NCBI GenBank assembly: GCA_016791205.1 | Contig: JAEUNH010000128.1 | Coordinates: 4,594-68,593, forward strand | Direction: 5' to 3' | Length of the DNA stretch: 64,000 bases | Source: Rhodocyclaceae bacterium | Lineage (GTDB): Bacteria > Pseudomonadota > Gammaproteobacteria > Burkholderiales > Rhodocyclaceae | Shown here: in pieces, positions 1-64,000 of the stretch | Numbering within the stretch: position 1 is the first letter of the stretch | Layout of the letters: the number at the start of each line of letters is the position of its first letter | Notes under the pieces: generated by a model | The model's input: only the letters and a program-made list of their open reading frames with translations | Database searches by the model: none | Told to the model about the DNA's origin: nothing | Translations under genes and position numbers: made by a program

Positions 1-2
1 GT

Positions 3-776
3 CTCGCCGTGTCACGGAGACCGACTTTTTTCGCCAGGCGCCTGGCCGGCCTCGGCTATGCCGCCTGGTGCTGGACGGTATTCGCGGCGCTCGGCCTGCC
101 GGTGGCGGTCTTGCTGACCGTGCTGCGCCGGCCCGCCGCCGGCCGCCGTCTGGCGCGCGGCGCGGCGCGGCTGTTCCTGGCCCTCGCCGCCATGCCGCTG
201 CGGGCGCAGGGCCTGGAGAATCTGCCGCGCGCTCCGCACCTGCTGCTGATCAACCACACGAGTTATTTCGACATCGTCGCCCTCACCGCGGCGCTGCCGC
301 CCGACTATGTCTTCGTCGCCAAGCGCGAACTGGTGCGCCAGCCCTTCCTGCATGCCTGCCTGCGCGGCCTCGGCACGCTGTTCGTCGAACGCCACGAGGC
401 GGCCAGAAGCGCCCAGGACGTCGAGGAGGTCGTCGCCGCCCTCGGTGGCGGCGCGCGCCTGGCGCTTTTCCCCGAGGGCACCTTCTCGCGCGAGACCGGC
501 CTCAAGCCATTCCGCATGGGCGCCTTCGTCGCCGCGGCGCGCGCCGGCGTGCCGGTGGCGGTGGCCGGGCTGCGCGGCTGCCGCCTCATCCTGCGCGACA
601 GGACCTGGCAGCCGCGCCATGGCCAGCCTGAAATCGAGGTCGGCGCGGTGCTGCGGCCCGACGGCGCCGATTGGGCCTCGGCCGTGCGTCTGCGCGAAGC
701 CGTCCGCGCCGAGATGCTGCGCCTGTCCGGCGAACACGATCTGGGCGGTTACCTGCCCGATTTGCCGGCCCCGTAG
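3..776 (+). CDS. PlsC-type acyltransferase domain, probably the 5'-truncated C-terminus of a longer protein
   Basis: NHTSYFD (HX4D), FVAKREL and LFPEGT motifs; frame is open from the window edge. Confidence 0.8.
   Translation, partial: LAVSRRPTFFARRLAGLGYAAWCWTVFAALGLPVAVLLTVLRRPAAGRRLARGAARLFLALAAMPLRAQGLENLPRAPHLLLINHTSYFDIVALTAALPPDYVFVAKRELVRQPFLHACLRGLGTLFVERHEAARSAQDVEEVVAALGGGARLALFPEGTFSRETGLKPFRMGAFVAAARAGVPVAVAGLRGCRLILRDRTWQPRHGQPEIEVGAVLRPDGADWASAVRLREAVRAEMLRLSGEHDLGGYLPDLPAP
5..29 (+). repeat. Dispersed 25-bp motif, copy 1 (CGCCGTGTCACGGAGACCGACTTTT)
   Basis: Matches 8 other copies read from the sequence. Confidence 0.9.
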
Positions 777-832
777 GCGCTCACCCGCCGTGATAAAATC
801 GCTTTTTTGTTCAACCCGTTAAGCCTTCTCCC

Positions 833-2080
833 ATGTTTCCCAGAAAAAACACCCTCGCCAAGGTCGACGCCGAGCTGTATACCGCGATCGAAGCCGAAAA
901 CCGCCGCCAGGAAGAACACATCGAATTGATCGCTTCCGAGAACTACGTTTCCTGCGCGGTGCTCGAGGCGCAGGGCTCGCAGCTCACCAACAAGTACGCC
1001 GAGGGCTATCCCGGCAAGCGCTACTACGGCGGCTGCGAGCATGTCGACGTCGCCGAGCAGCTGGCCATCGATCGGGCGAAGAAACTGTTCGGCGCCGACT
1101 GCGCCAACGTCCAGCCCAACTCCGGCTCGCAGGCCAACCAGGCGGTGTTCTTCGCCTTCCTCAAGCCGGGCGACACCATCCTCGGCATGAACCTGTCGAT
1201 GGGCGGACACCTGACCCACGGCATGCCCCTCAATATCAGCGGCAAGTGGTTCAACATCGTGCCCTACGGCCTCGACGCCAAGGAAGAGATCGACTATGCC
1301 GAGATGGAGCGGCTGGCGCGCGAACACAAGCCCAAGCTCATCATCGCCGGCGCCTCGGCCTACGCCCTGCGCATCGACTTCGAGCGCTTCGCGAAAGTCG
1401 CGAAGGAAGTCGGCGCCATCTTCATGGTGGACATGGCGCACTACGCCGGCCTCATCGCCGCCGGCGTCTATCCGAACCCGGTGCCGCACGCCGACGTCGT
1501 CACCACCACCACCCACAAGACCCTGCGCGGTCCGCGCGGCGGCCTGATCCTCATGAAGGCCGAGCATGAGAAGGCCATCAACTCGGCGATCTTCCCCGGC
1601 ATCCAGGGCGGCCCGCTGATGCATGTCATCGCGGCCAAGGCGGTGGCATTGAAGGAGGCCATGACCTCGGAATTCCGCGACTACCAGGAGCAGGTGCTCG
1701 CCAACGCCCGCGTCATGGCGCGCGTGCTCTCCGAGGAGCGCGGCCTGCGCATCGTCTCCGGCCGCACCGAGAGCCACGTCTTCCTGGTCGACCTGCGCGC
1801 CAAGAACCTCACCGGCAAGGAAGCCGAGGCGGTGCTCGGCCGCGCCCACATCACGGTGAACAAGAACACCATCCCGAACGATCCGCAGAAGCCGCTGGTC
1901 ACCTCCGGCATCCGCATCGGCTCGCCGGCGATGACGACGCGCGGCTTCACCGAAATCGAGGCCGAAACCGTCGCCCATTTGATTGCCGACGTGCTGGACC
2001 ACCCGAATGACGAGGCGGCCATCGCCAAGGTGCGCGGCAAGGTGGCGGAGCTGTGCAAGAAGTATCCGGTTTACGGCTAA
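833..2080 (+). CDS. glyA: Serine hydroxymethyltransferase
   Basis: [36 protein letters not shown] (PLP lysine). Confidence 0.98.
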
Positions 2081-2086
2081 GAAGCC

Positions 2087-2566
2087 ATGAAGTGTCCCTT
2101 TTGTTCTGAAGCCAATACCCAGGTGATCGACACCCGGGAGAACGAGGAAGGGGACACCGTCCGCCGCCGCCGCCGCTGCCTGGCCTGCGACAAGCGCTTC
2201 ACCACCTACGAGCGCGTCGAGCTGCGCATGCCGCTCGTCGTCAAAAAGAACGGCAGCCGCGCCGACTACGATCGCGACAAGCTGCTGGCCAGCCTGATGC
2301 TGGCCCTGAGGAAGCGCCCGGTCACCACCGAGAGCATCGACGCCGCCATCGAGCGCATCGAGGAGCGCCTGCTTGCCAGCGGCGAGCGCGAGGTGCCCAC
2401 CGAGAAAGTGGGCGAGCTGGTGATGCGCGAGCTGCGCAAGCTCGACAAGATCGCCTACGTGCGCTTCGCCTCGGTGTACCGCAACTTCGAGGACGTCGAG
2501 GAGTTCCGCGAGGCGATCCGCGAAGTGAAGAAGCCGCGTACGCCGCGGCGCCCCCGCAGCGCCTGA
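2087..2566 (+). CDS. nrdR: Transcriptional repressor NrdR
   Basis: MKCPFC...RRRRRCLAC zinc ribbon, ATP cone, AYVRFASVY; glyA-nrdR-ribD synteny. Confidence 0.97.
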
Positions 2567-2578
2567 CTGGAACCTTTC

Positions 2579-2645
2579 ACCACAGAGACACGGAGGCACA
2601 GAGAAAAATCTTATGTCTTGCTCTGTGTCTCAGTGTCTCTGTGGT
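2579..2645. repeat. Intergenic inverted repeat (25-bp arms, 17-nt spacer), REP/MITE-like
   Basis: ACCACAGAGACACGGAGGCACAGAG (2579-2603) pairs with CTCTGTGTCTCAGTGTCTCTGTGGT (2621-2645), 2 mismatches. Confidence 0.85.
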
Positions 2646-2655
2646 TAATGGGTTT

Positions 2656-3744
2656 ATGTTTTCGGCACACGACCACGAATTCATGGCCCGCGCGCTGCGG
2701 CTGGCGGAGCGGGGCCTCTATACCACCACCCCGAATCCGCGCGTCGGTTGCGTGCTCGTCCGCGACGACGCCGTCGTCGGCGAGGGCTGGCACGAACGCG
2801 CCGGCGAGGCGCATGCCGAGATCCACGCCCTCAACGCCGCCGGAAACCTTGCCCGCGGCGGCACCGCCTACGTCACCCTCGAGCCCTGCAGCCACCACGG
2901 CCGCACGCCGCCCTGTGCCGGGGCCCTGATCGCGGCCGGCGTGGCGCGCGTGGTGGCGGCGATGCGCGATCCGAACCCGCAAGTGGCGGGGCAGGGGCTG
3001 GCGCAGCTTGCCGCCGCCGGCATCGTCGTCGCCGACGGCCTGCTGGCGCAGGAGGCGCGCGAGCTCAACATCGGCTTCGTCTCGCGCATGGAACGCGGCC
3101 GCCCCTGGCTGCGCCTCAAGCTCGCCGCCAGCCTCGACGGCAAGACGGCCCTGAACAACGGCAGGAGCCAGTGGATCACCGGGCCGGAGGCGCGCCGCGA
3201 CGGCCATGCCTGGCGCGCCCGCGCCTGCGCCATCCTCACCGGCGCCGGCACGGTGCGAGACGACGACCCGCGCCTGAACGTGCGCGACGTCGAGACTTCC
3301 CGCCAGCCGCTGCGCGTGGTGGTGGACAGCCACTTCGAGACGCCGCCGACGGCACGCATCCTCGAAGGCGGCAAGACGCTGCTGGTGGCGGCGAAGGAGG
3401 ATGCGCCGAAGATCGCCGCGCTGCGCGCGGCCGGCGCCGAGGTGATCGTCCTGCCCAACCCGCAAGGGAAGGTCGACCTCGCGCGGCTGATGGCGACGCT
3501 GGCCGGGCGCGGCGTGAACGAGCTGCACGTCGAGGCCGGCCACAAGCTCAACGGCTCGCTCATGCGCGAAGGGCTGGTCGACGAGCTGCTGCTCTACTAT
3601 GCGCCGACGATCCTCGGCAGCGGCCGCGAGATGTTCCCGCTGCCGGAGATCGCCGACCTTGCCGGCCGGCGCGACCTGAAAATACTGGATCTGCGCCGCG
3701 TCGGCGCCGATGTCCGGATTCTGGCGCGGCCGCTGGCGGCATGA
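2656..3744 (+). CDS. ribD: Bifunctional riboflavin deaminase/reductase RibD
   Basis: PNPRVGCV, HAEIHAL, TLEPCSHHGRTPPC, SLDGKTAL, VEAG; ATG at 2656. Confidence 0.97.
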   Translation: MFSAHDHEFMARALRLAERGLYTTTPNPRVGCVLVRDDAVVGEGWHERAGEAHAEIHALNAAGNLARGGTAYVTLEPCSHHGRTPPCAGALIAAGVARVVAAMRDPNPQVAGQGLAQLAAAGIVVADGLLAQEARELNIGFVSRMERGRPWLRLKLAASLDGKTALNNGRSQWITGPEARRDGHAWRARACAILTGAGTVRDDDPRLNVRDVETSRQPLRVVVDSHFETPPTARILEGGKTLLVAAKEDAPKIAALRAAGAEVIVLPNPQGKVDLARLMATLAGRGVNELHVEAGHKLNGSLMREGLVDELLLYYAPTILGSGREMFPLPEIADLAGRRDLKILDLRRVGADVRILARPLAA

Positions 3745-4127
3745 AGGGCAGGCGGGATCCCGGCCGCGATTTCCCCGGCAAGCGCTGGCTGGTGAACCTG
3801 CTGCGCGCCGCCCACCTGATCGGCGTGGTCGGACTCGGCGCCGGGGTGCTGACCGAATTGCCCGAAGCCCGCTGGTTGGCCTTCGGCCTGACGGCGCTGA
3901 CGTCCGGCCTGGCCATCCTGGCCCTCGACGCCTGGTCGCGCGCCGGCTATTTCCGCGAGTACGTCGGCCTGGCGATGGCCGGCAAGCTGGCCCTGCTGGG
4001 CGTGCTGCTGGCCTGGCCGGCCGAGCGCGCCGCGCTGTTCTGGCTGATCCTGGTCTTCTCGGTGTTGTTCGCTCATGCCCCGGCCAGCGTGCGCCATGCC
4101 CTTTGGCTGAAGCGGAAGGCCTCGTGA
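3741..4127 (+). CDS. Small hypothetical membrane protein (about 4 TM)
   Basis: ATGA overlap with ribD stop; 128 aa hydrophobic ORF (LRAAHLIGVVGLGAG...SVLFAHAPASVRH). Confidence 0.75.
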   Translation: MKGRRDPGRDFPGKRWLVNLLRAAHLIGVVGLGAGVLTELPEARWLAFGLTALTSGLAILALDAWSRAGYFREYVGLAMAGKLALLGVLLAWPAERAALFWLILVFSVLFAHAPASVRHALWLKRKAS

Positions 4128-4747
4128 GCGCCCGGCAGGTGCTGATCGTCGAAGACCACCCGCTCTTCGTGCAGGCGGTGAGCGAGGTCGTCGCCCGGCT
4201 CGACCGGAACGCCCAGCTGCGCAGCGCTCACACCCTGGCCGACGCCCTGGCGGCGGTCGAGGGCGGCTGGTGGCCCGACTTCGTCCTGCTCGACCTGAAC
4301 CTGCCCGATGTCGTCGGTCTGGAGGGAGTCCGCAAGCTGCGCCAGCGCCTGCCCGGCGTTCCCGTGCTGGTGGTGAGCGCCCTCGACGATCCCGACGTTC
4401 GCCGCAAGCTGCGCGATGCCGGCATCGACCGCTTCGTGTCGAAGAGCGCACGCCCGGCCGAATTCATCGAGTCGGTCCGCCAGATGTTCCAGCTGGTCCC
4501 CGATGCGGCGGCCGATCCGGGCAGGCGCCCGGCACCGGCCCTGCACACGCCGCTGTCGCAGCGCCAGATCGAGGTGCTGCGCGAAATGGCCACCGGCAAG
4601 TCCAACAAGGAAATCGCCAGCTGCCTGGAGATCTCCGTGGAGACGGTGCGTGCCCATGTGGTGGAAGTCCTGGCGCGGCTCGGCGTGCGCAACCGCACCG
4701 AGGCGGTGATGGTGTTCTACTCGGGCCGCCTTGAATTGTCGCAATGA
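4124..4747 (+). CDS. NarL/LuxR-family response regulator
   Basis: GTG start overlapping upstream stop; LIVEDH, LLDLNLPD receiver; LSQRQIEVL...GKSNKEIA HTH. Confidence 0.92.
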   Translation: MSARQVLIVEDHPLFVQAVSEVVARLDRNAQLRSAHTLADALAAVEGGWWPDFVLLDLNLPDVVGLEGVRKLRQRLPGVPVLVVSALDDPDVRRKLRDAGIDRFVSKSARPAEFIESVRQMFQLVPDAAADPGRRPAPALHTPLSQRQIEVLREMATGKSNKEIASCLEISVETVRAHVVEVLARLGVRNRTEAVMVFYSGRLELSQ

Positions 4748-6630
4748 GGCGGGGCCCATTTTTTGCGGCGGGACTGGCCCGTGGCCTGGCGCTGTTCCTG
4801 GGGCTGTTCGCGGCCGCCGTGGCGGCCGCCGCCGATCCGGTCGAATTGCGCCGCGAGCGGTCCGAGGTGGCGTTGTTCGGCCACATCGAGGTGCTGGAAG
4901 ACCCCGATCGCCGTCTTGCGGAGACCGACTTTTCCCCGCAGGGCGCTACCCCCGGGATGGCGGCCTTGCCCGGTCGCCTGCACGCCTTCGGGTATTCGGC
5001 CAGCGTCTTCTGGGGGCGCCTTGCGCTGGTCAACACCGATCCGCAGCGGGTCGACTGGATGCTGGTCTATCGCCAGGCCGCGGTAGACCGCATCGAGGTA
5101 TTCATCGCCCGCGAAGGCGGCGCCTGGCAGGCGCTGGCGCCCTACGCGGCGGGCCGGTCGCGGCAAGTATTCGGCGGCATGCGCTACCCGATATACGGCG
5201 TCAGCCTGGCGGCGGGTGAGCAGGCGGCGCTCTTGATCCGCATCGAGAACACCTCGCCGATCCGCTTTCCTCTGGCGCTGCAGGAGATGAGCGCGTTCTT
5301 CATGCAGGACCGCATCGGCCGGCTGTGGATGGGACTGGCGCTGATGATCCCGCTGGTGGTGGCTGTCTACATGCTGTTCCTGTGGGGCGCCATGCGCGAC
5401 CACAGCCTGCCTTTGTATATCGGCTTTCAGCTCTCCACCATGATCGCCTCGGCCTGGATCGGCGGCTTTCTCGCCGAGGCCCTGCCCATGCTGCCGCGGC
5501 GGGCCCTGGCCGGAATCGGTGTCGGCGCCTTCAATCTCGGCCTCTGTCTCGGCCTGCTGCATGCCCGCGCCTTCCTCAAGCTGCCGCGCCGGCATCCACG
5601 CCTGGCGCGTGCCCTGCTGCTGTGCGCGCCGGCCTTCCCGCTGATCGCCGCTTTGGAGTTCGCCCACAGCGCCGCCGCCCGCCCCCTGACCATCGTCGCC
5701 ACGGTCGGCGTGGTGCTGTTCGTGTTCGGCGCCAGCCTGCAGGCCTGGCATCGGCGCCTGCCGCTGGCCGGCATCTACGCCCTGGCCTGGGGCAGCCTGC
5801 TGCCGGGCGTGGCGAGCCTCGTGGCTTCGCGGCTGAACCTGATCGACCACGGTGCGGTGACGCAGGCCCAGCTGGCGGCCGGCGCCTCCTCCTCGCTGAT
5901 CTTCGGTTTCGCCCTGGCGGCGCAGATCCGCCGGCGCGAGGCGCGCACCCGGACGGTGATGGCCCAGAGCTGGCTGCTCAACGCCGCCCATCACGACCTG
6001 CGCCAGCCCCTGCAGTCGCTCGGCATCTATCTCGAACTGCTGCGCGGCGAGGCCGAGCGGCCCGCCCAGGTGCGGGCCCTCGCCGGGCGCATGGAGGCCG
6101 CCTACAACGGCCTGGCCGATTTCCTCGACGGCATGCTGGAGCTGTCGCGCGCCGCGACGGGGCGGCACGAGCCGCAACCCAGGCGCCTGCGGGTGGATGA
6201 CCTGCTGGCGCCGCTGGTGGAGGAGTACCGCCGGCTGGCCGCCGCCGTCGGCCTCGAACTGCGTCATGTGCCCTGCCATGCCTGGATCGAGAGCGACCCG
6301 CGCCTGCTCGAGCGGATCGTGCGCAACCTGCTGGCCAATGCCGTGCGCTACACCCAGCACGGCCGCATCCTGGTCGGCTGCCGGCGTCGCGGCGGGCGTC
6401 TGGCCATCGAGGTCTGCGACACCGGCCCGGGCATCGCCGCGCGCGATCAGGAACGGATGTTCGCCCGCTACACCCAGGGCGAGGAGGCGCAGAACCGGCA
6501 GGCCGGCTTCGGCCTGGGCCTGGCCATCGTCCGCCAGCTGGCCGAGCGGCTCGGACACGAGGTGCGCCTGCATTCGGTGGAAGGGCGCGGCTCGCGTTTC
6601 GCGGTGCTGGCGGCGCGCCTCGACGGGTAA
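4744..6630 (+). CDS. Sensor histidine kinase with 7TM-DISM-like input
   Basis: Signal peptide, extracellular domain, about 7 TM helices, HDLRQPL H-box, NLLANAVRYT, DTGPGI, GFGLGL. Confidence 0.9.
   Translation: MRRGPFFAAGLARGLALFLGLFAAAVAAAADPVELRRERSEVALFGHIEVLEDPDRRLAETDFSPQGATPGMAALPGRLHAFGYSASVFWGRLALVNTDPQRVDWMLVYRQAAVDRIEVFIAREGGAWQALAPYAAGRSRQVFGGMRYPIYGVSLAAGEQAALLIRIENTSPIRFPLALQEMSAFFMQDRIGRLWMGLALMIPLVVAVYMLFLWGAMRDHSLPLYIGFQLSTMIASAWIGGFLAEALPMLPRRALAGIGVGAFNLGLCLGLLHARAFLKLPRRHPRLARALLLCAPAFPLIAALEFAHSAAARPLTIVATVGVVLFVFGASLQAWHRRLPLAGIYALAWGSLLPGVASLVASRLNLIDHGAVTQAQLAAGASSSLIFGFALAAQIRRREARTRTVMAQSWLLNAAHHDLRQPLQSLGIYLELLRGEAERPAQVRALAGRMEAAYNGLADFLDGMLELSRAATGRHEPQPRRLRVDDLLAPLVEEYRRLAAAVGLELRHVPCHAWIESDPRLLERIVRNLLANAVRYTQHGRILVGCRRRGGRLAIEVCDTGPGIAARDQERMFARYTQGEEAQNRQAGFGLGLAIVRQLAERLGHEVRLHSVEGRGSRFAVLAARLDG
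4909..4933 (+). repeat. Dispersed 25-bp motif, copy 2 (CGCCGTCTTGCGGAGACCGACTTTT)
   Basis: Inside histidine kinase gene, read as RRLAETDF. Confidence 0.9.
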
Positions 6631-6634
6631 GGGT

Positions 6635-7378
6635 TCAGCCGCAGGCCGCGCAGCCCGGGTCCCTGGCAAGCCGGATCGAGCGCCATTCCATCGCCAGGCC
6701 GTCGAGCAGCAGCAGTCTCCCGGACAGCGATTCGCCGCAGCCGGCGACGAGCTTCAGCGCCTCGGCGGCCTGCGTCGTGCCGATGATGCCGGTGAGCGGG
6801 GCGAAGACGCCCATGACCGCACAGCGCACCTCCTCGGCCTCATGGCCTTCCGGGAACAGGCAGTTGTAGCAGGGGCTTTGCGCCTCGCGCAGGTCGAACA
6901 CCGAGACCTGGCCGTCGAAGCGGATGGCGGCGCCGGAGACCAGCGGCTTGCGGAACTTCACGCAGGCGCGGTTGATGGCGTGGCGGGTGGCGAAGTTGTC
7001 CGAGCAGTCGAGCACGACGTCCGCGGCGGCGACCTGTTCGGCCAGGGCTTCGCCTTCCAGCCGCTGCTCGAGGGCGATGACCTTGGTTTCGGGATTGAGC
7101 AGGGCCAGGCTGTCGCGGCCGGAGGCCGCCTTGGGACGTCCTACCGAGGCGGTGTGGTGCAGGATCTGCCGCTGCAGGTTGGTGAGGTCCACGGTGTCGC
7201 CGTCGCAGAGCACCAGCGTGCCGAGGCCGGCCGAGGCCAGGTACATCGCCGCCGGCGAGCCGAGCCCGCCGGCGCCGACCACCAGGGCGCGCGCCGCCAG
7301 CAGGCGCTCCTGCCCTTCGATTCCCAACTGGGGCAGCAGGATGTGGCGCGAATAGCGCAACAGCTGCTCGTCGTTCAC
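6635..7378 (-). CDS. moeB: HesA/MoeB/ThiF-family adenylyltransferase
   Basis: GTG at 7378; RYSRHILL, VGAGGLGS, NLQRQ, CYNC and CAAC zinc motifs. Confidence 0.88.
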   Translation of the reverse strand: MNDEQLLRYSRHILLPQLGIEGQERLLAARALVVGAGGLGSPAAMYLASAGLGTLVLCDGDTVDLTNLQRQILHHTASVGRPKAASGRDSLALLNPETKVIALEQRLEGEALAEQVAAADVVLDCSDNFATRHAINRACVKFRKPLVSGAAIRFDGQVSVFDLREAQSPCYNCLFPEGHEAEEVRCAVMGVFAPLTGIIGTTQAAEALKLVAGCGESLSGRLLLLDGLAMEWRSIRLARDPGCAACG

Positions 7379-7824
7379 CGGTCTTCCCGGGCCTCGACCG
7401 GCGTGTCGTCGCGGTCGCCGTGGGGGTGGTGCTCCCAGGCCTTGATATACACCTGGTTGGACTGCTTGATCAGTCGCGCCGGCTCCTTGAGGTTGCTCAG
7501 CTGGGTTTCTTCCGTGAAGTAGACCAGGGCCCGGACGATCTTGCAGTAGATCGAATTGTCGAGGTGGTAGCCGAGGTTGCGCAGCGCCTTTTCCAGCCCC
7601 TGGTAGGTGTAGTCGATCAGGTCGTAGCTGACGCTGATGCCGCGCGGATGGGGCCCGGCGCTGACCTCGAGGCATTCCAGTCCCGAGAGCAGGTCGAGGG
7701 CCCGCGCCGCCTGTTCCGGCGGCATCCTGGTGAAGCGGATCTCGCGACGCTTGAGGTTGCCGTGCGCGGGCACAGCGGGGGCGGGAACGCGGTGGGCCAG
7801 CTGACGCGCGCGTTCCGGGTTCAT
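7375..7824 (-). CDS. Hypothetical protein, HMA/ferredoxin-like fold suspected
   Basis: 149 aa ORF filling the ctpA-moeB gap with GTGA overlap; ISVSYDL...LEKALRNLGYHL, His-rich tail. Confidence 0.7.
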   Translation of the reverse strand: MNPERARQLAHRVPAPAVPAHGNLKRREIRFTRMPPEQAARALDLLSGLECLEVSAGPHPRGISVSYDLIDYTYQGLEKALRNLGYHLDNSIYCKIVRALVYFTEETQLSNLKEPARLIKQSNQVYIKAWEHHPHGDRDDTPVEAREDR

Positions 7825-7830
7825 TCGCCG

Positions 7831-9225
7831 CTACTTCGCCTGCATGATCTGCAGGCCCTTCAGGAGGTTCAGCGCCTGGTTGAGCTGGTAGTCGTTCTTC
7901 GAGGCGATCTCGAAGCGTGGCGGCTTGTCTTCCTCTTCCGGCTCGTCCTTGGCCGGCTTGCCCTTGGTGGGGGCCTTGGTCTGCGGCTTGGGCGGCGCGG
8001 CTTCCTTGTCCTTCTCCTTGTCGTTCTCCAGGTGGCGCTCCAGGTCGGCCTCGCGCAGGCGCGGGCCGGAGCTGCCGTTGGCGGTCTCCTCGACCACGAT
8101 GTCCGGCACGATGCCCTTGGCCTGGATGGAGCGGCCGCTCGGCGTGTAGTAGCGCGCGGTGGTGAGCTTGATGGCGGTGTTGCTGGTAAGCGGAAGGATG
8201 GTCTGCACCGAGCCCTTGCCGAAGGTCTGGGTGCCCATGACCACGGCGCGCTTGTGATCCTGCAGTGCGCCGGCGACGATCTCCGAGGCGGAGGCCGAGC
8301 CGCCGTTGACCAGCACCACCATCGGCACGGTCTTCACCCCAGGCGGCAGATCCTTGAGGAAGTCGACGCGGGTGCCGCGCAGGTAATCCTCTGGGCTGGC
8401 GACGTACTTGCGCTTGGCGTCCTCGGTGCGGCCGTCGGTGGAGGTGACCAGCACCTTGGGCGGCAGGAAGGCGGCCGAGACGCCGACGGCGCCGTGCAGC
8501 AGGCCGCCCGGGTCGTTGCGCAGGTCGAGCACCAGTCCCTTGACCGGTCCCTGTTTCCAGATCTTGCCGAGGTGGTCGGCCAGCTTGTTGGCGGTGTCTT
8601 CCTGGAACTGGGTCAGGCGCACATAGGCGAATCCCGGCTCGACCACCTTGGACTTGACGCTCTGCACCTTGATCACTTCCCGGGTGATGACGACGATGAT
8701 CGGCTTGTCCTCCCCCTTGCGGGCGATGGTCAGGGTGATCTGGGTCTTGGGCTTGCCGCGCATGCGCTTGACGGCGTCGGACAGGTTCATGCCCTTCACC
8801 GGCGTGTCGTCGAGCTTGACGATCAGGTCGCCGGCCTTGATGCCGGCGCGATAGGCCGGGGTGTCCTCGATGGGGGAGATCACCTTGACGAAGCCGTCCT
8901 CCATGCCGACCTCGATGCCGAGGCCGCCGAACTCGCCCTGGGTGTTCACCTGCAGGTCCTTGAAGGCGTCGGCGTCGAGGTACTGCGAGTGCGGATCGAG
9001 GCCGGTGAGCATGCCGGAGATGGCCTGGGTGATGAGCTTCTTGTCCTCCACCGGCTCGACGTAGCCGGTCTTGATGGCATTGAAGACGTCGGCGAAGGTG
9101 CGCAGTTCCTCGATCGGCAGGGCCGAGGCCTCTTTTTGCGCGATGGCGGAAAAGTTCAGGCTGATGAAGATGCCGGCGACCAGTCCGAGGACGATGAGGC
9201 CGGCTTGCTGCAGTTTGTTGCGCAT
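7831..9225 (-). CDS. ctpA: S41 carboxy-terminal processing protease
   Basis: GLGIEV PDZ, DLRNDPGG, SASASEIVAGALQD, TFGKGSVQ. Confidence 0.95.
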   Translation of the reverse strand: MRNKLQQAGLIVLGLVAGIFISLNFSAIAQKEASALPIEELRTFADVFNAIKTGYVEPVEDKKLITQAISGMLTGLDPHSQYLDADAFKDLQVNTQGEFGGLGIEVGMEDGFVKVISPIEDTPAYRAGIKAGDLIVKLDDTPVKGMNLSDAVKRMRGKPKTQITLTIARKGEDKPIIVVITREVIKVQSVKSKVVEPGFAYVRLTQFQEDTANKLADHLGKIWKQGPVKGLVLDLRNDPGGLLHGAVGVSAAFLPPKVLVTSTDGRTEDAKRKYVASPEDYLRGTRVDFLKDLPPGVKTVPMVVLVNGGSASASEIVAGALQDHKRAVVMGTQTFGKGSVQTILPLTSNTAIKLTTARYYTPSGRSIQAKGIVPDIVVEETANGSSGPRLREADLERHLENDKEKDKEAAPPKPQTKAPTKGKPAKDEPEEEDKPPRFEIASKNDYQLNQALNLLKGLQIMQAK

Positions 9226-9244
9226 GGTTGCTCCGTTGGCGGGT

Positions 9245-10426
9245 CTATCTCAGGCTGACCCATTTCAGGGGGTCGAGCGGCTGACCCATATGTCTCAATT
9301 CAAAGTATAAACCCGATTCCGGGTTGCCGCCGCTGTTGCCCACCGAGGCGATCGCCTCGCCGGAACGGACCGGTTGGCCGACGGCCTTGAACAGCGATTC
9401 GTTGTTGCCATACACGGAAAGATAGCCGTCGCCATGATCGACGATGGCCAGGTTGCCGAAGCCGCGCAGCCAGTCGGCGAAGACGATGCGACCGGGGGCG
9501 ATGGCCTTGACGTCGGTGCCGGCGGCGGCGCGGATGAAGACGCCCTTCCAGGTGGTGCCGCCCTCCTGGCGTGGAGTGCCGAAGCGGTTGGCAAGTTCCC
9601 CGCGCGCCGGCAGGGCCAGGCGCCCCTTGAGCTGGGCGAAGGCGTCCGTTCCGCCGGTCGCCTCGGGGGTGCGCTCGTTGCGCAGGACGGGGCCGCCGGC
9701 CTGGGGTGCGCGCCTGGGCCGGGCGACGATCCGGCCCAGGCCCTCGATCAGTTTCGACAGGCGCTTTTCGTCGCGCTTCAGCCGGTCGACCTCGCGGCGC
9801 TGCGCCTTGATGCGTTCGGCCAGGCGGGCCAGGGTGGCCTGGCGCTTTTTCTGCTGTTCGACCAGGCCGGCATGCTCCTGCTGCTGGCGTTTCTCGATCT
9901 CCGCCAGGGCCTCGCTCTTCTCCCGAGCCTGGCCGGCCAGGCGCTTCTTCTCGTCGAGGATTTCCCCCAGGTTGCGGATCAGCCCGGCCTTGGCGCGGGA
10001 GAGCAGGGCGAGGAAATGGGCGTCGCGGGCGAGCTGGTTGGGGTCGCTGCCGGAGAGCAGGTGGCTGAGGGCGTCGGTTTCGCCGGCGTAGTACTGGCGG
10101 GTGAACAGTCGGCCCAGCTGGGCCTGCTGGACGGCGATGCGACCGGAGAGCTTCTGCGACTGGGCGTTGAGCTGGCCCAGGGCGGCCTGGGCTTCGGAGC
10201 GCTCGGCGCCCAGTTCACGCAGCCTGCGGTTGGCCGCCGAGATGGCCTGTTCGGTCTCGCGCAGCTCCTCGGCCACGTCGGCGCGCGACTCCTCGGCCTT
10301 GGCGAGCCCCTTCTGCAGCGCCTGGATGCGGCCCTGCAGATCTTTCAGTTCCTCGCGCTTGACGTCGGTCGGGGCGGCGTGGGCGCCCGCCGCCAGCAAG
10401 AGGACGCAGAAAAGGAGACGGTTCAG
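9245..10426 (-). CDS. envC: Murein hydrolase activator EnvC family (coiled coil + M23)
   Basis: Long coiled coil, [21 protein letters not shown]; start uncertain (CTG 10426 or TTG 10399). Confidence 0.88.
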
Positions 10427-11178
10427 ACCTTGGCCTTGCCTTGATTGGCCACCGCCTGCATGGCGGCGGCCACGGCGGCCGGGTCGCCCAGGTAGTAGTT
10501 GCGCAGCGGCTTGAGGTCGTCGTCGAGCTCATATACCAGCGGCACCCCGGTCGGGATGTTCAGCTCGACGATGTCGGCGTCCGAGATGCCATCGAGGTAT
10601 TTCACCAAGGCCCGCAGGCTGTTGCCGTGGGCGGCGACGATGACGCTCTTGCCGGCCCTGACCGAAGGGGCGATGGTCGACTGCCAGTAGGGCAGGAAGC
10701 GGGCCACGGTGTCCTTCAGGCATTCGGTCGGGGTGGCCGCAGCGGCCCGCTCGGCGGCATAGCGCGGATTGGCCAGCTGGGCGGCCAGACGCTCGTCGCC
10801 CTGCTCCAGCGGCGGCGGCGGGGTGTCGTAGGCGCGGCGCCAGACCTTGACCTGGGCCTCGCCGTACTTCTCGGCCGTCTCGGTCTTGTTGAGCCCCTGC
10901 AGGGCGCCGTAGTGGCGCTCGTTCAGCCGCCAGGAATGCTCGACCGGGATCCACATCCGGTCCATCTCGTCGAGCACGGTCCACAGGGTGCGGATGGCGC
11001 GCTTGAGCACCGAGGTGTAGGCAATGTCGAAGGCGAAGCCGGCTTCCTTGAGCAGCTGGCCGGCCTGCTTCGCTTCGGCGCGGCCCTTGTCGGTGAGGTC
11101 GACATCGGTCCAGCCCGTGAAGCGGTTTTCCTTGTTCCAGGCCGATTCGCCATGGCGCAGCAAGACGATTTTTTTCAT
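10423..11178 (-). CDS. gpmA: 2,3-BPG-dependent phosphoglycerate mutase
   Basis: [32 protein letters not shown]. Confidence 0.97.
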
Positions 11179-11273
11179 GATTTCGGGAGGGGGCGCGTAG
11201 GAGGGAGTTAAACCGGCGTCTGGCCAGCATGAAAGTATTTTATAATATTCGCTGCAGCAATTGGACAGGCCCC

Positions 11274-11597
11274 GTGGACCTCATCACCGACCTCATCGAC
11301 AAGCAGGAGCACATCGAGACCGCCGCCCGGGCGCTGAAGGCGATTTCGCATCCCCTGCGCCTGAAGATCCTCTGCGTCATCGGCGACCAGGAGGCCTGCG
11401 TCCAGGAGATCGTCGACGCCGTCGGCACCTCGCAGAGCAACATCTCGCAGCATCTGGCCATCCTGCGCGACAAGGGCGTGCTGCTCACCCGCAAGGATGC
11501 CAACCGGGTCTACTACCGCGTCGGCGACCAGCGCACCCTGCAGCTGATCGTGCTGATGCGCGAAGTCTTTTGCGGCGTTCCCCACTCGAAGAAATAA
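11274..11597 (+). CDS. ArsR/SmtB-family regulator, BigR/SqrR-like
   Basis: GTG at 11274; [23 protein letters not shown]-terminal EVFC; TATAAT at 11241-11246 upstream. Confidence 0.9.
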
Positions 11598-11608
11598 GCG
11601 GAGGCAGT

Positions 11609-12013
11609 TTGGATTTCCTCAAGGACAACCTGATGTGGGTCGGCCTTGCCGCATTCAGCGGCGGCATGTTCCTCTGGCAGACCTGGCAGGCGCGCGGCGC
11701 CGCCGTCTCGCCGATGCAGGCGACGATGATGATCAACCGCGAGGAGGCTGTCGTGGTCGACGTGCGCGAGCCGGCCGAGTATGCCGGCGGCCACATCCCG
11801 AATGCCCGCCATATCCCGCTTTCGCAGTTCGACAAGCGCCTGCCCGAGCTGGACAAGTACAAGGGACGCGCGGTCATTGTCAGCTGCGCCAGCGGCAATC
11901 GCTCCTCCTCGGCCTGCAACCGCCTGCGCCGCGCCGGCTTCGAGAAGGTGTTCAACCTCAGCGGCGGCGTTTCCGCCTGGGACCAGGCCGGCCTGCCGAT
12001 CACCAAGAAATGA
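11609..12013 (+). CDS. Membrane-anchored rhodanese-like protein
   Basis: TTG after GGAGG; N-terminal TM, VDVRE...GHIPNA, CASGNRS active-site loop. Confidence 0.9.
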   Translation: MDFLKDNLMWVGLAAFSGGMFLWQTWQARGAAVSPMQATMMINREEAVVVDVREPAEYAGGHIPNARHIPLSQFDKRLPELDKYKGRAVIVSCASGNRSSSACNRLRRAGFEKVFNLSGGVSAWDQAGLPITKK

Positions 12014-12273
12014 CCGCCAAAATCCTCATGTACTCGACGGCGGTGTGCCCGTATTGCGTGCGCGCCGAGCAGCTGCTCAAAAGCAAGGGTGTCACCGAGA
12101 TCGAGAAGGTGCGCGTCGACCTCGACCCGGCCCGCCGCGAGGAGATGATGCAGAAGACCGGCCGCCGCACCGTGCCGCAGATCTATATCGGCGAGCGCCA
12201 CGTCGGCGGCTGCGACGAACTCTACGCCCTGGACCGCGCCGGCGAGCTGGAGCCGCTGCTGCGCGGGGCCTGA
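12010..12273 (+). CDS. grxC: Glutaredoxin 3
   Basis: CPYC, RTVPQIYI, GGCD. Confidence 0.95.
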   Translation: MTAKILMYSTAVCPYCVRAEQLLKSKGVTEIEKVRVDLDPARREEMMQKTGRRTVPQIYIGERHVGGCDELYALDRAGELEPLLRGA

Positions 12274-12321
12274 TCCCTTTCCAACCGCTTTTCCATCGAT
12301 TCATTGACCCGGCCTTCCATC

Positions 12322-12783
12322 ATGTCCGAAACCGAACAGCCCGTTTTTTCCATCGAGAAGATCTTCGTCAAGGATCTCTCCCTCGAAGTCCCCAACGCCC
12401 CGCAGATCTTCCTCGACCGGGATCCGCCCCAGGTCGAGGTCGGTCTGCAGTCCGAGGCCGGCGGCCTCGGCGACGGCGTCTTCGAGGTGGTGCTGACCGT
12501 CACTGTCACCGCCCGGCTGGGCGAGAAGACGGTGTTCCTGGTCGAAGCCGCCCAGGCCGGCATCTTCCAGGTCCGCAACGTGCCGGAGGAGGAGCTGGAG
12601 CCGGTGCTGGCCATCGCCTGCCCGAACATCCTCTTCCCCTATGCGCGCGAGACGGTGTCCGACATCATCAACCGCGCCGGCTTCCAGCCGATCCTGCTGG
12701 CCCCGGTGAACTTCGAAGCCCTCTACCGCCAGCGCCTGGAGCAGCAGGCCCAGCAGCAGCCGGGCGAGATACCGATCCAGTAA
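12322..12783 (+). CDS. secB: Protein-export chaperone SecB
   Basis: KIFVKDLSLEVPNAP, CPNILFPYARE. Confidence 0.97.
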   Translation: MSETEQPVFSIEKIFVKDLSLEVPNAPQIFLDRDPPQVEVGLQSEAGGLGDGVFEVVLTVTVTARLGEKTVFLVEAAQAGIFQVRNVPEEELEPVLAIACPNILFPYARETVSDIINRAGFQPILLAPVNFEALYRQRLEQQAQQQPGEIPIQ

Positions 12784-12787
12784 GACA

Positions 12788-13225
12788 ATGCGCCGCCTCG
12801 CCGTCCTAGGGGGACTGACTTTTCTGGCGGCGTCCGCCTGGGCGCTGGAGTACCGCTCGGTCGCCGAAGCCGGCGCGGTGATGTTCGATGCCCCCTCGCA
12901 GAAGGCCCGCCCGCTGTTCGTCGTGGCCCGCGGGACGCCGGTGGAACTGGTGGTCAGCCTCGGCGAATGGCTCAAGGTGCGCGACGCCGCCGGCGACCTT
13001 GCCTGGATGGAAAGAAAAACCCTCGCCGAACAGCGCATGCTGATCGTCACCGCCCGCAGCGCCGAAGTGCGGGCCCAGGCCGAGGCCGGCGCTGCGCTGG
13101 TGTTCGAGGCCGAGAAGGACGTGGTCCTGGAACTCCTCGAAGCCGGCCCGCCGGGCTGGGCCAGGGTGCGCCATCGCGACGGCCAGTCCGGTTTCGTCCG
13201 CGCGAACCAGGTCTGGGGTCTCTGA
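12788..13225 (+). CDS. Exported bacterial SH3-domain protein
   Basis: Signal peptide, two SH3b-like repeats (WLKVRD, WARVRH); secB-SH3-gpsA synteny. Confidence 0.85.
12799..12823 (+). repeat. Dispersed 25-bp motif, copy 3, degenerate (CGCCGTCCTAGGGGGACTGACTTTT)
   Basis: Same spacing of CGCCGT and GACYGACTTTT; 2 mismatches to consensus. Confidence 0.7.
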
Positions 13226-13232
13226 CCGTCCC

Positions 13233-14219
13233 ATGAGAATCGCCGTCCTCGGCGCGGGCGCATGGGGAACGGCATTGGCCATCGCCTTTTCGCGCCGTCA
13301 TGAAGTGACGCTCTGGGTTCGCGACCGAGCCCAGGCGGCCGCCATGCAGGCGGGCCGCGTCAATGCCCGCTATCTCCCCGGCTGTACCCTGCCCGACAGC
13401 CTCGGCATCGGCTCGGATTTCAGCGTCGCAGGAGACAGCGAGCTGAACCTCGTCGCGACACCGCTTGCCGGCCTGCGCGCCACCCTACGCCAGCTGCGCG
13501 CGGTGGCGCCCGCCATCCCCGTGCTGTGGGCCTGCAAGGGGCTGGAGGCGGGCAGCCAGCTGCTGCCGCATCAGATTGTCGCCGAGGAGCTGGGGCGGAC
13601 GGTGCTCTGCGGGGCGCTTACCGGGCCCAGTTTCGCCGAGGAAGTGGCCCGGGGCCTGCCCACCGCCATCACCCTGGCGGCGGCCGACGGCGGGTTCGCC
13701 GGAAGCATGGCCCAGGCCCTGCACAACGCGCGGCTGCGCATCTACGCAAACCAGGACGTGGTCGGTGCCGAGGTCGGCGGCGCGCTGAAGAACGTGATGG
13801 CCATCGCCGCCGGCATTTCCGACGGCATGGGCTTCGGCCTGAATGCCCGCGCGGCATTGATCACCCGCGGCCTGGCCGAGATCAGCCGCCTCGGCATGGC
13901 CCTGGGCGGGCGGATGGAGACCTTCATGGGCCTGGCCGGCATGGGCGACCTGATCCTGACCTGCACCGGCGACCTGTCGCGCAACCGCCGCGTCGGACTG
14001 GAACTGGCGAAGGGACTGTCCCTGGAGCAGATCCTGCGCGAACTCGGCCACACCGCCGAGGGGGTCTCCAGCGCCCGCGAGGTGGCGCTGCTGGCCGGGC
14101 GCCTCGGCATCGAGATGCCGATCACCCAGGCCGTCCACAGCGTCCTCTACGAAGCCGTGCCCGCCAGCCAGGCGGTCGAGCAACTGCTCAGCCGCGACAC
14201 CCGGCCGGAAGGCACTTAA
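13233..14219 (+). CDS. gpsA: NAD(P)H-dependent glycerol-3-phosphate dehydrogenase
   Basis: [35 protein letters not shown]. Confidence 0.97.
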
Positions 14220-14680
14220 TCGCTCCCTGCATAGCCATTCTGTCGCCAGGCCTCGAACACCAGCACCGCCACGGCGTTGGAGAGGTTCAGGCTGCGGTTG
14301 CCTTTCACCATGGGCAGGCGCAGGCGCTGCCCGGGAGGAGCAGCGTCCAGCATCTCGGCCGGCAGGCCGCGGGTCTCCGGGCCGAAGACGAAGGCGTCGC
14401 CGGGCTCATAGCGGGGCGCGTCGAAGCGCGTCCCGCCCCGGGTGCTGACCAGGAACAGCCGGCTGCCGCGCAATGCTTCCCGGCAATCCAGCCAGTTCTC
14501 GTGCACCTTCACCTCGGCCAAATCGTGGTAATCGAGGCCGGCCCGCGCCAGATGCCGGTCCTGCAGATTGAAGCCGAGCGGCTTCACCAGATGCAGTTTT
14601 GTGCCGGTATTAGCGGTAAGGCGGATGACGTTTCCGGCATTGCCGGGGATTTCGGGCTGGAAGAGGACGACATGAAACAC
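14216..14680 (-). CDS. trmL: tRNA (cytidine/uridine-34-2'-O)-methyltransferase
   Basis: [30 protein letters not shown]. Confidence 0.95.
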
Positions 14681-14772
14681 TTGAAAGCCTTGTGGAATAG
14701 GGGTAATTTTGCCTATGTTTTGCGATGTTACGTCGTTTTTCAGATAAACGAGTTTAACTTTATTGGGGTTTC

Positions 14773-16476
14773 ATGGCGCGTCCGGAAAAATTTCGTTTAG
14801 GCGAAATCCTGGTCCAGCAGAATCTGCTCAGCCAGGATCAGTTGCAAGCAGCGCTGGACGAACAGAAGAAAACCGGTCGCAAGCTGGGGCGGGTTTTCGT
14901 AGACAAGGGCTTCGTCACTGAGGAACAGATTTCCGAGGCGATCGCCCGGCAGATCAACGCCCCCTATATCAACCTCAAGTATTTCAACATCAAGCCGGCC
15001 ATGGTGCGCCTGCTGCCCGAAGCCCAGGCGCGGCGCTTCCGCGCCCTGGTGCTGGAGCAGCGGGACAATGCGGTCCGCGTCGGCTTCGCCGACCCGACCG
15101 ACCTGTTCGCCTACGACGAGGTGGCGCGCATCCTCAAGCGCGACATCGACATCGCCGTCGTCACAGAGAGCCAGCTGCTGGAGGCCGTTGACAGGGTCTA
15201 TCAGCGCACCGAAGAAATCAGCGGCCTGGCCAAGGAGCTGACGGCCGAACTGGGCGAGGGCGCGGTCGATCTCGGCGCGCTGGCCCTCACGCCCGGGCTG
15301 GAAGAGGCGCCGGTCGTCAAGCTGCTGCAGTCCGTCTTCGAGGCCGCCACCCAGGTGCGCGCCTCGGACATCCACATCGAACCGCAGGAGCGTTCCCTGG
15401 TGATCCGCTTCCGCATCGACGGGGTGATGCACGTCCAGACCGAGGCCGACATGAAGATCGCCACGGCCCTGGTGCTGCGCCTGAAGCTGATGTCGGGCCT
15501 GGACATTTCCGAGAAGCGGCTGCCGCAGGACGGGCGCTTCAACGTCAAGGTGAAAAACATCGCCATCGACGTCCGCATCTCGACCATGCCGACGCAGCAT
15601 GGCGAGTCGGTGGTGATGCGCCTGCTCAACCAGGGCGCCGGCATGCTGCGGCTGGAACACCTGGGCATGCCGCCGCCCATCCTGGAGCGCCTGCGGCTGG
15701 CTGTGCATCGGTCGAGCGGCATGGTGCTGGTGACCGGCCCCACCGGCAGCGGCAAGACCACCACGCTCTACGCCGCCCTGGCCGAGATCAACACCACCGA
15801 AAAGAAGATCATCACCGTCGAGGACCCTGTCGAATACCGCCTGCCGGGCATCAACCAGGTGCAGGTCAACGACAAGATCGAGCTCAGCTTCGAGCGGGTG
15901 CTGCGCTCGGCCCTGCGCCAGGACCCGGACGTGATCCTGGTCGGCGAGATGCGCGACCAGACCACCGCCGAGATCGGCCTGCGCGCCGCCATGACTGGCC
16001 ACATGGTGCTCTCCACCCTGCACACCAACGACGCCGCCAGCACCCCGATCCGTCTGCTCGACATGGGCGTGCCGCGCTACATGGTGGCGATGTCGCTGCA
16101 TATCGTCATCGCCCAGCGCCTGTTGCGCACCCTCTGCGAGCGCTGCGCCCGGCCGCGGCGGCTGACGCCCCAGGAGCACGAATGGCTGCGGGTGGAGATC
16201 GGCGACGAGGTGGATCGGCACGAATACCGCGAGGGCGCCGGCTGCTCGCACTGCAACGGCACCGGCTTTCTCGGCCGCACCGGCATCTACGAGATGCTGG
16301 AGATGAGCGCGCCGGTGGTGGAGGCCGCCAACCGGGAGGATCCCGCCGAGTTCATCCGCGCCGCCCGCGAGCAGATGGCCCACCATACGCTGCGCCGGGA
16401 CGCCATCCGCACCGTGATCGAAGGACGCACCACGGTGCATGAGGCCATGCGCACCACCAGCCAGTACGAGGAGTAG
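14773..16476 (+). CDS. mshE: MSHA-type pilus assembly ATPase with MshEN domain
   Basis: RLGEIL...KLGRVF tandem motif, GPTGSGKTT, LRQDPDVILVGEMRD, CxxC pairs. Confidence 0.92.
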   Translation: MARPEKFRLGEILVQQNLLSQDQLQAALDEQKKTGRKLGRVFVDKGFVTEEQISEAIARQINAPYINLKYFNIKPAMVRLLPEAQARRFRALVLEQRDNAVRVGFADPTDLFAYDEVARILKRDIDIAVVTESQLLEAVDRVYQRTEEISGLAKELTAELGEGAVDLGALALTPGLEEAPVVKLLQSVFEAATQVRASDIHIEPQERSLVIRFRIDGVMHVQTEADMKIATALVLRLKLMSGLDISEKRLPQDGRFNVKVKNIAIDVRISTMPTQHGESVVMRLLNQGAGMLRLEHLGMPPPILERLRLAVHRSSGMVLVTGPTGSGKTTTLYAALAEINTTEKKIITVEDPVEYRLPGINQVQVNDKIELSFERVLRSALRQDPDVILVGEMRDQTTAEIGLRAAMTGHMVLSTLHTNDAASTPIRLLDMGVPRYMVAMSLHIVIAQRLLRTLCERCARPRRLTPQEHEWLRVEIGDEVDRHEYREGAGCSHCNGTGFLGRTGIYEMLEMSAPVVEAANREDPAEFIRAAREQMAHHTLRRDAIRTVIEGRTTVHEAMRTTSQYEE

Positions 16477-16483
16477 CCGGGCC

Positions 16484-17710
16484 GTGCCGCACTTCGCCTA
16501 CATCGGCCGCAACGCCCAGGGCGCCCGGGTCGAGGGGGTCATGGAGAGCGCCAGCGGCGCCATCCTCGCCTCGCATCTGGCCGAAAGCGGCATTATCCCG
16601 ATCCAGATTTCAGAATCGGCGCAGCCGACCGAGGCGCTGGGCAAGCAGCTGGCCCGTCTGATGGACCGGCAGAAGGCCGGCTTCCTCGACGTGCTGCTGT
16701 TCAGCCGGCAGATGCACACCCTGATGAAGGCCGGCGTGCCGATCATGCGCGCCCTGGCCGGACTGCAGGAGTCGGCCATGAACCGTGCCTTCGCCGCCGT
16801 CATCAAGGATCTGCGCGAGGCGCTCGATTCCGGCCGCGAGCTGTCGCAGGCCCTGGCCCGCAATCCGAAGGTCTTCGGCCCGTTCTATGTCGCGATGATC
16901 CGCGTCGGCGAGACCACCGGCAGGCTGGAGGAGGTCTTCCTCAGGCTGTTCCACCATCTCGAGTTCCAGAAGTTCATGAAGGACCAGGTCAAGGCGGCAT
17001 TGCGCTACCCGATGTTCGTGATGCTGGCGATGGCCATCGCCCTGGTGATCATCAACCTCTTCGTCATTCCGGCCTTCGCCAAGGTGTTCAAGAACCTCAA
17101 CACCGAGCTGCCGCTGATGACCAGGGTTCTGATCGGCTTTTCCGACTTCACCCTGGCCTGGTGGCCGGCCATCCTGCTGGGCCTGGCCGCCGCGGTGGTC
17201 GGCTTCAGGAGCTTCGTCGGGACGGCCGAAGGACGGCGCACCTGGGACCGCCTCAAGCTGAAGATTCCGGTGGCCGGCAAGATCATCCGCAAGGCGACGC
17301 TGGCCCGCTTTGCCCGCAGCTTCGCCCTGGCCTTGAAGAGCGGGGTGCCGATCGTGCAGAGCCTGAGCCTGGTCGGGCAGGTGGTGGAGAACGAGTTCGT
17401 CTCCAGGAAGCTCGAGGACATGCGGATGGGCGTCGAGCGCGGCGAGAGCGTGCTGCGCACGGCCATCGCGTCGGCCATCTTCACTCCCGTGGTGCTGCAG
17501 ATGGTGATGGTCGGCGAGGAGTCCGGCTCGCTCGACGACATGATGGAAGAGATCGCCGACATGTACCAGCGGGAAGTGGAATACGAACTGAAGACCCTGT
17601 CCTCGCAGATCGAGCCGATCATGATCCTGATCCTCGGCGTGCTGGTATTGATCCTCGCCCTGGGCGTGTTCCTGCCGATGTGGGACCTGGGCAAGGCGAT
17701 GATCAAGTAA
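16484..17710 (+). CDS. mshG: Pilus platform protein (T2SS F/PilC family)
   Basis: FSRQMHTLMKAGVP, ALRYP, VGEESG, FLPMWDL. Confidence 0.9.
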   Translation: MPHFAYIGRNAQGARVEGVMESASGAILASHLAESGIIPIQISESAQPTEALGKQLARLMDRQKAGFLDVLLFSRQMHTLMKAGVPIMRALAGLQESAMNRAFAAVIKDLREALDSGRELSQALARNPKVFGPFYVAMIRVGETTGRLEEVFLRLFHHLEFQKFMKDQVKAALRYPMFVMLAMAIALVIINLFVIPAFAKVFKNLNTELPLMTRVLIGFSDFTLAWWPAILLGLAAAVVGFRSFVGTAEGRRTWDRLKLKIPVAGKIIRKATLARFARSFALALKSGVPIVQSLSLVGQVVENEFVSRKLEDMRMGVERGESVLRTAIASAIFTPVVLQMVMVGEESGSLDDMMEEIADMYQREVEYELKTLSSQIEPIMILILGVLVLILALGVFLPMWDLGKAMIK

Positions 17711-17738
17711 TCGGTCGGATGACCGCAAATCGACATCC

Positions 17739-18290
17739 GTGACGAGGAACCGACAAGGCTGGCGGCCGGCGGCCGGCGCGGTGCGGCAGGGGCGTGAATT
17801 AATTCACGCGCGGCGATACGGCGGGATCAGCCTGCTGGAACTGGTCGTGGCGCTGGCGGTGCTGTCGGTGCTGGGCTATTTCCTGCTGAAGGGGATCGCC
17901 TATGTCCAGGAAGCGGCGGAACAGACGGCGATGGAGCGCACGGTTTCCGCCCTCGAATTCGGCCTGCGCTACGAGGCGGCGAGCCGGGTGGCCGGCGGTA
18001 GGCAGCGGGACAAGGCAGAGCTGGCGCGACTGAATCCGATGCAATGGCTGGCGCGGCCGCCCGAGAATTACCTCGGCGAGCTGCAGCAGGCGCCCGACGG
18101 CGCCAAGGCGCGCGGCAGCTGGTATTTCGATCCGGAGAAGCGGGAAGTGGTGTACCGGTTGCGGTTCGACGAACATTTCCGCCCCGCCCGCAAGGGCTCG
18201 GCCGAACTGCGCTGGCAGGTGGTGGTCGAGGGGCCGGAAGCGACCGGCGGTGCCGCCCTGAGGCTGCTTACGCCCTACGAATGGTTTTGA
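17739..18290 (+). CDS. Pilin-like protein in the MshF position
   Basis: G|ISLLELVV prepilin motif; NPMQWL...YLGE; start uncertain. Confidence 0.75.
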   Translation: MTRNRQGWRPAAGAVRQGRELIHARRYGGISLLELVVALAVLSVLGYFLLKGIAYVQEAAEQTAMERTVSALEFGLRYEAASRVAGGRQRDKAELARLNPMQWLARPPENYLGELQQAPDGAKARGSWYFDPEKREVVYRLRFDEHFRPARKGSAELRWQVVVEGPEATGGAALRLLTPYEWF

Positions 18291-18294
18291 TTCT

Positions 18295-18310
18295 TGGCAT
18301 GGAGTGTGCT
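18295..18310 (+). promoter_or_regulatory. Sigma54 (-24/-12) promoter upstream of the major pilin
   Basis: TGGCATGGAGTGTGCT: GG-N10-GC, 52 bp before the pilin ATG. Confidence 0.65.
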
Positions 18311-18362
18311 TTTATATCCACAAGGGCCCGATCGAGGCCATAACTTACTAGACGGAGCGTGT

Positions 18363-18905
18363 ATGAAAAAACTCAAAGGTTTCACCCTGATCGAACTGGT
18401 GGTGGTGATCACCATCCTCGGCATCCTGGCCGCGGTGGCGCTGCCCCGCTTCACCAACCTGACCCGCGATGCCCGGATTGCCAAGCTGAATGCGGCGCGC
18501 GGCGCGGTGAACGCTTCCGCTGCGCTGATCCACGGGACTTTTCTGGCACGGGGCGGTGTAGTCGATACCGTCGCTTGCGCGGCGCCAGGATTCGGACCGA
18601 ACCCGGCCAACAACACGACCAACATTTGCACGGAATCCGGCCGAGTCTCCATCGTTAACGGCTATCCGACGGCCGATCTGGCCGGCATCGTCTCGTCCGC
18701 CGGTCTGACCAGCATTTTCCCCGCGACTGGTCTCGATCTGGCAGCCAACGGGTTTGCGATTGTTGGCGGCGGCGGCGGCGCCGGCGCCGTGCTGACCATC
18801 CAGGTCACCGGGAACGTGCCGGCGACCTGCTTCTTTACGTATACCGCGCCCGCTGCAGCGGGAACCGCCGCCGCCGTCAGCGCGACGACCGTGACCGGCT
18901 GCTGA
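18363..18905 (+). CDS. mshA: Major type IV pilin, MshA-like
   Basis: MKKLKG|FTLIELVVVITILGILAAVALPRF, NGYPTA, C-terminal C...TGC. Confidence 0.88.
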   Translation: MKKLKGFTLIELVVVITILGILAAVALPRFTNLTRDARIAKLNAARGAVNASAALIHGTFLARGGVVDTVACAAPGFGPNPANNTTNICTESGRVSIVNGYPTADLAGIVSSAGLTSIFPATGLDLAANGFAIVGGGGGAGAVLTIQVTGNVPATCFFTYTAPAAAGTAAAVSATTVTGC

Positions 18906-18960
18906 TGCGCATCCGGGCCGGCAGGCCGCCGGCCCGGGACCTTGCCCAGTGTCACGCCGT

Positions 18961-19461
18961 ATGAAACATGACGGTGCGAAGCGACTCCATTCAGGCTTCA
19001 CCACGGTCGAGCTGATCACGGTCATCGTCGTGCTCGGCATCCTGGCCGCCCTGGGCATGCCGCGCCTGACCGCCCGCAATGTCTTCGACGAGCGGGGTTA
19101 TTTCGACCAGGTCCGCAGCGCCCTGCGCTACGCCCAGAAGACCGCCGTGGCCAAGCGCCGCGAAGTGTGCGTGACGCTTGCCGCCGGCAGCGTTGCGCTG
19201 ACCTATAATCCGGCGCCGGGAGCGGTGGCCGGCTGCGGCGGATTCGCCGCCGTGAATTTGCCCGGTACGACCGATCCCTATGCCCTGCCGGCGCCGGCGG
19301 GAGTGGCCATCGCGCCGCCCGCGGTTCCCGTCTTCAAGTTCAATGCCCTGGGCCAGCCGGTGACGCCTGCCGGCGTCTTGCTGCCGGCCCAGGTGGTCAC
19401 GGTGACGGGCACGGCGGCCTTTGCCATGACCGTTGCCGCCAATACCGGCTATGTCTTCTGA
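18961..19461 (+). CDS. mshC: Minor pilin, MshC-like
   Basis: G|FTTVELITVIVVLGIL, LRYAQKTA, FNALG. Confidence 0.8.
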   Translation: MKHDGAKRLHSGFTTVELITVIVVLGILAALGMPRLTARNVFDERGYFDQVRSALRYAQKTAVAKRREVCVTLAAGSVALTYNPAPGAVAGCGGFAAVNLPGTTDPYALPAPAGVAIAPPAVPVFKFNALGQPVTPAGVLLPAQVVTVTGTAAFAMTVAANTGYVF

Positions 19462-20032
19462 GGGCCTCGCCGCAAGAGCCGCCGGAGCCCAGCGCGGCGC
19501 GACGCTGATCGAAGCAATTCTGTTCATCGTCATCGTCGGGGTGGCGGTCGGCACGGTGCTGGCCGTCTTTGTCGGCACCAGCCGGCAGAGCGGCGAGCCG
19601 ATGATCCGCAAGCAGGCGCTGGCCATCGCCGAATCGCTGCTCGAGGAAGTGCGCCTGATGCCCTTCACCTTCTGCGACCCGGACGATGCCAACGTGGCGA
19701 CGGCGACCGGCGCCTTCATCGGCCCGACCGGCTGCGCGACGACCCTCGAGGGGCCCGGCATCGAGGGCGGCGAAGCGCGCGGCGCGCCGCTGACCCCGCT
19801 CGACAACGTCAGCGATTACGCTGGCCTGGTCCTGGCGACCGCCAGCGACATCACCGGGACGGCCTATCCCGGCTACAGCGCCACCATCGTCCTTGCCGCG
19901 CCGGCCCTGGGAGCGGGGCCCAACGCCGTGCCGGCCAGCGAGAGCTGGCTGATCACCGTGAATGTCATCGGCCCGGCCGGCATCGCCGTGCAGATCGAAG
20001 GCATCAGGACCCGCCATGCGCCCAACCTCTGA
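19451..20032 (+). CDS. mshD: Minor pilin, MshD-like
   Basis: RG|ATLIEAI, QALAIAESLLEEV, DNVSDY. Confidence 0.82.
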   Translation: MSSEGLAARAAGAQRGATLIEAILFIVIVGVAVGTVLAVFVGTSRQSGEPMIRKQALAIAESLLEEVRLMPFTFCDPDDANVATATGAFIGPTGCATTLEGPGIEGGEARGAPLTPLDNVSDYAGLVLATASDITGTAYPGYSATIVLAAPALGAGPNAVPASESWLITVNVIGPAGIAVQIEGIRTRHAPNL

Positions 20033-20921
20033 GCGCGGCTTCACGCTGATCGAGCTGATCGTTGCCCTCACCCTGACCGGCATCCTGGCGGCGGTGATGG
20101 CGGTATTCCTGCGCGTGCCCTTTTCCGGCTACCAGGACGTGACCCGCCGGGCCACCCTGACCGACATCGCCGACACGGCCCTGCGGCGCATGTCGCGGGA
20201 CATCCGCAATGCCCTGCCCAACAGCGTGCGGGTGACCAACCCCGCGGTCGGCGTCTTCTATCTGGAGTTCCTCGACGTCAGAACCAGCGGCCGCTATCGC
20301 AGCCAGCCGAGCGGCGGGGCGATGAGTTGCCCGGTCGGCGGCTGGGGCGCCGGCTTCAATGACACGTTCGAGTTCGGGGTCGGCGTCAGCGACACCTGCC
20401 TGCGCACCCTGGGGGCGACGCCGTACCTGGCCGCCATCGTGCCCGGCAGCGATTTCCTGGTGGTCAGCAATCTCGGCGTCGGGGTGGCCGGCGGCGACGC
20501 CTATGCCAGCGGCCCTGCCAGCGGCGGCAACAAGAGCCTGATCGCGGCAACGGTTGCCGGCGGCGGCCCGGCGCCCGAGGATACGATCAGCTTCGCCGCC
20601 AACAGTTTCGTCCTCGATTCGCCAAGCGCCCGCTTCTACGTCGTCTCCGGCCCGGTGACCTACCAATGCAACACCGCGACCGGCACCCTGACCCGCCACG
20701 ACGGCTATCCGATCGCCGCGGTGCAACCGGCGCCATTGCCGGCGGCAGGCAACAACCTGGCGACGGGCGTGACGGGATGCGCCATCACCTACGCGCCGGG
20801 CATTACCTCGCGCTCCGGCCTGGTCACCCTCACCCTGACGCTGTCGCAAGCCGACCCGCAGACCGGCCAGCTCGAATCGGTGACCCTGATGAGCCAGGTG
20901 CATGTGAGCCATACGCCATGA
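20016..20921 (+). CDS. mshO: Minor pilin, MshO-like
   Basis: G|FTLIELIV, RRMSRDIRNALPNSVRV, C-terminal QVHVSHTP. Confidence 0.87.
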   Translation: MRPTSERGFTLIELIVALTLTGILAAVMAVFLRVPFSGYQDVTRRATLTDIADTALRRMSRDIRNALPNSVRVTNPAVGVFYLEFLDVRTSGRYRSQPSGGAMSCPVGGWGAGFNDTFEFGVGVSDTCLRTLGATPYLAAIVPGSDFLVVSNLGVGVAGGDAYASGPASGGNKSLIAATVAGGGPAPEDTISFAANSFVLDSPSARFYVVSGPVTYQCNTATGTLTRHDGYPIAAVQPAPLPAAGNNLATGVTGCAITYAPGITSRSGLVTLTLTLSQADPQTGQLESVTLMSQVHVSHTP

Positions 20922-21409
20922 GATCGCCGCGAATCAAAAGTCGGTCTGCGCAACACGGCGTTTCGATCGTCACCGCCATCGTCCTGATCGTCATCCTGGC
21001 AGCGCTGGCGGCTTACTCTGTCACGGTGTTCCAGTCGCAGCAGAGCGCCGCGGCGCTCGACGTGCTGGGCGTGCGGGCCTACCAGGCGGCCCAGGCCGGG
21101 CTCGAGTGGGGCAGCTGGAACGTCCTGCGCAACCCGCCGCGGCCGGCGCCGCCGGCGCCCGACGTGCCGCCGGCTTGCCCGCCTTCGCCGACCACACTGG
21201 CGATGCCGGTCGGCACCACGCTGGCGGCATTCACCGTCACGGTGACCTGCGGCGTGACCAGCCACAGCGAGGCCGGCGAAACGGTTACCTTGTACACTTT
21301 CACCTCGACCGCCTGCAACCTGGCCGGGCCCGGCGGCTGCCCGAATCCGGCGGCGCCGGCCAACGAGTACGTCGAGCGGCAGGTGCAGGCCAGAGTGGAG
21401 CGACGATGA
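20918..21409 (+). CDS. mshP: Minor pilin, MshP-like
   Basis: HG|VSIVTAIV, RAYQAAQAGLEWG, YVERQV. Confidence 0.85.
   Translation: MRSPRIKSRSAQHGVSIVTAIVLIVILAALAAYSVTVFQSQQSAAALDVLGVRAYQAAQAGLEWGSWNVLRNPPRPAPPAPDVPPACPPSPTTLAMPVGTTLAAFTVTVTCGVTSHSEAGETVTLYTFTSTACNLAGPGGCPNPAAPANEYVERQVQARVERR
20936..20960 (-). repeat. Dispersed 25-bp motif, copy 4 (CGCCGTGTTGCGCAGACCGACTTTT on minus)
   Basis: In the mshP leader, read as KSRSAQHG. Confidence 0.9.
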
Positions 21410-24400
21410 CGATGAGGCGGGCGATCCGGCTGTTCGTGTTCCTGGGGCTCCCGGGTTTTGCCGCGGGCACCTGGGCGGCCACCTGCACCTCGCTGGGCAG
21501 CGGCAACTGGAACAATGCCGCCACCTGGAGTTGCGCCGCCGTGCCGCTGGCGGGCGACGACGTGGTGATCGCCAACGGGCATACGGTCACGGTGAACACC
21601 GCCGCGGTATGCCGCGACGTGACCATCAACAATGGCAATGCCGACTCGACCCTCGTCATTGCCGGCGCCAATTCGCTGACGGCCTCGCGCGATATCACCA
21701 TCAACGCCAACACCGCCGGCCGGGTCAAGCTGCTCGACGTCGCGGGCGGCACGCTCAGCGTCGGGCGCAACCTGACCCTGGCCAGCACCGGCAACAACCG
21801 CATTGCCCGGCTGGCCATCGGCGCTGGCACGGCGACGATTGCCGGAAACCTGACCGCCAACAACCAGCCGAACCGCGAGCAGGTGGTATTTTCCGCGGCC
21901 GGCGTCCTGCGGATCGGCGGCAACTTCACCAATGGCGGCACCCTGACCGCGGGCAGCGGCACGGTTACCTACAACGGCGGCGGCGCCCAGAACATCGGCG
22001 CCTACACCTACAACCACCTGACGGTCGCCAAGGCCGGCGGCACGGCCACCTTCGGCGGCAACGTGACGCTGGTGGGCAATTTCACCCACGATGGCGGCTT
22101 CAACGGCATCACCGGCAACCGCACCGCCACCTTCGCTGGCGCGGCGGCCCAGACTATCGGCGGCACTGCGGCGAGCTCGTCCTTCTATCGCATCGATCTC
22201 AACAACGCCAACGGCCTGACGATCAACCACAACGTCACGGTCTCCAACCGACTGCGCTTCCTCAACGGCCGGGTCACCACCGGCGCCAATCTGCTTTCAG
22301 TCGGCATCAGCAATGCCTCCTCCGGGACCATTGCCGGGAGCAACGCCAACCGATTCGTGGTCGGCAACCTGGCGCGCTGGATCAGGACGGCCGGCGGCAG
22401 CGTGGCCTACGATTTTCCCGTCGGCAGCTTGACCAGGGCCTTGGCCAACCTGCGCTTTCGCGCAGTAACGACCGGCAACTATGTCCGGGTCGCGACTGTG
22501 GCTGGCGACCACCCGCAAATCGCCACCTCCGGGATCAATCCCGCGCTCAGCGTCAACCGCTACTGGACGGTGGCGAATCTTGGGGTTGTTTTCAACGTGG
22601 CGGCCCCCCAGCGGCGAATGATATTCAACTGGGTGGCGGCGGACCGGGACGGGGGCAGCAATCCAAACGCCTATGTCGCCAAGCGCTATTCCGGAGGCGC
22701 CTGGTCCGATACCGATCTGTCGCCCGGTCGCACCGCGACGTCGATCACGCTCAATCCCTACCTCGAGTTCGGCGATTTCGCCATTGGCGAGCCGCTGACC
22801 GTCGTCGTTCCCGGCGGCTTCAACGCCTTCGAGACGGCCACCCCGCCGGGCATCGCCGGCGTGATCCATACCAAGGCCGCCGGCAGTAACATCGACCTGG
22901 CGATCGTGGCACTCAACGCCGCCAAGACCGCCGTCGAGACCTTGTTCACCGGCGACGTGAAAATCGAGCTGCTGGATGCCTCGAACAATGCCGGCGCACT
23001 CGACGCCAATGGCTGCCGGCCGAGCTGGACCCCCTTGCCGGTGTTCGTGCCGCCGACGCTGACTTTCGCGCTGGCCGACCTCGGCCGCAAGAACGTGACG
23101 CTGACCGAGAGCAACGCATGGCGCGAAGTCAGGGTGCGGATGACCTACCCGGCGCTCGGCGCGCCGCTGGCGATCGGCTGCTCGACCGACAATTTCGCCA
23201 TCCGGCCGGCGGCGCTCGGCATGGCCGTGACCGACTCCGACTGGCAGACCGCCGGCATCGCCCGAACGCTCAACAATGCCGCCTTCCCCGGCGGCACAGT
23301 GCACAAGGCCGGCCAGCCCTTCACGATCACGGTCACCGGCTACAACGCGTTGAGTGTTGTTACCAGCAATTACGACGGCAGCCCGACCGCCAATCTCGCC
23401 GGATTCGTGCTGCCGCCGCTTGGCGCCTGCCCGACGTGCTCGGTCAGCGTCGGCGCATTCTCCGGTGCGGGCGGGACGGTCACATCGAGTACGGCCACTT
23501 ACAGCGAGGTCGGCGTCTTCCAGCTGCAGATGGCCGACGACAGTTGGGCGGCGGTCGATGCCGCCGACGGCTCGACGGCGGCGGAACGGACGGCCTATTC
23601 CGTCATCACTACGGTCGGCCGCTTCGTGCCCGATCATTTCGAGCTGACCGCCGGGGCGGTGACCGCCGCCTGCACCACCGGCGCGCCGGCCTTCACCTAT
23701 ATGGGCCAGCCTTTCCAGAGCCTGGCGGCGACCGTGCAGGCGCAGAACGCCTCGAACGCGGTGACGGTCAATTACAACAGCCCGGGCTATGCGCCGGGCA
23801 CGCTGGCGACGCTGGCCTGGCAGGCCGAAAATGCCAACAACGGCATCGATCTGTCGGTCCGAATGAATGTCACCGCGCCTTCTCCCCTCTGGAGCAACGG
23901 CGTCTATTCGCTCAGCTCGGCAGCGGCGAGCTTCCGCCGGGCCACGCCGGACAATCCGGACGGACCTTATGACAGCTTGCAATTGGGTCTGCGATTGACG
24001 GATCCCGATGCGGTGGCGCTGAACGGCCTCGACATGAATGCGGCGACGGCGGGCGCATGCTTACCCTGCAACGCCAAGGCCGTAGGCGCCGCCACCAGTG
24101 TGCGCTTCGGCCGGCTGCGGCTGTCCAACGCCGTCGGTTCGGAACTGCGGCCGCTGATCGTCCCGGTCAGCGCCCAGTACTGGAACGGCACCGGCTTCTC
24201 CACCAATTTCGCCGATTACCAGTTGGCCGTGCCCTGCACCTCGCTGGCCGGCCTGGTTTCGCTGGGCAACTTCCAGGGCAATCTGAATGCCGGCGAAACG
24301 CTCCCGCTGCTCACCGGCGTGCTCGGCGCCACCAACCACCTCAGTCTGTCGATTCCGGGCTTGGGCAATCAGGGCAGCGTCGATGTCCGCGTCAATCTCG

Positions 24401-24549
24401 GCGGCATGACCTGGCTGCGCGGCCGCTGGGACGACACCTCGAATCCCGACGCAGACGCCACGACCCTTTATGACGATGATCCGGCTGCCCGCGCGACCTT
24501 CGGCATCCATCGCGATTCAATGATTTATCGGCGCGAAATCGCCCCTTGA
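21406..24549 (+). CDS. mshQ: Large pilus-associated adhesin, MshQ-like
   Basis: Signal peptide; GRFVPDHF, FTYMGQPF, RFGRLRLSNAVGSE, ATFG...IYRRE C-terminal motifs; follows mshP. Confidence 0.82.
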   Translation: MTMRRAIRLFVFLGLPGFAAGTWAATCTSLGSGNWNNAATWSCAAVPLAGDDVVIANGHTVTVNTAAVCRDVTINNGNADSTLVIAGANSLTASRDITINANTAGRVKLLDVAGGTLSVGRNLTLASTGNNRIARLAIGAGTATIAGNLTANNQPNREQVVFSAAGVLRIGGNFTNGGTLTAGSGTVTYNGGGAQNIGAYTYNHLTVAKAGGTATFGGNVTLVGNFTHDGGFNGITGNRTATFAGAAAQTIGGTAASSSFYRIDLNNANGLTINHNVTVSNRLRFLNGRVTTGANLLSVGISNASSGTIAGSNANRFVVGNLARWIRTAGGSVAYDFPVGSLTRALANLRFRAVTTGNYVRVATVAGDHPQIATSGINPALSVNRYWTVANLGVVFNVAAPQRRMIFNWVAADRDGGSNPNAYVAKRYSGGAWSDTDLSPGRTATSITLNPYLEFGDFAIGEPLTVVVPGGFNAFETATPPGIAGVIHTKAAGSNIDLAIVALNAAKTAVETLFTGDVKIELLDASNNAGALDANGCRPSWTPLPVFVPPTLTFALADLGRKNVTLTESNAWREVRVRMTYPALGAPLAIGCSTDNFAIRPAALGMAVTDSDWQTAGIARTLNNAAFPGGTVHKAGQPFTITVTGYNALSVVTSNYDGSPTANLAGFVLPPLGACPTCSVSVGAFSGAGGTVTSSTATYSEVGVFQLQMADDSWAAVDAADGSTAAERTAYSVITTVGRFVPDHFELTAGAVTAACTTGAPAFTYMGQPFQSLAATVQAQNASNAVTVNYNSPGYAPGTLATLAWQAENANNGIDLSVRMNVTAPSPLWSNGVYSLSSAAASFRRATPDNPDGPYDSLQLGLRLTDPDAVALNGLDMNAATAGACLPCNAKAVGAATSVRFGRLRLSNAVGSELRPLIVPVSAQYWNGTGFSTNFADYQLAVPCTSLAGLVSLGNFQGNLNAGETLPLLTGVLGATNHLSLSIPGLGNQGSVDVRVNLGGMTWLRGRWDDTSNPDADATTLYDDDPAARATFGIHRDSMIYRREIAP

Positions 24550-24580
24550 GCCGGATTTCGAAAAAAACCCTTCCAGGCGA

Positions 24581-24609
24581 TTGACAAGAGGAACGAAAAC
24601 CTTTAGTTT
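24581..24609 (+). promoter_or_regulatory. Sigma70-type promoter for the mshI-N block
   Basis: TTGACA-17 bp-TAGTTT in an AT-rich intergenic region. Confidence 0.65.
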
Positions 24610-24639
24610 CCGTTAGTTATATGGATAACTTAACGTGAA

Positions 24640-25581
24640 ATGAGAATTTTCGGTTCCGCCAAACGGAACGGCTGGCTTGCCGTTGCGACCCGTGACGGGG
24701 TGGTGGACGTTGCTCATATTCATGCCGGTGCCGGCGGACGCCCCGAAGTGACCGTGTGCGGAAGCTTCAGAAAAGAGGGCGCCGAGCTTCAAACCTACAT
24801 CAGGCTGCGCAAGGAGTTCTCACTCGATCGCTATCGCGCCACCACCAGCCTGCGATTCGGCGAATATCAGTTCCTGCAGGTGGAGCCGCCGGAAGTTTCG
24901 CCGGAAGAACTGAAGGAGGCCATGCGCTGGCGCATCAAGGATCTGGTGGACTTCCCGGTCGACCGGGCAACCTTGGACGTGCTGGAGGTGCCGGCCGAGG
25001 GAGACGGCGGCGCCCGGCGCCGCAACCTGTTCGTGGTCTGCGCACCCAACGATCTGCTCGGCAAGCGGATTCAGCTTTTCCAGGCCGCCAAGCTGGATCT
25101 CGAAGCCATCGACATCCCTGAAACCGTGCAGCGCAATGTCGCGGCCTTGTTCGAGCCCGCAGGCCGAGGCGTTGCCATGCTCGGATTCACGCCGGAAGGG
25201 GGCTTGCTGACCTTCACCTTCCGCGGCGATCTGCATGCCTCGCGCCGGCTGGAGATCACCCTCGATCAGCTGCTGAATGCCGATACCGAGCAGCGGCAGG
25301 CCCTGTTCGACCGCATCGTCCTCGAGCTGCAGCGCTCGATAGATGCCTTCGAGCACCAGCACCACCATGTCAGCCTGGCGAAGCTGATGGTGATGCCGCT
25401 GCCCGAGGAGATCGGCCTGGCCGCCTATCTTGGCCAGAACCTTTATGTCGCGGTCGAGGCAGCCGATCTGGGAAGCGTCATGGATCTCATCAAAGTGCCC
25501 GAGCTCCGCAATCCGGGTCGTCAGGCGCAATGCTTTCATCTGCTCGGCGCGGCGTTGCGCAATTTCGAGGTGCGTCGATGA
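24640..25581 (+). CDS. mshI: MSHA biogenesis protein MshI (PilM-like)
   Basis: YQFLQVEPP, AMRWRIKDL, AIDIPE...RN, LELQRSID. Confidence 0.87.
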   Translation: MRIFGSAKRNGWLAVATRDGVVDVAHIHAGAGGRPEVTVCGSFRKEGAELQTYIRLRKEFSLDRYRATTSLRFGEYQFLQVEPPEVSPEELKEAMRWRIKDLVDFPVDRATLDVLEVPAEGDGGARRRNLFVVCAPNDLLGKRIQLFQAAKLDLEAIDIPETVQRNVAALFEPAGRGVAMLGFTPEGGLLTFTFRGDLHASRRLEITLDQLLNADTEQRQALFDRIVLELQRSIDAFEHQHHHVSLAKLMVMPLPEEIGLAAYLGQNLYVAVEAADLGSVMDLIKVPELRNPGRQAQCFHLLGAALRNFEVRR

Positions 25582-26288
25582 CCCGCCAGATCAACCTGCT
25601 GAATCCGGCGCTGCGGCTGAAGCGGGAATGGCTGACCGGGAAGACGCTGCTGCCCGGCCTCGGCCTCTTGCTGCTCGCGCTGGGGCTGTATGGCGGCATG
25701 CTGCGCTGGGAGAACCAGAAGCTCGCCGAGGAGTCGGCGCACGGGGCCGCCGAGTTGCAGCAGCAGCAGGCGGAGCTGACGCGAATCAGCGAGGAACTCG
25801 GGCAGCGCAAGCTCAGCAAGGAGCTGGAGACCACTCTGCAGCGGGCGGAAGCGGCCCTGCGCGGCCGGGAGCGCGTCAAGGAAGCGCTCGACAGCGGCGT
25901 GCTCGGCTCTTCGGAAGGATTCTCGGAATATCTGCGGGCCCTGGCGCGGCAGTCGCAAACGGGGTTGTGGCTGGTCGGTCTGCAGGTTGCCGACGGCGGC
26001 AAGAAAATCACCCTGGAAGGCCGGACGCTCAATCCCGACCAGATTCCAGGCTACATACGCGGGCTCAACACGGAGGCCGCCTTGCGCGGCCGATCCTTCG
26101 AGGCGCTGAATGTGCAGTGGGTCGGAGACGAGAAGCCGGCGCCGGCGGCCGCCGGGCAGACCGGCCAGGCCGAAGCGGCCAAGCAGCCGCCGTTCCATGA
26201 ATTCCTACTGGCAGCCATGGTTGCCAAGCCAGGATCGGAGAGCGGCCCGGGCGCATCCCCCGTGGCGGCGAACGGAGGGTCGAGATGA
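25578..26288 (+). CDS. PilN-like MSHA biogenesis protein
   Basis: RQINLLNP, TM, coiled coil, ALARQ...GLWL. Confidence 0.8.
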   Translation: MTRQINLLNPALRLKREWLTGKTLLPGLGLLLLALGLYGGMLRWENQKLAEESAHGAAELQQQQAELTRISEELGQRKLSKELETTLQRAEAALRGRERVKEALDSGVLGSSEGFSEYLRALARQSQTGLWLVGLQVADGGKKITLEGRTLNPDQIPGYIRGLNTEAALRGRSFEALNVQWVGDEKPAPAAAGQTGQAEAAKQPPFHEFLLAAMVAKPGSESGPGASPVAANGGSR

Positions 26289-26983
26289 AATCGACACTGG
26301 CAGGACTGCTGCTGAAGTTCGACGCCTTGAGCCAGCGCGAAAGGCTGATGGTCGCCCTGGCGGGCGCGGCCGTCATCTGGTTTCTGGCCGATGCCCTGCT
26401 GCTGAGCGCCGGGTCACGCCAGAACGCCGGGCTGAAAGCGAGCATCGTCGAGCAGCGTGCCGAATCCGGCAGGATCGCCGCCCAGATCAAGGAACTGCAG
26501 GGCAGGGCCGCGAGCCATCCCGACATCCAGGCGCAAGCCAGGATCAAGGAGATCGAGCAGCGGATCGCGACCATCGACGCCACGCTCCAGTCGGCCGCCA
26601 AGCAGCTGGTCCCGCCGGAACGCATGGCCACGCTGCTCGAGGATCTCCTCAAGCGCAACAGGCGCCTGCAGCTGCTGAAGATGGCCACGCTGCCGCCGAC
26701 GGAACTGCTCGGACGCGAAAGCGCCGCAACCGGAACCGGCGGGCCGGCCCAGGGCGGCGCCGGAGCGGGGGGCTTGGGCGAGAACAACATCTTCAAGCAC
26801 GGCGTCGAGCTGACCCTTCGCGGCAGCTATTTCGACATGCTGGACTACCTGACGCAGATCGAGTCCCTGCCCTGGCAGATGTATTGGGGCCGACTGAAGC
26901 TGGATGCCAGGGAATACCGGCGGCCGGTGCTGACGCTGACGCTCTACACGCTGAGCCTCGACAAGGTGTGGCTGACGATATGA
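26285..26983 (+). CDS. mshJ: MSHA biogenesis protein MshJ
   Basis: LSQRER, LVPPERM, FKHGVELTLRGSY, LYTLSLDK. Confidence 0.88.
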   Translation: MKSTLAGLLLKFDALSQRERLMVALAGAAVIWFLADALLLSAGSRQNAGLKASIVEQRAESGRIAAQIKELQGRAASHPDIQAQARIKEIEQRIATIDATLQSAAKQLVPPERMATLLEDLLKRNRRLQLLKMATLPPTELLGRESAATGTGGPAQGGAGAGGLGENNIFKHGVELTLRGSYFDMLDYLTQIESLPWQMYWGRLKLDAREYRRPVLTLTLYTLSLDKVWLTI

Positions 26984-27375
26984 AGCGCGGACCCAACTAC
27001 CCATTGAGCGGCCGCACCCTGTTGTTCGCGCTCCTGGGTATGGGCATCGCGTACGCGGGGGCGGCCTGGTCCCAAACCATGCGGGATCCGACCCGGCCGC
27101 CGGTCCAGTTTCTCGATCCGGCCGACGTGGCGGATGAGGCGACGGCGCCCGCTTCGGGCTTGCAGACGATCAAGCGGACCGGCAAGCGCCGCGCCGCGCT
27201 GCTGCACGGAGAATGGGTCAAGCCGGGCGACAAGTTCGGCGAGGCCGTGGTGGAGAAAATCGACGACCAATCGGTCACCCTGCATCACCCGGATGGCCGC
27301 CGGGAAACGATCAGGATGTATCCGGAAGTCGATGTCCAGTCATCGCGGGCCGTGAAACGAATGGCCGGCAGATAA
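26980..27375 (+). CDS. mshK: MSHA biogenesis protein MshK
   Basis: Signal peptide then RDPTRPP; between mshJ and mshL. Confidence 0.82.
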   Translation: MKRGPNYPLSGRTLLFALLGMGIAYAGAAWSQTMRDPTRPPVQFLDPADVADEATAPASGLQTIKRTGKRRAALLHGEWVKPGDKFGEAVVEKIDDQSVTLHHPDGRRETIRMYPEVDVQSSRAVKRMAGR

Positions 27376-27385
27376 GGGAAGAGCC

Positions 27386-29152
27386 ATGAAAAACATCTAC
27401 ATCATCTCCGCAGTCGTCCTGCTCGCCGGCTGCCAGGGGATGTCCTCGATTCAGTCGGGCGCGGTGCGGGACACGATCAACGCCGAGATGCAGCGGGCGA
27501 CCGACAAGCGTTCGCCGGAGGCCGCTCCCGATGCGGTGAGCAGAGCCCTGGTGCCGCCCTTGTCGGGCCAGATCGAGGCGCCGGCCGGCAAGACCAGCGA
27601 GCCGCGCTTCGACCTGTCCGTCAGCAATGCACCGGCCAGCCAGGTGTTCATGGCAATCGTCTCCGGCACGCGCTACAGCATGCTGGTCAACCCCGAGGTG
27701 ACGGGGAGCATTTCGGTGAACCTGAAGGATGTCACGGTGCTTGAAGCGCTGGACACCATCCGCGAGCTGTATGGCTATGAATACCGGGTGCAAGGGACGC
27801 GGATCTTCATCCAGCCGCTGAGCATGCAGTCGAAAGTCTTCAAGGTGAACTACCTGACGGCGCAGCGGCTGGGCCGCAGCGACACCCGGGTCGTCTCCGG
27901 ATCGATCACCTCGACGACGGCCGGCGCAGCCGGAACGGGTGCCGCGCCGACCACCACGGGTACCGCAGCGGGAGGCAGCACCACCCAGCCGGCGGCGGGC
28001 AGTTCGGTATCCACCACCAACCAGATGGATTTCTGGAACGAAATCAGCACCGCCATCCGCGCGATCATCGGCGCCGAGGGTGGGCGCAGCGTGGTGATTT
28101 CACCCCAGTCCAGCGTGATCGTGGTGCGGGCCATGCCGCGCGAACTGCGCGAAGTGGAAAACTTCCTGCGGGCCTCCCAGCTGACGATCGAGCGCCAGGT
28201 GATCCTGGAAGCGAAAATCGTCGAAGTGGTGTTGTCCGAGCAGTTTCAGGCCGGCATCAACTGGGGCGCCTTCACGGCGACCCGCCGGCATCGCTTTTCG
28301 TCCGGGGCGAACGTGAGCCAGTTCAAGACCCCCGCCCCGAGCCTGGGTGTCAACCAGGCCGGCGAGATCGCCACCCAGTACAACAGCGATGCCAGCACCT
28401 TCGTCGCCAACGATCTGGGCAACATCCTGGCGGCGCCTTTGGCCGGGGCCGTCGGCCGGCTGGCCGGCGGGCCGCTGGCCGGGGTGATGGGGCTGGCCTT
28501 CCAGACCGGCAGCTTCGCGGCGCTGATCTCTTTCCTTGAAACTCAGGGCGCGGTCCACGTCCTGTCCAGCCCGCGCATTGCCACGATCAACAACCAGAAG
28601 GCGGTGCTCAAGGTCGGGACCGACGATTTCTACGTCACCAACATCAGCACCACCACCTCGTCGAGCGGCAGCAGCACCACCACCTCGCCGACCATCACGG
28701 TGCAGCCCTTCTTTTCCGGCATCGCCCTCGACGTGACTCCGCAGATCGACGAAGACAACAACATCATCCTGCACATTCGCCCCTCGGTCAGCGTGGTCAC
28801 CGAGAAGAACAAGGTGATCAATCTGGGCACCCTCGGCACCTTCCAGCTGCCATTGGCCTCGAGCAGCATCAACGAGACCGACAGCATCGTCCGCGTCAGG
28901 GATGGCAACATCGTCGCCATCGGCGGACTGATGGAATATGTCCAGGCCGACGACGGCGCCAAGGTGCCGGGCGCCGCCGAGGTCATCGAGCCGCTGTTCC
29001 GCCAGGGCAAGAAGGCCCTGCAAAAGCGAGAAGTCGTCGTGCTGCTAAAGCCCACCGTGATCCACAGCGACAAGCAGTGGGAGCAGGACCTGATCGAGAC
29101 CCGCGACAGGATCCGGGCCATGGAGCGCCCCATGCCACAGCCGGCCCAGTAG
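27386..29152 (+). CDS. mshL: Lipoprotein secretin MshL
   Basis: LLAGC lipobox, ERQVILEAKIVEV, NNQKAVLKVG, FFSGIALDVTPQI. Confidence 0.93.
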   Translation: MKNIYIISAVVLLAGCQGMSSIQSGAVRDTINAEMQRATDKRSPEAAPDAVSRALVPPLSGQIEAPAGKTSEPRFDLSVSNAPASQVFMAIVSGTRYSMLVNPEVTGSISVNLKDVTVLEALDTIRELYGYEYRVQGTRIFIQPLSMQSKVFKVNYLTAQRLGRSDTRVVSGSITSTTAGAAGTGAAPTTTGTAAGGSTTQPAAGSSVSTTNQMDFWNEISTAIRAIIGAEGGRSVVISPQSSVIVVRAMPRELREVENFLRASQLTIERQVILEAKIVEVVLSEQFQAGINWGAFTATRRHRFSSGANVSQFKTPAPSLGVNQAGEIATQYNSDASTFVANDLGNILAAPLAGAVGRLAGGPLAGVMGLAFQTGSFAALISFLETQGAVHVLSSPRIATINNQKAVLKVGTDDFYVTNISTTTSSSGSSTTTSPTITVQPFFSGIALDVTPQIDEDNNIILHIRPSVSVVTEKNKVINLGTLGTFQLPLASSSINETDSIVRVRDGNIVAIGGLMEYVQADDGAKVPGAAEVIEPLFRQGKKALQKREVVVLLKPTVIHSDKQWEQDLIETRDRIRAMERPMPQPAQ

Positions 29153-29154
29153 GC

Positions 29155-29988
29155 ATGTACCTCGATCACTTCGGCCTGCGCGAACTGCCCTTCGGCATCA
29201 CGCCGGACACCAGCTTCGCGTTTGCCGGCAAGGCCCACCAGGAGGCGCTCAACACGCTGCTCATCGCCCTGAGAAGCGGCGAGGGCTTCATCAAGATCAC
29301 CGGCGAAGTGGGGACGGGCAAGACGCTGCTTTGCCGCCGCTTTCTGGCCACGCTGGGCCGGGAGGCTGTCACCGCCTACCTGCCCAACCCCTACCTGGAA
29401 CCCCGCACCCTGATGCTGGCGCTGGCCGAGGAACTGGGCGTCGAACTCGACAAGAATGCCGACCAATACCATCTGTTGAAAGGGCTCAATCAGGCCCTGC
29501 TGGAATACGCAAGACAGGAAAGGCCGGTGGTTCTCTGTCTTGACGAGGCCCAGGCGCTACCGATGGAAAGCCTCGAGTCCCTGCGGCTGCTATCCAATCT
29601 TGAGACCGAAAAGCGCAAGCTGCTGCAGCTGGTGCTGTTCGGCCAGCCGGAACTGGATGAGCGGCTGGCAAATCCGTCGGTGCGGCAATTGCGGCAGCGG
29701 ATTTCCTTCCACTACCGCCTCGAAGGCCTGCTGCCCGACGAGATGTCTTTATACCTGGCCCATCGCCTGCATGTCGCGGGCTATCGCGGCCACCGCCTGT
29801 TCGCCCCGGCATCCGGCAAGCTGATCCATCGGGCCGCGCACGGCACGCCGCGCCTGATCAACATTCTGGCGCACAAGGCCATGCTGGCCGCCTACGGCGA
29901 AGGCCGGCAGGAAGTCGTGGCCCGGCACGTCAAGGCGGCCGTCCACGATACCGAAGGCGCGCGCTGGCCGGCCTGGCAGATGTGGTGA
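29155..29988 (+). CDS. mshM: ExeA-family AAA ATPase MshM
   Basis: MYLDHFGLRELPF, GEVGTGKT, DEAQ, GQPEL. Confidence 0.92.
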   Translation: MYLDHFGLRELPFGITPDTSFAFAGKAHQEALNTLLIALRSGEGFIKITGEVGTGKTLLCRRFLATLGREAVTAYLPNPYLEPRTLMLALAEELGVELDKNADQYHLLKGLNQALLEYARQERPVVLCLDEAQALPMESLESLRLLSNLETEKRKLLQLVLFGQPELDERLANPSVRQLRQRISFHYRLEGLLPDEMSLYLAHRLHVAGYRGHRLFAPASGKLIHRAAHGTPRLINILAHKAMLAAYGEGRQEVVARHVKAAVHDTEGARWPAWQMW

Positions 29989-29998
29989 GAAGCGGACC

Positions 29999-31147
29999 AT
30001 GAGCCTCATCAACCAGATGCTCCAGGACCTCGAATCGCGTCGGGCGGCGCTCAACGGGGATGCGGGCATGCCGAACGAGATCCGTTCGCTGCCTCAGCAA
30101 CGCCCCCCGGCGCTGCGCGCGAGTTTCCTGGCAGGCGTGGCCGCGATCCTGGTGACGGGACTGGGCGGTGTCTGGTGGCTGGCGGATGCCGAGAAAGCGC
30201 CTGTCCCGGCCGCGCCGGCGATCCCGCTGAAGCCCATTTCCCAACCTTCGGCCCTGGTCGCTCCGCCACCGCCGGTGGCCGTTCCGGCGGCGGAGCCGCA
30301 GCCTGTCCCCGCCCAGGAACAGGCGAGCCCTTCGCCACCGACGTTGCCGGCAGAGGAGAGAAAACCGCCTTCGTCCGCGTCCGATACGCCACAGTTGAAA
30401 GTCGCCGCCGAACTGGATGTCGCGGCCCGGGCCGGCAAGCCCGCACCCGTCGCCGGCAAGGGCCGGGAAGGCAAAGAGAACGCCGCACGGCCGGTCCCCG
30501 CACCGGTCCAGCAAGCGGCCGCCGAACCGACAGGCGCAGACGATACGCGCATCGAGAAGAAGATGCGCATGACGAGCGCCAGGGAGCGGGCCGAGAACGA
30601 GTATCGGCGCGCCATCGGCCTGGTCAATCAGGGGCGCATCCAGGACGCCATGGCGGTGCTGCGCGGCGTTCTCAGCGAGGATGCGGGCCATGTCGGCTCC
30701 CGGCTGGCGCTGTTCGGTCTGCTGCTCGAACAGCAGCGCTTGGACGAAGCCCAGGCGTTGCTGGCGGAATCGCTGCAGCGCGATCCGGCCCAGCCGCAGC
30801 TGGCGTCGCGGCTGGCCCGCCTGCAGCTCGAGCGGGGCGACGCGCGGGGGGCCCGCGAGACCCTCGACAAGGCGGCCGGCGCCGCGCAGGACAACCCCGA
30901 TTTCCGCGCCTTCCGCGCCGCCGTGCTGCAGAGACTGACTTTTCACCGCGAGGCCGTCTCGGAATACCAGGCCGCCTTGCGCATACTGCCGCAGGCCGGC
31001 GTGTGGTGGATGGGCCTGGGCATTTCACTCGAGGCGGAAGGCAGGCTGGCCGAGGCGCGGGAGGCCTATCAGCGCGCCAAAGCCACCGGTGCGCTATCCG
31101 TCGAGCTGAGTGCCTTCGTCGAGCAGAAGCTGAAGCGCCTGCAGTAG
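29999..31147 (+). CDS. mshN: TPR protein MshN
   Basis: MSLINQMLQDLE, TM, Pro-rich linker, TPRs, WWMGLGISLE. Confidence 0.9.
   Translation: MSLINQMLQDLESRRAALNGDAGMPNEIRSLPQQRPPALRASFLAGVAAILVTGLGGVWWLADAEKAPVPAAPAIPLKPISQPSALVAPPPPVAVPAAEPQPVPAQEQASPSPPTLPAEERKPPSSASDTPQLKVAAELDVAARAGKPAPVAGKGREGKENAARPVPAPVQQAAAEPTGADDTRIEKKMRMTSARERAENEYRRAIGLVNQGRIQDAMAVLRGVLSEDAGHVGSRLALFGLLLEQQRLDEAQALLAESLQRDPAQPQLASRLARLQLERGDARGARETLDKAAGAAQDNPDFRAFRAAVLQRLTFHREAVSEYQAALRILPQAGVWWMGLGISLEAEGRLAEAREAYQRAKATGALSVELSAFVEQKLKRLQ
30919..30943 (+). repeat. Dispersed 25-bp motif, copy 5 (CGCCGTGCTGCAGAGACTGACTTTT)
   Basis: Inside mshN, read as AVLQRLTF. Confidence 0.88.
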
Positions 31148-31155
31148 CAACCACC

Positions 31156-31869
31156 TCAGGAATTCGGCAGGGTCCGCGCCGCCACCCAGTTTTCCACCCG
31201 TCTGGCCCCGTGCAGCTTCAACATGCGGGCGAACTCGTTCAGCGTCGCTCCGGTGGTCATGACGTCGTCGACCACGGCGATGGTCTTGCCTGCCAGGTCG
31301 ACGCGGCACTCGAAGGCTTGGCGGATGTTGGCCTGGCGTTCCTTCCATGGCAGGCTGGCCTGGGGTGCGCTGTCCGCCACCCGCAGGGAGGCCTCCGCGA
31401 GGAGCGGCAGGCCGAAATGCCGGGCCAGCGGCCGGGCCAGTTCCTGGGCCTGGTTGAAGCCGCGCTCCTTCATGCGTTGGGCGGAGAGAGGCAAAGGGAT
31501 GATGCAGTCGACCCCGGTCGTGTCAAGGTGGCGGGCCAGGGCCTCGGCCAACCAGCCGGCGAGGGGCAGGCGGTGGCGGTACTTCAGCCCCTGCACGATA
31601 TGCTCCACCGGGAAGGCGTAGCGGAAGACGGCGGAGGTGGCGTCGAAAGCGGGCGGCGAATTCTGGCAGGCCCCGCAGCGCAATCCATCCGCCGCGGGCA
31701 GGGCGCAGACGGGGCAGGACGGACCTTCCAGATAGGGCAGGTCGGCCTCGCAGGCGGCGCAGACCAGCCGGTCGCCGCTGGCCTGGCCGCAGACGAAGCA
31801 GTCCTGCGGCAGCAGCCGGGCCAGGCCCGCAATTGTCGTCCGGTAAATTGACAAGCCCTGCCCCTTCAA
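31156..31869 (-). CDS. comF: ComF-family competence protein (zinc ribbon + PRTase)
   Basis: Four Cxx[18 protein letters not shown]; start uncertain. Confidence 0.9.
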
Positions 31870-31876
31870 CGATCAT
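31833..31876 (+). promoter_or_regulatory. Putative bioB sigma70 promoter with overlapping short inverted repeat
   Basis: TTGACA (31848-31853)-17 bp-GATCAT; TTGTC-N12-GACAA at 31833-31854. Confidence 0.5.
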
Positions 31877-31910
31877 CCCTGTCCGATTCTATCCGAAGCA
31901 TTTCCCCGAC

Positions 31911-32885
31911 ATGCAGACAGCCGCAGAGCGCGTGAGCAAGGACTCACCCCCGCAAAGACAATGGACCGCCGCCGAGATCCAGGCGCTGTTCGAATTGCCT
32001 TTCAACGATCTGCTGTTCCGGGCCCAGCAGGTGCACCGCGCCAATTTCGACGCCAATAGCGTGCAGCGCTCGACCCTGCTGTCGGTGAAGACCGGTGGCT
32101 GCTCCGAGGACTGCGGCTACTGCTCGCAGGCGGCGCGCCACCATACCGGGCTGGAAAAGGAGTCGCTGCTGGAGATCGACGAAGTGGTCGCCGCCGCCCA
32201 GGCCGCCAAGGAAAAGGGCGCCAGCCGCTTCTGCATGGGCGCCGCCTGGCGCGGGCCGAAGGACAAGGACCTCGAACAGGTGAGCGAGATGATCCGCGCG
32301 GTGAAAGCCCTCGGCCTGGAGACCTGCGTCACCCTGGGCATGCTCAAGGAAGGCCAGGCGGAGAAGCTGAAGGCCGCCGGCCTCGACTATTACAACCACA
32401 ACCTCGATACCGCGCCGGAGTTCTACGGCAACATCGTCACCACCCACAGCCAGGCCGACCGCTTCGACACGCTCGGCAAGGTGCGTGCCGCCGGCATCAG
32501 CGTCTGCTGCGGCGGCATCGTCGGCATGGGCGAGACGCGCGCCAGCCGCGCCAGCCTGATCGCCGAGCTGGCCAACATGAATCCGCCGCCGGAATCCGTG
32601 CCGATCAACAACCTGGTGCCGGTGCCGGGCACGCCGCTGGCGAATGCCGAGCCGATCGATCCCTTCGAGTTCGTGCGCACCATCGCGGCGGCGCGCATCA
32701 CCATGCCGAACAGCCTCGTGCGCCTGTCGGCCGGACGCCAGGAGATGAGCGACGAGCTGCAGGCGCTGTGCTTCCTCGCCGGCGCCAACTCGATCTTCTA
32801 CGGCGACAAGCTGCTCACCACCGGCAACCCCGAGGCCGGGCGCGACGAGAAGCTCTTCGAGCGCTTGGGGCTGAACGCCGTCTGA
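31911..32885 (+). CDS. bioB: Biotin synthase
   Basis: CSEDCGYC radical-SAM motif, [15 protein letters not shown]. Confidence 0.97.
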
Positions 32886-33688
32886 TGCGGTCTGACTTCG
32901 GCCGGGCGGCGGCTTCCTACGACGAGGCCGCCGTGCTGGCCAAAGAAGTCGGTCTGCGCATGACGGCGAAGCTGGATTTCATCAAGCTCGCGCCGGCCCG
33001 TGCGGCCGATATCGGCTGCGCCACCGGCGACGGCATCCGCCTGTTGCAGGCGCGCTACCCGCAGGTCCTCCCCCTGGCGGTCGACTACGCACCGGCTATG
33101 CTGGCCGAAGTGTCGCGCCGCGTTCCCTGGCTGGATCGGCTGCGCCGTCGCGCGCCGCGCTGTCTGGCCGCTGACGTGCGGGCGCTGCCCCTGGCCGGCG
33201 GCAGCCTCGGACTGGCCTGGTCGAACCTGATGCTGCATTGGCTCGACGACCCCTTGCCGGCCCTGCGGGAACTGCATCGCGTGCTCGAGACCGGCGGCCT
33301 GCTGCTGTTCAGCGTGCTGGGGCCGGACACCCTGCAGGAGCTGCGCGGCGCCGGTGCCACGACGCTGCGGCGCTTCCACGACATGCACGACCTGGGCGAC
33401 ATGCTGCTGGCAGCCGGATTCGCCGATCCGGTGATGGAGATGGAGAAGATCGCGTTTACCTATGCCAACCCGCGCGGCCTGCTGCGCGACCAGCGCCGGC
33501 TCGGCGTGCGCGACGGACTGTTCGGGCCGATGGGCTTCCGCGAGGGACGGCGCCTCTTTCGCGCCTGGGAATCACAGAGGTGCGATGGGCGTCTGCCTGC
33601 CACCTTCGAGATCGTCTACGGCCATGCCTGGAAAGCCGAGCCGAAAGCTTCAGCGGACGGCCGCGCGATCATCCGCTTTCATAAATAG
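32885..33688 (+). CDS. bioC: Malonyl-ACP O-methyltransferase BioC-like
   Basis: TGATG coupling to bioB; FGRAAASYD, DIGCATG, SNLMLHW, DMHDLGDML, FEIVYGHAW. Confidence 0.85.
   Translation: MRSDFGRAAASYDEAAVLAKEVGLRMTAKLDFIKLAPARAADIGCATGDGIRLLQARYPQVLPLAVDYAPAMLAEVSRRVPWLDRLRRRAPRCLAADVRALPLAGGSLGLAWSNLMLHWLDDPLPALRELHRVLETGGLLLFSVLGPDTLQELRGAGATTLRRFHDMHDLGDMLLAAGFADPVMEMEKIAFTYANPRGLLRDQRRLGVRDGLFGPMGFREGRRLFRAWESQRCDGRLPATFEIVYGHAWKAEPKASADGRAIIRFHK
32944..32968 (-). repeat. Dispersed 25-bp motif, copy 6 (CGCCGTCATGCGCAGACCGACTTCT on minus)
   Basis: Inside bioC, read as EVGLRMTA; 2 deviations from consensus. Confidence 0.82.
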
Positions 33689-34046
33689 CGGCGCGCAATT
33701 GCCGTTGCCGCTCGCGCACCAACCGAAGCGCGCGCCAGCCCAGCAGTGCGCCGAGCAGCACCGTGTAGAGCAGCGGCAGCGTGATGTCCTTCTTCACCAG
33801 CCACCAGTAGTGGATGACGCCAATGATGGCGATGGCGTAGGCGCTGCGGTGCAGTTGCGTCCAGCGCCGGCCGCCAAGCCGCTTCAGCATCGCTGCATTC
33901 GAAGTCGCCGCCAGCGGGATCAGCAGGACGAAGGGGGTGAAGCCGGCGGCGATGAGGGGGCTCTTCTGCAGGCCGGGAAACGCCTCGCGCGCCCAGGCCT
34001 CGGCCGGCAGGCCGGCGGCCAGGGCGAGGGCGCCGACGGGGAAAGC
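33669..34046 (-). pseudogene. msrQ: Start-less remnant: msrP-like N-terminal piece fused in frame to the C-terminal part of msrQ
   Basis: After the anti-sigma TAA the frame reads GALALAAGLPAEAWAREAFPGLQKSPL|IAAGFTPFVLLIPLAATSNAAMLKRLGGRRWTQLHRSAY...HYWW. Confidence 0.8.
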
Positions 34047-34802
34047 TTACGGGTTCAGTTGCCGATAGACCGCCGTGGCGACGTGCAGCAGCTCGGCCTT
34101 GTCCATCTCGCCGGAAAGGGCATAGCCGAGGCGGCCGTCGAGCCAGTAGAAGACGCCGATGCCGTTTTCGCGCGCGTAGCGGAAAGACGTCTCCGAGGCC
34201 ACCTGCGCATCGTGCCGCACGTAGAGGGTCAGGCGCTGGCCGCGCCCGTCCTGGTACATGAACTGCGCCACCGGGCCGGCTTCGCCCGACAACAGGCGTC
34301 CGCCCACCAGATCGAAGCCCTGCGCGGCGAGCCGCGGCGGCTTCAGTTCGGCACCCAGGCGTTTCGACAGCCAGGCGACGAGGTGCGCCTCCTCGGCGGC
34401 GCCGACTTCCACCGGATGCCGCACCTCCGGGCTGAAGACGGCATGCGCCAGCGCCGCCTGCCGCGGCAACGAGGCGGAGGCCGATGGAGCGGGCGACAAT
34501 TGGTCGCGCAACAGGAAGCCCAGCAGGCCGCCGACCGTCAGCCAGGCCACAGCCGCCGCCAGATGCAGCGGCAGCGCCGGCGAGGCGCGGCCGGCGGCCA
34601 TCAGTCTCGCCGGCACCGCCTCGTCGAGGACCGGGTCGAAGGCACCGTGCAGCCGCTCGTTCTGGATGCGCCAATCGGCCACGGTCTGGCGCAGCTCCGG
34701 ACGGTCATCGAGCCAGGCTTCCACTTGCGCTCGCCGCGCGGCCTCCAACCGGCCGTCGGCATAGGCATGGAGTTCCTGTTCGCTGATCGGCGGCTGGTTC
34801 AT
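34047..34802 (-). CDS. Transmembrane anti-sigma factor (PrtR/COG5662-like)
   Basis: ELHAYADGRL, TM, RHPVEV, WLSKRLG, LVGGRLL. Confidence 0.9.
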   Translation of the reverse strand: MNQPPISEQELHAYADGRLEAARRAQVEAWLDDRPELRQTVADWRIQNERLHGAFDPVLDEAVPARLMAAGRASPALPLHLAAAVAWLTVGGLLGFLLRDQLSPAPSASASLPRQAALAHAVFSPEVRHPVEVGAAEEAHLVAWLSKRLGAELKPPRLAAQGFDLVGGRLLSGEAGPVAQFMYQDGRGQRLTLYVRHDAQVASETSFRYARENGIGVFYWLDGRLGYALSGEMDKAELLHVATAVYRQLNP

Positions 34803-35299
34803 TTCACGGCTTTCAGATGGGGCTCCGCAGCGTCGGCGCCGGACAGCAGCGAACGCAGCCGCTGGCGTCCGCGCGACAGCCGGGACATGACGGTGCCGAG
34901 CGGCAGGCCGAGGATCTTCGCGGTGTCTTCATAGGACAGGTCCTCCAGGCCGACCAGCAGCAGCACTTCGCGTTGTTCGGCCGGCAGCCGCGCCAGGCAG
35001 CCGGCCAGATCGCGCAATTCAATGGCATCGGCCTGGCTGGCTCTCATCGGCAATTCGGGCAGGGCCTCGTCGCCGGGATAGTCCACCGCCCCGGCGCGGC
35101 GCGCCTGATTGACGAAGAGGTTGTGCATGATGGAGAACAGCCAGGCGCGCAGGTTGCCGGGCCGCCACAGCGCCCATTTGCCGAGGGCGCGTTCCAGCGT
35201 GTCCTGCACCAGGTCGTCGGCGCGCGCGGCATCCCCCGTCAGCGCCCGCGCATACCGGCGCAGGCGGGGAATCTCGGCGACGATGTCCTGACGGCCCAT
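34799..35299 (-). CDS. ECF sigma factor (PrtI/ECF26-like)
   Basis: LRRYARAL, DDLVQDT, WLFSIMHN, GTVMSRLSRGR. Confidence 0.92.
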   Translation of the reverse strand: MGRQDIVAEIPRLRRYARALTGDAARADDLVQDTLERALGKWALWRPGNLRAWLFSIMHNLFVNQARRAGAVDYPGDEALPELPMRASQADAIELRDLAGCLARLPAEQREVLLLVGLEDLSYEDTAKILGLPLGTVMSRLSRGRQRLRSLLSGADAAEPHLKAVK

Positions 35300-35310
35300 C
35301 GTGCGGGAGT

Positions 35311-35697
35311 CTACTCCCTGGCCAGACGCCAGGCGTTATTGACCCCGTCGCCGCTGCGGTCGCCGGGCTTCTGGTCCTTGATCCAGTAATAGAGCGGTTT
35401 GCCCTTGAAGGCCCACTGCTTCTTGCCGTCGTCGCGGGTAATCACGGACCAGTCGCCCGCGGCACGGTCGCCATCGGCGGCGAACAGCGGCGGCCAGTTG
35501 CTGGCGCACGGGCCATTGCAGACGCTCTTGCCGCTGCCGGCGGCATCCTTGTCGAAGGTGTACAGCGTCATGCCGTTTCCGCCAACCAGGATGCCGCCCT
35601 CGGTGCGGGCGGGGGCGGCAGTGCGGGTTTCATTGGAGGCGCAGCCGGCCAGCAGGCCGAGCGCGAGGATGGCGGTGCAGAGAGTGGTCTTGTTCAT
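35311..35697 (-). CDS. COG4315 lipoprotein (Yx(FWY)xxD repeats)
   Basis: ATG at 35697 after AGGAG; LAGC lipobox, TLYTFDKD, CNGPC...WPP, PLYYWIKD. Confidence 0.9.
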   Translation of the reverse strand: MNKTTLCTAILALGLLAGCASNETRTAAPARTEGGILVGGNGMTLYTFDKDAAGSGKSVCNGPCASNWPPLFAADGDRAAGDWSVITRDDGKKQWAFKGKPLYYWIKDQKPGDRSGDGVNNAWRLARE

Positions 35698-35733
35698 GTT
35701 TTCTCCTGTCGGGGTAGGGGACTGCACCGTGTA

Positions 35734-35759
35734 AACAGGCAAAGCCGTAGTTTTATTCC
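35734..35759 (-). promoter_or_regulatory. Putative autoregulatory ECF promoter
   Basis: GGAAT-N18-GTT (GGAATAAAA...) upstream of the lipoprotein-sigma-antisigma operon. Confidence 0.65.
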
Positions 35760-35770
35760 CAAGGAGAATG

Positions 35771-35796
35771 AAAAAGGGGCGGCTACCGCCACCCCT
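35771..35796 (-). terminator. Intrinsic terminator after cytochrome c4
   Basis: GGGGTGGC-GGTA-GCCGCCCC followed by T5 on minus. Confidence 0.75.
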
Positions 35797-35819
35797 CATG
35801 AACAATATGTCGAGCGTGT

Positions 35820-36458
35820 TCAGCGCAAGCCGGCGACGTAGTCGGCAACCGCCTTGATTTCGGCGTCGGACATCTTGGCGGCGACGGCGCGCATCATCCT
35901 GTTCGGGTCGTTGGCGCGCTCGCCGGTGCGGAAGGCCTTCAGCTGCGCCTCGGTGTACTCGGAAAACTGGCCGCCGATGCGCGGGTACTGGGCCGGGATG
36001 CCGGCACCCGCCGGCCCGTGGCAGGCGGCGCAGGCCGGCAGGCCGCGTGCAGCATCGCCGGCCCGATAAAGCTTCTGGGCCGCCTCGATCGCCTGGGCCT
36101 TGGCCTGTTCCGCCTTCTGGGTCTGGCTGGCGTAGAAGGCCGCCACGTTCTTCATGTCCTGGTCCGTGATGGCGGCCACCATCCCGCCCATCACCGGGCT
36201 GTTGCGCTCGGCCGGCTTGCCGCCTTCGGCCTTGAAGTTCCTCAACTGCTTGTAGAGATAATCGGCATGCTGTCCGGCCAGCTTGGGGTTGGCGGCGACC
36301 GGGCTGTTGCCATCCGGGTTATGGCAGGCGGCGCAGATTTGCGCGGCGACCTGCCGGCCCTTGGCGGCGTCAGCCTTGGCGGCAGCGGGCTGGTCGGCGG
36401 CCTGAACCGTCGCGCCGCAGGCGAGCGCCAGAGAAAGGACAATGAAGCGTTGAACCAT
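35820..36458 (-). CDS. Dihaem cytochrome c4
   Basis: Signal peptide, two CAACH motifs; divergent from engB. Confidence 0.93.
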
Positions 36459-37169
36459 GGATGCGACTCCTCGGGGCCTGATGCTGGATAAGCTGTTATT
36501 CTATTTCAACTTGCCATCTCTGAGACACGCCGCGACCGATTCCGGCGGGCTTTCGTTTCCTGGTCTTATGTCCCTTTTCGCCAATGCGGTTTTCGCGATC
36601 TCTGCGGAGAAACTGAGCGACCTGCCGCCCCCGGATGGCGCCGAGATCGCTTTTGCCGGCCGGTCGAATGCCGGCAAATCGAGCGCCATCAATGCCTTGG
36701 CCGGCCAGACCCGACTGGCGTTCGTCAGCAAGACCCCGGGGCGGACGCAGTTGATCAACTTCTTTCGTTTGACCAATGGTGCCCTGCTGGTCGACTTGCC
36801 CGGCTACGGCTATGCCGCCGTGCCGGAAAAAATCCGCCGCCATTGGCAGAGCGTGCTGGCGGCTTATCTCTCTCGACGCTCGAGCATCTGCGGGCTGGTG
36901 CTGATCATGGACGCCCGGCGGCCCCTGACCGAGCTCGATCGCCAGATGCTGGAGTGGTTCGGCCCGACCGGAAAGCCGATTCATGTCCTGCTGACCAAGG
37001 CCGACAAGCTGACCCGCAATGAGGCCGCCGCCACCCTGCGAAGCACGCGCGAGGCCCTTTCGCCCTGGTCCGACCAGGTCAGCGTGCAGTTGTTCTCGAG
37101 CCTGAAAAAAACCGGGATGGACGAGGCGGAGTCCGTGATCGGCGGCTGGCTGGGTCATGTCACGCGCCA

Positions 37170-38360
<1,191 letters not shown>

Positions 38361-38365
38361 GCGGC

Positions 38366-38962
38366 TCAGGCGGGCCTGGAAAGGCAGCCGGCCAGCAGCA
38401 TCGGCCACTGCTGCGACCACTGCGCCATCGGCTCCCGGACGAAGCCGCTCCTTACGAAGGACTGCCAGCGGCCGACGACGAAGCTCAGGCACAGGTTGGC
38501 CGCGGCCGCGGCGTCCTCGCCCTGCGGCAGCTCGTGGCTGGTCGCCGCGATGCGCAGGGCCTGCTTGAGCGAGGCCTCGACGCGATCCAGCAGCTGGTTG
38601 ATGCGCGCCTGCAGGCGGTCGTCCTCGTGCACCAGGGCGTCGCCGATCAGCACCCGGGTCAGGCCGCGATTCTTCTGGGCGAAACCGAGCAGCAGGGCCA
38701 CGATCAATTCCGCCTGGCGGACACCGGACTGCTCTTCGGCGTTGATCTTGTTGATTACCGAGAACAGCCCGGTCTCGATGAATTCGATCAGCCCCTCGTA
38801 CATCTGCGCTTTGCTGGCAAAGTGACGATAGAGGGCCGCCTCGGAGACATCCAGTTTCCTGGCCAGCAGCGCGGTGGTGATCTTCTCCCCCCGCGGGTCC
38901 TGCAGCATCTCGGCGATGGTCTGCAGGATCTGCAGCTTGCGTTCCCCGGCTCTGGCGGCCAT
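38366..38962 (-). CDS. slmA: Nucleoid occlusion factor SlmA (TetR family)
   Basis: ITTALLA...VSEAALYRHF.SKAQMYEGLIEFIE; argB-linked. Confidence 0.93.
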   Translation of the reverse strand: MAARAGERKLQILQTIAEMLQDPRGEKITTALLARKLDVSEAALYRHFASKAQMYEGLIEFIETGLFSVINKINAEEQSGVRQAELIVALLLGFAQKNRGLTRVLIGDALVHEDDRLQARINQLLDRVEASLKQALRIAATSHELPQGEDAAAAANLCLSFVVGRWQSFVRSGFVREPMAQWSQQWPMLLAGCLSRPA

Positions 38963-38974
38963 GGCGTCTCCCCG

Positions 38975-40542
<1,568 letters not shown>

Positions 40543-40555
40543 CTAAGCCTTATGC

Positions 40556-40584
40556 AAAAAAAGCGGGAAGCCGTGGCTTCCCGC
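40556..40584 (-). terminator. Intrinsic terminator after hsp20
   Basis: GCGGGAAGC-CACG-GCTTCCCGC followed by T7 on minus. Confidence 0.85.
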
Positions 40585-40629
40585 GCTACCCGGCCCCAAG
40601 GAGGAGGAGGGGATGGGCCGGATCGGGGT

Positions 40630-41049
40630 TCAGTCGATGGTCAGGCGCTTGGCCGCCGCCGCCGCCTTCTTCGGCAGCGTCAGTTCCAGCACGCCGTCGG
40701 CGAACTTGGCCGCCGACTTGCCTTCGTCGATGTCCTGGCCGAGCTGGAAGCTGCGCGAGACCTTGCCGAAATAGCGCTCGGTGCGCAGCACGCGCTCGCC
40801 TTCCTTGACTTCCTTTTCCTGCTTGCGCTCGGCGCTGATCGACACGACGGAGCCGTCGATGTTCACGTGAATGTCTTCCTTGCGGATGCCCGGCAGTTCG
40901 GCGTGAACCTTGTAGGCTTCGCCCTGCTCCTTGACGTCGATCTTGATCGAAGGGACGTCTACGTTGCCGCCGAAATCGACAGGGCGCACGAAGAAGCCGC
41001 GAAAGAAATCGTCGAAGGGATCCGAACCGGAACGCACGATGTTGGCCAT
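40630..41049 (-). CDS. Hsp20/alpha-crystallin small heat-shock protein
   Basis: IDVKE, AELPG, ERYFG...RSFQL, DGVLELTLPK. Confidence 0.95.
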   Translation of the reverse strand: MANIVRSGSDPFDDFFRGFFVRPVDFGGNVDVPSIKIDVKEQGEAYKVHAELPGIRKEDIHVNIDGSVVSISAERKQEKEVKEGERVLRTERYFGKVSRSFQLGQDIDEGKSAAKFADGVLELTLPKKAAAAAKRLTID

Positions 41050-41095
41050 GATGCTGTCTCCTTTTCTGCAAGTTGGGATTAGACTCATGCTATGA

Positions 41096-41123
41096 ATATA
41101 GGGCGGCTTCGGCCCGTTTCAAG
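41096..41123 (-). promoter_or_regulatory. Sigma32 promoter of hsp20
   Basis: CTTGAAA-N13-CCCTATAT on minus. Confidence 0.75.
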
Positions 41124-41134
41124 GGTTTTGGCGA

Positions 41135-41365
41135 ATGAGCGAAAATGATTGCGGGTCAAGGAGTTGCTGCGGCAATTCGGTTTGCCCGGGCTGCGGGGGA
41201 CGGTTTGATTGCGGGATGCTGGCGGGTGGGGCCTGCTGGTGCGCCGTCCTGCCGAGACCGACTTTTCCGCTCGACCCCGACAAGGGCTGCTACTGTCCGG
41301 CCTGCCTGAAGCGGAAGCTTGCCGGGCAGGCCCTCAGCGGCGCTGCGGGCCCAGCGCGAGCATGA
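41135..41365 (+). CDS. Cysteine-rich CWC family small protein
   Basis: CPGCG..FDCG...CWC...CYCPACL pattern. Confidence 0.75.
   Translation: MSENDCGSRSCCGNSVCPGCGGRFDCGMLAGGACWCAVLPRPTFPLDPDKGCYCPACLKRKLAGQALSGAAGPARA
41242..41266 (+). repeat. Dispersed 25-bp motif, copy 7 (CGCCGTCCTGCCGAGACCGACTTTT)
   Basis: Inside the CWC gene, read as AVLPRPTF. Confidence 0.9.
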
Positions 41366-41774
41366 GAATGGCGTCGCGGTTGCTCCAGGAAAAGACTGCC
41401 CGGGCTGCCTCGCGCCAAGGCAGCCAGCGATAGCCCAGATGCTCCGCCGGAGCGACCGCGACCGGCGCCGCCAGCGGCAGCATCAGGCTGAAGACGTGCT
41501 CGGTGTTTTCGGTGACGCCCGGCGGATAGCGGTGGCGCCATTCGGGAAAGATCTGGTACCGGTTGGCCAGCCGCCAGTCGACCAGGTCTTCAACCTTGGC
41601 CGCCAGTCCGGTTTCCTCCGCCGTCTCCCGCAGCGCGGTGGCGATGAGCGGCTCCTCGCCTTCCTGGCTGCCGGTGACCGACTGCCAGAAGCCGGGATGC
41701 GCCGCCCGCTCGAGCAGCAGCACCTGCAGGTCGGGCGTGTGGATGAGGACCAGAACGGATACGGGTTTCTTCAC
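41334..41774 (-). CDS. nudB: Dihydroneopterin triphosphate diphosphatase
   Basis: GTG at 41774; KKPVSVLV, FWQSVTGS, RETAEETG Nudix box, FSWSN. Confidence 0.93.
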   Translation of the reverse strand: MKKPVSVLVLIHTPDLQVLLLERAAHPGFWQSVTGSQEGEEPLIATALRETAEETGLAAKVEDLVDWRLANRYQIFPEWRHRYPPGVTENTEHVFSLMLPLAAPVAVAPAEHLGYRWLPWREAARAVFSWSNRDAILMLALGPQRR

Positions 41775-42214
41775 TCGCTGGCCGGCAGGGGAGGCAGGCG
41801 GCCGGGCGCGACGTCGGCCAGCGCCCAGAACGGCACCCGCTGCGCACGCCAGGCATCCGCGGCATCGCCCAGCAGCTGCAGCGCGGTGGCGCATTCCGGC
41901 TCGTGGCGGCTGCAGAAATCCGCGGCATCCTCTAGTATCAGCAGATACCCCTTAGCCGGCAGCCAGGACAGGTCGCCGAGGCAGTCCGCCAGGGCATCCC
42001 AGTTGTGGCCGAACCACTGCGGAAAATCCAGGGCTGCCGCCAGGCTCCGCATCAGGCCTTCCTTGCCACTGGCGCCGAGGAGCTTCGTTCGGCGCACGAC
42101 GAATCCGCAGGCCGCCGCTGCGGCGAGCAGGTCGCCAAGGCTTTTTTCGGGAGTTCGATAGGCTCCCGCCAGGGAAGCGTTCTGCAGCAGTCTGCCAAGC
42201 CGTTTGGCCTTCAT
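41771..42214 (-). CDS. Barstar-family RNase inhibitor
   Basis: LDFPQWFGHNWDALADCLGDL. Confidence 0.92.
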   Translation of the reverse strand: MKAKRLGRLLQNASLAGAYRTPEKSLGDLLAAAAACGFVVRRTKLLGASGKEGLMRSLAAALDFPQWFGHNWDALADCLGDLSWLPAKGYLLILEDAADFCSRHEPECATALQLLGDAADAWRAQRVPFWALADVAPGRLPPLPASE

Positions 42215-42597
42215 TCGACGATCCTGCGGAAACTGCGGTAATGGTTGTCGGTGTAATAGTACTCGCCGGAATTGCGCACGTCCGCCCGGGGGCCTGCTCC
42301 GGCGACGATGCGCCGCGCGCCACGGTCGCGCGCGCCGGGGGTGGCAACGGTGTATTCGCGGTAGTAGCCGCGCGGCCGCGACGGCAGACGCCGCTCGTAG
42401 TTGCCGAACATGCTGCCGTCCTTGCGATAGGGGAAGGGGCCGCCGCGCTTGATCAGGAGCAGGGTCTCGCGCGCCTCGCCCGGCAGATCCGCCAGGAGGA
42501 CAGAGTTTGCGCCGGCAGCGGCGCGGGGGGCGTCCGCCACCGCCTGCCCGGCCAGCAGGAAGATCAGGAACAGCGATGACAGGCGCAACAAGAACAC
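42211..42597 (-). CDS. Secreted guanyl-specific ribonuclease (barnase/Sa family)
   Basis: Signal peptide, GGPFPY.KDG, YREYTV, RGARRIV, YYTDNHY. Confidence 0.93.
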   Translation of the reverse strand: MFLLRLSSLFLIFLLAGQAVADAPRAAAGANSVLLADLPGEARETLLLIKRGGPFPYRKDGSMFGNYERRLPSRPRGYYREYTVATPGARDRGARRIVAGAGPRADVRNSGEYYYTDNHYRSFRRIVE

Positions 42598-42642
42598 GGC
42601 GAACCTCCGGATGGCGGCCGATTATGCCCCATCCGGAAGAGC

Positions 42643-44268
42643 TCAGGACCTCGCCGGCTGGATGCCGTACTTGGAAAGCATGTTCTGGAAATAGGTCGAC
42701 AGGGCGCCGATGCGCGGGTTGGCGGGATCGCTGCTGCGCGCCCGGTCGATCAGGCCGCGCGCCTGGGCGGCGAACTGTTCCTGCCAGCCGCGATGCTCGA
42801 TGAGCTTCAGCAGAGCCAGCGCCGCATTGAGGCCGACCTGCGTATTGCCGGGCATCTTGCGCACGGCCTGCAGCATGAAGTCCACCGCGCCCTCGTAGTT
42901 GCCGCTCTCGGCATGCCGGGCCCCCGTCGAGACGAGATCGACCACGTCCTGCCGGGTCTTCAGCGCCAGTTCGTCGGCCATCGATTTCAGGCCGGCCTGC
43001 TCCAGCACGCCCTTGGCCTTTTCCAGTGCCCGGTCGTCAGAGGTGTTGCGCATGACATCGCAGATCACTTCGGCGGCGGCTTCCTGCTGTTCGTTGTCGA
43101 GGCAGGTCCTGACCAGCTCGATCTTCAGGTCGTTGGAAAGCGCGGCATTGCTGCGGCTGGCCTCCAGGGCCCGGTTGAGAGCTTCCAGGGCCTTGGCCTT
43201 GTCGCCGGCTTGGACGAGCAGCATGGCCGACGACAGGGCGCTGCAGGCCTGGGTCTGCGGCAGTCCCTGCATGCTGCGATCGAGATCGCGGATGGTTTTT
43301 TCGGCCTGTTCGCGGTCGCCCTTGGCGACCAGCACCTTGACCAGCTTGACGTGGTGCTCGGGGTCGCGGAAATCCGAGTACTTTCCCTTGCGGACCACTT
43401 CTGAGAGGGCTCGTTCCGCCACCGCCATGTCGCCGGTGTCGAGGGCGATGTCGCCCAGTTTCTTCAGCCGCCTCAGGGTGTGGGGCGAGACGGAAACCGC
43501 CTCCTGCAGCGCCTGCTGCGCCTCCTTCAGCCGGCCGGTGGCCTCGCGGGTGCGCGCCAGCCAGTCGTAGGCGTCCAGATATTGGCTGTGTTCATTGACC
43601 AGCTTCTGCAGGTCGTCCTCGGCCTCCCGGTAGCGTTTCTGCATGAACAGCGTTCTGGCCAGGCCGAGCTTGGCCCAGGGAACGGCCTTTTTTTCGATCA
43701 CGCGGCGGTAGGTCTCCTGCGCCTGGTCGGCCTGGCCGAGGGCCACTTGCAGCTCGGCCCGCATGCGCAGGAAATCGATGGCGTACTGCGGCGCTTTTTC
43801 TTCGCCGAGGCGGCATTGTTCCGCGGCTTCCTGCAGGTTGCCGATTTCGATCAGGCCGTAGGCGGGCAGGAACGCGTCGCGTTTCTCCAGGGCCCGCGCC
43901 AGCCGCTGATAGAGGAGATCGGCGGTGAACGGCTTGAGCAGGTAGTCGTTGGGGGCCAGCTCGACGGTGCTGACCACCCGCTCGTAGCTGCTTTCCCCCG
44001 TCACCATGATGAAGACGGTCGACAGCGGGATGATGTGGTGGGTGCGCAGGTCTTCGAGCAGATGCTGGCCGTCCTGTCCTTCCCCCAGGGCATATTCGCA
44101 GAGGATCAGGTCGTAGGCCCGTTCTTCCAGCTTGCGGATGGCGGCGGCGGCGCTGGCGGCGGGCTGGACATCCTCGATGCCGCACTGGCCGAGCATGGCG
44201 CGCAGGTTTCCCCGCATGTCCGGGCTGCGGTCGATGACCAGCGCGCTGATGGGGTCGGCTGTCGGCAT
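42643..44268 (-). CDS. Receiver-domain + TPR protein
   Basis: N-terminal REC fold (ILCEY, VTGE, DYLLKPF) followed by TPR-like helices. Confidence 0.88.
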   Translation of the reverse strand: MPTADPISALVIDRSPDMRGNLRAMLGQCGIEDVQPAASAAAAIRKLEERAYDLILCEYALGEGQDGQHLLEDLRTHHIIPLSTVFIMVTGESSYERVVSTVELAPNDYLLKPFTADLLYQRLARALEKRDAFLPAYGLIEIGNLQEAAEQCRLGEEKAPQYAIDFLRMRAELQVALGQADQAQETYRRVIEKKAVPWAKLGLARTLFMQKRYREAEDDLQKLVNEHSQYLDAYDWLARTREATGRLKEAQQALQEAVSVSPHTLRRLKKLGDIALDTGDMAVAERALSEVVRKGKYSDFRDPEHHVKLVKVLVAKGDREQAEKTIRDLDRSMQGLPQTQACSALSSAMLLVQAGDKAKALEALNRALEASRSNAALSNDLKIELVRTCLDNEQQEAAAEVICDVMRNTSDDRALEKAKGVLEQAGLKSMADELALKTRQDVVDLVSTGARHAESGNYEGAVDFMLQAVRKMPGNTQVGLNAALALLKLIEHRGWQEQFAAQARGLIDRARSSDPANPRIGALSTYFQNMLSKYGIQPARS

Positions 44269-44284
44269 GATTGCGGCACCAATG

Positions 44285-44312
44285 AAAAAACCGTCCGCCG
44301 TCCTGGGCGGAA
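44285..44312 (-). terminator. Probable intrinsic terminator after aspS
   Basis: TCCGCC-CAGGAC-GGCGGA then CGG and T6 on minus. Confidence 0.5.
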
Positions 44313-44383
44313 CGAGTGATCTACGGCACGACCGGGCAATCCTTGAGGCCGTCGCCCGCTGAATGGCGGGCGGCGGAAAGAGG

Positions 44384-46177
44384 TCAGGGGCGGGGGGGCT
44401 CGGACTGGCGCAGGCGGATGTGGAGTTCGCGCAGCTGTTTTTCGTCGACCGGGCCCGGCGCATCGGTGAGCAGGCACTGGGCGCGCTGGGTCTTCGGGAA
44501 GGCGATGACGTCGCGAATCGATTCGGCGCCGGTCATCATGGTGACGATGCGGTCGAGGCCGAAGGCCAGGCCGCCGTGCGGCGGGGCGCCGTACTTGAGG
44601 GCGTCGAGCAGGAAGCCGAACTTCTGCTCCGCCTCCTCGGCGCCGATGGCGAGCGCGCGGAACACCTTCGACTGAACTTCCTCGCGATGGATACGCACCG
44701 AGCCGCCGCCGATCTCCCAGCCGTTGAGGGCCAGGTCGTAGGCCTTGGCCAGGCACTTGCCGGGGTCGCTGTCGATGAACGCCTCGTGGCCGTCCTTGGG
44801 CGAGGTGAAGGGATGGTGCAGGGCCACCCAGCGCTTGGCTTCCTCGTCGTATTCGAACATCGGGAAGTCGACCACCCACAACGGTCGCCAGCCGGTTTCC
44901 AGGTAGCCGCCCGCCGCGCCCTTCTCGTGGCCGATCTTGACGCGCAGCGCCCCGAGGGCGTCGTTCACGACCTTGGCGCGGTCGGCGCCGAAGAACACCA
45001 GGTCGCCGTCGGCGGCGCCGGTGCGGACGAGGATCTGCGCGACGATGTCGGCCGGCAGGAACTTGAGGATCGGCGACTGCAGGCCTTCGACGCCCTTGGC
45101 CTTCTCGTTGACCTTGATGTAGGCAAGACCCTTGGCGCCGTAGATGCCGACGAAGGCGGTGTAGTCGTCGATCTCCTTGCGCGTGAAGCTGCCGCCGCCC
45201 GGGATGCGCAGCGCTGCCACGCGTCCGTCGGCCAGTTCGGCCGCCGCGCGGAAGACCTTGAAGTCCACCGACTTCATGAGGTCGGTGAGTTCCGTAAACT
45301 CCAGTTTGACGCGCAGGTCCGGCTTGTCCGAGCCGTAGCGCGCCATCGCCTCGGCATGGCTGAGGCGCGGGAAGGGATTGGGCAGGTCGACGTTCAGCGC
45401 CTCCTTGAAGACGAAGCGGATCAGCTCCTCCATGATGGCGGTGATCTCGGCCTCGCCGAGGAACGATGTCTCGATATCGACCTGGGTGAATTCGGGCTGG
45501 CGGTCGGCGCGCAGGTCCTCGTCGCGGAAGCACTTGGGGATCTGGTAGTAGCGGTCGAAGCCGGCCACCATCAGCAGCTGCTTGAACAGCTGCGGCGACT
45601 GCGGCAGGGCGAAGAACTGGCCGGCATGCACGCGGGAGGGCACCAGGTAGTCGCGCGCGCCTTCCGGCGTCGACTTCGTCAGCATCGGCGTTTCGATGTC
45701 GATGAAACCCTGTGCATCGAGAAAGCGGCGGAAGGCCATCGCCACCTTGTAGCGCAGCATCATGTTCTTCTGCATCTGCGGGCGGCGCAGGTCGATCACG
45801 CGGTGCGTAAGACGCACATTCTCTGACAGGTTGTCCTCGTCGAGCTGGAAGGGCGGCGTTACGGCGTGGTTGAGGATCTCGATGTCCTGGGCCAGCACCT
45901 CGATCTCGCCGCTGGTGAGGTTGGGGTTGACGGTGCCTTCGGGACGCCGCCGCACCAGGCCGGTGATCTTCAGAACGAACTCGTTGCGGATGCGCTCGGC
46001 GGTGGCGAAGGTGTCCTTGCGGTCGGGGTCGCACACCACCTGGATCAGGCCTTCGCGGTCGCGCAGGTCGATGAAGATGACGCCACCGTGGTCGCGGCGA
46101 CGGTGCGCCCAACCGCACAGGGTGACGGTCCGGTCGAGGTGGGCGGCATTGACGAGGCCGCAGTAGTGAGTACGCAT
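44384..46177 (-). CDS. aspS: Aspartate-tRNA ligase (probably non-discriminating)
   Basis: [49 protein letters not shown]. Confidence 0.98.
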
Positions 46178-46212
46178 TTCAGGTTGCCTTGGAAAGCCGC
46201 GATTGCGGCGGT

Positions 46213-46833
46213 TTATTGATTCTGGGCCCGGCCGGCGGGGTTGCGCAGGGGCGGCGCCACGACGCCCATCGAAATGATGTATTTGAGAGCCTCATCGACG
46301 CTCATGTCGAGTTCGATGACCTCCTTGCGCGGCAGCATGAGAAAGAAGCCGGAAGTCGGATTGGGGGTGGTCGGCACATAGACGCTGACATAGTCGCCGC
46401 CGAGGTGGTTGACCACGTCGCCGCCGGGTTGGCCGGTGAGAAAGGCGATGATCCATACGCCTTCGCGGGGATATTGCACCAGCAGCGCCTTGCGAAAGGC
46501 CTCGCCGCTCGAGGAAAACAGGGTGTCGGAGACCTGCTTGACGCTGTAGTACACCGATTTCACCACCGGAATGCGCGACAGGACGCCTTCCCAGAAGCGC
46601 AGCAGGCGCTGGCCGATGATGTTGGCGGTCACCAGGCCGGTGAGGAAGACGATGAACAGCGTGGCGATGACGCCGATGCCGGGGATATAGAGGCCGAGCA
46701 GGTTTTCCGGACGAATCGAGGCGGGCAGCAGCAGCAGCGTCTGATCCATGGTGCGGACGATCAGGGTCAGCACCCAGGCGGTGATCGCCAGCGGCACCCA
46801 GATCAGCAGGCCGGTGATGAAATATTTTTTCAT
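46213..46833 (-). CDS. DUF502 membrane protein
   Basis: [30 protein letters not shown]. Confidence 0.92.
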
Positions 46834-46877
46834 CGGGCGACCAGGCCACGAGGCCGCAATTCCAGCGTCGAAACCAT

Positions 46878-47144
46878 TTATCCGTTGCCGGCGCAGGCGC
46901 AGCCGTTGCAGGCGGGCGCGGGGGCGCTGGCGCTCTCCGGTTTGGCTTCTGTTTTCGCCGGACAGCCCTTGAAATCGGTCGCATACCAGCCGCTGCCCTT
47001 GAGCTGGAAGCCGGCGGCGGTCAGCATCTTGTTGAACGACTCCTGGCCGCATTCCGGGCAGGTCGAAAGGGGCGCGTCGCTGAGTTTTTGCAGGAATTCC
47101 TTCTGGAACCCGCAGGAGCCGCAGCGGTATTCATAGATCGGCAT
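46878..47144 (-). CDS. FmdB-family zinc-ribbon protein
   Basis: MPIYEYRCGSCG, CPECG, FQLKGSGWYATD. Confidence 0.92.
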   Translation of the reverse strand: MPIYEYRCGSCGFQKEFLQKLSDAPLSTCPECGQESFNKMLTAAGFQLKGSGWYATDFKGCPAKTEAKPESASAPAPACNGCACAGNG

Positions 47145-47259
47145 GGCAGTCTCCAAAAACGTGAAATTATAGCTTAAGCCCTTGGGCAATCAGCGCCAAT
47201 AGGCCCGGATGGCCGAATATAGGTGCTGTCCCCCCGTCCGATTTCAAGCGGCACGGAAG

Positions 47260-48105
47260 TCAGTAAAGGCCCAGGTAATGCTCGGTCAATGGCTTGCCCC
47301 AGAACAGGGCGATGACGCCTGCGGCGGCCAAGTAGGGGCCGAAGGGGATGGGGATGTTGCGCCCGTGCCGGGCAAAGGCGATGAGGGCGATGCCGACCGC
47401 AGCCCCCACGATGGAGGAGGCCAGGATGGTCAGGGGCAGCATTTGCCAGCCTAGCCAGGCGCCAATGGCCGCCAGAAGTTTGAAGTCGCCGTACCCCATG
47501 CCTTCCTTGCCGGTGGCAAGCTTGAAGCCCCAGTAAACGGACCAGAGCGAGAGGTAGCCGGCGGCGGCGCCGATGACCGCGCTCCGGATATCGGTAAAGC
47601 CCCCGCCAAGATTAAGCAGCAGGCCGGCCCATAGGAGCGGGAGCGTGATGCTGTCGGGCAGAAGCTGGGTGTCGAAATCGATGAACGTCAGGGCAACCAT
47701 GCACCAGAGAAAGACCATGGCGCCGAGGCCGGCCCAGGTGGCCCCGAAGCGCCAGGCGGCGTAGCCCGACAGCACGCCGACAAGGGCCTCCACCATCGGA
47801 TAACGCAGGCCGATCGGCGCTCGGCAAGCGCTGCAGCGCCCCCTCAGGAACAGGTAGCTGAGGAGGGGGACGTTTTCCATTGCAGTGATGCCGTGGCCGC
47901 AGTGGGGGCAGCGCGAGCGCGGCGTGGCCAGGGAAAGCTTGTCGTGCTGGGGTGGGGCCTCTTCGCCGCGCAACTCGGCGCATTCGGCCATCCAGCCCCG
48001 CTCCATCATCTTGGGAAGGCGATGGATGACGACATTGAGGAAGCTGCCCACCGCCAGTCCCAGGACAGAGGCCACGGCAACGAGCCAGGCCGGGTCAGTC
48101 AGCAT
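47260..48105 (-). CDS. pilD: Prepilin peptidase/N-methyltransferase
   Basis: GSFLNVVIHRLP, two CxxC, IDFDTQLLPD, GMGYGDFKL, PFGPYL. Confidence 0.96.
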   Translation of the reverse strand: MLTDPAWLVAVASVLGLAVGSFLNVVIHRLPKMMERGWMAECAELRGEEAPPQHDKLSLATPRSRCPHCGHGITAMENVPLLSYLFLRGRCSACRAPIGLRYPMVEALVGVLSGYAAWRFGATWAGLGAMVFLWCMVALTFIDFDTQLLPDSITLPLLWAGLLLNLGGGFTDIRSAVIGAAAGYLSLWSVYWGFKLATGKEGMGYGDFKLLAAIGAWLGWQMLPLTILASSIVGAAVGIALIAFARHGRNIPIPFGPYLAAAGVIALFWGKPLTEHYLGLY

Positions 48106-48110
48106 TTCTC

Positions 48111-48135
48111 CGCCGTGCCACGGAGACCGACTTTT
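48111..48135 (+). repeat. Dispersed 25-bp motif, copy 8 (CGCCGTGCCACGGAGACCGACTTTT), intergenic
   Basis: Between pilC and pilD; differs from copy 1 at one base. Confidence 0.92.
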
Positions 48136-48150
48136 CCCGCGGGGCGGGCA

Positions 48151-49383
48151 TCAGACCACGGCACCCAGCTTGAAGATCGGCAGGTACATGGCGACCACCA
48201 TGCCGCCAATGAGCGTCCCCAGGACCACCATGATCAAGGGTTCCATCAGGCTGGACATGGCTTCGACGGCGTCGTCGACCTCCGCCTCGAAGAAGTCGGC
48301 CACCTTGCTCAGCATGGCATCGAGCTGGCCCGACTCCTCGCCGATGGAGACCATCTGGATGACCATGTTGGGGAAAACGTTGGCGTTTTGCATGGCCACG
48401 GTCAGGTTAGTGCCGGTGCTGACTTCCGACTGTATCTGCTTCGTTGCCATCTTATAGACATAGTTGCCTGAAGCGCCACCGACGGAATCGAGTGCCTCGA
48501 CCAAGGGAACACCTGCAGCAAACATGGTTGACAGGGTGCGCGCCCAGCGGGCCATGGTGGCCTTGCGGATGATGTCCCCGAAGATCGGCAGACGAAGCAA
48601 CAGTCTATCCATGACGATCTGCATTTTCTCCGAGCGCCGCCACAGATAGAAAAAGCCGTAAAGGCCGCCGCCAAGTATTCCGAAGATGATGTACCAGTGC
48701 GCAACCATGAAGTCGGACATCGCGATGACTATCAGGGTCGGCGCGGGCAGGTCGGCGCCGAAGCTCTTGAAGACGTTCTTGAATGACGGAATGACGAAAA
48801 TCATGATGACTGCCGTGATGACGATAGCCACGACGATCACGGCGACGGGGTAAAAGAGGGCGGACTTGATTTTGCTCTTGATGGCCAGTATTTTTTCCTT
48901 ATAGGTGGCCAGTCGGTCCAGCAGCGAGTCGAGAATGCCGGCGGCTTCTCCGGCGGAAACCAGGTTGCAGAACAGCGCATCGAAATACAGAGGGAATTTC
49001 CGGAATGCCTGATTCAGGGAGGATCCCGTCTCAACGTCGGCCTTGATATCGAAAAGCAGTTTTGCGACCGCCTGGTTTGCCGCGCCCTTGCCGACGATGT
49101 CGAAAGCCTGGAGAAGGGGGACTCCGGCTTTCATCATCGTGGCCAGCTGCCTGGTAAACAGGGTAATGTCTTTCTCGGTGATTTTGCCGCCGCGCTTGAA
49201 CGACTGCTTCTTGACCTTGGTGACAAGGACGCCCTGTCGGCGCAACGTGGCCTGCACGAGCGCTTCTCCGCCGGCGCGCATTTCTCCACGCAGAAGCTTG
49301 CCAGTCTTGTCCTTGCCTTCCCAGGCGAAGGTGAATTCTTTGATTCCGCTATCTCTCTTGACCGACTTGGTCGCGGTTGCCAT
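48151..49383 (-). CDS. pilC: Type IV pilus platform protein
   Basis: FTRQLATMMKAGVP, ALFYP, IGEESG, MYLPIFKLG. Confidence 0.96.
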   Translation of the reverse strand: MATATKSVKRDSGIKEFTFAWEGKDKTGKLLRGEMRAGGEALVQATLRRQGVLVTKVKKQSFKRGGKITEKDITLFTRQLATMMKAGVPLLQAFDIVGKGAANQAVAKLLFDIKADVETGSSLNQAFRKFPLYFDALFCNLVSAGEAAGILDSLLDRLATYKEKILAIKSKIKSALFYPVAVIVVAIVITAVIMIFVIPSFKNVFKSFGADLPAPTLIVIAMSDFMVAHWYIIFGILGGGLYGFFYLWRRSEKMQIVMDRLLLRLPIFGDIIRKATMARWARTLSTMFAAGVPLVEALDSVGGASGNYVYKMATKQIQSEVSTGTNLTVAMQNANVFPNMVIQMVSIGEESGQLDAMLSKVADFFEAEVDDAVEAMSSLMEPLIMVVLGTLIGGMVVAMYLPIFKLGAVV

Positions 49384-49394
49384 GTTGGGTTCCC

Positions 49395-51107
49395 CTATTC
49401 GTTTGTAGTGGCCAGAACTTCCTCGAGAGAGGTCATGCCTTGCTTGACTTTAAGCAATCCCGATTGACGCAGGTCCCGGATGCCTTCCCTTTGCGCCTGC
49501 TCGGAAATGTCAATCGAATTGCCGTTGGTCATGATGATGCGCTGGATTTCCTCGGAGATCGGCATTACCTGATAAATGCCGACCCGCCCCTTGTAGCCGC
49601 TGCCCTTGCACTTGTCGCATCCGTTGGGGCCGTACAACTGCCAGCTGCCATCGATCTCATGCTCCTGGAACCCTGCCTGGATCAGGGCTTCCATCGGTAT
49701 GGTCATGGGCTTCTTGCAGGCGCAAAGCCGGCGCGCCAGTCTTTGGGCGGTGATCAGGATGACGCTGGAAGCGATGTTGAACGAGGCGATTCCCATGTTC
49801 TTCATGCGCTCCAGGGTGGTCGGGGCATCGTTGGTATGCAGCGTGGAAAGTACCAAATGCCCGGTTTGGGCCGCCTTGATGGCGATTTCGGCGGTTTCCA
49901 GGTCGCGGATTTCCCCGACCATGATGATGTCCGGATCCTGGCGCAGGAAGGCCTTGAGGGCGACTGAGAAATTGAGCCCCGCCTTGTCGTTGACGTTGAC
50001 CTGGTTGATGCCGGGAAGGTTGATTTCGCAGGGATCCTCGGCGGTCGAGATGTTGATGCCCGGCTTGTTGAGCAGGTTCAGGCAGGTATAGAGGGATACC
50101 GTCTTGCCGCTGCCGGTCGGTCCGGTCACCAGGATCATGCCGTAGGGACGCTCGATGGCATTCATGAGCGCTTCGCGCTGGTCCGGTTCATAGCCCAGGG
50201 CATCGATGCCGAGCATGGCGCTGGAGGGATCCAGAATCCGCATGACGATCTTTTCGCCGTGCAGCGTCGGCAGGGTGCTGACGCGGAAATCGATGGCGCG
50301 GGTCTTCGACAGCACCAGTTTCATGCGGCCGTCCTGGGGCACCCGTTTCTCGGATATGTCCAGCCTGGAAATCACCTTGATGCGGGAGGCGATTTTTTCC
50401 TTGATGACGAGCGGCGGCTGGGCGACCTCGCGCAGTACGCCGTCGGTCCGGAAGCGGATCCGGTAGTATTTCTCGTAGGGCTCGAAATGAATGTCGGAAG
50501 CGCCCTCGTTGATGGCATCGAGCAGGATTTTCTGGATGAAACGGACGACGGGGGCGTCATCGACTTCGACCGCGCCGGTGTCTGCCGCCGCGGCATCCTC
50601 CGTGTCTTCGGCCAGTTCCAGATCGAGATCGTCGCCTGCCAACTCGTTGAGCTTGGTTTCCGCGGTCTCAGAGAGCTTTTGGACGATCGGAGCCAGTTTG
50701 TTGACTTCGACGACGACCGGATCGACAGCCAACCCCGTCTGAAAGCGGATTTCGTCCAGTGCTCGCAGGTTGGTCGGGTCGGCGAGCGCGACCGCGATGC
50801 GGTTGCCGCGCTTGGTCAGGGGGACGACCTGGTGATTCTGGATCAGCTTGCGATCGATGGTCTCCTTCTGGAAGTGCGACTCATCGAAGGCGTTCAGGTC
50901 GAGCAAAGGATAGCCGAAGGTTTCGGCTGCAAAGGTGGCGATGTCTTTGGCGCTGAGCCGCCCGCCGGCCATGACCTGATTGACGAAGCCCCCCCCCGAA
51001 CCGGCCCCTTGGGCGGCAAAGGTCTCGGCCTCGGCTTCCTTGAGGCGACCCTGCTGGACCAGCGCTCGGGCTAATCCACTGAGCGAAGTTTGAAGAGAAG
51101 CTGCCAT
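49395..51107 (-). CDS. pilB: Type IV-A pilus extension ATPase
   Basis: ASDIHFEP, GPTGSGKTVSLY, FLRQDPDIIMVGEIRD; ATG at 51107. Confidence 0.95.
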   Translation of the reverse strand: MAASLQTSLSGLARALVQQGRLKEAEAETFAAQGAGSGGGFVNQVMAGGRLSAKDIATFAAETFGYPLLDLNAFDESHFQKETIDRKLIQNHQVVPLTKRGNRIAVALADPTNLRALDEIRFQTGLAVDPVVVEVNKLAPIVQKLSETAETKLNELAGDDLDLELAEDTEDAAAADTGAVEVDDAPVVRFIQKILLDAINEGASDIHFEPYEKYYRIRFRTDGVLREVAQPPLVIKEKIASRIKVISRLDISEKRVPQDGRMKLVLSKTRAIDFRVSTLPTLHGEKIVMRILDPSSAMLGIDALGYEPDQREALMNAIERPYGMILVTGPTGSGKTVSLYTCLNLLNKPGINISTAEDPCEINLPGINQVNVNDKAGLNFSVALKAFLRQDPDIIMVGEIRDLETAEIAIKAAQTGHLVLSTLHTNDAPTTLERMKNMGIASFNIASSVILITAQRLARRLCACKKPMTIPMEALIQAGFQEHEIDGSWQLYGPNGCDKCKGSGYKGRVGIYQVMPISEEIQRIIMTNGNSIDISEQAQREGIRDLRQSGLLKVKQGMTSLEEVLATTNE

Positions 51108-51209
51108 AAGCTGTCGGGGTGGGCGGCGATATGCATGCCGTATTCGGTTGATAATGCCCGTCCGCCCCGGATTTGTAAAGCTATCAGTTGCTTGGCGCAA
51201 CTTGTTGAA

Positions 51210-52493
51210 TCAATTCCTCTGACCTGGATCAGATGGGCGATACAGACGCAGGGTTTTGACCATGCGATCCTGGGTCTGCAGGATTTCGATGGCCACTCCT
51301 GCGATTTTCAAGGATACGCCGGTTTCAGGAATATCCTGGAAGTGTTCCAGAATCAGGCCGTTCAGCGTTTTGGGGCCATCCAGCGGAAAAGCCATTCCCA
51401 GGGCCCGATTCAATTCCCGGAGGCTGTGGCTGCCATCCACAAGGCACTGCCCTCCCGCATCCCAGGCGACCTCGACGCCGCTGCCAGGCAAGGTCGTCGT
51501 GAACTTGCCGATCAATTCCTCGATGATGTCCTCCAGGGTCAGCAATCCCAGTATTTCGCCGTACTCGTCGACGACCAGACCGATGCGCTCGCGCTTTTCC
51601 TTGAAGAACTGCAGCTGGGCATAGACAGGCGTGGCGGCGGGGACAAAGTAGGCTTCGGCAAGATGCGAGCGAAGCGACGCCTTGTCGAGGTCCCCCGAAA
51701 GCAGCGGCGACAGCAGGCGCCTTTGATGCAGGATCCCAGCGACATTGCTTAGATCGCCTTCATAGACCGGCAGGCGGGTGTGATAACTGGTGGCGAGCTG
51801 CTGGCGGATGGTATCGATCGCCGCCGTCAGGTCTATGGCCTCGATGGCGCTGCGGGGAATCATGATGTCCTCGACCGTGATGCTTTCCAGATCGAAGAGG
51901 TTGAGCAGGATGGATTGGTGCTGCCCCGGTATGAAATGGCCCGCCTCGAGGACCAGAGTGCGCAACTCCTCGGGAGACAGCTGGGGCACCTCCCCGCCCG
52001 CCTGCGGCTTCAGCCGGGTGAGGACGAGGATCGCCTCGACGAACAGGTTGACGAACCAGACCACCGGCTGAAACAGCCGCAGCAGCGGCGCCAGGAAATA
52101 ACTGACGGTCGGTGCCAGGCGATCGGCGTTGCCGGCGCCGACGACTTTGGGGGTGATCTCCGAGAAGACCAGGATCAGGAACGTCACCACCAGCGTACCC
52201 GCACCGAGGGCCCATTCTTCTTCGCCGAAGAGCTGGATGGCGATGATGCTGACCAGGGTGGCGGCCGCGGCATTGATCAGGTTGTTGAAGAGCAGAATGA
52301 CCCCGAGCAGTTTGTCGGTGCGCGACAGCAGGTCGAGTGCCAGTCGGGCGCCACGATGCCCTGCCTGGGCAAGATGCCTGAGCCGGTAGCGGTTGGCCGC
52401 CATCATGGCGGTTTCGGCCAGGGAAAAAAAGCCGGAAATGACAAGCAGGCAGGCCAGCAGGACAAACTGGGCCGAAACGGGAACGTCGATCAA
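51210..52493 (-). CDS. HlyC/CorC (CNNM + CBS) transporter
   Basis: SGFFSLAETAM, FSEITPK, VVDEYGE, TLNGLILE. Confidence 0.92.
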   Translation of the reverse strand: MIDVPVSAQFVLLACLLVISGFFSLAETAMMAANRYRLRHLAQAGHRGARLALDLLSRTDKLLGVILLFNNLINAAAATLVSIIAIQLFGEEEWALGAGTLVVTFLILVFSEITPKVVGAGNADRLAPTVSYFLAPLLRLFQPVVWFVNLFVEAILVLTRLKPQAGGEVPQLSPEELRTLVLEAGHFIPGQHQSILLNLFDLESITVEDIMIPRSAIEAIDLTAAIDTIRQQLATSYHTRLPVYEGDLSNVAGILHQRRLLSPLLSGDLDKASLRSHLAEAYFVPAATPVYAQLQFFKEKRERIGLVVDEYGEILGLLTLEDIIEELIGKFTTTLPGSGVEVAWDAGGQCLVDGSHSLRELNRALGMAFPLDGPKTLNGLILEHFQDIPETGVSLKIAGVAIEILQTQDRMVKTLRLYRPSDPGQRN

Positions 52494-52546
52494 GCGGGGC
52501 GTTCAGTCAATGCGATGCCCCAGTATCGCGGCGGGGTGGGACGCTG

Positions 52547-53374
52547 TCAACCGAGTCGGCCGAGGATGACTTCCAGGACAAAACGGCTGCCGACATAGGC
52601 CAGCAGCAACGTTGCGAAACCGGCCATGGTCCAACGCAGGGCCTTGCGTCCGCGCCAGCCCCAGACATGACGTCCGATCAGCAGCGTTGCGAAAATCAGC
52701 CACGACAGAACCGAAAAAAGCGTCTTGTGGTTCAGCGTCAGGGCCTTGCCGAAGACCGTTTCCGAGAAGGCGAATCCTGAAACGAGGGTCAGTGTCAGAA
52801 GGGTGAAGGCGATCGCCACCAGACGGAACAGCAGTGCCTCCATGGTCAGCAGCGGAGGCAGGCTGGCGAGCGGCCGGGTCAGTTCGCCGCGGTGCAGGCG
52901 CCGCTCGGCGAAGGCCATGATGATGGCGTGCAAGGCGGCCAGGGTGAACAGGCTATAGGCCACCATGGCGATGAAAAAGTGAAGGCGAAACAGCAAGGAG
53001 GTCACGTTGGTAACGAGATGCTGGCCCGGGAACAGGGCGGGCAACAGCGCGCAGGCGGCCGCCAGCGGCAGGACCAGTGGCTGCAGGCCTTCCAGTCGGG
53101 CGTGGAAACTCTCCACCCAATAGATCAGCACGGCAAGCCATAACATCAGCGACAGCGCCGAAGAGAAGCCGAAGCGCATGACGCCGTCGCCGAAGAGTTC
53201 TCCGTACAACACATGGCCGTGCATGAGCAAGGCGATGGCCAGGGCGCCCCTTTCCCAGATGTGTATTCCCTGGACCGGCCTGGCTACGGGTTGCGCCCAT
53301 CGCGTGCGCCAGAAGTGAAAACCGAGGAAGGCGTACAGCGAGGCGGGAAGCAGATGCGGTAAAATCCCTTGCAT
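52547..53374 (-). CDS. CcsA/YpjD-family inner membrane protein
   Basis: Multi-TM, LPPLLTME, HKTLFS, GWRG, LAYVGSRFVLE; divergent from ffh. Confidence 0.88.
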   Translation of the reverse strand: MQGILPHLLPASLYAFLGFHFWRTRWAQPVARPVQGIHIWERGALAIALLMHGHVLYGELFGDGVMRFGFSSALSLMLWLAVLIYWVESFHARLEGLQPLVLPLAAACALLPALFPGQHLVTNVTSLLFRLHFFIAMVAYSLFTLAALHAIIMAFAERRLHRGELTRPLASLPPLLTMEALLFRLVAIAFTLLTLTLVSGFAFSETVFGKALTLNHKTLFSVLSWLIFATLLIGRHVWGWRGRKALRWTMAGFATLLLAYVGSRFVLEVILGRLG

Positions 53375-53413
53375 CTCGCAAGTCTACCTTCTTCCCGGAG
53401 CATTCGGAACATC

Positions 53414-54769
53414 ATGCTGGACACGCTTACCCAACGTCTGTCACGTGTCGTCAAGAACCTGCGTGGCCAGGCCAGGCTGACCGAGGACAACATTGCCGAA
53501 GCGCTGCGGGAAGTGAGAATGGCCCTGTTGGAGGCCGATGTCGCGCTGCCGGTGGTCCGAGATCTGATCGCCCGCATAAAAGAGAAGGCGGTTGGCCAGG
53601 AAGTGATCGGCAGCCTGACCCCCGGACAGGCACTGGTGGGGGTGGTGCACCGGGAGCTCGCGGAATTGATGGGCGGGGCCCACAGCGGTCTCAATCTGGC
53701 CGTTCAGCCTCCGGCGGTAGTGCTGATGGCCGGCCTGCAGGGCGCCGGCAAAACGACCACCACTGGCAAGCTCGGCAAGCTCCTGCGGGAGCGCATGAAG
53801 AAGAAGGTGCTGGCCGTCAGCGCCGACGTCTACCGGCCTGCCGCCATCCAGCAGCTGAAGCAGGTTTCCGAGCAGGCCGGCATCGATTTCTTCCCCACCC
53901 AGGCCAGCGACAAGCCGGCGCTGATTGCCGCGTCGGCGCTCGATTTCGCCAGGAAGCACTATTACGACGTGGTGTTGTTCGATACCGCCGGCCGTTTGGC
54001 GATCGACGAGGCCATGATGCGCGAGGTAGCCGAGCTGCATGAGGCGCTGCAGCCGGTCGAGACCCTTTTCGTGGTGGATGCCATGCTGGGCCAGGATGCC
54101 GTGAATACGGCGCGGGCGTTCAACGATGCCCTGCCACTGACCGGCGTCGTTCTCACCAAGCTGGATGGCGATGCGCGGGGCGGCGCGGCGCTTTCCGTGC
54201 GTCATGTCACCGGCAAGCCGCTGAAATTCGCCGGGGTGGGCGAGAAGCTGAACGGGCTGGAGGAATTCCACCCCGAACGCATGGCTTCACGCATTCTCGG
54301 CATGGGCGACGTCCTTGGCTTGATCGAGGATGCCCAGCGCGGCGTCGACCAGGAGAAAGCCCAGGCCTTCGCCAAGAAACTCAAAGCCGGCAAGGGCTTC
54401 GACCTGAGCGACTTCAAGGAACAGATCGGCCAGATGCGCAAGATGGGCGGCTTGTCTGGATTGCTGGACAAGTTGCCGGCCCAGTTCGCCCAGGCCGCCC
54501 AGCAAGCCGGATCACAGGTCGAGGACAAGGCGGTGCGCCGCCTTGAAGGAATCATTGATTCCATGACTCCCGCGGAGCGGATCCGGCCCGAGCTGATCAA
54601 GGCGTCGCGCAAGCGCCGCATCGCCGCCGGTGCGGGAGTTTCCGTTCAGGAAGTCAACCGCCTGCTGAACCAGTTCGATCAGACCCAGAAGATGATGAAG
54701 CAGTTTTCCAAGGGCGGCATGCAGAAGATGATGCGGGGAATGAAGGGGATGCTGCCGGGGATGCATTGA
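53414..54769 (+). CDS. ffh: Signal recognition particle protein
   Basis: GLQGAGKTT, DTAGR, TKLDGDARGG, Met-rich M domain. Confidence 0.98.
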   Translation: MLDTLTQRLSRVVKNLRGQARLTEDNIAEALREVRMALLEADVALPVVRDLIARIKEKAVGQEVIGSLTPGQALVGVVHRELAELMGGAHSGLNLAVQPPAVVLMAGLQGAGKTTTTGKLGKLLRERMKKKVLAVSADVYRPAAIQQLKQVSEQAGIDFFPTQASDKPALIAASALDFARKHYYDVVLFDTAGRLAIDEAMMREVAELHEALQPVETLFVVDAMLGQDAVNTARAFNDALPLTGVVLTKLDGDARGGAALSVRHVTGKPLKFAGVGEKLNGLEEFHPERMASRILGMGDVLGLIEDAQRGVDQEKAQAFAKKLKAGKGFDLSDFKEQIGQMRKMGGLSGLLDKLPAQFAQAAQQAGSQVEDKAVRRLEGIIDSMTPAERIRPELIKASRKRRIAAGAGVSVQEVNRLLNQFDQTQKMMKQFSKGGMQKMMRGMKGMLPGMH

Positions 54770-54805
54770 TTCGCTTGCCCTCCTCAACGGGCCTCCCCCG
54801 GGGCT

Positions 54806-55411
54806 CTATCGACTGGGCGCGCGTCCCGGCACGTAATGCCACTGCCTTTCCCAGGATGCGCGCACGGCATCCGGGTACTCGGCTCTGCCCAGACTGCCGT
54901 TGTAGCGGCCCAGCGCCCGAAACAGATCCCCCTTCTCGATATCCAGGTAATGCTTGAGGATGGTGCAGCCATAGCGCAGATTCATGCGCAGATGGAACAG
55001 GTTGTCGTTCCGGCTGCCGATCAGCTTGACCCAGAAGGGCATGACCTGCATGTAGCCGCGCGCCCCGGCCGAGGAGACCGCATACTTCTTGAAGCCGCTT
55101 TCAACCTGGATGAGCCCCAGCACCAGTTGCGGGTCGAGCCCGGCACGGGTCGCCTCGTAATGCACTGCGCGCAGGAATTCGAGTCGCTGCTCCTGGTTGG
55201 GCATGCGCTTGGCCAGCCGTTTCGACATGTCCTCCAGCCAGTTCACCGCCTCGACCGGACTGCGAAACGAGCTTGTTGGCGGCTTGCGGTCCGCGATGGC
55301 GGCATGCAGTGCTGCCTGGACACTGGCGGCCAGCGGCTCGTATTTTTGCGTGCCGGCCGCTGCCTTGTCTGCGACAAGCAACAAAAGGCAGAAAACGAAA
55401 GCCCGGCTCAC
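54806..55411 (-). CDS. SLT-domain lytic transglycosylase
   Basis: IQVESGF, GYMQVM, NLRYG, RYNG. Confidence 0.9.
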
Positions 55412-57120
55412 GCGCCTAGACGCTCGCGCATGAAGGTTCCGATTTCGGTTAGAGGCACCTTGATCGCGGCGGAGTCGCGCCGCTCCTGATATTCCACCGT
55501 GCCTTCCTTGAGTCCGCGCTCGCCGATAGTGACGCGGTGCGGTACCCCGATCAATTCCAGATCGGCGAACATCACGCCGGGACGCTCGTCCCGGTCATCG
55601 ATCAGCACATCGACGCCGGCCTTTCGCAACTCGTCGTAAAGGGCTTGTGCGGCGTCCTGCACAGACCGACTTTTACCGTAACCGATGGGGGCAATGGCGA
55701 CCTCGAAGGGCGCGATGGCGCGCGGGAAAATGATGCCGCGCTCATCGTGGTTCTGCTCGATAGCGGCACCCACGATGCGCGTGACGCCGATGCCATAGCA
55801 ACCCATTTCCATGATGCGCGGCTGGCCCGATTCGTCGAGAAAGGTGGCCTTCATGGCCTCCGAATACTTGGTGCGCAGCTGGAAAATGTGTCCCACCTCG
55901 ATGCCTCGGCAGATCGACAAGCGGCCCTTGCCATCGGGGCTGGGATCGCCTTCGACGACGTTGCGGATGTCGAGCACGTAGTCCGGTTCGCGTAGATCGC
56001 GCCCCCAGTTCACTCCCGTCAGGTGGTATCCCGCCTCGTTGGCGCCGCAGACGAAATCGCTCATTTGCGCAACCGTGCGGTCGGCGACGACAGGAATGCC
56101 TTCGCCGATGCCTACAGGGCCGATGTAACCCGGGCGACAGCCGAGAAAGCGTTCGATCTCTTCGTCGGTGGCGAAACGAAAGGGATTGAGAAAGGGCTGT
56201 TTGCCCGCCTTGATTTCATTGAGGGTGTGGTCGCCGCGAATGAGGAGCAGGAGAAACTGCTCGTCGTGCATGACGGCGATGGCCTTCACAGTCGAGGCGA
56301 GCGGCAGCTTGAGCAGGGCGGCCACGTCCTCGCAGCGGGTCTTGCCGGGGGTGGCGACCTTCTTCATCTGCTCGGCATGGCCATCGCGGGGCGTGGCCGG
56401 TGCCAGGCCTTCCGCCAGTTCGACGTTGGCGGCGTAGTCGGAATCCGGGCAGAAGGCTATGGCGTCCTCGCCGGAATCGGCAAGGACATGGAACTCGTGA
56501 GATCCGGTGCCGCCGATCGATCCCGTGTCGGCTGCGACAGCCCTGAACCTGAGCCCCAGACGGGTGAAGATGCGGGTGTAGGTCTCATGCATATTCCGGT
56601 ATTCGCGCTGCAGGTCCTCGTAGTTGGCGTGAAAGGAATAGCCGTCCTTCATGAGGAATTCGCGGCCGCGCATGACGCCAAAGCGCGGACGGATCTCGTC
56701 GCGGAACTTGGCCTGGATCTGGTAGAGATGCAAGGGCAACTGGCGGTAGCTCCTGATCTCCCGACGGACGACATCGGTGATGACCTCCTCGTGGGTGGGA
56801 CCGATGACGAAGTCGCGCTGGTGGCGATCCTGGATGCGCAGGAGTTCCGGGCCGTACATCTCCCAGCGGCCGGTTTCCTGCCACAGCTCGGCGGGAATGA
56901 CGGCCGGCATCAGCAGTTCTATCGCGCCGGCCCGATCCATCTCCTCGCGAATGATGTTCTCGACCTTGCGCAGGATGCGCAAGCCGAGCGGCATCCAGGT
57001 ATAAATGCCGCCCGCCAGCCGTTTGATCAAGCCCGCGCGCAGCATGAGTCGGTGGCTGATGATCTCCGCGTCGGCGGGTGCTTCCTTGAGCGTGGCGATG
57101 AAGAATTGCGAGGCGCGCAT
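55408..57120 (-). CDS. proS: Proline-tRNA ligase
   Basis: [34 protein letters not shown]. Confidence 0.98.
55650..55674 (+). repeat. Dispersed 25-bp motif, copy 9 (CGGCGTCCTGCACAGACCGACTTTT)
   Basis: Inside proS, read as KSRSVQDA on the coding strand; 1 mismatch. Confidence 0.87.
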
Positions 57121-57252
57121 GGTCGTAATGTCGTGAAAGATTGGAATTTTACCGCAGTCGGCCGGGCCGCAATCGGCAGAGCGCGGATCTCCTTTCAATC
57201 GCCGGTGAATTGTGAAAAAATGAACCCAGTTCAATTTTGATGAGTAGCAGAC

Positions 57253-57810
57253 ATGCTCGATCGCGAAGGCTTTCGCCCGAACGTCGGCATCATCCTGGTC
57301 AACGGCAAGAACGAGGTTTTTTGGGGCAAGCGCATTCGAGAGCATTCCTGGCAGTTCCCGCAGGGCGGTATCAAGCACGGCGAATCGCCCGAGCAGGCGA
57401 TGTTTCGGGAATTGCAGGAGGAAACTGGCCTGCACAGAGGGCATGTCAGGATTCTCGGCCGCACCCGCGACTGGCTGCGCTATGAAGTGCCGAAGCAGTG
57501 GATTCGGCGAGAATGGCGCAACACCTATCGCGGCCAAAAGCAGATCTGGTTCATGCTGCGCCTGATCGGAAGGGATACCGACGTATCTTTGCGCGCAAGC
57601 GACCACCCCGAATTCGACGCCTGGCGCTGGAGCGACTACTGGGTGCCGCTGGATGCCGTGATCGAGTTCAAGCGCGCCGTCTATCAGCAGGCGCTGACCG
57701 AATTATCCCGGTTCGTGTTCCGTCACCCGGCGGATCGGCAGCCCAAATGGGACCTGCCGGTCGATGTCACGCCGCCTTCGCCCCTGGGTTTAGCCGATTC
57801 AGGCGGCTAA
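57253..57810 (+). CDS. rppH: RNA pyrophosphohydrolase
   Basis: [29 protein letters not shown]. Confidence 0.96.
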
Positions 57811-57927
57811 TGGGTTGATCCGCAGGTTCCATTTTCACTTTTCATTTGTTGTGACGAGAATGAATAAAGGCGCCCAAAGAGTCGCGCATCATGCGGCCTG
57901 GGCCGCGTCACATCAAAGGAGGCGAAC

Positions 57928-58524
57928 ATGGTTCGTGAGCAATATAAAGCCCTGCCACAGGCGAGGCTGGAGCAATGCGCCAGCTATTTTCAGGTAGAAG
58001 CCCCGCCCTTGCGCAGCGTGCTTCTGGATTCACCGGCCCTTGAGGTCATGACTGACCTCAAAAGGGTGCAGGCCGTAACCATCGGGCCGGACGCCACCCT
58101 CGCGGCTGTCAGTCGGGCCATGCTCCGCAATACCGTTCGATCCCTGCTGGTTGCCGACGAGAAACGCTGCATCCTCGGCATCATCACCTCGACCGACCTC
58201 CTCGGCGAAAAGCCCATGCATATCGTTGGGGAACGAGGCGTGAGATATGAGGAGGTGTTGGCGCGCGACATCATGACCCCTCGCGAGCGGCTTGAGGCGA
58301 TCACCTTTCGGGCCGTACAAAATGCCGAGGTGGGTCACGTGGTGGCCACGCTCAAGGAGACCGGACGTCAGCATGCCCTGGTAATCGATGAAGACGATTT
58401 TGGGCGGCAGATGATAAGGGGGATTTTTTCCGTCTCCCGGATATCGCGACAGTTGGGCACCCTGATCAATGCCACCCAGATAGCAACCACCTTTGCCGAG
58501 ATCGAGGCGGCCATCGCCCACTGA
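57928..58524 (+). CDS. CBS-domain protein
   Basis: Strong RBS (AAAGGAGG); two CBS-like repeats (GIITSTDL, DIMTP, GIFS). Confidence 0.85.
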   Translation: MVREQYKALPQARLEQCASYFQVEAPPLRSVLLDSPALEVMTDLKRVQAVTIGPDATLAAVSRAMLRNTVRSLLVADEKRCILGIITSTDLLGEKPMHIVGERGVRYEEVLARDIMTPRERLEAITFRAVQNAEVGHVVATLKETGRQHALVIDEDDFGRQMIRGIFSVSRISRQLGTLINATQIATTFAEIEAAIAH

Positions 58525-58613
58525 ACCAATTGGCTCGGTCGTGCGGTGTATCATCGACGGATGTTTCGGCGAGCGGGAAATCCCCAACTCGTGATTTTGC
58601 GGAGACGGTGCCG

Positions 58614-59138
58614 ATGGAGGCGAGAAAGCTGTTGTTGGCTGCGGGGCTGTCGGCGCTGGCAGGGGTCGCCGGCGCGCAGCAGTTCTACGGCGACAAGAAA
58701 TACGGCGAGTTTTACGAAGAAGAGAAGAGATGGACCGAGGCAGAGAGCAAGCTGCCCGAGTTTCCCTCCGAGCAGAATCTCATTGAATTCGATGCCGGCG
58801 CAGCCAGCCGAAATCGTTACTATGTTGACGGCCCGTCCTTGAACGCAGGCGAGGATGGCGTGGTGCGCTATGTGCTGGTCGCAGTAGCCTCGGGGGGCGC
58901 CCGAAACCTTAGCTTCGAGGGGATTCGTTGCAGCACCCGTGAGCGCAAGCTTTATGCCTTCGGACGTCCTGACAACACCTGGAGCAAGGCGCGCAATCCC
59001 GAGTGGCAATCGATCCGCCACGGAAGCTATCAGGCGGTACTGTCCAAGGAATATTTCTGTCCCGGGGGCGCTGCCATATTCAAGGCCGAAGAGGGAATTT
59101 CCGCCCTCAGGAGTGGCGGTCATCCGCAGGCAAAGTAA
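58614..59138 (+). CDS. CNP1-like exported protein
   Basis: Signal peptide; DGVVRY, GARNLSFEGIRC. Confidence 0.82.
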   Translation: MEARKLLLAAGLSALAGVAGAQQFYGDKKYGEFYEEEKRWTEAESKLPEFPSEQNLIEFDAGAASRNRYYVDGPSLNAGEDGVVRYVLVAVASGGARNLSFEGIRCSTRERKLYAFGRPDNTWSKARNPEWQSIRHGSYQAVLSKEYFCPGGAAIFKAEEGISALRSGGHPQAK

Positions 59139-59143
59139 CCGCC

Positions 59144-59764
59144 ATGTTTGATGGGCTGATCCTCGAGTTCGACAGGGGGCTGCGTACGATATACGGGGGG
59201 AATCGCAGCAAACGCATCATGCCAGGTGACGGACTGGTGGAACCTGTTCTCGACGAGACCGAAAAGCGGCACATGGCAGGATTGATGCGGGTGAATCATT
59301 GCGGTGAAGTGTGCGCTCAGGCGTTGTATCAGGGACAGGCGCTTGTCTCGACTAATCCCACGGTGCAGACAGTCTTGCGGCGGGCAGCCGACGAGGAAGC
59401 CGACCATCTGGCGTGGACGCATCGTCGGCTGACCGAGTTGGGCGGACGCGCCAGCCTGCTCAATCCCTTCTGGTATGCGGGAGCCCTTGCAATGGGAATG
59501 ATTGCCGGCAGCCTTGGGGACGAGTGGAATCTGGGTTTTCTGGCTGAGACTGAGAGACAGGTCGAGGCGCACCTCGATGATCATTTGCGCCGCCTGCCAA
59601 TGGCTGACAGCAAGTCCCTGGCACTGATCGAACGCATGAGACAGGATGAAATCGGCCATGCACATGCTGCGGAAGGCCTGGGGGCCATGGAACTGCCGCT
59701 GGTCGTCAGGATGGCAATGCGGCTGTCGTCGAAAATGATGACAGGCCTGTCCTATCGGATTTGA
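59144..59764 (+). CDS. coq7: Demethoxyubiquinone hydroxylase
   Basis: MRVNHCGEVCAQALY, EADH, ETERQV..HL, DEIGH di-iron ligands. Confidence 0.95.
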   Translation: MFDGLILEFDRGLRTIYGGNRSKRIMPGDGLVEPVLDETEKRHMAGLMRVNHCGEVCAQALYQGQALVSTNPTVQTVLRRAADEEADHLAWTHRRLTELGGRASLLNPFWYAGALAMGMIAGSLGDEWNLGFLAETERQVEAHLDDHLRRLPMADSKSLALIERMRQDEIGHAHAAEGLGAMELPLVVRMAMRLSSKMMTGLSYRI

Positions 59765-59773
59765 CGTCCCCCT

Positions 59774-60196
59774 TTAGACCTCGACGATTTCCCAGTCGTG
59801 CGTGATGGTTGCCGTCTTGCCCAGCATGATGGAAGCGGAACAGTATTTCTCCGCGGAGAGGTGAATGGCCCGCTCGACCACTTCCGGCTTGAGGTTTTTG
59901 CCCTTGACCGTGAAATGAAAATGAATACGCGTAAACACCTTTGGATCCGTTTCAGCCCGCTCGGCCTTCAGGCCAACATCGCACGCGGATACTTCCTGAC
60001 GGCCTTTTTTTAGGATCATCACCACATCGTAGGCCGTGCAGCCTCCGGTTCCGGCAAGAACCATTTCCATGGGCCTGGGTGCAAGATTGTTGCCGCCACC
60101 TTCCAGCGCGCCGTCCATAACGGCCATGTGACCGCTTCCCGTGCGCGCAACGAAGGCCATGCCTTCTTCAGCCAGCCATCGGATAGTGCATTCCAT
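59774..60196 (-). CDS. OsmC-family protein (YhfA-like)
   Basis: PRPMEMVL.G.GGC, SAEKYCSAS. Confidence 0.92.
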   Translation of the reverse strand: MECTIRWLAEEGMAFVARTGSGHMAVMDGALEGGGNNLAPRPMEMVLAGTGGCTAYDVVMILKKGRQEVSACDVGLKAERAETDPKVFTRIHFHFTVKGKNLKPEVVERAIHLSAEKYCSASIMLGKTATITHDWEIVEV

Positions 60197-60448
60197 TTTT
60201 GCAACTCGTTCGGATTGATGTTGATTGGCGAAATATTAGCCGATCGCCCCTATTTCGAAAGCCATCAACCCTCAAATGAAAATGGTGCTTTGCGGAAAAC
60301 AGATGGCATAGAGGTTAAAAATGGGATATTTGCGTAAATCAAACAAACGGCTGACAATTATATTAACCTTTCAAAACAAATTGTTAATGCTATTTCATTA
60401 GCCCTATGTGCCTATAAAGAGATTCTGGAGCGGAAGGCTTTGTTTTTC

Positions 60449-60477
60449 TTGCGCCGCACAAAAATAGTTGCCATAAT
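60449..60477 (+). promoter_or_regulatory. Sigma70-type promoter for the candidate sRNA
   Basis: TTGCGC-17 bp-CATAAT. Confidence 0.55.
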
Positions 60478-60483
60478 CTTCCC

Positions 60484-60581
60484 CGTTGAACCTTGCGACA
60501 TCGCATCGTTCCCGATTTTGTCTCCTCCACCCTCCTCCTTTGGTGTGGATTTAGCGCGATCCCCCGGGATCGCGCTTTTTT
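60484..60581 (+). ncRNA. Candidate sRNA resembling the Betaproteobacteria toxic sRNA family
   Basis: GTCTCCTCCACCCTCCTCCTTTGGTGTGGAT core then strong terminator AGCGCGATCCC/GGGATCGCGCT plus T-run. Confidence 0.75.
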
Positions 60582-60640
60582 ATCATGTACAGAACGGCAA
60601 TATGTCCTGCCGGGCAGATTGGTGTGCCTGTATTGCTGGT

Positions 60641-60670
60641 TTGACATACGAATCGGAACTGCAATACAAT
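60641..60670 (+). promoter_or_regulatory. Sigma70 promoter of rplM-rpsI
   Basis: TTGACA-18 bp-TACAAT with GC-rich discriminator. Confidence 0.75.
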
Positions 60671-60714
60671 GCGCGGCTTTCCGCAATACGCATGAAAAGC
60701 CGTAGAGGAAACCC

Positions 60715-61143
60715 ATGAGAACATTTTCCGCCAAGCCGCAGGAAGTCAAGCGCGACTGGTTCGTTGTCGATGCGAAGGACAAGATCCTCGGCCGGCTGGC
60801 TACTGAGATCGCACGCCGTCTGCGCGGCAAGCACAAGCCCGAATATACGCCGCATGTGGATACCGGGGACTTCATTGTAGTCGTGAACGTGGACAAGTTG
60901 CGCGTCACCGGGGCGAAGGCCGAGCAGAAGGTTTACCATCGGCATTCCGGCTACCCTGGCGGAATCTATGAGGACACCTTTACCAAATTGCAACAGCGGG
61001 CGCCCGCGCGCGTGCTCGAGAAGGCGGTCAAGGGGATGTTGCCCAAAGGACCGCTTGGTTACGCCATGATCAAAAAATTGAAGGTTTATGCTGGCGGCGC
61101 CCATCCGCATGTTGCCCAGCAGCCCAAGTCGCTGGAGATCTAA
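60715..61143 (+). CDS. rplM: 50S ribosomal protein L13
   Basis: [32 protein letters not shown]. Confidence 0.99.
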
Positions 61144-61146
61144 GAA

Positions 61147-61539
61147 ATGGCTGTGAATTTTTATTACGGCACTGGTCGACGCAAGACCGCAGTGGCCCGT
61201 GTGTTCATGAGGGCTGGCAGCGGGAAGGTGGTTGTCAATGACAAGCCGATCGACGAGTTCTTCTCGCGAGAAACCGGCCGGATGGTGGTGCTTCAGCCCC
61301 TTGAATTGACCCAGCACGTCGGCACCTTCGACATTTTGGTGAATGTCAGCGGTGGCGGCGAATCGGGACAAGCCGGTGCAGTGCGTCACGGCATTACCCG
61401 GGCGCTTATCGAATACGATGCAGCCCTCAAGCCAGTATTGTCCAAGGCAGGATTCGTTACCCGCGACGCCCGCGAGGTCGAGCGCAAGAAAGTCGGCCTG
61501 CATAAGGCGCGCCGTCGCAAGCAGTTCTCCAAACGCTAA
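61147..61539 (+). CDS. rpsI: 30S ribosomal protein S9
   Basis: [23 protein letters not shown]...QFSKR. Confidence 0.99.
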
Positions 61540-61556
61540 CAGCGTCAAGAGCAAGC

Positions 61557-61580
61557 AAGCCGCCGCAAGGCGGCTTTTTT
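61557..61580 (+). terminator. Intrinsic terminator after rpsI
   Basis: AAGCCGCC-GCAA-GGCGGCTT plus T-run. Confidence 0.88.
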
Positions 61581-61648
61581 GTCTGGGCCGATTCATTGCC
61601 TGATCGGCAACGCGTGGATTAACATTGACCTTTGCTGTGGAGACTTGA

Positions 61649-62677
61649 ATGATCAAGGTTGGGATTGTCGGTGGCACCGGCTACACGGGGGTGGAATTGC
61701 TTCGTTTGCTGGCCCAGCACCCGCAAGCCGAACTGCGGGTGATTACCTCTCGGGGAGAGGCCGGCGCTGCCGTTGCAGACATGTTTCCCAGCTTGAGAGG
61801 ACGGGTCGGCCTGAGGTTTGTCGCTCCAGACGAAGCAGCCTTGGAAAGCTGCGATGCCGTCTTTTTTGCGACTCCAAATGGCGTAGCCATGGGGCAAGTT
61901 CGCTCACTTCTCGATGCAGGAGTTCGGGTGGTCGATCTGGCAGCCGATTTCAGGCTCAAGGATCCTGCCGAGTGGGAGAAATGGTATGGAATGAAACATG
62001 CCGCTCCAGAGATGATCCCTGAAGCGGTATATGGATTGCCAGAAGTCAACCGTGAACAGATTCGATCTGCCCGCCTCGTGGCCAATCCAGGTTGTTATCC
62101 GACCGCTGTTCAACTCGGCTTTCTGCCGCTGATCGAATCGGGTCTGGTGGATACGGAGCACCTGATAGCAGATGCAAAATCCGGCGTGTCGGGCGCCGGA
62201 CGCAAGGCGGAAGTACATACGCTATTTTCAGAGGCGTCAGACAATTTCAAGGCCTATGGCGTCGCAGGGCATCGCCATTTGCCAGAGATCCGCCAGGGAT
62301 TGTCCGCGGCTGCCGGCAAGCAGGTGGGATTGGTCTTCGTGCCCCATCTGACCCCGATGGTCCGCGGAATACACGCCACGCTTTATGCCCAGGTCAGGCA
62401 GGAGGCGGATTTCCAGGTTTTATTCGAAGCCCGCTACAAGGCCGAGCCGTTCGTGGATGTGATGCCTTTTGCCAGCCATCCTGATACCCGGTCGGTAAGG
62501 GCTGCCAACACATGCCGTATCGCTCTACATCGACCCCAAGGGGGAGATACCTTGGTGGTCCTATCGGTGATCGATAACCTGGTGAAGGGCGCGGCAGGGC
62601 AGGCCGTGCAGAATATGAACATCATGTTCGGATTCGACGAGTGCACCGGACTATCGCAAATTCCCGTCTTGCCATAA
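61649..62677 (+). CDS. argC: N-acetyl-gamma-glutamyl-phosphate reductase
   Basis: [34 protein letters not shown]. Confidence 0.97.
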
Positions 62678-62688
62678 CACTGCGCCGG

Positions 62689-63411
62689 ATGCGCAGCCGA
62701 TTCGGCATATCTGCCCCCAAGGTGGCAGTGCGTACGCACATTCCATGGTATTGGCGGGGATTGGCGACAATTGCAGTCCTGTCGATTTCAATAGCGCTTG
62801 CCGGTTGGATTTATGATGCCGGACGCAAGATTGCCGGTTTCGACAGGCGGGAAACCGAGCAGGAGATGTCTTCCCTGCGGGAACGTGTCGAGACCTTGCA
62901 ACAGGAGACGGACAAGTTAAGGGCCTTGGTCAATGCGGGGGAAAGTAACGTCCAGATTGAGCGCACGGCCCAGCAGCAACTGGTCAGCCAGGTGAAGACG
63001 CTAGAGCAAGAGAATGGCCGCCTCAAGGAAGATCTAGCCTTCTTCGAAAACCTGGCAGCAGCCGAAGGCAAGGAAGCCGGGTTTACCATCAATCGCCTGC
63101 GCGTCGAGCCAAACGGCACACCCGGACAGTATCGTTTTCGTTTGCTGGCGGCCGCGCAAGGGGGCAAGAAGGATCGCGAGTTTCGTGGCAGCGTCCAATT
63201 GGTCGTCAGCCTGCAGCAGCAGGGCAAAGGTGTTATGATGGTTTTGCCAGAGCAGAACGATCCCGCCAAGCAGCGTTTCAATATAAATTTCAAACACTTT
63301 CAGCGCTTCGACGGAACGTTTCTGGTGCCGGGAGAGGCTCGTGTCACCAGCGTAGAAGCTCGCTTGATTCAGGATGGCGTAACGCGCGCTTCGCAAACGG
63401 TAACGCTATAA
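62689..63411 (+). CDS. Conserved membrane-anchored coiled-coil protein (DUF6776-like)
   Basis: TM, coiled coil, LKEDLAFFE, FKHFQR; precedes bactofilin; start uncertain. Confidence 0.75.
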   Translation: MRSRFGISAPKVAVRTHIPWYWRGLATIAVLSISIALAGWIYDAGRKIAGFDRRETEQEMSSLRERVETLQQETDKLRALVNAGESNVQIERTAQQQLVSQVKTLEQENGRLKEDLAFFENLAAAEGKEAGFTINRLRVEPNGTPGQYRFRLLAAAQGGKKDREFRGSVQLVVSLQQQGKGVMMVLPEQNDPAKQRFNINFKHFQRFDGTFLVPGEARVTSVEARLIQDGVTRASQTVTL

Positions 63412-63422
63412 GGAGGAATGCC

Positions 63423-63833
63423 ATGTTTTTGAAAAAAAACGATAAATCGAATAAACCACAAAGCCGGATCGACAGCCTGATCGGTGCCGGTACCAAGATA
63501 GAAGGAGATGTGACTTTTGTCGGTGGTTTGAGAGTCGATGGCGAAGTTAAGGGGAATGTGAGATCGACAGGCGATGGCGGAGGTACCTTGGTGCTCAGCG
63601 AACATGCTCGCATCGAGGGTGAAATTCATGTGTCCCACCTGGTAATCAACGGCACCATCATCGGACCAGTTTATTCGAGCGAATTCCTTGAACTTCAGCC
63701 TCGGGCCCGCGTCACAGGAGACGTCCAGTACAACAGCCTGGAGATGCATCTGGGGGCAATCGTCCAAGGTCGCTTGGTGCATCAAGGGGGGACCGGCAAA
63801 GCAGTCGAACTCAAGCTGGCTTCCAGCAATTGA
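63423..63833 (+). CDS. Bactofilin (polymer-forming cytoskeletal protein)
   Basis: SLIGAGTKIEGDV.F.GGLRVDG beta-helix repeats. Confidence 0.92.
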   Translation: MFLKKNDKSNKPQSRIDSLIGAGTKIEGDVTFVGGLRVDGEVKGNVRSTGDGGGTLVLSEHARIEGEIHVSHLVINGTIIGPVYSSEFLELQPRARVTGDVQYNSLEMHLGAIVQGRLVHQGGTGKAVELKLASSN

Positions 63834-63858
63834 CGGAAATTCGGATAAGCAATATATT
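63830..63858 (+). promoter_or_regulatory. Sigma70-type promoter of erpA
   Basis: TTGACG-17 bp-TATATT. Confidence 0.6.
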
Positions 63859-63890
63859 GTTTAAGTATTAACCAGTTTCAGGAGCACACC

Positions 63891-64000
63891 ATGAATGCTG
63901 TCACCGACATCTCGCCTCTCAACTTTACCGACAATGCCGCCAACAAGGTGCGTGAGCTGATCGAGGAAGAAGGCAACGCAGAACTCAAGCTGCGCGTATT
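63891..64000 (+). CDS. erpA: Fe-S cluster insertion protein ErpA, 3'-truncated by the window edge
   Basis: RBS AGGAG; [36 protein letters not shown]. Confidence 0.9.

What the first reader, a model, noticed from the sequence alone, without database searches (positions are those of the whole stretch)
5..55674. Unexplained 25-bp non-palindromic DNA motif dispersed 9 times through core genes
Seen: consensus CGCCGT-SYYRCVS-AGACYGACTTTT at 5-29(+), 4909-4933(+), 12799-12823(+, degenerate), 20936-20960(-), 30919-30943(+), 32944-32968(-), 41242-41266(+), 48111-48135(+) and 55650-55674(+). The exact 12-mer AGACCGACTTTT occurs in 6 copies. A given 12-mer is expected about 0.008 times in 128 kb of both strands at uniform composition; I picked this one post hoc, but the CGCCGT box (CGGCGT in one copy) at a fixed 7-bp distance is independent support. 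No flanking homology, transposase or target duplication is visible. Knowledge: it does not match the dispersed signals I know (parS, matS, E. coli SlmA sites, KOPS, Chi, dif, Neisseria DUS, REP). Inference: a bipartite site, boxes about one helical turn apart, for an unidentified DNA-binding system acting chromosome-wide (nucleoid organisation/segregation, DNA uptake, recombination or packaging).
Basis: partly seen in the sequence, partly recalled or inferred. Interest (0 to 1): 0.93.

Follow-up and report, generated by a model that had tools for sequence, protein, structure and literature searches.

The report
Uptake-tag-like 26-bp word in Rhodocyclaceae
A 26-base, one-way DNA word is written about 500 times into the genes and spacers of this wastewater bacterium and, in dialects, into 14 related genera; it likely works as a self-tag for taking up kin DNA, a device so far described in only two other bacterial families, and its presence tracks one variant of a predicted pilus-tip protein that may read it.

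Summary
Real. All 9 copies are where stated. The genome holds 495 sites at >=20 bits: 337 in genes versus 10-21 after synonymous shuffling. Consensus tCGCCGTSYYGSGSRGACYGACTTTt. Sites arise by substitution, not insertion, lie on both strands, are more even than random, cluster after stop codons, avoid promoters and favour DNA-repair and competence genes: the pattern of DNA uptake sequences. Dialects occur in 38 of 251 Rhodocyclaceae genomes (14 genera) and 0 of 400 others. One subtype of a type-IV-filament tip pilin (predicted two pilin folds plus a lectin) tracks the motif: 26 of 27 genomes with it are motif-positive, and it twice led to hidden dialects. Against: no uptake test; comEA found in only 4 of 37 motif-positive genomes; no residue-dialect covariation; kin are not independent. 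Best reading: a third, long, bipartite uptake signal (0.55). The scan noted this motif family before in two other genomes (e1-4222891, e1-3024165); five literature searches aimed at this family found no report.

The parts
4..29 (+). motif copy 1 (39.8 bits), inside an acyltransferase-domain gene
4908..4933 (+). motif copy 2 (41.9 bits), inside a sensor histidine kinase gene
12798..12823 (+). motif copy 3 (38.7 bits), encoding part of the N-terminal signal-peptide-like segment of an SH3-domain protein (12788-13225)
20936..20961 (-). motif copy 4 (39.1 bits), just after a pilin gene stop and, by my reading of the sequence, in the leader of the next MSHA-type pilin
30918..30943 (+). motif copy 5 (39.1 bits), in the last gene of the MSHA-type cluster, about 210 bp from the comF 3' end
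32944..32969 (-). motif copy 6 (31.2 bits), inside bioC, antisense
41241..41266 (+). motif copy 7 (37.5 bits), intergenic, about 70 bp after the nudB stop
48110..48135 (+). motif copy 8 (37.2 bits), in the spacer between pilC and pilD (prepilin peptidase)
55649..55674 (+). motif copy 9 (32.3 bits), inside proS, antisense; kept at the same position in 16 of 23 genus orthologues, where it fixes KSQSVRDAA-like residues without indels
31156..31869 (-). comF/gntX-like competence gene (below the NCBIfam cut-off); context
47260..50972 (-). pilB-pilC-pilD type IVa pilus genes; context
38366..38962 (-). slmA, considered as rival reader

Best explanation
The word is likely a DNA uptake signal: a surface machine would bind environmental DNA carrying it preferentially, and repeated uptake and recombination would have written and kept about 500 copies in the chromosome by point changes. 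Shown: abundance, sharp consensus, overwriting of codons, even spread on both strands, clustering after stop codons, conservation at orthologous positions, lineage dialects, confinement to part of Rhodocyclaceae. Inferred: that DNA uptake is the biased step. The best candidate reader (inferred, about 0.3 on its own) is the large PilX-like tip pilin of a second MSHA-like type IV filament locus next to kdsD/lptC (G000 contig C259:14972-18526, outside the window), predicted to carry two tandem pilin folds and a legume-lectin domain. ComEC, ComF, DprA and ComM would complete the route; ComEA is missing, so the periplasmic step would be inefficient or use another protein.
For: Null: 337 in-gene sites vs 10-21. 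Sharp consensus: 352 perfect vs 129 single-mismatch over 15 positions. Under-dispersed: chi2 52.6 on 87 df, lower-tail P=0.0013; pairs 30-1500 bp apart 85 vs 118.5 expected, P=0.002. Spacers per kb: convergent 1.58, tandem 0.62, divergent 0.12, coding 0.13. Frame bias 166 of 337 in one frame. Depleted in the lowest-GC 5% of windows, 9 vs 21. 24 site-bearing repair/replication/competence genes confirmed (comEC, comM, dprA, uvrA x2, uvrD, mfd, mutS/L/Y, recG, priA, polA, dnaE, ligA, parC, topB, smc, rarA, xerD, phr, UDG, rmuC, an AddB-like nuclease), 31 sites; the 21 tested hold 27 sites vs 11-17 expected for an assumed 80-130 kb gene set (P 2e-5 to 0.02; denominator is my estimate). Dialects by lineage, as in Neisseriaceae (PMC3630211, passages). 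Tip pilin: 26 of 27 genomes with the close subtype are motif-positive, 1 of 213 motif-negative genomes has it. G029/G070 and G087/G169 scored near zero until the protein prompted a relaxed or new pattern. Nested motif-less lineages (G129, basal genus-1, G075) carry other tip types. The adjacent pilin gene does not sort by motif status.
Against: No uptake experiment. ComEA is over cut-off in only 4 of 37 motif-positive genomes (vs 14 of 43 negatives), not found in G000 by tblastn/HMM and absent from its rfaD-cysM position. No ComP-family hit in G000 (whose control did not ring). comEC, dprA and comM are intact in motif-negative kin too, so they do not discriminate. G011 and G246 keep the close tip subtype but lack the motif; G012 has the motif at full density with the locus mostly missing; G076 and G108 are motif-positive with other tips. 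No tip residue tracks dialect; the protein is net acidic and its C-domain is a lectin fold, as in an adhesin. All motif-positive genomes fall in one clade of the locus tree, so the correlation rests on a few independent losses. The deficit of close pairs is only between opposite-strand sites (31 vs 60), which orientation-blind uptake does not predict.
Confidence: 0.55

Rival explanations
1. Molecular drive from another biased step of gene transfer: a pac-like packaging signal (transducing phage or gene transfer agent), or a recombination-loading signal read in the cytoplasm. The tip pilin is then a swapped adhesin that travels with the clade.
For: Gives the same genome statistics; explains the missing ComEA; the tip's lectin fold and acidity fit an adhesin; several viral contigs carry 2-3 copies (6 contigs among the 80 rows listed; none among the 80 listed of the reversed control).
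Against: Chi-like polarity is absent: 65 forward vs 47 reverse in the first 0.93 Mb of G003, which starts at dnaA. Most viral hits are single. The neighbouring pilin does not follow the motif whereas the tip does. No GTA or terminase was looked for.
Confidence: 0.18
2. Binding site of a nucleoid-organising or division protein (SlmA-, MatP-, Noc-like) spaced along the chromosome.
For: Even spacing; slmA lies in the window; needs no ComEA.
Against: Non-palindromic, whereas those sites are palindromes for dimers (recalled); 28 reverse-strand sites in the 0.46 Mb around the expected terminus of G003, the genome-average density; whole-genome loss in complete kin (G011 98%, G015 99%) and dialect swaps between genera are hard to square with an essential architecture role; enrichment in repair and competence genes is not expected.
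Confidence: 0.15
3. Transcription-factor operator, terminator element or RNA motif.
For: Clusters after stop codons; a few overlapping inverted pairs form perfect hairpins ending in T-runs.
Against: 68% of sites are inside genes in both orientations; divergent (promoter) spacers are not enriched (0.12/kb); only 7 of 158 non-genic sites pair with an inverted box; no Rfam match at the sites.
Confidence: 0.04
4. Remnant or target of a mobile element or REP-like repeat.
For: Outward-pointing copies bracket the variable tip gene (5' 26 of 76, 3' 48 of 72 loci).
Against: No flanking homology in the position matrix; orthologous proS aligns without indels; the bracketing copies sit in leader-peptide codons, which are permissive spots, and may be inherited from one ancestor.
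Confidence: 0.03

Closest known systems
Pasteurellaceae uptake signal sequence (USS; 9-bp core plus two phased T-tracts, 29-32 bp; PMC3458573 passages; receptor predicted as ComN/PpdA, PMC12616744 listing and passages)
   Same: Long extended non-palindromic motif, hundreds of copies, frame bias, partial conservation in orthologues, dialects; the reverse strand here also begins AAAAGT.
   Different: Two G+C-rich sequence-specific boxes rather than core plus T-tracts; few inverted terminator pairs; 55-67% GC hosts; ComEA mostly absent; uptake untested.
Neisseriaceae DNA uptake sequence (DUS) read by ComP (PMC3630211 passages; bioRxiv 10.1101/2025.10.24.684340 passages)
   Same: Lineage dialects around a conserved core; bias to genome-maintenance genes and to 3' spacers.
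   Different: 26 bp bipartite vs 10-12 bp; no ComP hit in G000; dialect does not follow any residue of the candidate reader, whereas the ComP tree follows DUS dialects.
Chi / KOPS (recalled)
   Same: Non-palindromic dispersed signal.
   Different: Much longer, and only about 57% leading-strand bias in G003.
SlmA-binding, matS and Noc sites (recalled)
   Same: Dispersed protein-binding sites that overlap genes.
   Different: Not palindromic, about 500 copies, no terminus exclusion or restriction.
Modular tip pilins with tandem pilin or lectin modules (C. difficile PilJ, S. sanguinis PilB/PilC; recalled, PilJ and PilB appear only as weak rows)
   Same: Predicted two pilin folds (Z 3-4 to many pilins) plus an L-type lectin (Z 20.8, rmsd 2.4, 202 aligned, 7exo).
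   Different: No sequence family hit (Pfam none); DNA binding not shown.

Membership tests
DNA uptake sequences (DUS/USS) | Strong genome-wide over-representation of a non-palindromic motif beyond codon constraints | tested here: met
DNA uptake sequences (DUS/USS) | Both strands, no replichore polarity, fairly even spacing | tested here: met
DNA uptake sequences (DUS/USS) | Accumulates by substitution, frame-biased, kept in orthologues | tested here: met
DNA uptake sequences (DUS/USS) | Lineage-specific dialects | tested here: met
DNA uptake sequences (DUS/USS) | Bias to genome-maintenance genes | tested here: inconclusive
   numerator confirmed, denominator estimated, P 2e-5 to 0.02
DNA uptake sequences (DUS/USS) | Many copies as inverted-repeat terminators | tested here: not met
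   3' clustering yes, but only 7 of 158 non-genic sites have an inverted partner
DNA uptake sequences (DUS/USS) | Host has the full competence set | tested here: inconclusive
   comEC, comF, comM, dprA, pilB/C/D present; comEA not found
DNA uptake sequences (DUS/USS) | Motif raises DNA uptake or transformation | not testable with these tools
   needs experiment
Neisseria DUS / Pasteurellaceae USS proper | Same core sequence and host family | tested here: not met
   different consensus; host Rhodocyclaceae
Chi/KOPS | Strong polarity along replichores | tested here: not met
   (197 of 368 on the G-rich strand, p=0.19)
SlmA/MatP/Noc sites | Palindromic and regionally confined | tested here: not met
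ComP-type pilin DNA receptor (for the tip pilin) | Receptor sequence covaries with dialect | tested here: not met
ComP-type pilin DNA receptor (for the tip pilin) | Sequence-specific DNA binding | not testable with these tools
   no protein-DNA modelling offered

The most novel reading that the evidence does not exclude
A third, independently evolved DNA-uptake self-tag, the longest with two specific boxes, read by a new kind of receptor: a double-pilin/lectin tip subunit of an MSHA-like filament that brackets its own gene with the tag, works largely without ComEA, and splits environmental Rhodocyclaceae into dialect-defined gene pools.
Probability: 0.25. Interest if true: 0.92.

Novelty: new variant of a known kind. 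Interest (0 to 1): 0.74.

Why it matters
Sequence-specific DNA uptake is described only in Neisseriaceae and Pasteurellaceae (PMC1939737, search listing; bioRxiv 2025 passages), both host-associated. A case in free-living wastewater and freshwater Rhodocyclaceae, with dialects, natural loss events and a named candidate receptor, would make the origin of uptake specificity testable outside pathogens, show how genes and proteins are rewritten by DNA-level drive, and offer a tag for transforming these hard-to-engineer denitrifiers and sulfur oxidisers.

Tried and rejected
Apparent all-plus polarity in G003 was a listing artefact. The first shuffle null kept intergenic sites and was redone for genes only. 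T4aP minor-pilin clusters as reader: not orthologous between G002 and G003 and nearly site-free; missing from the G000 assembly. An R/K-to-Q change tracking the CCAACT dialect failed with more sequences. De novo search for a dialect in G011 (294 kb), G015 (147 kb), G023 (89 kb) found none; it recovered the motif in control G252 but not G140, so sensitivity is limited. Fold search of the tip N-terminal part gave no Foldseek match and only Z 2-4 pilin rows. Atlas gave unnamed pseudopilin clusters. Plasmids: no tip homologue, only chance DNA hits. Read laying on the tip locus was uninformative. The ProS tree scatters motif-positive genomes but conflicts with the locus tree, so I did not use it as proof of repeated origins. 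G021, G022, G025 have patchy sites, may be mixed bins and were not used as evidence. Literature: searches returned 0 papers; one search returned general papers, and PMC5217627 (passages) does not mention these taxa; subscription journals and supplements were not seen. Complex prediction was not run.
Full report
Observation. All nine copies are present as described. The window lies in G000 (2.80 Mb, 281 contigs, 67% GC, 87% complete). Homologue names and record titles place it in Rhodocyclaceae, near Ca. Desulfobacillus, Sulfuritalea, Rugosibacter and Georgfuchsia; its genus was not determined. An iterated matrix gives a 26-bp, 33.5-bit motif, tCGCCGTSYYGSGSRGACYGACTTTt, with no conserved flanks. 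There are 495 sites at >=20 bits: 337 in genes, 118 intergenic, 40 on gene ends, using my own gene calls. Synonymous-codon shuffles give 10-21 in-gene sites against 337. Perfect cores outnumber all single mismatches 352 to 129. Rfam has nothing at the sites.

Anatomy. Sites overwrite coding sequence: 166 of 337 are in one sense frame (AVLxxLTF), 79 in one antisense frame (KVGLRxTA). The proS copy is kept in 16 of 23 genus orthologues with no indel; motif-less kin have other residues there, and G011 a decayed copy. The comEC locus carries 1-3 sites in all 20 genomes with 48 or more strict hits and none in the 6 with fewer. Orientation is nearly free: 197 of 368 on the G-rich strand; in complete genome G003, which starts at dnaA, 65 forward and 47 reverse sites lie in the first 0.93 Mb and density near the expected terminus is average. 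Sites are more even than random, though the deficit of close pairs is confined to opposite strands. Non-genic sites prefer convergent spacers (1.58/kb) and the stretch after stops, not divergent spacers (0.12/kb); only 7 of 158 have an inverted partner. Low-GC windows and both tails of codon typicality are depleted (typicality is partly circular because a site lowers it). Twenty-four site-bearing repair, replication and competence genes, picked by eye, were confirmed; enrichment is about 1.6-2.5-fold against an assumed gene set.

Distribution. Strict pattern: 24 of 27 other genomes of the genus, none of 9 other genera first sampled. Relaxed patterns over 251 family genomes are bimodal: 38 genomes in 14 of 89 genera have about 100-830 hits, the rest 40 or fewer, like the reversed controls; G248 is ambiguous and counted negative. 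Dialects include CGCCGT..GACYGACTTT, CGCCGT..CRCCGACTTT, TGCCGT.., CGGCGT.. and CGSCGT..RCCAACT. None of 400 other genomes of the class has more than 6 hits (this count includes one unpublished genome, G336). In viral contigs the G000 dialect gives 38 stretches, mostly single; another dialect gives over 130 with some contigs holding 2-3, against 110 for the reversed pattern.

Candidate reader. Pilin loci were compared in motif-positive and negative genomes. A second MSHA-like type IV filament locus beside kdsD/lptC is present in both groups, but its large PilX-like tip protein differs. Over 80 chosen genomes the full form went with the motif and negatives matched mainly the first 250 residues. 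Over the 251-genome sample, a 180-residue segment from G070 scored >=90 bits in 27 genomes, 26 of them motif-positive; the other 12 positives had weaker, split or no hits, some at contig ends. Twice the protein predicted a motif that the pattern had missed: G029 and G070, and G087 and G169, where the tip-gene locus revealed the CCAACT dialect (380 and 387 copies vs 1-4 control). The 80 best tip relatives in the genome collection hold 122 exact sites in 881 kb vs 3 control, in 61 of 80 loci, often bracketing the tip gene. The locus-machinery tree puts all positives in one clade (support 1.0) with negatives nested inside; G129, basal genus-1 and G075 carry other tips, G011 and G246 keep the close type. 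G076 and G108, positive with other tips, have fewer sites than their sister lineages. The adjacent pilin does not sort by motif status. AlphaFold models (pLDDT 85 and 88) show two tandem pilin-like folds (weak, Z 3-4) and a legume-lectin domain (Z 20.8).

Against the reading. ComEA passes the cut-off in 4 of 37 positives and 14 of 43 negatives, and six ComEA sequences find nothing in G000, where rfaD and cysM are adjacent. Loss of comEA cuts Legionella transformation about 100-fold without abolishing it (PMC7811196, passages), so uptake is weakened, not excluded. comEC, dprA and comM are intact in negatives. G012 has full motif density with the locus mostly gone, which fits recent loss or a different reader. 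No tip residue follows dialect, unlike ComP and DUS (PMC3630211, passages). The tip is acidic overall, its second pilin domain near neutral, and G011's the most acidic. Leader peptides are permissive sites, so bracketing of the tip gene is weak evidence.

Verdict. The motif works like a DNA uptake sequence in nearly every statistic testable here, is not a DUS or USS by sequence or host, and has not been shown to affect uptake. I put uptake signal at 0.55, another biased transfer step at 0.18, nucleoid-protein site at 0.15. Papers were seen as passages (PMC2817400, PMC3458573, PMC3630211, PMC12616744, PMC6370729, PMC7811196, PMC5217627, bioRxiv 10.1101/2025.10.24.684340) or listing (PMC1939737). 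Searches found no report for this family; supplements and subscription journals were not seen. The scan's earlier notes e1-4222891 and e1-3024165 describe what appears to be the same motif family in other genomes; I reached my reading before seeing them.

Noticed in passing
G000 C259:10291-26200 (L245); L061, L116, L124 and others: An unannotated second MSHA-like type IV filament locus beside kdsD/lptC, with an embedded histidine kinase and adenylate/guanylate cyclase pair and a 300-1300 aa variable tip pilin; long forms carry repeats resembling those of phage virion proteins (resemblance recalled).
   Followed up: partly
G000 C63:2665-4556; comEA is absent from the rfaD-cysM position in G000 and patchy across Rhodocyclaceae (18 of 80 over cut-off).
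   Followed up: partly
G000 C35:11341, C249:3013, C268:25797 and a few more: Two motif copies overlap head to head to form perfect hairpins ending in T-runs, terminator-like.
   Followed up: partly
G000 genome-wide: Close pairs are depleted only between opposite-strand sites (31 vs 60 expected); same-strand pairs are as expected. Unexplained.
   Followed up: no
L156 (G012:C9:6000-26000): The filament locus is deleted except for a pilin fragment in a 99%-complete genome that keeps full motif density.
   Followed up: partly
G006:C2:361885-365295: The tip-pilin gene appears broken by stops and frameshifts.
   Followed up: no
G022, G025, G021: Sites are patchy by contig; possible mixed bins or recipients of motif-bearing DNA.
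   Followed up: partly
L195, L196, L198, L199, L201: ProS of G061, G070, G108, G130, G248 groups with distant genera, against the filament-locus tree: possible proS transfer.
   Followed up: no
window 57900-64000: Stretch with few typical gene calls and no motif; Rfam Betaproteobacteria toxic sRNA at 60519-60583. Anti-hemB sRNA at 37174-37266.
   Followed up: no
G000 C265:19-5658: A 1879-aa tandem (double) UvrA with three motif copies.
   Followed up: no
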